Origin: Lingula anatina | Lineage: Eukaryota > Animalia > Brachiopoda | Assembly: GCA_051362555.1 (NCBI GenBank) | Contig: CM120640.1 | Span: forward strand, 52,120,788-52,184,787 | Length of the DNA stretch: 64,000 nucleotides | Reading direction: 5' to 3' | Position numbers and translations under genes: made by a program | Notes under the pieces: generated by a model | The model's input: the letters and a program-made list of their open reading frames with translations, nothing else | The model's database searches: none | Told to the model about the DNA's origin: nothing | Shown here: piece after piece, positions 1 through 64,000 of the stretch | Layout: each line of letters starts with the position of its first letter | How positions within the stretch are numbered: position 1 is the first letter of the stretch

Positions 1-119
1 AACTTATATAGCCTACTATAGTAGGTATAGGCCTACTCTCGCTTATAAAATACGGCAATCTGGGCACTGTACATGTACATGTACACTGCCGTTGGCCTGT
101 TGAAGGTACTTATGCTTAC

Positions 120-428
120 TTATCATCCAGATAAAAAAAAAACAGTTTTCCGGCATCTAATTATTCAATAATACATCTTTCCCGTGCTGACTTAAAACAA
201 TAAATATACCCTCTAAAATATAAAATATCGGCGTTTATATTTCTCGTTGCCATGTACCTATTGGTATGAGAATAAGCAACTCAAACCTTTAAGAATTTTG
301 TAATCCCCTTTTTCTATCATCCAAAAATGAGGTTTTTCCTGCATCTAATTATTCAATAATGCATCAATTAATCTTTGTGTTGATTTACAACAATAAAAAC
401 ACCTTGAAAATATAAAAGGTCGTCGTTT
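120..428. repeat. Degenerate ~115-bp direct repeat pair in the unique flank (about 120-238 and 315-428)
   Basis: Both segments read tatcatcca...ttttcc-gcatctaattattcaataat-catc...aacaataaa...aaaatataaaa...cg-cgttt. Confidence 0.6.
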
Positions 429-600
429 CAATGTATTGTAGGCCTATAAGCATATTGACAAATCAAAGCTAAAATCGTCAATTTAATTTTAACACCTTTC
501 TATTAGGAGGTTAGATAGCAATCGGTACGAGGCGTAACGTCATCCGTGACCAAGATTTTATCACTAAAATTGGCATAGATTATCACGATTGTATGGGCTA

Positions 601-843
601 CACTTGTCCTCGTCGCATCAAATAGATATGTCCATTCCGTTTCATTTCTTTACCGTTGAACAAAAACAGTGCTCGCCTAGACAGTTATCGTCCACGACCA
701 TGCCACGTTGGGGCAGAAATCACCAAATAATCTCCCATTGACGACCATACTAAGAAATGCCTGCAAAACTGCATGAACAAAAGTACTGGGTGAAACATTT
801 CACATCCCCATGGACAGCAGACACACTGACTTAACTCCCAATG

Positions 844-881
<38 letters not shown>

Positions 882-1209
882 GTCATCAAGTTAACTTTCG
901 TACGAGCATTACTTGAACATGTGCACCCCTCTATTTGTAAACAAACCACTGCACCGCTCAAAGCCAGTAGCTCCCTCCGCCAGAGGTCTCACGACTGCAC
1001 CACAACTCTGCCTGGTCTTGAAAAAAATTGGCTGTAGTTTACACCCTAGCCCGCTATTTTACAGCAAAATTAGACCTAAAAATACGAGAGAAATGCCAGG
1101 AAAAAAAAAGAAAAATAGCACTGATTTTCTCTCACTGAACTACATTCGTATATAACAGTCAATGATTGGACAATTTAATGCATGGTTTCTGCCCTGAAAG
1201 TACTAGTTC
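601..1209 (+). pseudogene. Decayed spacer plus 5S 5' fragment at the array edge, split by a TIR element
   Basis: 601-689 resembles the spacer 3' part (acttgtcc...gcatcaaa-agat...ttccgtttcatt...aaaaacagtgct). 690-710 GTCCACGACCATGCCACGTTG matches the 5S 5' end with 2 mismatches. 1195-1209 TGAAAGTACTAGTTC continues the 5S sequence (consensus TGAAAGCACCGGTTC). Confidence 0.8.
711..1194. mobile_element. 484-bp non-autonomous TIR DNA transposon (MITE-like), superfamily uncertain
   Basis: Termini GGGCAGAAA (711-719) and TTTCTGCCC (1186-1194) are perfect inverted repeats. TG flanks both sides (709-710, 1195-1196), giving an apparent 2-bp TSD inside the decayed 5S. Internal poly-A at about 846-879. 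Confidence 0.7.
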
Positions 1210-1218
1210 AAGGTCATC

Positions 1219-1337
1219 GTCTACGACCATACCACGTTGAAAGCACCGGTTCTCGTCCGATCACCGAAGTTAAGCAACGTCGGGCCAGGTTAGTACTTGG
1301 ATGGGTGACCGCCTGGGAATACCTGGTGCCGTAGACA
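1219..1337 (+). rRNA. 5S rRNA: 5S rRNA gene (first intact copy, representative of all units)
   Basis: GTCTACGACCATACCACGTTGAAAGCACCGGTTCTCGTCCGATCACCGAAGTTAAGC...GGATGGGTGACCGCCTGGGAATACC...GTAGAC: canonical metazoan 5S with box A, intermediate element and box C. Ends GTCTAC/GTAGAC pair as helix I. Confidence 0.99.
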
Positions 1338-1339
1338 CG

Positions 1340-1344
1340 TTTTT
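1340..1344 (+). terminator. RNA polymerase III T-run terminator (present in each unit, with backup T-runs downstream)
   Basis: TTTTT lies just after the 5S 3' end, with further T4, T8-9 and T6 runs in the spacer. Confidence 0.85.
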
Positions 1345-1453
1345 GACATTTTATTCGTAGCCGATTTCAGTTTCTTTCACTTACCACTTTTTTTTCTTTA
1401 AGTTTTCAATTTTTTCCAAATCACAGTTGCGCCGTTGTCTTCGTCTATCAGTG

Positions 1454-1492
1454 CGTCGGGCCACGTCTGGACTAGGATGGAAGACCGCCTGG
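1454..1492 (+). pseudogene. 5S-derived fragment inside the non-transcribed spacer (in every unit)
   Basis: CGTCGGGCCACGTCTGGACTAGGATGGAAGACCGCCTGG vs 5S CGTCGGGCCAGGTTAGTACTTGGATGGGTGACCGCCTGG: 32/39 identical and ungapped by manual alignment. Confidence 0.8.
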
Positions 1493-4400
1493 CCACCTTT
1501 ACTTGTCCTTTTTAGCGTGGCATCAAACAGATGTGTCGATTCCGTTTCATTTCCTTTCCGTCGATCAAAAACAGTGCTAGCGCGGACAGTCATCGTCTAC
1601 GACCATACCACGTTGAAAGCACCGGTTCTCGTCCGATCACCGAAGTTAAGCAACGTCGGGCCAGGTTAGTACATGGATGGGTGACCGCCTGGGAATACCT
1701 GGTGCCGTAGACACGTTTTTGACATTTTATTCGTAGCCGATTTCAGTTTCTTTCACTTACCACTTTTTTTTCTTTAAGTTTTCAATTTTTTCCAAATCAC
1801 AGTTGCGCCGTTGTCTTCGTCTATCAGTGCGTCGGGCCACGTCTGGACTAGGATGGAAGACCGCCTGGCCACCTTTACTTGTCCTTTTTAGCGTGGCATC
1901 AAACAGATGTGTCGATTCCGTTTCATTTCCTTTCCGTCGATCAAAAACAGTGCTAGCGCGGACAGTCATCGTCTACGACCATACCACGTTGAAAGCACCG
2001 GTTCTCGTCCGATCACCGAAGTTAAGCAACGTCGGGCCAGGTTAGTACTTGGATGGGTGACCGCCTGGGAATACCTGGTGCCGTAGACACGTTTTTGACA
2101 TTTTATTCGTAGCCGATTTCAGTTTCTTTCACTTACCACTTTTTTTTCTTTAAGTTTTCAATTTTTTCCAAATCACAGTTGCGCCGTTGTCTTCGTCTAT
2201 CAGTGCGTCGGGCCACGTCTGGACTAGGATGGAAGACCGCCTGGCCACCTTTACTTGTCCTTTTTAGCGTGGCATCAAACAGATGTGTCGATTCCGTTTC
2301 ATTTCCTTTCCGTCGATCAAAAACAGTGCTAGCGCGGACAGTCATCGTCTACGACCATACCACGTTGAAAGCACCGGTTCTCGTCCGATCACCGAAGTTA
2401 AGCAACGTCGGGCCAGGTTAGTACATGGATGGGTGACCGCCTGGGAATACCTGGTGCCGTAGACACGTTTTTGACATTTTATTCGTAGCCGATTTCAGTT
2501 TCTTTCACTTACCACTTTTTTTTCTTTAAGTTTTCAATTTTTTCCAAATCACAGTTGCGCCGTTGTCTTCGTCTATCAGTGCGTCGGGCCACGTCTGGAC
2601 TAGGATGGAAGACCGCCTGGCCACCTTTACTTGTCCTTTTTAGCGTGGCATCAAACAGATGTGTCGATTCCGTTTCATTTCCTTTCCGTCGATCAAAAAC
2701 AGTGCTAGCGCGGACAGTCATCGTCTACGACCATACCACGTTGAAAGCACCGGTTCTCGTCCGATCACCGAAGTTAAGCAACGTCGGGCCAGGTTAGTAC
2801 TTGGATGGGTGACCGCCTGGGAATACCTGGTGCCGTAGACACGTTTTTGACATTTTATTCGTAGCCGATTTCAGTTTCTTTCACTTACCACTTTTTTTTC
2901 TTTAAGTTTTCAATTTTTTCCAAATCACAGTTGCGCCGTTGTCTTCGTCTATCAGTGCGTCGGGCCACGTCTGGACTAGGATGGAAGACCGCCTGGCCAC
3001 CTTTACTTGTCCTTTTTAGCGTGGCATCAAACAGATGTGTCGATTCCGTTTCATTTCCTTTCCGTCGATCAAAAACAGTGCTAGCGCGGACAGTCATCGT
3101 CTACGACCATACCACGTTGAAAGCACCGGTTCTCGTCCGATCACCGAAGTTAAGCAACGTCGGGCCAGGTTAGTACTTGGATGGGTGACCGCCTGGGAAT
3201 ACCTGGTGCCGTAGACACGTTTTTGACATTTTATTCGTAGCCGATTTCAGTTTCTTTCACTTACCACTTTTTTTTCTTTAAGTTTTCAATTTTTTCCAAA
3301 TCACAGTTGCGCCGTTGTCTTCGTCTATCAGTGCGTCGGGCCACGTCTGGACTAGGATGGAAGACCGCCTGGCCACCTTTACTTGTCCTTTTTAGCGTGG
3401 CATCAAACAGATGTGTCGATTCCGTTTCATTTCCTTTCCGTCGATCAAAAACAGTGCTAGCGCGGACAGTCATCGTCTACGACCATACCACGTTGAAAGC
3501 ACCGGTTCTCGTCCGATCACCGAAGTTAAGCAACGTCGGGCCAGGTTAGTACTTGGATGGGTGACCGCCTGGGAATACCTGGTGCCGTAGACACGTTTTT
3601 GACATTTTATTCGTAGCCGATTTCAGTTTCTTTCACTTACCACTTTTTTTTCTTTAAGTTTTCAATTTTTTCCAAATCACAGTTGCGCCGTTGTCTTCGT
3701 CTATCAGTGCGTCGGGCCACGTCTGGACTAGGATGGAAGACCGCCTGGCCACCTTTACTTGTCCTTTTTAGCGTGGCATCAAACAGATGTGTCGATTCCG
3801 TTTCATTTCCTTTCCGTCGATCAAAAACAGTGCTAGCGCGGACAGTCATCGTCTACGACCATACCACGTTGAAAGCACCGGTTCTCGTCCGATCACCGAA
3901 GTTAAGCAACGTCGGGCCAGGTTAGTACTTGGATGGGTGACCGCCTGGGAATACCTGGTGCCGTAGACACGTTTTTGACATTTTATTCGTAGCCGATTTC
4001 AGTTTCTTTCACTTACCACTTTTTTTTCTTTAAGTTTTCAATTTTTTCCAAATCACAGTTGCGCCGTTGTCTTCGTCTATCAGTGCGTCGGGCCACGTCT
4101 GGACTAGGATGGAAGACCGCCTGGCCACCTTTACTTGTCCTTTTTAGCGTGGCATCAAACAGATGTGTCGATTCCGTTTCATTTCCTTTCCGTCGATCAA
4201 AAACAGTGCTAGCGCGGACAGTCATCGTCTACGACCATACCACGTTGAAAGCACCGGTTCTCGTCCGATCACCGAAGTTAAGCAACGTCGGGCCAGGTTA
4301 GTACTTGGATGGGTGACCGCCTGGGAATACCTGGTGCCGTAGACACGTTTTTGACATTTTATTCGTAGCCGATTTCAGTTTCTTTCACTTACCACTTTTT

Positions 4401-5594
4401 TTTCTTTAAGTTTTCAATTTTTTCCAAATCACAGTTGCGCCGTTGTCTTCGTCTATCAGTGCGTCGGGCCACGTCTGGACTAGGATGGAAGACCGCCTGG
4501 CCACCTTTACTTGTCCTTTTTAGCGTGGCATCAAACAGATGTGTCGATTCCGTTTCATTTCCTTTCCGTCGATCAAAAACAGTGCTAGCGCGGACAGTCA
4601 TCGTCTACGACCATACCACGTTGAAAGCACCGGTTCTCGTCCGATCACCGAAGTTAAGCAACGTCGGGCCAGGTTAGTACTTGGATGGGTGACCGCCTGG
4701 GAATACCTGGTGCCGTAGACACGTTTTTGACATTTTATTCGTAGCCGATTTCAGTTTCTTTCACTTACCACTTTTTTTTCTTTAAGTTTTCAATTTTTTC
4801 CAAATCACAGTTGCGCCGTTGTCTTCGTCTATCAGTGCGTCGGGCCACGTCTGGACTAGGATGGAAGACCGCCTGGCCACCTTTACTTGTCCTTTTTAGC
4901 GTGGCATCAAACAGATGTGTCGATTCCGTTTCATTTCCTTTCCGTCGATCAAAAACAGTGCTAGCGCGGACAGTCATCGTCTACGACCATACCACGTTGA
5001 AAGCACCGGTTCTCGTCCGATCACCGAAGTTAAGCAACGTCGGGCCAGGTTAGTACTTGGATGGGTGACCGCCTGGGAATGGCCCATGACCCCCCTGGGT
5101 AGTAATCATAGTTCCTGGGAATCACGATGGGGGCGCTGAAGGGATAAACCCTTTGATCGTACAAGACGAGCCATGCTGGTTTTGTCAAAATTTATAAGCA
5201 GAATATCATAATATCCTTCTTTTTGATGTTTACTCATTGTAACAATAAAAGGCATTTTTCATGATTATATAAAATTATTTTTCTTTCTTTTTCGACAGTT
5301 TGTAGAGTTTCCTCTTTAGGTATTTTATATAACACACTCTTCTTCGATTTTAATTTGAAATGAAAATTTAAAAAAGAGAGTAAAATTAAATTGTACTTCT
5401 TTGTTTCTTACTGCGGTAATTTCATTTATTTCCTGTTTAATTAAATGACTCAAGTATGACAACTGAAATGTCTTCTTCAACACATCTTTATTATGGAAAA
5501 AATGAACAAAAAGTTACTGAAACAACATGAGTATTGAAAATGCACAAATATGAACAACAAGCATGTGCAACATTACTGCATTGGACAGAACATA

Positions 5595-6320
5595 TTTGGT
5601 TTCTTTGGTACCAGTTGCATAGAAAAATCACTGAATATACATTTTGCACAACTAATACAACTGAAAATATTTAAATGACAGTATGTAATATGCATTTCCC
5701 ACAATCTGCTCAACATTCTACATGGAAATAGAAAATAAAAACAGTCAAAAAAACTGACCGACTGTGATTTTCTCAATGATAATGCAAAGAAAATCACATT
5801 TTACAAAAATATATGTTTGATCCAAGTCTGCTGACTGGAATATAAGAATAATACACAGTTTCTTTGGCCTCTGTTGCATAGAAAACAGTACAAACCACTG
5901 CATACAAAATGTTTTTCACACAATCATTTCACCTTTGGTAAAACAAAGAAAAAAATCTTGTGGGAATTGATTGCTTGTAATACAACTTGTAATACAAAAT
6001 ACTGACAATGTAAAGAGGTTCATGTTTCATAAAATACATGGTTTGAGGAAAATCTACCTACAGAAATATAAAAAATAATACATATATACAGTTTCTTTGG
6101 CCTCTGATGCATGGAATTAAATACAAACTGCTGCATACAAAATGCTTTTCACACAATCTCTTGAATGCAACTAGTCATACAAAATACTGATTTCAATGTA
6201 AAGAAATTCATTTTCCTTACATACATGGTTTGAGCACTCTACTGACTGAAATATAAAAAATAATACATATTAACAGTTTCTTTGGCACCTTGCATACAAA
6301 AATACAAATCACTGCGAGTG
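5595..6320. repeat. Degenerate tandem repeats in the 3' non-coding part of family A (also about 33690-34415)
   Basis: The motif cagtttctttggcctctg..gcat...ctgcatacaaaatg.ttttcacacaatc...atacaaaatactga...atacatggtttgag recurs near 5855 and 6090, with partial copies near 5600 and 6275. Confidence 0.65.
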
Positions 6321-6442
6321 AAGTCCAGTTAAAAAAAAAAAGAAAAGTCATTAGCAGTATTTGGAGATTTCACAGACTCATGGCATGCATTGGGCACAAA
6401 AAAGTCTTAGTTCTATCTTCATGTAACATTATAATTTGGGCA

Positions 6443-9400
6443 CTAGAGCTGTGCCAATCTTTGGTCTACAAAAGACTTAAAATCCTCATAATCTTTAAAA
6501 ACTTCCTTTTCAAATCCTGCTGTCGTTGACATTTTTGTTGTCGGACAAAAAGTAAAAATTTTTTGTTTGCTTTTGCTTGTTTTTTCCTTTGATGGTGTGT
6601 ATCTCCTCCTTTTTCCACCACATTTGGGTACTTTACACAGTGCACATGGTTTCGATGATTTGTTTGGCATGGTAATTTTTGCTGGCAGTGGTGGTAGTGG
6701 TGCCTTGATTACGGGAGGACCTCCAGGCTGACAAATCACAGACGGGCCCTTTGGCTGAGAGGGGAGCACTATAAGAACAGGGGCATTTACAGGTTTTGGC
6801 TTGATGTCTTCCTTCTTAACTTTGCTTGATGCAGAAGCAACATCACCCTCAGTCTGCGGAGAAATGTCATTAAAATTTAACTTCCTCTTTTGCCCAGGCC
6901 TGATGCCTTTGATGAATGGTACTACAGGGTACTGCACCTGTGGCCGTCTAGGTGGTAAGAGCACCGATGGCAAGGTGTCAGCCTCTGGAATTGCTGCTTC
7001 AGATAACACTCGCTGATGGGTCTTGACCTTCGGCAAGGAAGTGGCGACATAGTTTGCTTTCTTCTCCTCTTTGGTCAGAAATGCACTGATGGATTTAGCA
7101 TTTATATTCGGTAGAGGCAAGGTCAGACTGCACAGCATGGGGTCGTCCCTCACTCGATCTACTATGCGTTTGTAGTGTGCCTTGATGAGTGAAGACAATC
7201 TGGACGGAGAACTGGTGTAACACGTTGGTGGCTTGTTTTTCAGGATTTTTATGAGCAAGTACAAAAGCCTGGACTCCTCTGTGATTTGTGCCGCTTGTGC
7301 GTATCTCATCCAGCCAAATTTTGTTTTTTGAGCTGCACTGGACTGTGGAGAATCTGGACCAAGGCATCGACCAAAGAGGGTGTAACCCCACTTAGATTCG
7401 TATTTCTTGACAAAATTGGTTGTCGACTTATCATGATCCTGTAGGTTTGAAGCAGCGGTTATGATCTTGTTTCTAAGTGTCGGTGGCACAAGGTGCTTCC
7501 CATCTTCAGCAGCCAATTCCACTAGCTGCAAGGCCAGGTGTTCCACCTCTTCATAACCAGGCAGGTGTAAATGGCTGGGACCCATGAGCACATCTTCCAG
7601 CACTGGGTTTGACAGCTCTGTGACTTGCTCTGAGGTGGTGAAAATAGAGTATTTGACGTTTACTTCATCCAAAGGATCATTGGATTGCTCCTCCTCATCT
7701 TCTACGATGCCCTCATCTTCCTCATCATCTGTCTGAGCTCCTTCCTCATCACCATCCTCCCTTGACTGCTCTTCCTCAACTGTAAAGAAAAAATACAAGA
7801 TATACTAACTTAAGACAATAAATTACAAACTAAAGACAAGAAATTTGTTCTGTAAAAAAGTGAAAAAAAAAAAAAAAAAAGAATATTACAGTACAAAGAT
7901 TTTCTTTTTTAAAGTTCATTGCTTATTATGATTTACATTGAACAATGAAAATTAATTTGCTGCAACCATTAACAATTCATTCTATAGACTAATTAAATCA
8001 TTACAATTCATGTGAAAATCTTACCCTTCTCCACATAGTATGATGCAGACTTGAAGTCAGTGGACTGAGCATACGCATACTCGATACCAAGCAACTCTTC
8101 TTCTTCCTCATTATTGTAGACCTCTGGGAATGGCATTGGTGCAGTGAAGTTAGGTTCAAAGAGGTGTTCCCTGCCAAACAAAACCTCTGACTGTTGGTTT
8201 AAGAGCTGCACTTGCCTGGGATCAGTGCACGATGACTTCCGCCCCTGACCACCTGCGACACGCAAGGACTCCATCCTGTGGTTCCACTGGGCAGCAAAAC
8301 TGATCAGGTACACCTGGTGAAAAAAATTTTTAAAAATTGATTCAAGGATCAACAATTTCGTGATATTCGGTGAACTTGATTTTATAATTATGGATTCTTA
8401 ATATTTATCAGAAAAAAAACCTTTAAAATACAGGTAAGTATTCACTGACAATTACAAAAAAATCAATCAATCAATCAATAATTTAAAAAATAAATATATT
8501 TTTTACTTGAAATGGCATGATGCCACACCTTTTGGAGGGGATAGCATTCACAAGGTGGGAATGTAGACCTTCAAGGGCATTACTTCCTCTACGACAACGG
8601 TACTTCTGCACATCTACACCATTGATTGACACCGTCTTAGTGGTTACATACAGCGGTATGCCAGGAGGATCCTAGAATATACAAATTGTGATAATAAAGA
8701 ATAAGTTAAATGGAATTTGTTTTCCCCTTCTATTGGGTAATGAACGCATTCTGCAAAAGGAAACTATAAAGTTGTAAAAAGACTAGATAAAGTAAGACGT
8801 ACCTGCAAACAGTTAATGTGCTGACTAGATCTTGCCCAGTGGATATCCACGGCTTCATGAGACTTGAAAAGGGGTATGCCATCTACGTCGAGTCCAGCTG
8901 GTCCTTTAAACTCGTCTATGATGGCTTCTACTGCACACACTGTTGCCTGCAAGTGGAATAACATTTTTATAAAATTTTTTTGTTCAGCAAATAAGTTTTA
9001 ATTTTCATGAAAGGTATGCTTATTTTGAAGAAAAATGTTATGTAAATTATTGGTTTGTATGTCATGAAAAAGGCTGAAGTGAAACATACCTCTACACCAC
9101 GTGTCACTCGCCGTACATAAGACTTGAACTGGTGAGGCTTGACAAAGGCAATCATCTCAGTGTCAGAGTATTTTGAGTACATCTGCTCATTGCCTGCCCG
9201 CACTGCCTTGACCAAATGTAGCAGGTCAGCCTTGTTGAATGCCAATACTGCTCCTGCAAGGGCGCTCATGAACACACCATACTTCGCATGACTCTGCTTT
9301 ATCACGACACTGTCCCATCTGTGGAGCCAGTGTCGGATATCCAGTCTGACAACCATGCCCTCCTCAACCCAGTCTGAGAACAATGTCTCATAAAAGGATT

Positions 9401-11975
9401 CTCCACCATCCCTAATATTCAAATAAGACAAAATATATAAATAAATAAAACAAATCATTCTCATTAAAAAAAACTTACCATAGAATAATTTTTCTAAATG
9501 GATTAAAACCACTTAAAAATTAATGGGTAAAGGACATTTTTTCTAAATAAATGGTCTTCCATTCCTATCATATTAATGATATTTGCATTGAAATAAACAC
9601 GAACAATGATGCTTAACTAGTAACATACCTGCAACAATTATTGTCTGTGTACAGAACTCGTGGGGCTGGAGCATCAGCACGCTTAAAACGCTCAATTAGT
9701 CCTCGAGCCATCCTCCTGTAACACTCCTCGGACTCGGAGGCTACAACAACTGTGGTGAGGAACTGGCCCCATTCATTTAATATGCTGGTCACATACTGCA
9801 GTGATCCACGTCCATCACCATACACTTTCTTGAGTATCTAGGAGGTTAAAAACAAGAGACATGTTAAGTAAATGAGTATAAATTTCACTGAAATAAATTT
9901 TCTGGAATAAAAAAAAAGGAAACTTTTTCTCTTAAAACCACACTAACCTGTTTAGTGCCATCAATACAAAGGATTTCTCCTGTGGTGCTGAGTATGGAGG
10001 CCCTGTATTCTGGAATTTTTTCCATTTCCATCACCAAGTGGGCACGTCGCAGGACACGAGATGAAGGAAGTGGAGTCTGAGCCATTGGTGGTATGTAGCT
10101 CCCGGCTTTCTTAGTGTACGACAGGATGCTGCTTCTGTCCATATGACCTTGATACAGCAGAGTCTGGTACATCCCTCTTCTCTCCATGTACCACTGGTCA
10201 TGTTGGTGCTGTACCAGTCTGTGCACCTTGGTCATTGACACAGCATTCAGCCTGTCAGACAAAATCACAGCTATGTCCTTATCTATAGCCCTTTTTCCAC
10301 AGATGACAGCTGGAAAGAGACTGCGGACTGCCGGTGACAATTTCATCATAATCCGAGGGCTGTAACTGTGAAAAGAATACTGGGTTTCCTCATTTTCTCC
10401 CCTCTGCTGACGTGCATTTTTGCATGGGTAGCAAACCAGCCTTTCCGTCAAAAGGGTATAAAAACTCCGCATTCCACACACCTGCCTGGCAGTTGACCCA
10501 AAGCCATGCTTGGACAAGAAACTTCCAGGTGGAGCAGGACAGTCCTTATTTGGGCATGGTATCTTGGCCTCCATGACCCCTACTGGTCTCCAGAATATCA
10601 CAGGCGATGTGAAGAAGGCATACATTGAGGGCAGTGATGCCTTAATAGAAATTGGCATTGGTGGTGGGTAAAAGTTGATCTTTTTCTTAAGAACCCTCTT
10701 ATACACAACTTCCCCACTGGCACTTCTGTATGGTATTGGTGCAGTAAAAAGTCCATACTCATCATTTTCCTTGAGCCACTTGATGTTAGGGTCTGGGCTT
10801 CCCTCCCACGACCTCTGCCACCCTTCCAATGCAGGGGCCTCTGGATCAGGGGTGAACTCCGCAGTGATCTCCAGCTCCTTTACAGAGGTCAGGTGGGTAG
10901 ATACCTGGCTCTGCTGTAATGCTTCCTCTAAAAGTAACAAATATATAACATCGAGTCCCTGTCTAATGGGATATGTGCTGGATATGGGATACCTGGTGTA
11001 TTATGCATTACAGTCAGGGTATAATAAAGTCAAACTGTAAAGATAATGTTACAATTTCAAGTTGCATTCTTACATTATTTAACTCTGTGTGTTATGTGAA
11101 GACAGCCTTATACATCTGCAAAGGTTAATCATTTTACCTGCTTGTGTCAACAGAATGGAATCCTCAACATATCCAGGATCTTCCTCCATCTCTTTTGCCA
11201 ACATCAGTGATCTTTCTGCTCCCTCAATATCTTTAGCTTTCTGTAATTAAATTTACTGTGTGCTAAGTATAGGCACTAACAACATGAATAATCTGAGATT
11301 AAAACAATAAATAAAGACATCATTTGTAAGGAAAAGACTTTTATAGCAGCATTAGTCATAAATGGGAACAGGGGTATATTTACATTGAAATAAGTGGAAA
11401 AAAGCATAAAAAACATATGATACCTGTAACTTTCTCTCCAGGTGAATGTTCACAGCAGGAAATTCTTTCACCAAGTCCAGCAGCTGCTGCTTCTGCCATT
11501 TGATCTGCATATTGGACTCTCCCTTCAGACAGTATTCAGCCAACAGCCAGACCACCCATCCAACATCATTTTCAAGGAGCCACTTGTAAGACTTGCCCTG
11601 GAATTTCCCAAATGTCATGACTAGCATAAGCCGCCACTGGTCATTGCCTAGCTGGCGGGCTTTTGCTTCTGCACTGGCTGGGTCTAACCACAACTGGTCT
11701 AAAGCAGACTCTGGGCGGAATGCTTTAGCTTCTGGGGTGGATTGTAGCATAGCTTCTCCTGGCTTGTACATACGAATGGAGGGGTAGAGGTGCTGCCGTG
11801 CGTGGCTCTCGAGGTGCCCCTTCTGATTAAATGTCTTGGAACAGTGTGGACAACTGTAAGCTTTAGCCCTCTCCTCATTGTGTATTAGCTGCATGTGTCT
11901 ATTTAGATTAGCTTTGAATCTAAAATACTTAAGGCATACACCGCACTGGAACTGTGTTTTACTGCTGGGTTCCAT
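6443..11975 (-). CDS. Dada-like DDE transposase, 9 coding exons, about 1366 aa
   Basis: Manually spliced GT-AG exons 11975-11424, 11240-11138, 10927-9948, 9837-9629, 9411-9090, 8946-8803, 8671-8507, 8313-8025, 7779-6443 total 4101 nt with consistent phases. Motifs: two N-terminal C2H2 fingers, TFGKFQGK, LCIDGT (D), YTDNNCC (D), RLDIRH (DxxH), RGSNALEGLH (E), acidic tract, C-terminal Cys cluster. Confidence 0.88.
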
Positions 11976-12370
11976 ATTTACTGAAAACATAAAAAAAGTC
12001 TACTAAATACCCAAAATACTGCTGTAATGTTAATTAGTTGCATATATATGTATATATACACATATATAAGCACAAGTCATCGGGAAAATATTTTAATAAA
12101 GTTTTTAAACAGAACACTGTGGCATACTACCCCCCCCCCCCCACCCCGGCGATTAAAGATAAAGGTATTAACAGGTCACTATGAGCTTTATTTGAATGAA
12201 TTAAAGTTTAAATACCAAACAGTACATGTTGCGAAATGTATACACTGGCCAAGTGCCGGTACATGCAAAACGCCATACTAATTCAGTTTTGCGGATCAAT
12301 ACTAAGTAAACACAAAAAGTACAGCTGCCGGTATTTTCAAAACGGCAACAAATATGTGGTCATATCTTAC

Positions 12371-12631
12371 CTTGAATAAATCCTTACTGCACCCGGAATT
12401 GAAAATATGCACTATGGCCTAAATGGCATCAGCATCGAATGAGAGAGATTCGACAGAGATTTCGAAGCGGAGAAACATGAGGCACCGCCATCTTGCCTTC
12501 TTCTTCACGATCTTTGTTAATTAGAGATTGTTTTACTCTAAGCCAATCGTTGAGCCCTGTTGAGGACGAGGACTGCTCAACAGACCAATCAGACGAGGGG
12601 CAGGCTGCTCAACAAAGCTCAATGATTGGTT
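12371..12631 (-). promoter_or_regulatory. Putative transposase promoter and non-coding first exon of family A
   Basis: Three CCAAT/ATTGG boxes with CTCAACA/TGTTGAG repeats (12541-12631), YY1-like CCGCCATCTT (12485-12494) and a minus-strand donor AG|GTAAGA at 12371/12370. The same layout is conserved in family B. Confidence 0.55.
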
Positions 12632-12670
12632 GGTCGAGCCTAAGTGTTACTACTTGGCTGGGTGAGCGCC

Positions 12671-15600
12671 TGGGAATACCTGGTGCCGTAGACACGTTTT
12701 TGACATTTTATTCGTAGCCGATTTCAGTTTCTTTCACTTACCACTTTTTTTTCTTTAAGTTTTCAATTTTTTCCAAATCACAGTTGCGCCGTTGTCTTCG
12801 TCTATCAGTGCGTCGGGCCACGTCTGGACTAGGATGGAAGACCGCCTGGCCACCTTTACTTGTCCTTTTTAGCGTGGCATCAAACAGATGTGTCGATTCC
12901 GTTTCATTTCCTTTCCGTCGATCAAAAACAGTGCTAGCGCGGACAGTCATCGTCTACGACCATACCACGTTGAAAGCACCGGTTCTCGTCCGATCACCGA
13001 AGTTAAGCAACGTCGGGCCAGGTTAGTACTTGGATGGGTGACCGCCTGGGAATACCTGGTGCCGTAGACACGTTTTTGACATTTTATTCGTAGCCGATTT
13101 CAGTTTCTTTCACTTACCACTTTTTTTTCTTTAAGTTTTCAATTTTTTCCAAATCACAGTTGCGCCGTTGTCTTCGTCTATCAGTGCGTCGGGCCACGTC
13201 TGGACTAGGATGGAAGACCGCCTGGCCACCTTTACTTGTCCTTTTTAGCGTGGCATCAAACAGATGTGTCGATTCCGTTTCATTTCCTTTCCGTCGATCA
13301 AAAACAGTGCTAGCGCGGACAGTCATCGTCTACGACCATACCACGTTGAAAGCACCGGTTCTCGTCCGATCACCGAAGTTAAGCAACGTCGGGCCAGGTT
13401 AGTACTTGGATGGGTGACCGCCTGGGAATACCTGGTGCCGTAGACACGTTTTTGACATTTTATTCGTAGCCGATTTCAGTTTCTTTCACTTACCACTTTT
13501 TTTTCTTTAAGTTTTCAATTTTTTCCAAATCACAGTTGCGCCGTTGTCTTCGTCTATCAGTGCGTCGGGCCACGTCTGGACTAGGATGGAAGACCGCCTG
13601 GCCACCTTTACTTGTCCTTTTTAGCGTGGCATCAAACAGATGTGTCGATTCCGTTTCATTTCCTTTCCGTCGATCAAAAACAGTGCTAGCGCGGACAGTC
13701 ATCGTCTACGACCATACCACGTTGAAAGCACCGGTTCTCGTCCGATCACCGAAGTTAAGCAACGTCGGGCCAGGTTAGTACTTGGATGGGTGACCGCCTG
13801 GGAATACCTGGTGCCGTAGACACGTTTTTGACATTTTATTCGTAGCCGATTTCAGTTTCTTTCACTTACCACTTTTTTTTCTTTAAGTTTTCAATTTTTT
13901 CCAAATCACAGTTGCGCCGTTGTCTTCGTCTATCAGTGCGTCGGGCCACGTCTGGACTAGGATGGAAGACCGCCTGGCCACCTTTACTTGTCCTTTTTAG
14001 CGTGGCATCAAACAGATGTGTCGATTCCGTTTCATTTCCTTTCCGTCGATCAAAAACAGTGCTAGCGCGGACAGTCATCGTCTACGACCATACCACGTTG
14101 AAAGCACCGGTTCTCGTCCGATCACCGAAGTTAAGCAACGTCGGGCCAGGTTAGTACTTGGATGGGTGACCGCCTGGGAATACCTGGTGCCGTAGACACG
14201 TTTTTGACATTTTATTCGTAGCCGATTTCAGTTTCTTTCACTTACCACTTTTTTTTCTTTAAGTTTTCAATTTTTTCCAAATCACAGTTGCGCCGTTGTC
14301 TTCGTCTATCAGTGCGTCGGGCCACGTCTGGACTAGGATGGAAGACCGCCTGGCCACCTTTACTTGTCCTTTTTAGCGTGGCATCAAACAGATGTGTCGA
14401 TTCCGTTTCATTTCCTTTCCGTCGATCAAAAACAGTGCTAGCGCGGACAGTCATCGTCTACGACCATACCACGTTGAAAGCACCGGTTCTCGTCCGATCA
14501 CCGAAGTTAAGCAACGTCGGGCCAGGTTAGTACTTGGATGGGTGACCGCCTGGGAATACCTTGTGCCGTAGACACGTTTTTGACATTTTATTCGTAGCCG
14601 ATTTCAGTTTCTTTCACTTACCACTTTTTTTTTCTTTAAGTTTTCAATTTTTTCCAAATCACAGTTGCGCCGTTGTCTTCGTCTATCAGTGCGTCGGGCC
14701 ACGTCTGGACTAGGATGGAAGACCGCCTGGCCACCTTTACTTGTCCTTTTTAGCGTGGCATCAAACAGATGTGTCGATTCCGTTTCATTTCCTTTCCGTC
14801 GATCAAAAACAGTGCTAGCGCGGACAGTCATCGTCTACGACCATACCACGTTGAAAGCACCGGTTCTCGTCCGATCACCGAAGTTAAGCAACGTCGGGCC
14901 AGGTTAGTACTTGGATGGGTGACCGCCTGGGAATACCTGGTGCCGTAGACACGTTTTTGACATTTTATTCGTAGCCGATTTCAGTTTCTTTCACTTACCA
15001 CTTTTTTTTCTTTAAGTTTTCAATTTTTTCCAAATCACAGTTGCGCCGTTGTCTTCGTCTATCAGTGCGTCGGGCCACGTCTGGACTAGGATGGAAGACC
15101 GCCTGGCCACCTTTACTTGTCCTTTTTAGCGTGGCATCAAACAGATGTGTCGATTCCGTTTCATTTCCTTTCCGTCGATCAAAAACAGTGCTAGCGCGGA
15201 CAGTCATCGTCTACGACCATACCACGTTGAAAGCACCGGTTCTCGTCCGATCACCGAAGTTAAGCAACGTCGGGCCAGGTTAGTACTTGGATGGGTGACC
15301 GCCTGGGAATACCTGGTGCCGTAGACACGTTTTTGACATTTTATTCGTAGCCGATTTCAGTTTCTTTCACTTACCACTTTTTTTTTCTTTAAGTTTTCAA
15401 TTTTTTCCAAATCACAGTTGCGCCGTTGTCTTCGTCTATCAGTGCGTCGGGCCACGTCTGGACTAGGATGGAAGACCGCCTGGCCACCTTTACTTGTCCT
15501 TTTTAGCGTGGCATCAAACAGATGTGTCGATTCCGTTTCATTTCCTTTCCGTCGATCAAAAACAGTGCTAGCGCGGACAGTCATCGTCTACGACCATACC

Positions 15601-16439
15601 ACGTTGAAAGCACCGGTTCTCGTCCGATCACCGAAGTTAAGCAACGTCGGGCCAGGTTAGTACTTGGATGGGTGACCGCCTGGGAATACCTGGTGCCGTA
15701 GACACGTTTTTGACATTTTATTCGTAGCCGATTTCAGTTTCTTTCACTTACCACTTTTTTTTCTTTAAGTTTTCAATTTTTTCCAAATCACAGTTGCGCC
15801 GTTGTCTTCGTCTATCAGTGCGTCGGGCCACGTCTGGACTAGGATGGAAGACCGCCTGGCCACCTTTACTTGTCCTTTTTAGCGTGGCATCAAACAGATG
15901 TGTCGATTCCGTTTCATTTCCTTTCCGTCGATCAAAAACAGTGCTAGCGCGGACAGTCATCGTCTACGACCATACCACGTTGAAAGCACCGGTTCTCGTC
16001 CGATCACCGAAGTTAAGCAACGTCGGGCCAGGTTAGTACTTGGATGGGTGACCGCCTGGGAATACCTGGTGCCGTAGACACGTTTTTGACATTTTATTCG
16101 TAGCCGATTTCAGTTTCTTTCACTTACCACTTTTTTTTCTTTAAGTTTTCAATTTTTTCCAAATCACAGTTGCGCCGTTGTCTTCGTCTATCAGTGCGTC
16201 GGGCCACGTCTGGACTAGGATGGAAGACCGCCTGGCCACCTTTACTTGTCCTTTTTAGCGTGGCATCAAACAGATGTGTCGATTCCGTTTCATTTCCTTT
16301 CCGTCGATCAAAAACAGTGCTAGCGCGGACAGTCATCGTCTACGACCATACCACGTTGAAAGCACCGGTTCTCGTCCGATCACCGAAGTTAAGCAACGTC
16401 GGGCCAGGTTAGTACTTGGATGGGTGACCGCCTGGGAAT
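12671..16439 (+). rRNA. 5S rRNA: 5S rDNA tandem block 2: 10 genes (12952...16338), last interrupted
   Basis: 376/377-bp units. Confidence 0.98.
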
Positions 16440-17641
16440 GGCTTATGGGGCCACCATGTTGGTTTGCCCGTTCATGATCATCCTGCCCAAAGAATGAAGA
16501 AAAAGCGCACACTATACAAATTGTCTTCTAGTATAGCCCACATGGGAAATAAATACTACTGATAATTGTCAGTGAAAGTACTTTTAACTTTCCATTATTT
16601 TTCATGCTATTTTCTTCAGTTTCTTCCACAATTTATGTTTTATATTTAATAAGATCATTTTATATATTTTCTTATATACCAGTGCATTTAAATTTAATTT
16701 CAGAATGAGATGTTGTAAATGTTTAAGAACTGAATTATATTCCTCATCTGTCATTTAAACAAGAAAAAAGAACACACAATTTAATCACTTCATATTTTAT
16801 TAATTTCCTCTCCATTTTGTTTGTTGTGTAGACAGACACTGTCAGAGAAATGCCAATCACACATTAGCGTTTGCATTATAATGAAAATGATACAGACTGC
16901 CTCAACGACAATATAGTGAACATCTTATTTACTTCAAAAATTTTTCTGAATTATAATTTCTTTTCAGTTATAATAGAAATGAGGGTATTGAAATTTATGA
17001 AATTTATACCATCTATAAAGAGTATATTATTCCTGGAATTCAGGAGACAAAGTGACAACCTGGTGTATAATCTTAACAAGCAAGAGGAAATATATACATT
17101 TGTCACAATCTTAAATATATCCATTTCTAGCTAAACATCTATCTTTGCCACAACTTCAAAATACGCTAATAACAATATATTGTAAAAAAAAAGTTATTTA
17201 ACTAATAAGCACCCAAGTTCTGAAAGTTATCAACATATAATCATAACATATTTGACACAAATCAGTATCGTTTTCATCATTATATGAAAAAGTAATTAGA
17301 TCCTGATCATCCCAGCTCTCAGTAACAACTTAAGTACAAGAGTGTATTCTTGTAACTGACAGTGCTGAGTAATATCATATCAAATTCATTTGTCAATCAA
17401 TATCTATCCAATCATTATATTACAGTTTAACAGCTACATATAAGTTGACATCTCATGAATGTCTTCTGCTCTTCATCATTATTTTGAAAACAATACACTG
17501 TATGGAAGAAAGCAAAAAAAAAAAAAAAAGGCATGAAATTCCTGAGCAGTAAACTAAAAGCTGACAGGGCTAAAACCACAATCTCAAAGCATCATAGGGT
17601 GACAATCAGCCATTTGCACCTTTCTTTTTATGAATGAAAGA

Positions 17642-20600
17642 TTAACTACATTTGTTGCTGTTTTTTCTTTTTTCTAACTCCTTGTCCACAACCTCCTTAA
17701 AATGCTCAAAATTGTGAAAATTCATTTTGTCAAACCCTGGAGTGGTGGATTTTCCAGTTGCTGGACAAAAAGTAAAAAGTTTCTGATTGCTATATTGTGT
17801 TTTGTCCTTGGATGGGGTGTACCGTTTCCTCTGTCCACCACATCGTGGTACTTTACAGGCCGAGCAAGGTTTGTCCGACTTGTCTGGCAGGAAAGGTTTG
17901 GCACGAGGTGGTGGAGCAGGTGCTGGTTTAAAGCCGAAGGGCAAGCCTTGGATAGTGGATGCTCCTGGGGAGAAAGTTATCGTCTTTCCTGCTGGCTGTG
18001 CAGGCACCACCAACAACACAGGTGCACCTAATGACTTCTTAGGGCGCAATGGTGGTGGCACAGGTGACAAAGATGAAGCTTGTGATAGGCCACCAGCCAT
18101 CTCTGACATCTCACCACTTTGAGCAGAGGCCTGCTTTACTGTTGTTTTTTTCAGTGGCTGGGGTTCATCCAAGTCCAGCTTCCTTTTCTGGAGGGGGCGC
18201 TTCCCAGTGACCAGAGGAATGTCTGGGTAACTGATTTCTTGATGAGAGGGTGGAGGCAAACAAGGTGGAAGGTTGTCAGCATCAGGCATCGGTGATTCAG
18301 ATATCACCCTCCTATGACTGGTCACTGAAGGCACTGTTGTTGAGAAATAATTGGCCTTTTTCTTTTCCACTAAGAGAAAGCTGCTGATAGACTTGGCATT
18401 AATGTTAGGCAGAGGTATATTTAAGTTCCTTAATATAGGGTCATCCCTAACTCTATCCACAATTCTCTGATAGTCTCCTTTGACTCTATTTGCCACCTTG
18501 GAGGGGGAACTCAGGGTGTTAACTGGAGGGCGATTCTTTATCATCTTTATCAATATATAAATGAGGCGAGATTCCTCGGTAATACTTGCTGCCTGGGCAT
18601 ACCTCATCCACCCAAACTTTGTTTTCTGGGCTGCACTACTCAAGGGGGACTCAGGGCCTAGGCACCTGCCAAAGAGACTATATCCCCACTTTGACGTGTA
18701 CTTTCTGGTGAACTGTGAGTACGACTTGTCATGCTCATGGAGAGCCAGTGCAGCTACTCTTATTTCTTCCCTGAGTGGTGCTGGGATAATGTGTCTGGTG
18801 CTATCATCAGCAAGCTGTAAAAGCAACACAGCCAGATTCTCAACCTCCTCAAAACCAGGTAGATGGAGGTGTCTAGGTGCCATGAGGACATCCTGCAGAA
18901 CTGGACTGATCACCTATAATACAATGATAATAATAGATCTATTTTGAGTCTAAAATCCATAAAATTTTTAGTAGACTGTACAACATAAAATTTATAAAAA
19001 TTTAAAGATAAAAATTATTAAGATGAATACATAAAAAAAAAAAAAAATTAAAGTTTGACTACTTAACAGTATTTGAATTACAAAAATCATTTGTAATGTA
19101 AATATTTTTTCAAAACATGAACAAAAGTCAAAAGTAAGACATCTTAAATATGTGCGTTTTCGATTCCTTTTTTAAATGATTCACGTGCTTCTATTTTCTA
19201 AGGTAAATTGGCAGTTCATTCTACCCATGCAGCTATACAAAATGCTATGTCACCATATGTACCTCATCTACTTTTTCTGCTTGTGTTACAGAGGTGTGCG
19301 ACTTGCTGATGTTGTTGATTGGGTCTGTGTCCTTTAGATCCAATACTACCCCCTCATCCTCCGATTCCTCATCACCTTCACCACTATCTTCCTTCTCTTC
19401 TTCTTCTTCTTCCACTTCTCTGGACTGTTCTTCATCAACTGCAAAGTTAAAAAGAGGATGAACACTAATGACAAATAATAAAAGCTAGTCAAATGTGTTG
19501 CAAATAAATATGATAACAGATGAAGCCATTTCAATGTTTTTTTTTTTTTTTTGCATAACAAAGTAAATTTGTTCTTTCATGCATAATATTACATGTAAAA
19601 TAATTGGTAAATATGTATTTCACCTTTCTGTACATAGTACTCTTTGGAGTGGAAATCTGTTGACTGGCAATATGCATATTCAACACCTAGTAGCTCTTCT
19701 TCTTCAGGGTTTTGATAACTGTTAGGGAATGGCATTGGAGCAGCAAAGTTTGGCTCAAATAAATGATCCTTCCCAAACAAAACCTCAGCTTGCCGATTTA
19801 GGCGCTGTATCTGTCGTAAATCAGTGCACAAAGTTTTTCTCCCCTGACCTCCAGCTACTCTGAGTGCATCCATCCGTGCATTCCACTGCACCGCAAAGCT
19901 CATGAGGTATACCTACAAAACATACAGAAATTCAATGCACAGTTCTAGTGTGAGGGAAAAATCAGATGGAATATGTGTGGATAAATGATACATCAGTCCA
20001 TTAAGTTTCAATTTAAAAAAAATGAGAATATCCCTTCATTTTCATAAATATTAATATGCTATGAATGTCATTATTTATTGTTCAAATATTCTTTACATGT
20101 TGTAACTGAACTTATTTCTCAGTTATCATACACACACTTAATTCAATTTATTACTCTTTACCAAATGTGGTTTACAAACATTACCTGAAATGGCATAATT
20201 CCACATCTTTTTGAAGGAACTGCATGGTACATATGGGCGTGTAATCCTTCCAATGAGTTGCTACCTCTGCGACACCTGTACTTATTTAGCTGCACTCCAT
20301 TAATGGTCACTTGCTTGGTGGTCACATACAATTGTACTCCAGGTGGATCCTGATATTATAAAACAATTTTTAAAATGAATTAAAACATGTTGCACTGTTA
20401 TAAATCAACATTTTTATTGCAGGGGAAAATGAAAAATTACCATTTTTTTGCATGAATGATGGATCAATGACATAATAAGTGTAAAAATTACCTGCATACA
20501 ACTCAGATGTTTACTAGCAATCAACCAGTGATTATCTACAGCTTCTGATGACTTGAAGAGTGGAATACCATCTATATCAAGACCTGCTGGACCCTTGAAC

Positions 20601-23600
20601 TCCTCCAATATAGACTCAATAACACTTGCACTTTCCTGAAAAGATGAATTGAAACCATTAGTACTTAGTATTTGACTGAATTATCATTTTGCACTGTAAA
20701 CTGAAAACAATTGAAGTGAAGTGTGTCATACATTTATATATATGCAATGTTCATAGGAATGACACAAAATGCAAGTTGTTATATGCATTCCACAAGTTGT
20801 TAAGTATCTCAAGTTGTGTAGCACAATTTAAAACAGAGTGTAATCACCTCAACACCACGTGTTACACGTCGCACATAGGATTTCATCTGGTGGGGCTTGA
20901 CAAATTCTAACATGTCATAGTCACTGTACTGGGAATACATCTCCATGTTCCCATTTCTAACTGCCTTGACCAGTGTCATCAGATCTTCCCGGTTGTATGC
21001 AAGGATGGCTCCAGCCATTGCACTCATGAATACACCATATTTTGCATGGGTCTGTTTTATCACCACGGCATCCCACCTGTGTAACCAATGTCTGATGTCT
21101 AGCCTTATCACCAGTCCTTCAGCAACCCAGTCCGCAAACAGGCTCTCATACCATGAAGCTCCACCATCACTAACAAAGAAATATATCAAATACATTACAC
21201 CATGAGGAAAAAATAAAATAAATGAATGTTTAACTGAACACAAATATTTATTTCTACTTTTCATCATTACTATTATAATTGAGTTTACATACCGACAGCA
21301 GTTGTTGTCCGTGTAGAGTAACTTTGGTGCATTCACATTGGCACGTCTATAACGAGCAATAAGACCTCTTGCCATTCTTCTGTAGCAGTCCTCAGACTCT
21401 GAAGCAACTAAAATCGTTGTGACAAACTGACCCCATTCATTAAGAACACTGGTCAAATAGTGAAAGGTTCCCCTTCCATCTCCATACACTTTCTTCAAAA
21501 TCTGCAAAAGAAAAAGAGAACAAACAGATAACTAAATGAAAATAAAAGTCAATGCAAACTAATATACGTGATCATTAAAGCTTGTCTACAGTAAGTTTTT
21601 AAAAAATTACAAGCTTTTAGGGAAGGACAAAATTTCTTGTAATTTTTTATTTCATAATTTTCATAACAACACACATTACCTGCTTAGTGCCATCTATACA
21701 CAGTATCTCTCCAGTCACACTTAAAATGGAGGCCCTGTAGTCAGGTAACTTTGCCATCTCCATCAACATGTGGGCCTTCCTTAGTATCTGTGGTGATGGT
21801 AGTGGAGTCTGGAGGAGTGGTGGGGTGTACGTCCCTTCAGGTTTTATGTATGACAAGATTCCACGCTGGCTGGAATTGCTGGCAGTGTGAGCCTGGTAGA
21901 GTAGTGTTTGGTACATATCTCTCCTCTCGGTATACCATTCATCATGTCCTTGTTTGAGAATCCTGTGAACTTTAGTCATTGAGACCGAGCTCAATCTGTC
22001 TGACAACAATGTGACCACATTTTTGTCCACTGCCCGCTTTCCGCACATCACAGCAGGAAACATACCCCTAACAGCTGGAGCTAGACTGGACAAAATCTGG
22101 GGACTGTAGGCTAGCCAAGAGTATTGCACTTGTTCCCTTCCATCATCCTGCAGACCAGTGGTTGTGGCACCACGCTGCTTCTTGCAGTGAATACAGAAGA
22201 GACGCTCAGTCAAGATGGTATAATAATACCTTAATCCACATACGGGTCTTGCCACATTACAGAACCCATGCTTACTGAGGTAAGCTCCAGGTGCTGGACA
22301 GTTGGCATTGGGGCACTTAATCTTCACCTCCATTACACCAACAGGTCTCCAAAAAAACACTGGGGTTGTAAAAAACGACAGCATGTTGGGCAGGGACCCT
22401 TTCATAATTGTAGGAATGGGTGGTGGACTGAACTCCATCTTTCCTTTGAAGACTTTCCTGAACACAGTGGCACCTTGTGCATTTTTGTATGGTTTTGGTG
22501 GTTCGAAGAGCCCATACTCATCACAATCTTTCAACCACTTCATATTGGGCGCTGTAATGCCCTGGTCCCACTGTTTCTGCCAGCCATCCAGTGTAACAGA
22601 ATCCTCACAATCAGGGTCCTGGATTGAAAACTCATGTACTGACACATCTCTGTCAGAGCTGGATGGGACGGCATCATCTAAGATGGTCAGATGTGTGCAA
22701 ACTGGGACATCCGACTCACTAAGTACATTTTCTGTGAATGTAACAATAAGAAAATTAAAATAAATGTAACAATGTGTGGTTTAATTGACTGTATGAAAAT
22801 TGATAAAGCTTCACATTTACATTATAAAATAGATTTGAACTATTATGATGTTAAAATATTAAAGAGGAAAAATAGATGTTACTTTTGAGACAATGACAAT
22901 CACTTAGGCAGAAGAATAATGTTTAAGTGTAGTCAAACAAAATGACGAATCACTAAGAAAATCAATAATTACAGTGTTTAGTGTTAAAAAAGACACCACA
23001 CCACACCACCAAGTTAATTTGCAGCAATGTGTAAAGAAGCAGTGCTCCACAGCAATACATAAAGCAATATCAGTAGGCACTATGATATCACGTCAAGCTT
23101 AACCCATGCCACCATCATACCCACATATAGATAAGATGTATTAAGTCTCACCATAATGTTCCATATCATACATATGCAAGCTAAAATAAAATTCATTACA
23201 AATTGAATTAGATGAATAAATTTTCTTACTGTGATTTACTCACTAACTTATATATTATTGTAATTCAATTTTAAAGACAGTAATGTTTTTTTTAAAGAGA
23301 AATCAATCAAAAAGTTTAAGATGAATTAAGGTTTATTAATTTGTGTCATTATATCATTTACTACACATTCACCTGCATGTGACAGCAGTTCTGAATCTTC
23401 AACATATCCGGGGTCTTGTGCCAGGTCACTTCTAGCTACAGTAGTGGAAGATATTTCTTTCTTTGATGCCTCTTTCTGTTAAGTGGGGTAAAGTTCCAAT
23501 GAATAAAACAACAATATCGAATAGGCTGGAACTTTCAGATAAATCGAATGCTACTGCACAATATAACAGAATTCGTAATTAATAAAAGCACTTGAAACAA

Positions 23601-24214
23601 TGAAAACAGATCTTTTAAAGTTTATATATCATACACCAATCATAACTGAAATAGATTTGAATAAAAATGCCAAGTCTTACCTTAAGTCTTTTTTCCAAAT
23701 GTACCTGGACAACACTAAAACTGTTAACAAACTCCAAGAGTTGCTGCTTCAACCATCGCAGCTGCTCATTTTTCTCTCCACTGTGAGAAAATTCAGCTAG
23801 GAGCCAAACTGCCCATCCTACATCATTCTCAAGCAGCCACTTGAAAGTCTGCCCAGCATACTTTCCAAATGTGAGGACAAGCTGTGATCGCCACAAATCA
23901 TGGCCCAAACTCTTTGCTTTGGCTTCAGCGGTGCTAGGTTCCAACCATACATCATCAATACTCGATTTAGGCACCTTAGCCACATCTTTAGCTGCCTTGG
24001 TGCATTGCAGTTTTGCCTCATGTTGATTGTATAAGGGGATGACAGGGTACTGGTGCTGTTTTAAGTGGTGTTGTAGATGTTGCTTGAGAGTAAATACCTT
24101 CTTACAATCAGTACACTCGAAAGTTTTCTCTTCATGAATCTTCATGTGGCGGTTCAAGTTGGACTTGAATTTAAATTTGCTGTTACAAATATGGCATTGG
24201 TGTACCGTCTCCAT
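17642..24214 (-). CDS. Dada-like DDE transposase, 10 coding exons, about 1421 aa
   Basis: Exons 24214-23681, 23475-23373, 22731-21680, 21501-21293, 21169-20848, 20635-20492, 20349-20185, 19912-19624, 19438-19263, 18913-17642 total 4266 nt in frame. Six exon lengths equal family A (103, 209, 322, 144, 165, 289). Motifs LCIDGT, YTDNNCC, RLDIRH, RGSNSLEGLH and two C2H2 fingers. Confidence 0.88.
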
Positions 24215-24584
24215 TTTGACCTAAATTAAAGGGAACACAAAAGAATCTTTAACATTATCAATGCGAAAATGATCAAATATTTCTTGTTTCCATATTAATG
24301 GAACAAATCTTACTCTCGATCTATCGATCACCGCATGTAAAATCGTAAGTTTTCAGGCTTCCAAAAAGATCATCTAACCTGCAAACCACCATTCACCTGA
24401 CGGTATATCATATAAAAGACTTCTTTACATTAAATATATTGCGGCGAAACAACATAACGGCCCACATTCCAATCAAAACACACCTAATCTATCGGTGTTT
24501 GCTGAGCAAACATTGCCCTTTACACACAAAAGTTACCGAGCCCGGTTTCTTCAAAACTAATCACATGTTCGATAATATTCTTAC

Positions 24585-24850
24585 CTGAGCTAGATCCTAG
24601 CAAAAATCTGAGTGAGAGGAACTTTCATTTGGAGTACTGTGACGCACATTCATTGTATAACGGCCAAAAAGAAATTTAGAGCGAGACATACTAAGGCCGC
24701 CATATTGGCTTCATCTTCAATCTTTATTAATTGGAGATTGTTTTTGTTCAGCCAATCATTGAGCGCTGTTGAGCAGCGGATCTCCTCAACAGAGCGACGT
24801 GATTGGTCTGTTGAGCAAACTCATCGCTCAACAGGGATCAATGATTGGTC
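24585..24850 (-). promoter_or_regulatory. Putative transposase promoter and non-coding first exon of family B
   Basis: CCAAT/ATTGG boxes and TGTTGAG/CTCAACA repeats at 24750-24850, CCGCCATATT at 24697-24706, donor AG|GTAAGA at 24585/24584. Confidence 0.55.
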
Positions 24851-24889
24851 TGTAAAAAGAGTCTAAACCAACACGTTCGGAAAATTGCC

Positions 24890-27800
24890 TGGGAATACCT
24901 GGTGCCGTAGACACGTTTTTGACATTTTATTCGTAGCCGATTTCAGTTTCTTTCACTTACCACTTTTTTTTTCTTTAAGTTTTCAATTTTTTCCAAATCA
25001 CAGTTGCGCCGTTGTCTTCGTCTATCAGTGCGTCGGGCCACGTCTGGACTAGGATGGAAGACCGCCTGGCCACCTTTACTTGTCCTTTTTAGCGTGGCAT
25101 CAAACAGATGTGTCGATTCCGTTTCATTTCCTTTCCGTCGATCAAAAACAGTGCTAGCGCGGACAGTCATCGTCTACGACCATACCACGTTGAAAGCACC
25201 GGTTCTCGTCCGATCACCGAAGTTAAGCAACGTCGGGCCAGGTTAGTACTTGGATGGGTGACCGCCTGGGAATACCTGGTGCCGTAGACACGTTTTTGAC
25301 ATTTTATTCGTAGCCGATTTCAGTTTCTTTCACTTACCACTTTTTTTTTCTTTAAGTTTTCAATTTTTTCCAAATCACAGTTGCGCCGTTGTCTTCGTCT
25401 ATCAGTGCGTCGGGCCACGTCTGGACTAGGATGGAAGACCGCCTGGCCACCTTTACTTGTCCTTTTTAGCGTGGCATCAAACAGATGTGTCGATTCCGTT
25501 TCATTTCCTTTCCGTCGATCAAAAACAGTGCTAGCGCGGACAGTCATCGTCTACGACCATACCACGTTGAAAGCACCGGTTCTCGTCCGATCACCGAAGT
25601 TAAGCAACGTCGGGCCAGGTTAGTACTTGGATGGGTGACCGCCTGGGAATACCTGGTGCCGTAGACACGTTTTTGACATTTTATTCGTAGCCGATTTCAG
25701 TTTCTTTCACTTACCACTTTTTTTTCTTTAAGTTTTCAATTTTTTCCAAATCACAGTTGCGCCGTTGTCTTCGTCTATCAGTGCGTCGGGCCACGTCTGG
25801 ACTAGGATGGAAGACCGCCTGGCCACCTTTACTTGTCCTTTTTAGCGTGGCATCAAACAGATGTGTCGATTCCGTTTCATTTCCTTTCCGTCGATCAAAA
25901 ACAGTGCTAGCGCGGACAGTCATCGTCTACGACCATACCACGTTGAAAGCACCGGTTCTCGTCCGATCACCGAAGTTAAGCAACGTCGGGCCAGGTTAGT
26001 ACTTGGATGGGTGACCGCCTGGGAATACCTGGTGCCGTAGACACGTTTTTGACATTTTATTCGTAGCCGATTTCAGTTTCTTTCACTTACCACTTTTTTT
26101 TCTTTAAGTTTTCAATTTTTTCCAAATCACAGTTGCGCCGTTGTCTTCGTCTATCAGTGCGTCGGGCCACGTCTGGACTAGGATGGAAGACCGCCTGGCC
26201 ACCTTTACTTGTCCTTTTTAGCGTGGCATCAAACAGATGTGTCGATTCCGTTTCATTTCCTTTCCGTCGATCAAAAACAGTGCTAGCGCGGACAGTCATC
26301 GTCTACGACCATACCACGTTGAAAGCACCGGTTCTCGTCCGATCACCGAAGTTAAGCAACGTCGGGCCAGGTTAGTACTTGGATGGGTGACCGCCTGGGA
26401 ATACCTGGTGCCGTAGACACGTTTTTGACATTTTATTCGTAGCCGATTTCAGTTTCTTTCACTTACCACTTTTTTTTTCTTTAAGTTTTCAATTTTTTCC
26501 AAATCACAGTTGCGCCGTTGTCTTCGTCTATCAGTGCGTCGGGCCACGTCTGGACTAGGATGGAAGACCGCCTGGCCACCTTTACTTGTCCTTTTTAGCG
26601 TGGCATCAAACAGATGTGTCGATTCCGTTTCATTTCCTTTCCGTCGATCAAAAACAGTGCTAGCGCGGACAGTCATCGTCTACGACCATACCACGTTGAA
26701 AGCACCGGTTCTCGTCCGATCACCGAAGTTAAGCAACGTCGGGCCAGGTTAGTACTTGGATGGGTGACCGCCTGGGAATACCTGGTGCCGTAGACACGTT
26801 TTTGACATTTTATTCGTAGCCGATTTCAGTTTCTTTCACTTACCACTTTTTTTTTCTTTAAGTTTTCAATTTTTTCCAAATCACAGTTGCGCCGTTGTCT
26901 TCGTCTATCAGTGCGTCGGGCCACGTCTGGACTAGGATGGAAGACCGCCTGGCCACCTTTACTTGTCCTTTTTAGCGTGGCATCAAACAGATGTGTCGAT
27001 TCCGTTTCATTTCCTTTCCGTCGATCAAAAACAGTGCTAGCGCGGACAGTCATCGTCTACGACCATACCACGTTGAAAGCACCGGTTCTCGTCCGATCAC
27101 CGAAGTTAAGCAACGTCGGGCCAGGTTAGTACTTGGATGGGTGACCGCCTGGGAATACCTGGTGCCGTAGACACGTTTTTGACATTTTATTCGTAGCCGA
27201 TTTCAGTTTCTTTCACTTACCACTTTTTTTTTCTTTAAGTTTTCAATTTTTTCCAAATCACAGTTGCGCCGTTGTCTTCGTCTATCAGTGCGTCGGGCCA
27301 CGTCTGGACTAGGATGGAAGACCGCCTGGCCACCTTTACTTGTCCTTTTTAGCGTGGCATCAAACAGATGTGTCGATTCCGTTTCATTTCCTTTCCGTCG
27401 ATCAAAAACAGTGCTAGCGCGGACAGTCATCGTCTACGACCATACCACGTTGAAAGCACCGGTTCTCGTCCGATCACCGAAGTTAAGCAACGTCGGGCCA
27501 GGTTAGTACTTGGATGGGTGACCGCCTGGGAATACCTGGTGCCGTAGACACGTTTTTGACATTTTATTCGTAGCCGATTTCAGTTTCTTTCACTTACCAC
27601 TTTTTTTTTCTTTAAGTTTTCAATTTTTTCCAAATCACAGTTGCGCCGTTGTCTTCGTCTATCAGTGCGTCGGGCCACGTCTGGACTAGGATGGAAGACC
27701 GCCTGGCCACCTTTACTTGTCCTTTTTAGCGTGGCATCAAACAGATGTGTCGATTCCGTTTCATTTCCTTTCCGTCGATCAAAAACAGTGCTAGCGCGGA

Positions 27801-30800
27801 CAGTCATCGTCTACGACCATACCACGTTGAAAGCACCGGTTCTCGTCCGATCACCGAAGTTAAGCAACGTCGGGCCAGGTTAGTACTTGGATGGGTGACC
27901 GCCTGGGAATACCTGGTGCCGTAGACACGTTTTTGACATTTTATTCGTAGCCGATTTCAGTTTCTTTCACTTACCACTTTTTTTTCTTTAAGTTTTCAAT
28001 TTTTTCCAAATCACAGTTGCGCCGTTGTCTTCGTCTATCAGTGCGTCGGGCCACGTCTGGACTAGGATGGAAGACCGCCTGGCCACCTTTACTTGTCCTT
28101 TTTAGCGTGGCATCAAACAGATGTGTCGATTCCGTTTCATTTCCTTTCCGTCGATCAAAAACAGTGCTAGCGCGGACAGTCATCGTCTACGACCATACCA
28201 CGTTGAAAGCACCGGTTCTCGTCCGATCACCGAAGTTAAGCAACGTCGGGCCAGGTTAGTACTTGGATGGGTGACCGCCTGGGAATACCTGGTGCCGTAG
28301 ACACGTTTTTGACATTTTATTCGTAGCCGATTTCAGTTTCTTTCACTTACCACTTTTTTTTCTTTAAGTTTTCAATTTTTTCCAAATCACAGTTGCGCCG
28401 TTGTCTTCGTCTATCAGTGCGTCGGGCCACGTCTGGACTAGGATGGAAGACCGCCTGGCCACCTTTACTTGTCCTTTTTAGCGTGGCATCAAACAGATGT
28501 GTCGATTCCGTTTCATTTCCTTTCCGTCGATCAAAAACAGTGCTAGCGCGGACAGTCATCGTCTACGACCATACCACGTTGAAAGCACCGGTTCTCGTCC
28601 GATCACCGAAGTTAAGCAACGTCGGGCCAGGTTAGTACTTGGATGGGTGACCGCCTGGGAATACCTGGTGCCGTAGACACGTTTTTGACATTTTATTCGT
28701 AGCCGATTTCAGTTTCTTTCACTTACCACTTTTTTTTCTTTAAGTTTTCAATTTTTTCCAAATCACAGTTGCGCCGTTGTCTTCGTCTATCAGTGCGTCG
28801 GGCCACGTCTGGACTAGGATGGAAGACCGCCTGGCCACCTTTACTTGTCCTTTTTAGCGTGGCATCAAACAGATGTGTCGATTCCGTTTCATTTCCTTTC
28901 CGTCGATCAAAAACAGTGCTAGCGCGGACAGTCATCGTCTACGACCATACCACGTTGAAAGCACCGGTTCTCGTCCGATCACCGAAGTTAAGCAACGTCG
29001 GGCCAGGTTAGTACTTGGATGGGTGACCGCCTGGGAATACCTGGTGCCGTAGACACGTTTTTGACATTTTATTCGTAGCCGATTTCAGTTTCTTTCACTT
29101 ACCACTTTTTTTTTCTTTAAGTTTTCAATTTTTTCCAAATCACAGTTGCGCCGTTGTCTTCGTCTATCAGTGCGTCGGGCCACGTCTGGACTAGGATGGA
29201 AGACCGCCTGGCCACCTTTACTTGTCCTTTTTAGCGTGGCATCAAACAGATGTGTCGATTCCGTTTCATTTCCTTTCCGTCGATCAAAAACAGTGCTAGC
29301 GCGGACAGTCATCGTCTACGACCATACCACGTTGAAAGCACCGGTTCTCGTCCGATCACCGAAGTTAAGCAACGTCGGGCCAGGTTAGTACTTGGATGGG
29401 TGACCGCCTGGGAATACCTGGTGCCGTAGACACGTTTTTGACATTTTATTCGTAGCCGATTTCAGTTTCTTTCACTTACCACTTTTTTTTTCTTTAAGTT
29501 TTCAATTTTTTCCAAATCACAGTTGCGCCGTTGTCTTCGTCTATCAGTGCGTCGGGCCACGTCTGGACTAGGATGGAAGACCGCCTGGCCACCTTTACTT
29601 GTCCTTTTTAGCGTGGCATCAAACAGATGTGTCGATTCCGTTTCATTTCCTTTCCGTCGATCAAAAACAGTGCTAGCGCGGACAGTCATCGTCTACGACC
29701 ATACCACGTTGAAAGCACCGGTTCTCGTCCGATCACCGAAGTTAAGCAACGTCGGGCCAGGTTAGTACTTGGATGGGTGACCGCCTGGGAATACCTGGTG
29801 CCGTAGACACGTTTTTGACATTTTATTCGTAGCCGATTTCAGTTTCTTTCACTTACCACTTTTTTTTTCTTTAAGTTTTCAATTTTTTCCAAATCACAGT
29901 TGCGCCGTTGTCTTCGTCTATCAGTGCGTCGGGCCACGTCTGGACTAGGATGGAAGACCGCCTGGCCACCTTTACTTGTCCTTTTTAGCGTGGCATCAAA
30001 CAGATGTGTCGATTCCGTTTCATTTCCTTTCCGTCGATCAAAAACAGTGCTAGCGCGGACAGTCATCGTCTACGACCATACCACGTTGAAAGCACCGGTT
30101 CTCGTCCGATCACCGAAGTTAAGCAACGTCGGGCCAGGTTAGTACTTGGATGGGTGACCGCCTGGGAATACCTGGTGCCGTAGACACGTTTTTGACATTT
30201 TATTCGTAGCCGATTTCAGTTTCTTTCACTTACCACTTTTTTTTTCTTTAAGTTTTCAATTTTTTCCAAATCACAGTTGCGCCGTTGTCTTCGTCTATCA
30301 GTGCGTCGGGCCACGTCTGGACTAGGATGGAAGACCGCCTGGCCACCTTTACTTGTCCTTTTTAGCGTGGCATCAAACAGATGTGTCGATTCCGTTTCAT
30401 TTCCTTTCCGTCGATCAAAAACAGTGCTAGCGCGGACAGTCATCGTCTACGACCATACCACGTTGAAAGCACCGGTTCTCGTCCGATCACCGAAGTTAAG
30501 CAACGTCGGGCCAGGTTAGTACTTGGATGGGTGACCGCCTGGGAATACCTGGTGCCGTAGACACGTTTTTGACATTTTATTCGTAGCCGATTTCAGTTTC
30601 TTTCACTTACCACTTTTTTTTCTTTAAGTTTTCAATTTTTTCCAAATCACAGTTGCGCCGTTGTCTTCGTCTATCAGTGCGTCGGGCCACGTCTGGACTA
30701 GGATGGAAGACCGCCTGGCCACCTTTACTTGTCCTTTTTAGCGTGGCATCAAACAGATGTGTCGATTCCGTTTCATTTCCTTTCCGTCGATCAAAAACAG

Positions 30801-30875
30801 TGCTAGCGCGGACAGTCATCGTCTACGACCATACCACGTTGAAAGCACCGGTTCTCGTCCGATCACCGAAGTTAA
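24890..30875 (+). rRNA. 5S rRNA: 5S rDNA tandem block 3: 16 genes (25172...30821), last interrupted at TTAA
   Basis: 376/377-bp units. Confidence 0.98.
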
Positions 30876-31999
30876 CCCCATAGGACCCAGTTAATGCTGA
30901 CCCATAAAGTTCTGCTGTGCCCAATTAATTCTGTGAGCTAGCCTTGAAAAGCCAGGTCACTTCAGTAAATTGGCCATAATTTATTTGTTTGCCTTTATTA
31001 CCCATACAAAGTACACATTTTTAAAAAGCCAACATTTCAAGCTAAATAAAAATAGAATTACATTTAAATTCAACGTGCTGTACAAAGAATTATGACCGGT
31101 TAAAAACTACATTTTCATTTGATAATGGGTGAAATAAAACAAAGTTGATTTATCTTATGCACATCAATTTTTTTATGTCTCCATAAATTTGCCTGAAAAT
31201 TCACAGAGATGATGTCAATTATAGTAACTTTCAATCCAGGAAATTTCAGCAAGTTATCTCCATTAATTTCCAAGTTATGCTCGTTTTGCTACCAGGTATA
31301 CCTATACTTGAGCCAGCTTTTCAGCTCACCTGAACATCGTGGCCAGAGCTGAATAGAAGTCAATTTTTAACACCATCTATGGCAAAAACATCTTTAAAAC
31401 TTTTATCATGAATAAAGGGATATCTTCCCCTCTGTCTATATCATTGTCACTCGAAAACACCTGATCAGTGTCGTAGTTTTCAATCATTTCAATAACAGTA
31501 TCCATTCGCAGGCCTCTTCCGTAGTGAGAAGTCGCCATTTTGATTTTACTTTCTTCAGCTAAGTCTAGGAAATAGCCGATTTCTCGCTCATATATATTTC
31601 TATCGTCCTTTACATCATAAATAAATGAATATCATCGTCACTGTCTATGTCACTGTCACACGAAAACTTCTCATCAAAGTCCGGGTTTTCAATCATTTCA
31701 ATAACAGTATCCCTTCGCAGGTCCCTACCGTAGCGAGGAGCCGCCATCTTGATTTTACTTTCTCCACCTAAGTCTTGAAAATCGCCGTTTTCTCGCTCAT
31801 ATATATTTCTATCGCCTTTAAAAATGGTGGCAATGAGAGACAAGAAACATACCCGGATGTTAAACTATATATCATTTTATGACTCACGATACAAAAGAGT
31901 ACAGAAGACGATCTTTCCAAGATACGCACATATGCGGTTTTGGGCGTTTGGGGTAAGCGATAATTGAACCGCACATATGCGGTGACGGGCTCTATGGGG
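30876..31999 (-). mobile_element. Non-autonomous piggyBac-like element (1124 bp) in 5S box A
   Basis: TTAA is duplicated at 30872-30875 and 32000-32003. Termini CCCCATAG...CTATGGGG (11/13 when extended). The 5S sequence resumes exactly after the right TTAA. No transposase catalytic domain is present. Confidence 0.88.
31430..31820 (-). repeat. Diverged ~200-bp tandem duplication inside the piggyBac-like element, encoding a transposase-like acidic N-terminus remnant
   Basis: ttttcaatcatttcaataacagtatcc.ttcgcagg...cgccat.ttgattttacttt...tctcgctcatatatatttctatcg occurs twice. The minus strand reads MAAPRYGRDLRRDTVIEMIENPDFDEKFSCDSDIDSDDD. Confidence 0.65.
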
Positions 32000-33180
32000 T
32001 TAAGCAACGTCGGGCCAGGTTAGTACTTGGATGGGTGACCGCCTGGGAATACCTGGTGCCGTAGACACGTTTTTGACATTTTATTCGTAGCCGATTTCAG
32101 TTTCTTTCACTTACCACTTTTTTTTCTTTAAGTTTTCAATTTTTTCCAAATCACAGTTGCGCCGTTGTCTTCGTCTATCAGTGCGTCGGGCCACGTCTGG
32201 ACTAGGATGGAAGACCGCCTGGCCACCTTTACTTGTCCTTTTTAGCGTGGCATCAAACAGATGTGTCGATTCCGTTTCATTTCCTTTCCGTCGATCAAAA
32301 ACAGTGCTAGCGCGGACAGTCATCGTCTACGACCATACCACGTTGAAAGCACCGGTTCTCGTCCGATCACCGAAGTTAAGCAACGTCGGGCCAGGTTAGT
32401 ACTTGGATGGGTGACCGCCTGGGAATACCTGGTGCCGTAGACACGTTTTTGACATTTTATTCGTAGCCGATTTCAGTTTCTTTCACTTACCACTTTTTTT
32501 TTCTTTAAGTTTTCAATTTTTTCCAAATCACAGTTGCGCCGTTGTCTTCGTCTATCAGTGCGTCGGGCCACGTCTGGACTAGGATGGAAGACCGCCTGGC
32601 CACCTTTACTTGTCCTTTTTAGCGTGGCATCAAACAGATGTGTCGATTCCGTTTCATTTCCTTTCCGTCGATCAAAAACAGTGCTAGCGCGGACAGTCAT
32701 CGTCTACGACCATACCACGTTGAAAGCACCGGTTCTCGTCCGATCACCGAAGTTAAGCAACGTCGGGCCAGGTTAGTACTTGGATGGGTGACCGCCTGGG
32801 AATACCTGGTGCCGTAGACACGTTTTTGACATTTTATTCGTAGCCGATTTCAGTTTCTTTCACTTACCACTTTTTTTTTCTTTAAGTTTTCAATTTTTTC
32901 CAAATCACAGTTGCGCCGTTGTCTTCGTCTATCAGTGCGTCGGGCCACGTCTGGACTAGGATGGAAGACCGCCTGGCCACCTTTACTTGTCCTTTTTAGC
33001 GTGGCATCAAACAGATGTGTCGATTCCGTTTCATTTCCTTTCCGTCGATCAAAAACAGTGCTAGCGCGGACAGTCATCGTCTACGACCATACCACGTTGA
33101 AAGCACCGGTTCTCGTCCGATCACCGAAGTTAAGCAACGTCGGGCCAGGTTAGTACTTGGATGGGTGACCGCCTGGGAAT
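32000..33180 (+). rRNA. 5S rRNA: 5S rDNA block 4: 3' part of the split gene plus 3 genes (32325, 32702, 33079), last interrupted
   Basis: 376/377-bp units. Confidence 0.97.
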
Positions 33181-36100
33181 GGCCCATGACCCCCCTGGGT
33201 AGTAATCATAGTTCCTGGGAATCACGATGGGGGCGCTGAAGGGATAAACCCTTTGATCGTACAAGACGAGCCATGCTGGTTTTGTCAAAATTTATAAGCA
33301 GAATATCATAATATCCTTCTTTTTGATGTTTACTCATTGTAACAAGGCATTTTTCATGATTATATAAAATTATTTTTCTTTCTTTTTCGACAGTTTGTAG
33401 AGTTTCCTCTTTAGGTATTTTATATAACACACTCTTCTTCGATTTTAATTTGAAATGAAAATTTAAAAAAGAGAGTAAAATTAAATTGTACTTCTTTGTT
33501 TCTTACTGCGGTAATTTCATTTATTTCCTGTTTAATTAAATGACTCAAGTATGACAACTGAAATGTCTTCTTCAACACATCTTTATTATGGAAAAAATGA
33601 ACAAAAAGTTACTGAAACAACATGAGTATTGAAAATGCACAAATATGAACAACAAGCATGTGCAACATTACTGCATTGGACAGAACATATTTGGTTTCTT
33701 TGGTACCAGTTGCATAGAAAAATCACTGAATATACATTTTGCACAACTAATACAACTGAAAATATTTAAATGACAGTATGTAATATGCATTTCCCACAAT
33801 CTGCTCAACATTCTACATGGAAATAGAAAATAAAAACAGTCAAAAAAACTGACCGACTGTGATTTTCTCAATGATAATGCAAAGAAAATCACATTTTACA
33901 AAAATATATGTTTGATCCAAGTCTGCTGACTGGAATATAAGAATAATACACAGTTTCTTTGGCCTCTGTTGCATAGAAAACAGTACAAACCACTGCATAC
34001 AAAATGTTTTTCACACAATCATTTCACCTTTGGTAAAACAAAGAAAAAAATCTTGTGGGAATTGATTGCTTGTAATACAACTTGTAATACAAAATACTGA
34101 CAATGTAAAGAGGTTCATGTTTCATAAAATACATGGTTTGAGGAAAATCTACCTACAGAAATATAAAAAATAATACATATATACAGTTTCTTTGGCCTCT
34201 GATGCATGGAATTAAATACAAACTGCTGCATACAAAATGCTTTTCACACAATCTCTTGAATGCAACTAGTCATACAAAATACTGATTTCAATGTAAAGAA
34301 ATTCATTTTCCTTACATACATGGTTTGAGCACTCTACTGACTGAAATATAAAAAATAATACATATTAACAGTTTCTTTGGCACCTTGCATACAAAAATAC
34401 AAATCACTGCGAGTGAAGTCCAGTTAAAAAAAAAAAGAAAAGTCATTAGCAGTATTTGGAGATTTCACAGACTCATGGCATGCATTGGGCACAAAAAAGT
34501 CTTAGTTCTATCTTCATGTAACATTATAATTTGGGCACTAGAGCTGTGCCAATCTTTGGTCTACAAAAGACTTAAAATCCTCATAATCTTTAAAAACTTC
34601 CTTTTCAAATCCTGCTGTCGTTGACATTTTTGTTGTCGGACAAAAAGTAAAAATTTTTTGTTTGCTTTTGCTTGTTTTTTCCTTTGATGGTGTGTATCTC
34701 CTCCTTTTTCCACCACATTTGGGTACTTTACACAGTGCACATGGTTTCGATGATTTGTTTGGCATGGTAATTTTTGCTGGCAGTGGTGGTAGTGGTGCCT
34801 TGATTACGGGAGGACCTCCAGGCTGACAAATCACAGACGGGCCCTTTGGCTGAGAGGGGAGCACTATAAGAACAGGGGCATTTACAGGTTTTGGCTTGAT
34901 GTCTTCCTTCTTAACTTTGCTTGATGCAGAAGCAACATCACCCTCAGTCTGCGGAGAAATGTCATTAAAATTTAACTTCCTCTTTTGCCCAGGCCTGATG
35001 CCTTTGATGAATGGTACTACAGGGTACTGCACCTGTGGCCGTCTAGGTGGTAAGAGCACCGATGGCAAGGTGTCAGCCTCTGGAATTGCTGCTTCAGATA
35101 ACACTCGCTGATGGGTCTTGACCTTCGGCAAGGAAGTGGCGACATAGTTTGCTTTCTTCTCCTCTTTGGTCAGAAATGCACTGATGGATTTAGCATTTAT
35201 ATTCGGTAGAGGCAAGGTCAGACTGCACAGCATGGGGTCGTCCCTCACTCGATCTACTATGCGTTTGTAGTGTGCCTTGATGAGTGAAGACAATCTGGAC
35301 GGAGAACTGGTGTAACACGTTGGTGGCTTGTTTTTCAGGATTTTTATGAGCAAGTACAAAAGCCTGGACTCCTCTGTGATTTGTGCCGCTTGTGCGTATC
35401 TCATCCAGCCAAATTTTGTTTTTTGAGCTGCACTGGACTGTGGAGAATCTGGACCAAGGCATCGACCAAAGAGGGTGTAACCCCACTTAGATTCGTATTT
35501 CTTGACAAAATTGGTTGTCGACTTATCATGATCCTGTAGGTTTGAAGCAGCGGTTATGATCTTGTTTCTAAGTGTCGGTGGCACAAGGTGCTTCCCATCT
35601 TCAGCAGCCAATTCCACTAGCTGCAAGGCCAGGTGTTCCACCTCTTCATAACCAGGCAGGTGTAAATGGCTGGGACCCATGAGCACATCTTCCAGCACTG
35701 GGTTTGACAGCTCTGTGACTTGCTCTGAGGTGGTGAAAATAGAGTATTTGACGTTTACTTCATCCAAAGGATCATTGGATTGCTCCTCCTCATCTTCTAC
35801 GATGCCCTCATCTTCCTCATCATCTGTCTGAGCTCCTTCCTCATCACCATCCTCCCTTGACTGCTCTTCCTCAACTGTAAAGAAAAAATACAAGATATAC
35901 TAACTTAAGACAATAAATTACAAACTAAAGACAAGAAATTTGTTCTGTAAAAAAGTGAAAAAAAAAAAAAAAAAAGAATATTACAGTACAAAGATTTTCT
36001 TTTTTAAAGTTCATTGCTTATTATGATTTACATTGAACAATGAAAATTAATTTGCTGCAACCATTAACAATTCATTCTATAGACTAATTAAATCATTACA

Positions 36101-39100
36101 ATTCATGTGAAAATCTTACCCTTCTCCACATAGTATGATGCAGACTTGAAGTCAGTGGACTGAGCATACGCATACTCGATACCAAGCAACTCTTCTTCTT
36201 CCTCATTATTGTAGACCTCTGGGAATGGCATTGGTGCAGTGAAGTTAGGTTCAAAGAGGTGTTCCCTGCCAAACAAAACCTCTGACTGTTGGTTTAAGAG
36301 CTGCACTTGCCTGGGATCAGTGCACGATGACTTCCGCCCCTGACCACCTGCGACACGCAAGGACTCCATCCTGTGGTTCCACTGGGCAGCAAAACTGATC
36401 AGGTACACCTGGTGAAAAAAATTTTTAAAAATTGATTCAAGGATCAACAATTTCGTGATATTCGGTGAACTTGATTTTATAATTATGGATTCTTAATATT
36501 TATCAGAAAAAAAACCTTTAAAATACAGGTAAGTATTCACTGACAATTACAAAAAAATCAATCAATCAATCAATAATTTAAAAAATAAATATATTTTTTA
36601 CTTGAAATGGCATGATGCCACACCTTTTGGAGGGGATAGCATTCACAAGGTGGGAATGTAGACCTTCAAGGGCATTACTTCCTCTACGACAACGGTACTT
36701 CTGCACATCTACACCATTGATTGACACCGTCTTAGTGGTTACATACAGCGGTATGCCAGGAGGATCCTAGAATATACAAATTGTGATAATAAAGAATAAG
36801 TTAAATGGAATTTGTTTTCCCCTTCTATTGGGTAATGAACGCATTCTGCAAAAGGAAACTATAAAGTTGTAAAAAGACTAGATAAAGTAAGACGTACCTG
36901 CAAACAGTTAATGTGCTGACTAGATCTTGCCCAGTGGATATCCACGGCTTCATGAGACTTGAAAAGGGGTATGCCATCTACGTCGAGTCCAGCTGGTCCT
37001 TTAAACTCGTCTATGATGGCTTCTACTGCACACACTGTTGCCTGCAAGTGGAATAACATTTTTATAAAATTTTTTTGTTCAGCAAATAAGTTTTAATTTT
37101 CATGAAAGGTATGCTTATTTTGAAGAAAAATGTTATGTAAATTATTGGTTTGTATGTCATGAAAAAGGCTGAAGTGAAACATACCTCTACACCACGTGTC
37201 ACTCGCCGTACATAAGACTTGAACTGGTGAGGCTTGACAAAGGCAATCATCTCAGTGTCAGAGTATTTTGAGTACATCTGCTCATTGCCTGCCCGCACTG
37301 CCTTGACCAAATGTAGCAGGTCAGCCTTGTTGAATGCCAATACTGCTCCTGCAAGGGCGCTCATGAACACACCATACTTCGCATGACTCTGCTTTATCAC
37401 GACACTGTCCCATCTGTGGAGCCAGTGTCGGATATCCAGTCTGACAACCATGCCCTCCTCAACCCAGTCTGAGAACAATGTCTCATAAAAGGATTCTCCA
37501 CCATCCCTAATATTCAAATAAGACAAAATATATAAATAAATAAAACAAATCATTCTCATTAAAAAAAACTTACCATAGAATAATTTTTCTAAATGGATTA
37601 AAACCACTTAAAAATTAATGGGTAAAGGACATTTTTTCTAAATAAATGGTCTTCCATTCCTATCATATTAATGATATTTGCATTGAAATAAACACGAACA
37701 ATGATGCTTAACTAGTAACATACCTGCAACAATTATTGTCTGTGTACAGAACTCGTGGGGCTGGAGCATCAGCACGCTTAAAACGCTCAATTAGTCCTCG
37801 AGCCATCCTCCTGTAACACTCCTCGGACTCGGAGGCTACAACAACTGTGGTGAGGAACTGGCCCCATTCATTTAATATGCTGGTCACATACTGCAGTGAT
37901 CCACGTCCATCACCATACACTTTCTTGAGTATCTAGGAGGTTAAAAACAAGAGACATGTTAAGTAAATGAGTATAAATTTCACTGAAATAAATTTTCTGG
38001 AATAAAAAAAAAGGAAACTTTTTCTCTTAAAACCACACTAACCTGTTTAGTGCCATCAATACAAAGGATTTCTCCTGTGGTGCTGAGTATGGAGGCCCTG
38101 TATTCTGGAATTTTTTCCATTTCCATCACCAAGTGGGCACGTCGCAGGACACGAGATGAAGGAAGTGGAGTCTGAGCCATTGGTGGTATGTAGCTCCCGG
38201 CTTTCTTAGTGTACGACAGGATGCTGCTTCTGTCCATATGACCTTGATACAGCAGAGTCTGGTACATCCCTCTTCTCTCCATGTACCACTGGTCATGTTG
38301 GTGCTGTACCAGTCTGTGCACCTTGGTCATTGACACAGCATTCAGCCTGTCAGACAAAATCACAGCTATGTCCTTATCTATAGCCCTTTTTCCACAGATG
38401 ACAGCTGGAAAGAGACTGCGGACTGCCGGTGACAATTTCATCATAATCCGAGGGCTGTAACTGTGAAAAGAATACTGGGTTTCCTCATTTTCTCCCCTCT
38501 GCTGACGTGCATTTTTGCATGGGTAGCAAACCAGCCTTTCCGTCAAAAGGGTATAAAAACTCCGCATTCCACACACCTGCCTGGCAGTTGACCCAAAGCC
38601 ATGCTTGGACAAGAAACTTCCAGGTGGAGCAGGACAGTCCTTATTTGGGCATGGTATCTTGGCCTCCATGACCCCTACTGGTCTCCAGAATATCACAGGC
38701 GATGTGAAGAAGGCATACATTGAGGGCAGTGATGCCTTAATAGAAATTGGCATTGGTGGTGGGTAAAAGTTGATCTTTTTCTTAAGAACCCTCTTATACA
38801 CAACTTCCCCACTGGCACTTCTGTATGGTATTGGTGCAGTAAAAAGTCCATACTCATCATTTTCCTTGAGCCACTTGATGTTAGGGTCTGGGCTTCCCTC
38901 CCACGACCTCTGCCACCCTTCCAATGCAGGGGCCTCTGGATCAGGGGTGAACTCCGCAGTGATCTCCAGCTCCTTTACAGAGGTCAGGTGGGTAGATACC
39001 TGGCTCTGCTGTAATGCTTCCTCTAAAAGTAACAAATATATAACATCGAGTCCCTGTCTAATGGGATATGTGCTGGATATGGGATACCTGGTGTATTATG

Positions 39101-40769
39101 CATTACAGTCAGGGTATAATAAAGTCAAACTGTAAAGATAATGTTACAATTTCAAGTTGCATTCTTACATTATTTAACTCTGTGTGTTATGTGAAGACAG
39201 CCTTATACATCTGCAAAGGTTAATCATTTTACCTGCTTGTGTCAACAGAATGGAATCCTCAACATATCCAGGATCTTCCTCCATCTCTTTTGCCAACATC
39301 AGTGATCTTTCTGCTCCCTCAATATCTTTAGCTTTCTGTAATTAAATTTACTGTGTGCTAAGTATAGGCACTAACAACATGAATAATCTGAGATTAAAAC
39401 AATAAATAAAGACATCATTTGTAAGGAAAAGACTTTTATAGCAGCATTAGTCATAAATGGGAACAGGGGTATATTTACATTGAAATAAGTGGAAAAAAGC
39501 ATAAAAAACATATGATACCTGTAACTTTCTCTCCAGGTGAATGTTCACAGCAGGAAATTCTTTCACCAAGTCCAGCAGCTGCTGCTTCTGCCATTTGATC
39601 TGCATATTGGACTCTCCCTTCAGACAGTATTCAGCCAACAGCCAGACCACCCATCCAACATCATTTTCAAGGAGCCACTTGTAAGACTTGCCCTGGAATT
39701 TCCCAAATGTCATGACTAGCATAAGCCGCCACTGGTCATTGCCTAGCTGGCGGGCTTTTGCTTCTGCACTGGCTGGGTCTAACCACAACTGGTCTAAAGC
39801 AGACTCTGGGCGGAATGCTTTAGCTTCTGGGGTGGATTGTAGCATAGCTTCTCCTGGCTTGTACATACGAATGGAGGGGTAGAGGTGCTGCCGTGCGTGG
39901 CTCTCGAGGTGCCCCTTCTGATTAAATGTCTTGGAACAGTGTGGACAACTGTAAGCTTTAGCCCTCTCCTCATTGTGTATTAGCTGCATGTGTCTATTTA
40001 GATTAGCTTTGAATCTAAAATACTTAAGGCATACACCGCACTGGAACTGTGTTTTACTGCTGGGTTCCATATTTACTGAAAACATAAAAAAAGTCTACTA
40101 AATACCCAAAATACTGCTGTAATGTTAATTAGTTGCATATATATGTATATATACACATATATAAGCACAAGTCATCGGGAAAATATTTTAATAAAGTTTT
40201 TAAACAGAACACTGTGGCATACTACCCCCCCCCCCCCCCCCACCCCGGCGATTAAAGATAAAGGTATTAACAGGTCACTATGAGCTTTATTTGAATGAAT
40301 TAAAGTTTAAATACCAAACAGTACATGTTGCGAAATGTATACACTGGCCAAGTGCCGGTACATGCAAAACGCCATACTAATTCAGTTTTGCGGATCAATA
40401 CTAAGTAAACACAAAAAGTACAGCTGCCGGTATTTTCAAAACGGCAACAAATATGTGGTCATATCTTACCTTGAATAAATCCTTACTGCACCCGGAATTG
40501 AAAATATGCACTATGGCCTAAATGGCATCAGCATCGAATGAGAGAGATTCGACAGAGATTTCGAAGCGGAGAAACATGAGGCACCGCCATCTTGCCTTCT
40601 TCTTCACGATCTTTGTTAATTAGAGATTGTTTTACTCTAAGCCAATCGTTGAGCCCTGTTGAGGACGAGGACTGCTCAACAGACCAATCAGACGAGGGGC
40701 AGGCTGCTCAACAAAGCTCAATGATTGGTTGGTCGAGCCTAAGTGTTACTACTTGGCTGGGTGAGCGCC
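33181..40769 (-). mobile_element. 5S-targeting Dada-like DNA transposon, family A copy 2 (7589 bp)
   Basis: TGGGAAT at 33174-33180 and 40770-40776. Differs visibly from copy 1 only by a 5-bp deletion near 33345 and a poly-C four bases longer near 40230. Confidence 0.9.
34538..40070 (-). CDS. Dada-like DDE transposase, family A copy 2, about 1366 aa
   Basis: ORF translations identical to copy 1 at offset +28095. Exons 40070-39519, 39335-39233, 39022-38043, 37932-37724, 37506-37185, 37041-36898, 36766-36602, 36408-36120, 35874-34538. Confidence 0.88.
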
Positions 40770-43700
40770 TGGGAATACCTGGTGCCGTAGACACGTTTTT
40801 GACATTTTATTCGTAGCCGATTTCAGTTTCTTTCACTTACCACTTTTTTTTTCTTTAAGTTTTCAATTTTTTCCAAATCACAGTTGCGCCGTTGTCTTCG
40901 TCTATCAGTGCGTCGGGCCACGTCTGGACTAGGATGGAAGACCGCCTGGCCACCTTTACTTGTCCTTTTTAGCGTGGCATCAAACAGATGTGTCGATTCC
41001 GTTTCATTTCCTTTCCGTCGATCAAAAACAGTGCTAGCGCGGACAGTCATCGTCTACGACCATACCACGTTGAAAGCACCGGTTCTCGTCCGATCACCGA
41101 AGTTAAGCAACGTCGGGCCAGGTTAGTACTTGGATGGGTGACCGCCTGGGAATACCTGGTGCCGTAGACACGTTTTTGACATTTTATTCGTAGCCGATTT
41201 CAGTTTCTTTCACTTACCACTTTTTTTTTCTTTAAGTTTTCAATTTTTTCCAAATCACAGTTGCGCCGTTGTCTTCGTCTATCAGTGCGTCGGGCCACGT
41301 CTGGACTAGGATGGAAGACCGCCTGGCCACCTTTACTTGTCCTTTTTAGCGTGGCATCAAACAGATGTGTCGATTCCGTTTCATTTCCTTTCCGTCGATC
41401 AAAAACAGTGCTAGCGCGGACAGTCATCGTCTACGACCATACCACGTTGAAAGCACCGGTTCTCGTCCGATCACCGAAGTTAAGCAACGTCGGGCCAGGT
41501 TAGTACTTGGATGGGTGACCGCCTGGGAATACCTGGTGCCGTAGACACGTTTTTGACATTTTATTCGTAGCCGATTTCAGTTTCTTTCACTTACCACTTT
41601 TTTTTTCTTTAAGTTTTCAATTTTTTCCAAATCACAGTTGCGCCGTTGTCTTCGTCTATCAGTGCGTCGGGCCACGTCTGGACTAGGATGGAAGACCGCC
41701 TGGCCACCTTTACTTGTCCTTTTTAGCGTGGCATCAAACAGATGTGTCGATTCCGTTTCATTTCCTTTCCGTCGATCAAAAACAGTGCTAGCGCGGACAG
41801 TCATCGTCTACGACCATACCACGTTGAAAGCACCGGTTCTCGTCCGATCACCGAAGTTAAGCAACGTCGGGCCAGGTTAGTACTTGGATGGGTGACCGCC
41901 TGGGAATACCTGGTGCCGTAGACACGTTTTTGACATTTTATTCGTAGCCGATTTCAGTTTCTTTCACTTACCACTTTTTTTTCTTTAAGTTTTCAATTTT
42001 TTCCAAATCACAGTTGCGCCGTTGTCTTCGTCTATCAGTGCGTCGGGCCACGTCTGGACTAGGATGGAAGACCGCCTGGCCACCTTTACTTGTCCTTTTT
42101 AGCGTGGCATCAAACAGATGTGTCGATTCCGTTTCATTTCCTTTCCGTCGATCAAAAACAGTGCTAGCGCGGACAGTCATCGTCTACGACCATACCACGT
42201 TGAAAGCACCGGTTCTCGTCCGATCACCGAAGTTAAGCAACGTCGGGCCAGGTTAGTACTTGGATGGGTGACCGCCTGGGAATACCTGGTGCCGTAGACA
42301 CGTTTTTGACATTTTATTCGTAGCCGATTTCAGTTTCTTTCACTTACCACTTTTTTTTTCTTTAAGTTTTCAATTTTTTCCAAATCACAGTTGCGCCGTT
42401 GTCTTCGTCTATCAGTGCGTCGGGCCACGTCTGGACTAGGATGGAAGACCGCCTGGCCACCTTTACTTGTCCTTTTTAGCGTGGCATCAAACAGATGTGT
42501 CGATTCCGTTTCATTTCCTTTCCGTCGATCAAAAACAGTGCTAGCGCGGACAGTCATCGTCTACGACCATACCACGTTGAAAGCACCGGTTCTCGTCCGA
42601 TCACCGAAGTTAAGCAACGTCGGGCCAGGTTAGTACTTGGATGGGTGACCGCCTGGGAATACCTGGTGCCGTAGACACGTTTTTGACATTTTATTCGTAG
42701 CCGATTTCAGTTTCTTTCACTTACCACTTTTTTTTTCTTTAAGTTTTCAATTTTTTCCAAATCACAGTTGCGCCGTTGTCTTCGTCTATCAGTGCGTCGG
42801 GCCACGTCTGGACTAGGATGGAAGACCGCCTGGCCACCTTTACTTGTCCTTTTTAGCGTGGCATCAAACAGATGTGTCGATTCCGTTTCATTTCCTTTCC
42901 GTCGATCAAAAACAGTGCTAGCGCGGACAGTCATCGTCTACGACCATACCACGTTGAAAGCACCGGTTCTCGTCCGATCACCGAAGTTAAGCAACGTCGG
43001 GCCAGGTTAGTACTTGGATGGGTGACCGCCTGGGAATACCTGGTGCCGTAGACACGTTTTTGACATTTTATTCGTAGCCGATTTCAGTTTCTTTCACTTA
43101 CCACTTTTTTTTTCTTTAAGTTTTCAATTTTTTCCAAATCACAGTTGCGCCGTTGTCTTCGTCTATCAGTGCGTCGGGCCACGTCTGGACTAGGATGGAA
43201 GACCGCCTGGCCACCTTTACTTGTCCTTTTTAGCGTGGCATCAAACAGATGTGTCGATTCCGTTTCATTTCCTTTCCGTCGATCAAAAACAGTGCTAGCG
43301 CGGACAGTCATCGTCTACGACCATACCACGTTGAAAGCACCGGTTCTCGTCCGATCACCGAAGTTAAGCAACGTCGGGCCAGGTTAGTACTTGGATGGGT
43401 GACCGCCTGGGAATACCTGGTGCCGTAGACACGTTTTTGACATTTTATTCGTAGCCGATTTCAGTTTCTTTCACTTACCACTTTTTTTTTCTTTAAGTTT
43501 TCAATTTTTTCCAAATCACAGTTGCGCCGTTGTCTTCGTCTATCAGTGCGTCGGGCCACGTCTGGACTAGGATGGAAGACCGCCTGGCCACCTTTACTTG
43601 TCCTTTTTAGCGTGGCATCAAACAGATGTGTCGATTCCGTTTCATTTCCTTTCCGTCGATCAAAAACAGTGCTAGCGCGGACAGTCATCGTCTACGACCA

Positions 43701-46700
43701 TACCACGTTGAAAGCACCGGTTCTCGTCCGATCACCGAAGTTAAGCAACGTCGGGCCAGGTTAGTACTTGGATGGGTGACCGCCTGGGAATACCTGGTGC
43801 CGTAGACACGTTTTTGACATTTTATTCGTAGCCGATTTCAGTTTCTTTCACTTACCACTTTTTTTTTCTTTAAGTTTTCAATTTTTTCCAAATCACAGTT
43901 GCGCCGTTGTCTTCGTCTATCAGTGCGTCGGGCCACGTCTGGACTAGGATGGAAGACCGCCTGGCCACCTTTACTTGTCCTTTTTAGCGTGGCATCAAAC
44001 AGATGTGTCGATTCCGTTTCATTTCCTTTCCGTCGATCAAAAACAGTGCTAGCGCGGACAGTCATCGTCTACGACCATACCACGTTGAAAGCACCGGTTC
44101 TCGTCCGATCACCGAAGTTAAGCAACGTCGGGCCAGGTTAGTACTTGGATGGGTGACCGCCTGGGAATACCTGGTGCCGTAGACACGTTTTTGACATTTT
44201 ATTCGTAGCCGATTTCAGTTTCTTTCACTTACCACTTTTTTTTCTTTAAGTTTTCAATTTTTTCCAAATCACAGTTGCGCCGTTGTCTTCGTCTATCAGT
44301 GCGTCGGGCCACGTCTGGACTAGGATGGAAGACCGCCTGGCCACCTTTACTTGTCCTTTTTAGCGTGGCATCAAACAGATGTGTCGATTCCGTTTCATTT
44401 CCTTTCCGTCGATCAAAAACAGTGCTAGCGCGGACAGTCATCGTCTACGACCATACCACGTTGAAAGCACCGGTTCTCGTCCGATCACCGAAGTTAAGCA
44501 ACGTCGGGCCAGGTTAGTACTTGGATGGGTGACCGCCTGGGAATACCTGGTGCCGTAGACACGTTTTTGACATTTTATTCGTAGCCGATTTCAGTTTCTT
44601 TCACTTACCACTTTTTTTTTCTTTAAGTTTTCAATTTTTTCCAAATCACAGTTGCGCCGTTGTCTTCGTCTATCAGTGCGTCGGGCCACGTCTGGACTAG
44701 GATGGAAGACCGCCTGGCCACCTTTACTTGTCCTTTTTAGCGTGGCATCAAACAGATGTGTCGATTCCGTTTCATTTCCTTTCCGTCGATCAAAAACAGT
44801 GCTAGCGCGGACAGTCATCGTCTACGACCATACCACGTTGAAAGCACCGGTTCTCGTCCGATCACCGAAGTTAAGCAACGTCGGGCCAGGTTAGTACTTG
44901 GATGGGTGACCGCCTGGGAATACCTGGTGCCGTAGACACGTTTTTGACATTTTATTCGTAGCCGATTTCAGTTTCTTTCACTTACCACTTTTTTTTCTTT
45001 AAGTTTTCAATTTTTTCCAAATCACAGTTGCGCCGTTGTCTTCGTCTATCAGTGCGTCGGGCCACGTCTGGACTAGGATGGAAGACCGCCTGGCCACCTT
45101 TACTTGTCCTTTTTAGCGTGGCATCAAACAGATGTGTCGATTCCGTTTCATTTCCTTTCCGTCGATCAAAAACAGTGCTAGCGCGGACAGTCATCGTCTA
45201 CGACCATACCACGTTGAAAGCACCGGTTCTCGTCCGATCACCGAAGTTAAGCAACGTCGGGCCAGGTTAGTACTTGGATGGGTGACCGCCTGGGAATACC
45301 TGGTGCCGTAGACACGTTTTTGACATTTTATTCGTAGCCGATTTCAGTTTCTTTCACTTACCACTTTTTTTTTCTTTAAGTTTTCAATTTTTTCCAAATC
45401 ACAGTTGCGCCGTTGTCTTCGTCTATCAGTGCGTCGGGCCACGTCTGGACTAGGATGGAAGACCGCCTGGCCACCTTTACTTGTCCTTTTTAGCGTGGCA
45501 TCAAACAGATGTGTCGATTCCGTTTCATTTCCTTTCCGTCGATCAAAAACAGTGCTAGCGCGGACAGTCATCGTCTACGACCATACCACGTTGAAAGCAC
45601 CGGTTCTCGTCCGATCACCGAAGTTAAGCAACGTCGGGCCAGGTTAGTACTTGGATGGGTGACCGCCTGGGAATACCTGGTGCCGTAGACACGTTTTTGA
45701 CATTTTATTCGTAGCCGATTTCAGTTTCTTTCACTTACCACTTTTTTTTTCTTTAAGTTTTCAATTTTTTCCAAATCACAGTTGCGCCGTTGTCTTCGTC
45801 TATCAGTGCGTCGGGCCACGTCTGGACTAGGATGGAAGACCGCCTGGCCACCTTTACTTGTCCTTTTTAGCGTGGCATCAAACAGATGTGTCGATTCCGT
45901 TTCATTTCCTTTCCGTCGATCAAAAACAGTGCTAGCGCGGACAGTCATCGTCTACGACCATACCACGTTGAAAGCACCGGTTCTCGTCCGATCACCGAAG
46001 TTAAGCAACGTCGGGCCAGGTTAGTACTTGGATGGGTGACCGCCTGGGAATACCTGGTGCCGTAGACACGTTTTTGACATTTTATTCGTAGCCGATTTCA
46101 GTTTCTTTCACTTACCACTTTTTTTTTCTTTAAGTTTTCAATTTTTTCCAAATCACAGTTGCGCCGTTGTCTTCGTCTATCAGTGCGTCGGGCCACGTCT
46201 GGACTAGGATGGAAGACCGCCTGGCCACCTTTACTTGTCCTTTTTAGCGTGGCATCAAACAGATGTGTCGATTCCGTTTCATTTCCTTTCCGTCGATCAA
46301 AAACAGTGCTAGCGCGGACAGTCATCGTCTACGACCATACCACGTTGAAAGCACCGGTTCTCGTCCGATCACCGAAGTTAAGCAACGTCGGGCCAGGTTA
46401 GTACTTGGATGGGTGACCGCCTGGGAATACCTGGTGCCGTAGACACGTTTTTGACATTTTATTCGTAGCCGATTTCAGTTTCTTTCACTTACCACTTTTT
46501 TTTTCTTTAAGTTTTCAATTTTTTCCAAATCACAGTTGCGCCGTTGTCTTCGTCTATCAGTGCGTCGGGCCACGTCTGGACTAGGATGGAAGACCGCCTG
46601 GCCACCTTTACTTGTCCTTTTTAGCGTGGCATCAAACAGATGTGTCGATTCCGTTTCATTTCCTTTCCGTCGATCAAAAACAGTGCTAGCGCGGACAGTC

Positions 46701-49700
46701 ATCGTCTACGACCATACCACGTTGAAAGCACCGGTTCTCGTCCGATCACCGAAGTTAAGCAACGTCGGGCCAGGTTAGTACTTGGATGGGTGACCGCCTG
46801 GGAATACCTGGTGCCGTAGACACGTTTTTGACATTTTATTCGTAGCCGATTTCAGTTTCTTTCACTTACCACTTTTTTTTCTTTAAGTTTTCAATTTTTT
46901 CCAAATCACAGTTGCGCCGTTGTCTTCGTCTATCAGTGCGTCGGGCCACGTCTGGACTAGGATGGAAGACCGCCTGGCCACCTTTACTTGTCCTTTTTAG
47001 CGTGGCATCAAACAGATGTGTCGATTCCGTTTCATTTCCTTTCCGTCGATCAAAAACAGTGCTAGCGCGGACAGTCATCGTCTACGACCATACCACGTTG
47101 AAAGCACCGGTTCTCGTCCGATCACCGAAGTTAAGCAACGTCGGGCCAGGTTAGTACTTGGATGGGTGACCGCCTGGGAATACCTGGTGCCGTAGACACG
47201 TTTTTGACATTTTATTCGTAGCCGATTTCAGTTTCTTTCACTTACCACTTTTTTTTCTTTAAGTTTTCAATTTTTTCCAAATCACAGTTGCGCCGTTGTC
47301 TTCGTCTATCAGTGCGTCGGGCCACGTCTGGACTAGGATGGAAGACCGCCTGGCCACCTTTACTTGTCCTTTTTAGCGTGGCATCAAACAGATGTGTCGA
47401 TTCCGTTTCATTTCCTTTCCGTCGATCAAAAACAGTGCTAGCGCGGACAGTCATCGTCTACGACCATACCACGTTGAAAGCACCGGTTCTCGTCCGATCA
47501 CCGAAGTTAAGCAACGTCGGGCCAGGTTAGTACTTGGATGGGTGACCGCCTGGGAATACCTGGTGCCGTAGACACGTTTTTGACATTTTATTCGTAGCCG
47601 ATTTCAGTTTCTTTCACTTACCACTTTTTTTTCTTTAAGTTTTCAATTTTTTCCAAATCACAGTTGCGCCGTTGTCTTCGTCTATCAGTGCGTCGGGCCA
47701 CGTCTGGACTAGGATGGAAGACCGCCTGGCCACCTTTACTTGTCCTTTTTAGCGTGGCATCAAACAGATGTGTCGATTCCGTTTCATTTCCTTTCCGTCG
47801 ATCAAAAACAGTGCTAGCGCGGACAGTCATCGTCTACGACCATACCACGTTGAAAGCACCGGTTCTCGTCCGATCACCGAAGTTAAGCAACGTCGGGCCA
47901 GGTTAGTACTTGGATGGGTGACCGCCTGGGAATACCTGGTGCCGTAGACACGTTTTTGACATTTTATTCGTAGCCGATTTCAGTTTCTTTCACTTACCAC
48001 TTTTTTTTCTTTAAGTTTTCAATTTTTTCCAAATCACAGTTGCGCCGTTGTCTTCGTCTATCAGTGCGTCGGGCCACGTCTGGACTAGGATGGAAGACCG
48101 CCTGGCCACCTTTACTTGTCCTTTTTAGCGTGGCATCAAACAGATGTGTCGATTCCGTTTCATTTCCTTTCCGTCGATCAAAAACAGTGCTAGCGCGGAC
48201 AGTCATCGTCTACGACCATACCACGTTGAAAGCACCGGTTCTCGTCCGATCACCGAAGTTAAGCAACGTCGGGCCAGGTTAGTACTTGGATGGGTGACCG
48301 CCTGGGAATACCTGGTGCCGTAGACACGTTTTTGACATTTTATTCGTAGCCGATTTCAGTTTCTTTCACTTACCACTTTTTTTTCTTTAAGTTTTCAATT
48401 TTTTCCAAATCACAGTTGCGCCGTTGTCTTCGTCTATCAGTGCGTCGGGCCACGTCTGGACTAGGATGGAAGACCGCCTGGCCACCTTTACTTGTCCTTT
48501 TTAGCGTGGCATCAAACAGATGTGTCGATTCCGTTTCATTCCCTTTCCGTCGATCAAAAACAGTGCTAGCGCGGACAGTCATCGTCTACGACCATACCAC
48601 GTTGAAAGCACCGGTTCTCGTCCGATCACCGAAGTTAAGCAACGTCGGGCCAGGTTAGTACTTGGATGGGTGACCGCCTGGGAATACCTGGTGCCGTAGA
48701 CACGTTTTTGACATTTTATTCGTAGCCGATTTCAGTTTCTTTCACTTACCACTTTTTTTTCTTTAAGTTTTCAATTTTTTCCAAATCACAGTTGCGCCGT
48801 TGTCTTCGTCTATCAGTGCGTCGGGCCACGTCTGGACTAGGATGGAAGACCGCCTGGCCACCTTTACTTGTCCTTTTTAGCGTGGCATCAAACAGATGTG
48901 TCGATTCCGTTTCATTTCCTTTCCGTCGATCAAAAACAGTGCTAGCGCGGACAGTCATCGTCTACGACCATACCACGTTGAAAGCACCGGTTCTCGTCCG
49001 ATCACCGAAGTTAAGCAACGTCGGGCCAGGTTAGTACTTGGATGGGTGACCGCCTGGGAATACCTGGTGCCGTAGACACGTTTTTGACATTTTATTCGTA
49101 GCCGATTTCAGTTTCTTTCACTTACCACTTTTTTTTCTTTAAGTTTTCAATTTTTTCCAAATCACAGTTGCGCCGTTGTCTTCGTCTATCAGTGCGTCGG
49201 GCCACGTCTGGACTAGGATGGAAGACCGCCTGGCCACCTTTACTTGTCCTTTTTAGCGTGGCATCAAACAGATGTGTCGATTCCGTTTCATTTCCTTTCC
49301 GTCGATCAAAAACAGTGCTAGCGCGGACAGTCATCGTCTACGACCATACCACGTTGAAAGCACCGGTTCTCGTCCGATCACCGAAGTTAAGCAACGTCGG
49401 GCCAGGTTAGTACTTGGATGGGTGACCGCCTGGGAATACCTGGTGCCGTAGACACGTTTTTGACATTTTATTCGTAGCCGATTTCAGTTTCTTTCACTTA
49501 CCACTTTTTTTTCTTTAAGTTTTCAATTTTTTCCAAATCACAGTTGCGCCGTTGTCTTCGTCTATCAGTGCGTCGGGCCACGTCTGGACTAGGATGGAAG
49601 ACCGCCTGGCCACCTTTACTTGTCCTTTTTAGCGTGGCATCAAACAGATGTGTCGATTCCGTTTCATTTCCTTTCCGTCGATCAAAAACAGTGCTAGCGC

Positions 49701-52700
49701 GGACAGTCATCGTCTACGACCATACCACGTTGAAAGCACCGGTTCTCGTCCGATCACCGAAGTTAAGCAACGTCGGGCCAGGTTAGTACTTGGATGGGTG
49801 ACCGCCTGGGAATACCTGGTGCCGTAGACACGTTTTTGACATTTTATTCGTAGCCGATTTCAGTTTCTTTCACTTACCACTTTTTTTTCTTTAAGTTTTC
49901 AATTTTTTCCAAATCACAGTTGCGCCGTTGTCTTCGTCTATCAGTGCGTCGGGCCACGTCTGGACTAGGATGGAAGACCGCCTGGCCACCTTTACTTGTC
50001 CTTTTTAGCGTGGCATCAAACAGATGTGTCGATTCCGTTTCATTTCCTTTCCGTCGATCAAAAACAGTGCTAGCGCGGACAGTCATCGTCTACGACCATA
50101 CCACGTTGAAAGCACCGGTTCTCGTCCGATCACCGAAGTTAAGCAACGTCGGGCCAGGTTAGTACTTGGATGGGTGACCGCCTGGGAATACCTGGTGCCG
50201 TAGACACGTTTTTGACATTTTATTCGTAGCCGATTTCAGTTTCTTTCACTTACCACTTTTTTTTCTTTAAGTTTTCAATTTTTTCCAAATCACAGTTGCG
50301 CCGTTGTCTTCGTCTATCAGTGCGTCGGGCCACGTCTGGACTAGGATGGAAGACCGCCTGGCCACCTTTACTTGTCCTTTTTAGCGTGGCATCAAACAGA
50401 TGTGTCGATTCCGTTTCATTTCCTTTCCGTCGATCAAAAACAGTGCTAGCGCGGACAGTCATCGTCTACGACCATACCACGTTGAAAGCACCGGTTCTCG
50501 TCCGATCACCGAAGTTAAGCAACGTCGGGCCAGGTTAGTACTTGGATGGGTGACCGCCTGGGAATACCTGGTGCCGTAGACACGTTTTTGACATTTTATT
50601 CGTAGCCGATTTCAGTTTCTTTCACTTACCACTTTTTTTTTTTAAGTTTTCAATTTTTTCCAAATCACAGTTGCGCCGTTGTCTTCGTCTATCAGTGCGT
50701 CGGGCCACGTCTGGACTAGGATGGAAGACCGCCTGGCCACCTTTACTTGTCCTTTTTAGCGTGGCATCAAACAGATGTGTCGATTCCGTTTCATTTCCTT
50801 TCCGTCGATCAAAAACAGTGCTAGCGCGGACAGTCATCGTCTACGACCATACCACGTTGAAAGCACCGGTTCTCGTCCGATCACCGAAGTTAAGCAACGT
50901 CGGGCCAGGTTAGTACTTGGATGGGTGACCGCCTGGGAATACCTGGTGCCGTAGACACGTTTTTGACATTTTATTCGTAGCCGATTTCAGTTTCTTTCAC
51001 TTACCACTTTTTTTCCTTTAAGTTTTCAATTTTTTCCAAATCACAGTTGCGCCGTTGTCTTCGTCTATCAGTGCGTCGGGCCACGTCTGGACTAGGATGG
51101 AAGACCGCCTGGCCACCTTTACTTGTCCTTTTTAGCGTGGCATCAAACAGATGTGTCGATTCCGTTTCATTTCCTTTCCGTCGATCAAAAACAGTGCTAG
51201 CGCGGACAGTCATCGTCTACGACCATACCACGTTGAAAGCACCGGTTCTCGTCCGATCACCGAAGTTAAGCAACGTCGGGCCAGGTTAGTACTTGGATGG
51301 GTGACCGCCTGGGAATACCTGGTGCCGTAGACACGTTTTTGACATTTTATTCGTAGCCGATTTCAGTTTCTTTCACTTACCACTTTTTTTTCTTTAAGTT
51401 TTCAATTTTTTCCAAATCACAGTTGCGCCGTTGTCTTCGTCTATCAGTGCGTCGGGCCACGTCTGGACTAGGATGGAAGACCGCCTGGCCACCTTTACTT
51501 GTCCTTTTTAGCGTGGCATCAAACAGATGTGTCGATTCCGTTTCATTTCCTTTCCGTCGATCAAAAACAGAGGCTAGCGCGGACAGTCATCGTCTACGAC
51601 CATACCACGTTGAAAGCACCGGTTCTCGTCCGATCACCGAAGTTAAGCAACGTCGGGCCAGGTTAGTACTTGGATGGGTGACCGCCTGGGAATACCTGGT
51701 GCCGTAGACACGTTTTTGACATTTTATTCGTAGCCGATTTCAGTTTCTTTCACTTACCACTTTTTTTTCTTTAAGTTTTCAATTTTTTCCAAATCACAGT
51801 TGCGCCGTTGTCTTCGTCTATCAGTGCGTCGGGCCACGTCTGGACTAGGATGGAAGACCGCCTGGCCACCTTTACTTGTCCTTTTTAGCGTGGCATCAAA
51901 CAGATGTGTCGATTCCGTTTCATTTCCTTTCCGTCGATCAAAAACAGAGGCTAGCGCGGACAGTCATCGTCTACGACCATACCACGTTGAAAGCACCGGT
52001 TCTCGTCCGATCACCGAAGTTAAGCAACGTCGGGCCAGGTTAGTACTTGGATGGGTGACCGCCTGGGAATACCTGGTGCCGTAGACACGTTTTTGACATT
52101 TTATTCGTAGCCGATTTCAGTTTCTTTCACTTACCACTTTTTTTTCTTTAAGTTTTCAATTTTTTCCAAATCACAGTTGCGCCGTTGTCTTCGTCTATCA
52201 GTGCGTCGGGCCACGTCTGGACTAGGATGGAAGACCGCCTGGCCACCTTTACTTGTCCTTTTTAGCGTGGCATCAAACAGATGTGTCGATTCCGTTTCAT
52301 TTCCTTTCCGTCGATCAAAAACAGTGCTAGCGCGGACAGTCATCGTCTACGACCATACCACGTTGAAAGCACCGGTTCTCGTCCGATCACCGAAGTTAAG
52401 CAACGTCGGGCCAGGTTAGTACTTGGATGGGTGACCGCCTGGGAATACCTGGTGCCGTAGACACGTTTTTGACATTTTATTCGTAGCCGATTTCAGTTTC
52501 TTTCACTTACCACTTTTTTTTCTTTAAGTTTTCAATTTTTTCCAAATCACAGTTGCGCCGTTGTCTTCGTCTATCAGTGCGTCGGGCCACGTCTGGACTA
52601 GGATGGAAGACCGCCTGGCCACCTTTACTTGTCCTTTTTAGCGTGGCATCAAACAGATGTGTCGATTCCGTTTCATTTCCTTTCCGTCGATCAAAAACAG

Positions 52701-55700
52701 TGCTAGCGCGGACAGTCATCGTCTACGACCATACCACGTTGAAAGCACCGGTTCTCGTCCGATCACCGAAGTTAAGCAACGTCGGGCCAGGTTAGTACTT
52801 GGATGGGTGACCGCCTGGGAATACCTGGTGCCGTAGACACGTTTTTGACATTTTATTCGTAGCCGATTTCAGTTTCTTTCACTTACCACTTTTTTTTCTT
52901 TAAGTTTTCAATTTTTTCCAAATCACAGTTGCGCCGTTGTCTTCGTCTATCAGTGCGTCGGGCCACGTCTGGACTAGGATGGAAGACCGCCTGGCCACCT
53001 TTACTTGTCCTTTTTAGCGTGGCATCAAACAGATGTGTCGATTCCGTTTCATTTCCTTTCCGTCGATCAAAAACAGAGGCTAGCGCGGACAGTCATCGTC
53101 TACGACCATACCACGTTGAAAGCACCGGTTCTCGTCCGATCACCGAAGTTAAGCAACGTCGGGCCAGGTTAGTACTTGGATGGGTGACCGCCTGGGAATA
53201 CCTGGTGCCGTAGACACGTTTTTGACATTTTATTCGTAGCCGATTTCAGTTTCTTTCACTTACCACTTTTTTTTCTTTAAGTTTTCAATTTTTTCCAAAT
53301 CACAGTTGCGCCGTTGTCTTCGTCTATCAGTGCGTCGGGCCACGTCTGGACTAGGATGGAAGACCGCCTGGCCACCTTTACTTGTCCTTTTTAGCGTGGC
53401 ATCAAACAGATGTGTCGATTCCGTTTCATTTCCTTTCCGTCGATCAAAAACAGAGGCTAGCGCGGACAGTCATCGTCTACGACCATACCACGTTGAAAGC
53501 ACCGGTTCTCGTCCGATCACCGAAGTTAAGCAACGTCGGGCCAGGTTAGTACTTGGATGGGTGACCGCCTGGGAATACCTGGTGCCGTAGACACGTTTTT
53601 GACATTTTATTCGTAGCCGATTTCAGTTTCTTTCACTTACCACTTTTTTTTCTTTAAGTTTTCAATTTTTTCCAAATCACAGTTGCGCCGTTGTCTTCGT
53701 CTATCAGTGCGTCGGGCCACGTCTGGACTAGGATGGAAGACCGCCTGGCCTCCTTTACTTGTCCTTTTTAGCGTGGCATCAAACAGATGTGTCGATTCCG
53801 TTTCATTTCCTTTCCGTCGATCAAAAACAGAGGCTAGCGCGGACAGTCATCGTCTACGACCATACCACGTTGAAAGCACCGGTTCTCGTCCGATCACCGA
53901 AGTTAAGCAACGTCGGGCCAGGTTAGTACTTGGATGGGTGACCGCCTGGGAATACCTGGTGCCGTAGACACGTTTTTGACATTTTATTCGTAGCCGATTT
54001 CAGTTTCTTTCACTTACCACTTTTTTTTCTTTAAGTTTTCAATTTTTTCCAAATCACAGTTGCGCCGTTGTCTTCGTCTATCAGTGCGTCGGGCCACGTC
54101 TGGACTAGGATGGAAGACCGCCTGGCCACCTTTACTTGTCCTTTTTAGCGTGGCATCAAACAGATGTGTCGATTCCGTTTCATTTCCTTTCCGTCGATCA
54201 AAAACAGTGCTAGCGCGGACAGTCATCGTCTACGACCATACCACGTTGAAAGCACCGGTTCTCGTCCGATCACCGAAGTTAAGCAACGTCGGGCCAGGTT
54301 AGTACTTGGATGGGTGACCGCCTGGGAATACCTGGTGCCGTAGACACGTTTTTGACATTTTATTCGTAGCCGATTTCAGTTTCTTTCACTTACCACTTTT
54401 TTTTCTTTAAGTTTTCAATTTTTTCCAAATCACAGTTGCGCCGTTGTCTTCGTCTATCAGTGCGTCGGGCCACGTCTGGACTAGGATGGAAGACCGCCTG
54501 GCCACCTTTACTTGTCCTTTTTAGCGTGGCATCAAACAGATGTGTCGATTCCGTTTCATTTCCTTTCCGTCGATCAAAAACAGTGCTAGCGCGGACAGTC
54601 ATCGTCTACGACCATACCACGTTGAAAGCACCGGTTCTCGTCCGATCACCGAAGTTAAGCAACGTCGGGCCAGGTTAGTACTTGGATGGGTGACCGCCTG
54701 GGAATACCTGGTGCCGTAGACACGTTTTTGACATTTTATTCGTAGCCGATTTCAGTTTCTTTCACTTACCACTTTTTTTTCTTTAAGTTTTCAATTTTTT
54801 CCAAATCACAGTTGCGCCGTTGTCTTCGTCTATCAGTGCGTCGGGCCACGTCTGGACTAGGATGGAAGACCGCCTGGCCACCTTTACTTGTCCTTTTTAG
54901 CGTGGCATCAAACAGATGTGTCGATTCCGTTTCATTTCCTTTCCGTCGATCAAAAACAGAGGCTAGCGCGGACAGTCATCGTCTACGACCATACCACGTT
55001 GAAAGCACCGGTTCTCGTCCGATCACCGAAGTTAAGCAACGTCGGGCCAGGTTAGTACTTGGATGGGTGACCGCCTGGGAATACCTGGTGCCGTAGACAC
55101 GTTTTTGACATTTTATTCGTAGCCGATTTCAGTTTCTTTCACTTACCACTTTTTTTTCTTTAAGTTTTCAATTTTTTCCAAATCACAGTTGCGCCGTTGT
55201 CTTCGTCTATCAGTGCGTCGGGCCACGTCTGGACTAGGATGGAAGACCGCCTGGCCACCTTTACTTGTCCTTTTTAGCGTGGCATCAAACAGATGTGTCG
55301 ATTCCGTTTCATTTCCTTTCCGTCGATCAAAAACAGAGGCTAGCGCGGACAGTCATCGTCTACGACCATACCACGTTGAAAGCACCGGTTCTCGTCCGAT
55401 CACCGAAGTTAAGCAACGTCAGGCCAGGTTAGTACTTGGATGGGTGACCGCCTGGGAATACCTGGTGCCGTAGACACGTTTTTGACATTTTATTCGTAGC
55501 CGATTTCAGTTTCTTTCACTTACCACTTTTTTTTCTTTAAGTTTTCAATTTTTTCCAAATCACAGTTGCGCCGTTGTCTTCGTCTATCAGTGCGTCGGGC
55601 CACGTCTGGACTAGGATGGAAGACCGCCTGGCCACCTTTACTTGTCCTTTTTAGCGTGGCATCAAACAGATGTGTCGATTCCGTTTCATTTCCTTTCCGT

Positions 55701-57615
55701 CGATCAAAAACAGTGCTAGCGCGGACAGTCATCGTCTACGACCATACCACGTTGAACGCACCGGTTCTCGTCCGATCACCGAAGTTAAGCAACGTCGGGC
55801 CAGGTTAGTACTTGGATGGGTGACCGCCTGGGAATACCTGGTGCCGTAGACACGTTTTTGACATTTTATTCGTAGCCGATTTCAGTTTCTTTCACTTACC
55901 ACTTTTTTTTCTTTAAGTTTTCAATTTTTTCCAAATCACAGTTGCGCCGTTGTCTTCGTCTATCAGTGCGTCGGGCCACGTCTGGACTAGGATGGAAGAC
56001 CGCCTGGCCACCTTTACTTGTCCTTTTTAGCGTGGCATCAAACAGATGTGTCGATTCCGTTTCATTTCCTTTCCGTCGATCAAAAACAGAGGCTAGCGCG
56101 GACAGTCATCGTCTACGACCATACCACGTTGAAAGCACCGGTTCTCGTCCGATCACCGAAGTTAAGCAACGTCGGGCCAGGTTAGTACTTGGATGGGTGA
56201 CCGCCTGGGAATACCTGGTGCCGTAGACACGTTTTTGACATTTTATTCGTAGCCGATTTCAGTTTCTTTCACTTACCACTTTTTTTTCTTTAAGTTTTCA
56301 ATTTTTTCCAAATCACAGTTGCGCCGTTGTCTTCGTCTATCAGTGCGTCGGGCCACGTCTGGACTAGGATGGAAGACCGCCTGGCCACCTTTACTTGTCC
56401 TTTTTAGCGTGGCATCAAACAGATGTGTCGATTCCGTTTCATTTCCTTTCCGTCGATCAAAAACAGTGCTAGCGCGGACAGTCATCGTCTACGACCATAC
56501 CACGTTGAAAGCACCGGTTCTCGTCCGATCACCGAAGTTAAGCAACGTCGGGCCAGGTTAGTACTTGGATGGGTGACCGCCTGGGAATACCTGGTGCCGT
56601 AGACACGTTTTTGACATTTTATTCGTAGCCGAATTCAGTTTCTTTCACTTACCACTTTTTTTTCTTTAAGTTTTCAATTTTTTCCAAATCACAGTTGCGC
56701 CGTTGTCTTCGTCTATCAGTGCGTCGGGCCACGTCTGGACTAGGATGGAAGACCGCCTGGCCACCTTTACTTGTCCTTTTTAGCGTGGCATCAAACAGAT
56801 GTGTCGATTCCGTTTCATTTCCTTTCCGTCGATCAAAAACAGTGCTAGCGCGGACAGTCATCGTCTACGACCATACCACGTTGAAAGCACCGGTTCTCGT
56901 CCGATCACCGAAGTTAAGCAACGTCGGGCCAGGTTAGTACTTGGATGGGTGACCGCCTGGGAATACCTGGTGCCGTAGACACGTTTTTGACATTTTATTC
57001 GTAGCCGATTTCAGTTTCTTTCACTTACCACTTTTTTTCCTTTAAGTTTTCAATTTTTTCCAAATCACAGTTGCGCCGTTGTCTTCGTCTATCAGTGCGT
57101 CGGGCCACGTCTGGACTAGGATGGAAGACCGCCTGGCCACCTTTACTTGTCCTTTTTAGCGTGGCATCAAACAGATGTGTCGATTCCGTTTCATTTCCTT
57201 TCCGTCGATCAAAAACAGTGCTAGCGCGGACAGTCATCGTCTACGACCATACCACGTTGAAAGCACCGGTTCTCGTCCGATCACCGAAGTTAAGCAACGT
57301 CGGGCCAGGTTAGTACTTGGATGGGTGACCGCCTGGGAATACCTGGTGCCGTAGACACGTTTTTGACATTTTATTCGTAGCCGATTTCAGTTTCTTTCAC
57401 TTACCACTTTTTTTTCTTTAAGTTTTCAATTTTTTCCAAATCACAGTTGCGCCGTTGTCTTCGTCTATCAGTGCGTCGGGCCACGTCTGGACTAGGATGG
57501 AAGACCGCCTGGCCACCTTTACTTGTCCTTTTTAGCGTGGCATCAAACAGATGTGTCGATTCCGTTTCATTTCCTTTCCGTCGATCAAAAACAGAGGCTA
57601 GCGCGGACAGTCATC

Positions 57616-57741
57616 GTCTACGACCATACCACGTTGAAAGCACCGGTTCTCGTCCGATCACCGAAGTTAAGCAACGTCGGGCCAGGTTAGTACTTGGATG
57701 GGTGACCGCCTGGGAATACCTGGAATACCTGGACAGTCATC
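57616..57741 (+). pseudogene. 3'-truncated 5S copy fused head-to-tail to the next 5S gene
   Basis: The 5S sequence runs to ...GGGAATACCTGG, then AATACCTGG repeats, then ACAGTCATC and a new 5S starts at 57742. Confidence 0.85.
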
Positions 57742-60700
57742 GTCTACGACCATACCACGTTGAAAGCACCGGTTCTCGTCCGATCACCGAAGTTAAGCAA
57801 CGTCGGGCCAGGTTAGTACTTGGATGGGTGACCGCCTGGGAATACCTGGTGCCGTAGACACGTTTTTGACATTTTATTCGTAGCCGATTTCAGTTTCTTT
57901 CACTTACCACTTTTTTTTCTTTAAGTTTTCAATTTTTTCCAAATCACAGTTGCGCCGTTGTCTTCGTCTATCAGTGCGTCGGGCCACGTCTGGACTAGGA
58001 TGGAAGACCGCCTGGCCACCTTTACTTGTCCTTTTTAGCGTGGCATCAAACAGATGTGTCGATTCCGTTTCATTTCCTTTCCGTCGATCAAAAACAGTGC
58101 TAGCGCGGACAGTCATCGTCTACGACCATACCACGTTGAAAGCACCGGTTCTCGTCCGATCACCGAAGTTAAGCAACGTCGGGCCAGGTTAGTACTTGGA
58201 TGGGTGACCGCCTGGGAATACCTGGTGCCGTAGACACGTTTTTGACATTTTATTCGTAGCCGATTTCAGTTTCTTTCACTTACCACTTTTTTTTCTTTAA
58301 GTTTTCAATTTTTTCCAAATCACAGTTGCGCCGTTGTCTTCGTCTATCAGTGCGTCGGGCCACGTCTGGACTAGGATGGAAGACCGCCTGGCCACCTTTA
58401 CTTGTCCTTTTTAGCGTGGCATCAAACAGATGTGTCGATTCCGTTTCATTTCCTTTCCGTCGATCAAAAACAGTGCTAGCGCGGACAGTCATCGTCTACG
58501 ACCATACCACGTTGAAAGCACCGGTTCTCGTCCGATCACCGAAGTTAAGCAACGTCGGGCCAGGTTAGTACTTGGATGGGTGACCGCCTGGGAATACCTG
58601 GTGCCGTAGACACGTTTTTGACATTTTATTCGTAGCCGATTTCAGTTTCTTTCACTTACCACTTTTTTTTCTTTAAGTTTTCAATTTTTTCCAAATCACA
58701 GTTGCGCCGTTGTCTTCGTCTATCAGTGCGTCGGGCCACGTCTGGACTAGGATGGAAGACCGCCTGGCCACCTTTACTTGTCCTTTTTAGCGTGGCATCA
58801 AACAGATGTGTCGATTCCGTTTCATTTCCTTTCCGTCGATCAAAAACAGTGCTAGCGCGGACAGTCATCGTCTACGACCATACCACGTTGAAAGCACCGG
58901 TTCTCGTCCGATCACCGAAGTTAAGCAACGTCGGGCCAGGTTAGTACTTGGATGGGTGACCGCCTGGGAATACCTGGTGCCGTAGACACGTTTTTGACAT
59001 TTTATTCGTAGCCGATTTCAGTTTCTTTCACTTACCACTTTTTTTTCTTTAAGTTTTCAATTTTTTCCAAATCACAGTTGCGCCGTTGTCTTCGTCTATC
59101 AGTGCGTCGGGCCACGTCTGGACTAGGATGGAAGACCGCCTGGCCACCTTTACTTGTCCTTTTTAGCGTGGCATCAAACAGATGTGTCGATTCCGTTTCA
59201 TTTCCTTTCCGTCGATCAAAAACAGTGCTAGCGCGGACAGTCATCGTCTACGACCATACCACGTTGAAAGCACCGGTTCTCGTCCGATCACCGAAGTTAA
59301 GCAACGTCGGGCCAGGTTAGTACTTGGATGGGTGACCGCCTGGGAATACCTGGTGCCGTAGACACGTTTTTGACATTTTATTCGTAGCCGATTTCAGTTT
59401 CTTTCACTTACCACTTTTTTTTCTTTAAGTTTTCAATTTTTTCCAAATCACAGTTGCGCCGTTGTCTTCGTCTATCAGTGCGTCGGGCCACGTCTGGACT
59501 AGGATGGAAGACCGCCTGGCCACCTTTACTTGTCCTTTTTAGCGTGGCATCAAACAGATGTGTCGATTCCGTTTCATTTCCTTTCCGTCGATCAAAAACA
59601 GTGCTAGCGCGGACAGTCATCGTCTACGACCATACCACGTTGAACGCACCGGTTCTCGTCCGATCACCGAAGTTAAGCAACGTCGGGCCAGGTTAGTACT
59701 TGGATGGGTGACCGCCTGGGAATACCTGGTGCCGTAGACACGTTTTTGACATTTTATTCGTAGCCGATTTCAGTTTCTTTCACTTACCACTTTTTTTTCT
59801 TTAAGTTTTCAATTTTTTCCAAATCACAGTTGCGCCGTTGTCTTCGTCTATCAGTGCGTCGGGCCACGTCTGGACTAGGATGGAAGACCGCCTGGCCACC
59901 TTTACTTGTCCTTTTTAGCGTGGCATCAAACAGATGTGTCGATTCCGTTTCATTTCCTTTCCGTCGATCAAAAACAGTGCTAGCGCGGACAGTCATCGTC
60001 TACGACCATACCACGTTGAACGCACCGGTTCTCGTCCGATCACCGAAGTTAAGCAACGTCGGGCCAGGTTAGTACTTGGATGGGTGACCGCCTGGGAATA
60101 CCTGGTGCCGTAGACACGTTTTTGACATTTTATTCGTAGCCGATTTCAGTTTCTTTCACTTACCACTTTTTTTTCTTTAAGTTTTCAATTTTTTCCAAAT
60201 CACAGTTGCGCCGTTGTCTTCGTCTATCAGTGCGTCGGGCCACGTCTGGACTAGGATGGAAGACCGCCTGGCCACCTTTACTTGTCCTTTTTAGCGTGGC
60301 ATCAAACAGATGTGTCGATTCCGTTTCATTTCCTTTCCGTCGATCAAAAACAGTGCTAGCGCGGACAGTCATCGTCTACGACCATACCACGTTGAAAGCA
60401 CCGGTTCTCGTCCGATCACCGAAGTTAAGCAACGTCGGGCCAGGTTAGTACTTGGATGGGTGACCGCCTGGGAATACCTGGTGCCGTAGACACGTTTTTG
60501 ACATTTTATTCGTAGCCGATTTCAGTTTCTTTCACTTACCACTTTTTTTCCTTTAAGTTTTCAATTTTTTCCAAATCACAGTTGCGCCGTTGTCTTCGTC
60601 TATCAGTGCGTCGGGCCACGTCTGGACTAGGATGGAAGACCGCCTGGCCACCTTTACTTGTCCTTTTTAGCGTGGCATCAAACAGATGTGTCGATTCCGT

Positions 60701-61126
60701 TTCATTTCCTTTCCGTCGATCAAAAACAGTGCTAGCGCGGACAGTCATCGTCTACGACCATACCACGTTGAAAGCACCGGTTCTCGTCCGATCACCGAAG
60801 TTAAGCAACGTCGGGCCAGGTTAGTACTTGGATGGGTGACCGCCTGGGAATACCTGGTGCCGTAGACACGTTTTTGACATTTTATTCGTAGCCGATTTCA
60901 GTTTCTTTCACTTACCACTTTTTTTTCTTTAAGTTTTCAATTTTTTCCAAATCACAGTTGCGCCGTTGTCTTCGTCTATCAGTGCGTCGGGCCACGTCTG
61001 GACTAGGATGGAAGACCGCCTGGCCACCTTTACTTGTCCTTTTTAGCGTGGCATCAAACAGATGTGTCGATTCCGTTTCATTTCCTTTCCGTCGATCAAA
61101 AACAGAGGCTAGCGCGGACAGTCATC

Positions 61127-61252
61127 GTCTACGACCATACCACGTTGAAAGCACCGGTTCTCGTCCGATCACCGAAGTTAAGCAACGTCGGGCCAGGTTA
61201 GTACTTGGATGGGTGACCGCCTGGGAATACCTGGAATACCTGGACAGTCATC
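61127..61252 (+). pseudogene. Second copy of the 3'-truncated 5S fusion
   Basis: Same junction as 57616-57741, 3511 bp downstream. Confidence 0.85.
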
Positions 61253-64000
61253 GTCTACGACCATACCACGTTGAAAGCACCGGTTCTCGTCCGATCACCG
61301 AAGTTAAGCAACGTCGGGCCAGGTTAGTACTTGGATGGGTGACCGCCTGGGAATACCTGGTGCCGTAGACACGTTTTTGACATTTTATTCGTAGCCGATT
61401 TCAGTTTCTTTCACTTACCACTTTTTTTTCTTTAAGTTTTCAATTTTTTCCAAATCACAGTTGCGCCGTTGTCTTCGTCTATCAGTGCGTCGGGCCACGT
61501 CTGGACTAGGATGGAAGACCGCCTGGCCACCTTTACTTGTCCTTTTTAGCGTGGCATCAAACAGATGTGTCGATTCCGTTTCATTTCCTTTCCGTCGATC
61601 AAAAACAGTGCTAGCGCGGACAGTCATCGTCTACGACCATACCACGTTGAAAGCACCGGTTCTCGTCCGATCACCGAAGTTAAGCAACGTCGGGCCAGGT
61701 TAGTACTTGGATGGGTGACCGCCTGGGAATACCTGGTGCCGTAGACACGTTTTTGACATTTTATTCGTAGCCGATTTCAGTTTCTTTCACTTACCACTTT
61801 TTTTTCTTTAAGTTTTCAATTTTTTCCAAATCACAGTTGCGCCGTTGTCTTCGTCTATCAGTGCGTCGGGCCACGTCTGGACTAGGATGGAAGACCGCCT
61901 GGCCACCTTTACTTGTCCTTTTTAGCGTGGCATCAAACAGATGTGTCGATTCCGTTTCATTTCCTTTCCGTCGATCAAAAACAGTGCTAGCGCGGACAGT
62001 CATCGTCTACGACCATACCACGTTGAAAGCACCGGTTCTCGTCCGATCACCGAAGTTAAGCAACGTCGGGCCAGGTTAGTACTTGGATGGGTGACCGCCT
62101 GGGAATACCTGGTGCCGTAGACACGTTTTTGACATTTTATTCGTAGCCGATTTCAGTTTCTTTCACTTACCACTTTTTTTTCTTTAAGTTTTCAATTTTT
62201 TCCAAATCACAGTTGCGCCGTTGTCTTCGTCTATCAGTGCGTCGGGCCACGTCTGGACTAGGATGGAAGACCGCCTGGCCACCTTTACTTGTCCTTTTTA
62301 GCGTGGCATCAAACAGATGTGTCGATTCCGTTTCATTTCCTTTCCGTCGATCAAAAACAGTGCTAGCGCGGACAGTCATCGTCTACGACCATACCACGTT
62401 GAAAGCACCGGTTCTCGTCCGATCACCGAAGTTAAGCAACGTCGGGCCAGGTTAGTACTTGGATGGGTGACCGCCTGGGAATACCTGGTGCCGTAGACAC
62501 GTTTTTGACATTTTATTCGTAGCCGATTTCAGTTTCTTTCACTTACCACTTTTTTTTCTTTAAGTTTTCAATTTTTTCCAAATCACAGTTGCGCCGTTGT
62601 CTTCGTCTATCAGTGCGTCGGGCCACGTCTGGACTAGGATGGAAGACCGCCTGGCCACCTTTACTTGTCCTTTTTAGCGTGGCATCAAACAGATGTGTCG
62701 ATTCCGTTTCATTTCCTTTCCGTCGATCAAAAACAGTGCTAGCGCGGACAGTCATCGTCTACGACCATACCACGTTGAAAGCACCGGTTCTCGTCCGATC
62801 ACCGAAGTTAAGCAACGTCGGGCCAGGTTAGTACTTGGATGGGTGACCGCCTGGGAATACCTGGTGCCGTAGACACGTTTTTGACATTTTATTCGTAGCC
62901 GATTTCAGTTTCTTTCACTTACCACTTTTTTTTCTTTAAGTTTTCAATTTTTTCCAAATCACAGTTGCGCCGTTGTCTTCGTCTATCAGTGCGTCGGGCC
63001 ACGTCTGGACTAGGATGGAAGACCGCCTGGCCACCTTTACTTGTCCTTTTTAGCGTGGCATCAAACAGATGTGTCGATTCCGTTTCATTTCCTTTCCGTC
63101 GATCAAAAACAGTGCTAGCGCGGACAGTCATCGTCTACGACCATACCACGTTGAAAGCACCGGTTCTCGTCCGATCACCGAAGTTAAGCAACGTCGGGCC
63201 AGGTTAGTACTTGGATGGGTGACCGCCTGGGAATACCTGGTGCCGTAGACACGTTTTTGACATTTTATTCGTAGCCGATTTCAGTTTCTTTCACTTACCA
63301 CTTTTTTTTCTTTAAGTTTTCAATTTTTTCCAAATCACAGTTGCGCCGTTGTCTTCGTCTATCAGTGCGTCGGGCCACGTCTGGACTAGGATGGAAGACC
63401 GCCTGGCCACCTTTACTTGTCCTTTTTAGCGTGGCATCAAACAGATGTGTCGATTCCGTTTCATTTCCTTTCCGTCGATCAAAAACAGTGCTAGCGCGGA
63501 CAGTCATCGTCTACGACCATACCACGTTGAAAGCACCGGTTCTCGTCCGATCACCGAAGTTAAGCAACGTCGGGCCAGGTTAGTACTTGGATGGGTGACC
63601 GCCTGGGAATACCTGGTGCCGTAGACACGTTTTTGACATTTTATTCGTAGCCGATTTCAGTTTCTTTCACTTACCACTTTTTTTTCTTTAAGTTTTCAAT
63701 TTTTTCCAAATCACAGTTGCGCCGTTGTCTTCGTCTATCAGTGCGTCGGGCCACGTCTGGACTAGGATGGAAGACCGCCTGGCCACCTTTACTTGTCCTT
63801 TTTAGCGTGGCATCAAACAGATGTGTCGATTCCGTTTCATTTCCTTTCCGTCGATCAAAAACAGTGCTAGCGCGGACAGTCATCGTCTACGACCATACCA
63901 CGTTGAAAGCACCGGTTCTCGTCCGATCACCGAAGTTAAGCAACGTCGGGCCAGGTTAGTACTTGGATGGGTGACCGCCTGGGAATACCTGGTGCCGTAG

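What the first reader, a model, noticed from the sequence alone, without database searches (positions are those of the whole stretch)
5074..40776. Autonomous DNA transposons that home to one exact site in 5S rRNA genes (Dada-like, apparently in an invertebrate)
Seen: three 7.6-8.5 kb insertions all fall at 5S nt 96-102 (TGGGAAT duplicated), all antisense to the 5S genes, and each has an uninterrupted spliced ~1.4-kaa ORF with D, D, DxxH and E motifs. Known: Dada is the DDE superfamily that lacks long TIRs, makes 6-7-bp TSDs and targets multicopy small-RNA genes. As I recall, 5S-specific Dada families have been reported from ray-finned fish. Inference: the host 5S looks invertebrate (mollusc-like), so these may be an undescribed lineage of sequence-specific integrases hitting a site conserved across animal 5S rDNA, of interest as a safe-harbour insertion tool.
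Basis: partly seen in the sequence, partly recalled or inferred. Interest (0 to 1): 0.9.

Follow-up and report, generated by a model that had tools for sequence, protein, structure and literature searches.

The report
Fish-type 5S-targeting transposons in a brachiopod
Two intact families of Dada DNA transposon sit at exactly the same spot in the 5S ribosomal RNA genes of the lamp shell Lingula as their known relatives do in fish, so this is a known kind of element in a new animal group, and its site-targeting is likely very old.

Summary
Observation confirmed. Three insertions (A1, B, A2) split 5S genes of a 376-bp array at nt 96-102, all antisense. They are two families: A1 and A2 have identical coding sequence, B is 58% identical to A. 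Both encode intact spliced DDE proteins (1366 and 1421 aa), and B transcripts are spliced in RNA-seq. The host is the brachiopod Lingula (99.8% to a RefSeq protein), not a mollusc. This is not an undescribed lineage. It is the Dada-5S lineage known from five fish species: same site, same terminal motifs, 8 of 8 shared intron positions, one clade (100/100). New, as far as the papers searched show (Repbase not searchable): Dada-5S outside fish, with relatives of unknown target in amphioxus, echinoderms and a priapulid; an N-terminal C2H2 finger pair confined to this clade; a likely 6-bp rather than 7-bp duplication; and B keeping the site although its ends no longer resemble 5S. The predicted fold of a relative is closest to an IS256-family transposase. 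Genome-wide exclusivity and activity are untested. New member of a known kind; interest 0.45.

The parts
1213..64000 (+). 5S rDNA tandem array, 376/377-bp unit (119-nt gene + spacer); 103 gene starts in the window, 3 carry a Dada element
   Evidence: Rfam RF00001 103 matches; TRF; unit table
5074..5080 (+). Left target copy TGGGAAT of A1 (5S nt 96-102)
5081..12670 (-). Element A1, Dada-5S family A, 7590 bp (12671 belongs to it under the 6-bp model)
6443..11975 (-). Transposase A CDS, 1366 aa; exons 11975-11424, 11240-11138, 10927-9948, 9837-9629, 9411-9090, 8946-8803, 8671-8507, 8313-8025, 7779-6443
   Evidence: same length and 3 substitutions versus RefSeq XP_013407000.1
11790..11945 (-). Two N-terminal C2H2 zinc fingers of A (aa 11-62)
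   Evidence: Pfam zf-C2H2
12646..12671 (-). 5' end of A: copy-like match to 5S nt 71-96 (23 of 26 identical), which covers the C box; holds sub-terminal repeat GTAGTAA at 12647-12653
   Evidence: C box = nt 80-97 in Xenopus
5081..5105 (-). 3' end of A; partner of the sub-terminal inverted repeat at 5099-5105; ends as fish Dada-5S do
12671..12677 (+). Right target copy TGGGAAT of A1
16433..16439 (+). Left target copy TGGGAAT of B
16440..24889 (-). Element B, Dada-5S family B, 8450 bp
17642..24214 (-). Transposase B CDS, 1421 aa; exons 24214-23681, 23475-23373, 22731-21680, 21501-21293, 21169-20848, 20635-20492, 20349-20185, 19912-19624, 19438-19263, 18913-17642; a 5' UTR intron at about 24221-24584
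   Evidence: 4 of 9 CDS introns and the UTR intron seen as RNA joints, a fifth CDS intron as matching loose ends
24053..24196 (-). Two N-terminal C2H2 zinc fingers of B (aa 7-54)
24865..24873 (-). B sub-terminal inverted repeat TGTTGGTTT, partner at 16457-16465; absent from the 5S target at that distance
24890..24896 (+). Right target copy TGGGAAT of B
33174..33180 (+). Left target copy TGGGAAT of A2
33181..40769 (-). Element A2, second copy of family A; CDS 40070-34538 identical to A1
40770..40776 (+). Right target copy TGGGAAT of A2

Best explanation
These are two intact families of the Dada-5S DNA transposon lineage in the 5S rDNA array of the brachiopod Lingula, each encoding a spliced DDE transposase that likely recognises the promoter-side half of the 5S gene by sequence and likely inserts the element at one fixed base with a 6-bp staggered cut. 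Shown: position, orientation, open frames, catalytic motifs, splicing of B, lineage. Inferred steps: (1) the element is transcribed from its 5' end, antisense to 5S, from a CCAAT-rich region; (2) the transposase binds family-specific sub-terminal inverted repeats 18-26 bp inside each end and releases the element; (3) it binds 5S nt ~70-95 (the C-box side) and joins the ends across GGGAAT (nt 97-102), which is duplicated; (4) the split gene is lost, but 100 of 103 genes here carry no Dada, so the cost is small, and new jumps offset loss by array turnover. Target reading is probably separate from end reading, because B hits the same base with ends unlike 5S; the clade-specific C2H2 pair is my candidate target reader (about 35%). 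The lineage most likely goes back to the protostome-deuterostome ancestor (about 65%).
For: Same target as published Dada-5S, ATTCCCAGGCGGTC on the minus strand, and as a full fish-type copy fetched here (L003). 5' motif ACCAATCATTGA..GTTGAGC and 3' end GGGGGTCATG(G/A)GCC shared with fish Dada-5S but not seen in the U1, U6, tL, tS or tV ends that I read. 8 of 8 introns of A match B and L003 in position and phase. One clade with L003 and the Labeo/Cirrhinus proteins, 100/100; these two match Dada-5S_LaRo by my by-eye translation. Full-length identity 55-59% to fish. B RNA: 215 reads in run X15, almost all of one orientation, spliced. AlphaFold model of relative P0016 matches ISCth4 (IS256 family), Z 14.1, rmsd 3.7, 277 aligned, above retroviral integrases at Z 10. 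Ends pair better under a 6-bp model (16/30, p about 0.001 for A and B; 12/29, p about 0.055 under 7 bp), and L001 has an extra GGGAAT at its junction. C2H2 pair in 11 of 11 aligned complete in-group N-termini, 0 of 4 complete out-group N-termini.
Against: No transposition was observed. No genome is held, so copies outside 5S cannot be counted. A1 and A2 may be one insertion copied by recombination. Expression of A was not tested with reads. B expression is low (215 of 9.5 million records in X15; 21 in X12; most of the 49 in X18 fit only partly), and 3 reads show an alternative splice in intron 2. The fold is of a 60%-identical fish relative, and Foldseek E was only 3e-3. The targets of the echinoderm, amphioxus and priapulid relatives are unknown. 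The base of the clade is unresolved: A and B are sisters (83) in one tree and not in the other. One fish protein nests with amphioxus (100/99), which hints at horizontal transfer. The 6-bp versus 7-bp margin is small in the fish copy (15/30 versus 13/29). The C2H2 role rests on co-occurrence only.
Confidence: 0.85

Rival explanations
1. The site is found through a host factor: the transposase docks on TFIIIA or the Pol III complex bound to the 5S internal promoter and cuts at a fixed distance.
For: The cut lies at the downstream edge of the C box (nt 80-97 in Xenopus, bound by TFIIIA fingers 1-3). B's ends are unlike the target (10/30 and 8/30, not significant) yet B uses the same base.
Against: The sister lineage Dada-U1 targets a near-identical sequence in U1 genes, which are not TFIIIA targets (recalled). 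Kojima and Jurka note that factor-tethered elements land near, not at, a fixed base.
Confidence: 0.15
2. Dada-5S moves by IS256-like copy-out/paste-in through a circle whose end-to-end junction carries the 6-bp core, and treats the 5S half-site as a pseudo-end; this would explain target-like ends and the reported flank replacement by other Dada families.
For: Best structural match is ISCth4, a copy-out/paste-in enzyme that works best with a 6-bp junction spacer. The 5' ends of A (23/30) and of the fish copy (18/30) resemble the target. Dada-tA and Dada-tY replace their flanks.
Against: A shared fold does not fix the pathway; only solved structures were compared. B lacks the mimicry. No circle junction was listed in the one lay on B, which had little power at the ends.
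Confidence: 0.25
3. The Lingula families arrived by horizontal transfer from a deuterostome or another marine host, so the targeting is younger than the host split.
For: B is as close to fish as to A (59-60%). Two deep families share one genome. A fish protein nests with amphioxus. Fish distribution is patchy.
Against: Neither A nor B nests in the chordate clade (100/100 without them). Identities among Lingula, crinoid and fish are flat at 58-61% while two fish copies are 72.5%. Four-fold sites of A versus B are only 96 of 263 identical, so any transfer is ancient. A second protostome phylum (Priapulus) has a member.
Confidence: 0.3
4. The copies are immobile or domesticated passengers that are multiplied only by recombination in the array.
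For: A1 and A2 are nearly identical and could be a recombination duplicate; no empty/filled polymorphism was shown.
Against: Two families keep whole termini, target duplications and all catalytic residues; the known domesticated dDada has lost them and lies outside RNA genes. The TTAA element three units upstream of A2 is absent upstream of A1, which limits any duplicated block.
Confidence: 0.07

Closest known systems
Dada-5S families of ray-finned fish (Dada-5S-A/B_CaAu, _ClH, _LaRo, _NoCe, _OrMe; Kojima 2022, PMC8869645)
   Same: Target base and orientation, 5' CCAAT-type motif, 3' terminal motif, 8 intron positions, C2H2 pair, catalytic motifs, C-terminal Cys motif; 55-59% full-length identity; one clade.
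   Different: Host is a protostome (brachiopod); two families 58% alike share one array; B has its own sub-terminal repeat that is not in 5S; B has one private intron, the fish copy another.
Dada-U1 (sister lineage; Kojima and Jurka 2013, PMC3706591)
   Same: Similar target sequence, proposed 6-bp duplication, short sub-terminal inverted repeats; about 41% identity over the core for the tier that carries the U1A signatures.
   Different: Targets U1 snRNA genes; different termini; the complete out-group proteins begin after the place of the C2H2 pair.
Dada-U6 (fish, water flea, oyster, Capitella)
   Same: Precedent for one Dada target kept across several animal phyla.
   Different: Other gene, other lineage; it was described as the only cross-phylum Dada specificity.
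ISCth4 / IS256-family transposase (PDB 6xgx, 6xg8, 6xgw; PMC7780238)
   Same: RNase H-like core with helical insertion domain; best structural match to the model of a relative (Z 14.1).
   Different: Bacterial, about 400 aa, long TIRs, 8-bp duplication, A/T-rich preference rather than one site; 10-12% identity.

Membership tests
Dada superfamily | DDE triad with DxxH after the second D | tested here: met
   A D541, D610, D639-H642, E804; B D559, D628, D657-H660, E822; motifs align with out-group Dada proteins; RNase H-like fold in the model of a relative
Dada superfamily | 6-7-bp target site duplication | tested here: met
   TGGGAAT at both sides of all three inserts; 7 bp exact in the fish copy L003, 6 bp favoured by end register
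Dada superfamily | No long TIRs; short sub-terminal inverted repeats | tested here: met
   Ends match at only 16 of 30; 7-bp (A) and 9-bp (B) inverted motifs at equal distance from the ends
Dada superfamily | Insertion at a fixed site in a multicopy small RNA gene | tested here: met
   3 of 3 copies in the window at 5S nt 96-102
Dada superfamily | CCCC zinc motif ahead of the catalytic core | tested here: met
   A C343, C348, C384, C387 (read from the protein); spacing 5/36/3 versus 5/35/3 in Dada-U6_DR
Dada superfamily | C-terminal zinc motif (CCHC in the 2013 set) | tested here: inconclusive
   A has C1300, C1303, C1308, C1333 and no His; the fish Dada-5S proteins (P0006, L003) have the same Cys pattern, so the CCHC form does not define the family as now accepted
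Dada-5S lineage | Target ATTCCCAGGCGGTC, element opposite to the gene | tested here: met
   Window junctions versus paper text and L003
Dada-5S lineage | Transposase groups with target-confirmed Dada-5S | tested here: met
   25-row clade, 100/100, with L003 and the Labeo/Cirrhinus proteins; 23-row clade, SH-aLRT 100, under a mixture model. Out-group labels are by signature, not the Repbase set
Dada-5S lineage | Terminal sequences like other Dada-5S | tested here: met
   3' ends versus L003: A 19/30, B 17/30, p about 1e-4 to 2e-4; by-eye match to Data S1 ends
Dada-5S lineage | Specificity across the whole genome | not testable with these tools
   No genome held
Dada-5S lineage | Identity with a family already in Repbase or Dfam | not testable with these tools
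   Neither library is available; only papers were searched
MuDR / hAT / P / Kolobok | Terminal inverted repeats and the superfamily's own duplication (8-10 bp, or TTAA; recalled) | tested here: not met
   No TIRs, 6-7-bp duplication; no such Pfam family on P0001, only DUF6729 and zf-C2H2

The most novel reading that the evidence does not exclude
Dada-5S is a DNA transposon lineage that has held one base of the 5S gene since the last common ancestor of protostomes and deuterostomes, a DNA counterpart of R2, still active in a brachiopod and present at the same site in amphioxus, echinoderms and priapulids. It became 5S-specific by adding a C2H2 finger pair that reads the C box, as TFIIIA does, with target reading separate from end reading, so its transposase could place cargo at the matching site of any animal's 5S array.
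Probability: 0.25. Interest if true: 0.75.

Novelty: new member of a known kind. Interest (0 to 1): 0.45.

Why it matters
Dada-5S was reported from five fish species only, and Dada-U6 was the one Dada specificity known across phyla. Intact copies in a brachiopod make 5S a second cross-phylum target and predict 5S insertions for unannotated proteins in amphioxus, echinoderms and a priapulid. No paper found here tests how Dada finds its site. Families A and B give a natural pair for that test: same target, 58% identical proteins, different ends, one end mimicking the target and one not. The C2H2 pair and the 6-bp cut are specific, testable leads. A protein-only integrase for a conserved multicopy site would be useful for gene delivery, but that idea is already published and activity is unproven.

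Tried and rejected
Whole-genome copy mapping: no genome held. RNA and flank reads for A: no result obtained, so expression and flanks of A are open. The look-up of sequencing runs listed no RNA holder among indexed runs; raw RNA runs were laid instead. Invertebrate loci with flanks: the junction scan found only 3 fish-type contigs in metagenomes and none in genome or viral contigs; protein-based scans found none. So no invertebrate target other than Lingula was seen. PDB sequence search with alignment A1: nothing (best E 0.82). Single-sequence fold of A exon 1: pLDDT 42, not used. HMMER scan with A's last exon: 172 hits, unnamed, used only to deepen the alignment. Array variants next to A1 and A2 are mostly homopolymer lengths and do not settle duplication versus transposition. 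hAT and P structures were not among the top 50 VIA rows (Hermes at Foldseek rank 44, E 2.7); this does not exclude kinship. Dataset S1 of the 2013 paper could not be read, so I cannot say whether Dada-1_BF or other untargeted 2013 families belong to this clade. Earlier scan notes: only fungal Starship and bacterial items, not relevant. Mollusc host: rejected. MuDR, hAT, Kolobok: rejected.
Full report
Observation. The window is a 5S rDNA array of 376/377-bp units from about 1213 to the end (103 Rfam matches). Three genes are split at nt 96-102 with TGGGAAT on both sides: A1 5081-12670, B 16440-24889, A2 33181-40769. A1 and A2 differ only by a 5-bp indel and a poly-C length, and their CDS are identical. 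There are thus two families and at least two independent insertions. The block 3901-16439 matches 31999-44544 at 99.86%, but that is expected of array plus element; a TTAA-flanked insert three units upstream of A2 has no counterpart at A1, so a long block duplication is excluded and a short one is not.

Genes. Splicing by GT-AG sites gives open frames of 1366 aa (A) and 1421 aa (B), 58% identical over 1417 columns. A equals the RefSeq model XP_013407000.1 of Lingula anatina in length and at 1363 of 1366 residues. That names the host and agrees with my exon model. Order of parts: two C2H2 fingers, a conserved helical block, a CCCC motif (Pfam DUF6729 region), D541, D610, DIRH, E804, an acidic stretch, a conserved helical domain, a proline-rich linker and a C-terminal Cys motif. 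Reads laid on B: run X15 gave 215 reads from about 6% of the run, almost all with the first mate on +, which in most stranded libraries means minus-strand RNA. Joints match introns 5, 6, 7, 9 and a 5' UTR intron; loose ends match intron 8; introns 1-4 were not listed in their predicted form, and 3 reads use another acceptor in intron 2. X12 gave 21 reads; most of the 49 in X18 fit only partly. DNA contigs of X1 cover B in long pieces without differences, but X1 may be the assembly's own source. A was not tested with reads.

What it is. Kojima 2022 (PMC8869645; I read parts 1-3 and 5 of 5 of the text, supplement parts 3 and 6 of 109 and four keyword searches; figures are not held) lists six Dada-5S families in five fish species and gives the target as ATTCCCAGGCGGTC. 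That is the window's site. A scan for the 5S-element junction returned three metagenome contigs. L003 holds a whole 8.2-kb element in a fish-type 5S gene at the same base; its ends read as Dada-5S_ClH. Its 1423-aa protein is 55% identical to A and 59% to B, and all 8 introns of A fall at the same column and phase in B and L003. The N-terminus of Dada-5S_LaRo, translated by eye, matches P0005 and P0006. Trees of the region A 300-925: one search kept 36 of 55 rows (19 dropped for covering under 400 of 626 positions or duplicating A; quick search, mixture model); one search removed the 4 most distant rows and added L003 and the half-filled Priapulus row (34 rows, LG+G4). Both put A and B in one fully supported clade with fish Dada-5S, amphioxus and echinoderm proteins, and Priapulus joins it. 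The next tier (about 41%) carries signatures that I read by eye in Dada-U1A_CaAu. Chordate members form a 100/100 sub-clade; the base is unresolved, and A is sister to B in one tree but basal in the other.

Ends. The 3' ends of A and B match the fish copy at 19 and 17 of 30 (p about 1e-4, shuffles of the 30-mers). If the last base of the 7-bp repeat is given to the element, a short inverted motif falls at the same distance from both ends in A (GTAGTAA), B (TGTTGGTTT) and the fish copy (CCAAGTAC): 16, 16 and 15 of 30, against 12, 12 and 13 of 29 under 7 bp. L001 carries an extra GGGAAT at its junction, and Kojima and Jurka 2013 (PMC3706591; parts 1-3 of 4 read, supplement only listed) argued for a 6-bp duplication in the sister lineage U1. 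I therefore favour 6 bp (about 70%). The 2013 paper speculated that sub-terminal repeats shared with the target serve target recognition. A fits: its 5' end matches 5S nt 71-96 at 23 of 26. B does not: 10 and 8 of 30, not significant. B still sits at the same base, so end mimicry is not needed to keep the site, or B lost it only lately.

Mechanism. An AlphaFold model of the relative P0016 (1106 aa, 60% to A; mean pLDDT 73) matches ISCth4 best: Foldseek E 3e-3, VIA Z 14.1, rmsd 3.7 over 277 residues, ahead of retroviral integrases at Z 10. This agrees with the IS256/MuDR/hAT kinship proposed in 2013 and supports a DDE enzyme with an insertion domain. I commit to direct sequence reading of the C-box side of 5S (C box = nt 80-97 in Xenopus, PMC1950542, passages only), a staggered cut across nt 97-102 and survival through array redundancy; all of these steps are inferred. 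The C2H2 pair is in 11 of 11 aligned in-group N-termini, with a conserved first-finger helix, and missing from 4 of 4 out-group proteins whose N-terminus is complete. In one search, 14 of 25 in-group rows had a finger; of the other 11, all align to A only from residue 101 or later. It is a candidate target reader, on co-occurrence alone. ISCth4 moves by copy-out/paste-in and prefers a 6-bp junction spacer (PMC7780238, passages only); whether Dada does so is open.

Age. Identities among A, B, the crinoid and the fish proteins are flat at 58-61%, against 72.5% between two fish copies. Four-fold sites of A versus B are 96 of 263 identical. That fits descent from the bilaterian ancestor or a very old transfer. 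One fish protein nests with amphioxus (100/99), so transfer does seem to occur in this clade. The targets of the other invertebrate members could not be seen.

Novelty. Searches: Dada + DNA transposon + 5S rRNA, 6 papers; Dada + transposon + Lingula, 0; Dada-5S, 1; Dada transpos + target, 7; Dada + superfamily + invertebrate + 5S rDNA, 0; Dada + target-specific since 2022, 1. The Lingula genome paper (PMC13121700) and Kojima 2024 (PMC10886601) have no 'Dada' in their main text (keyword passages only; supplements not searched). The library lacks most subscription papers, and Repbase and Dfam could not be searched, so a deposited Lingula family is possible. The 2022 survey covered vertebrates only. 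Verdict: a real, well-preserved new member of a known lineage, whose value is the jump in host range and the A/B contrast. Interest 0.45.

Noticed in passing
window 30876-31999: A 1124-bp insert in another 5S gene at nt 52-55 (inside the A box): TTAA on both sides, 8-bp terminal inverted repeat CCCCATAG, internal 209-bp tandem duplication. Looks like a non-autonomous piggyBac- or Kolobok-type element. Single copy here; specificity unknown.
   Followed up: partly
window 57616-57741 and 61127-61252: Two identical 126-bp truncated units: 5S to about nt 109 with a 9-bp duplication beside the Dada site, then a 250-bp deletion to the next unit. Could be a repair scar of a break at the Dada site, copied within a 3.5-kb block.
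   Followed up: partly
window 602-710: Degenerate copy (82%) of spacer plus 5S start, outside the array edge at 1213.
   Followed up: no
L001 (whole; junction near 6310): Fish-type Dada-5S copy with an internal deletion of about 2 kb relative to L003, an extra GGGAAT at its 5' junction and non-5S DNA shortly beyond it.
   Followed up: partly
proteins P0016, P0004, P0010, P0020: A fish (Eleginops) protein groups with amphioxus proteins, 100/99: possible horizontal transfer or an old paralogous sub-lineage.
   Followed up: no
window 23180-23373: Three RNA reads join the intron-2 donor of B to an acceptor at about 23180, inside the predicted intron: an alternative, probably non-productive, splice form.
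   Followed up: no
window 5500-6330 and 17995-19260: The 3' untranslated part of A holds diverged internal repeats; short stretches in B's last intron and exon match much deeper contigs, i.e. other genomic repeats or related copies.
   Followed up: no
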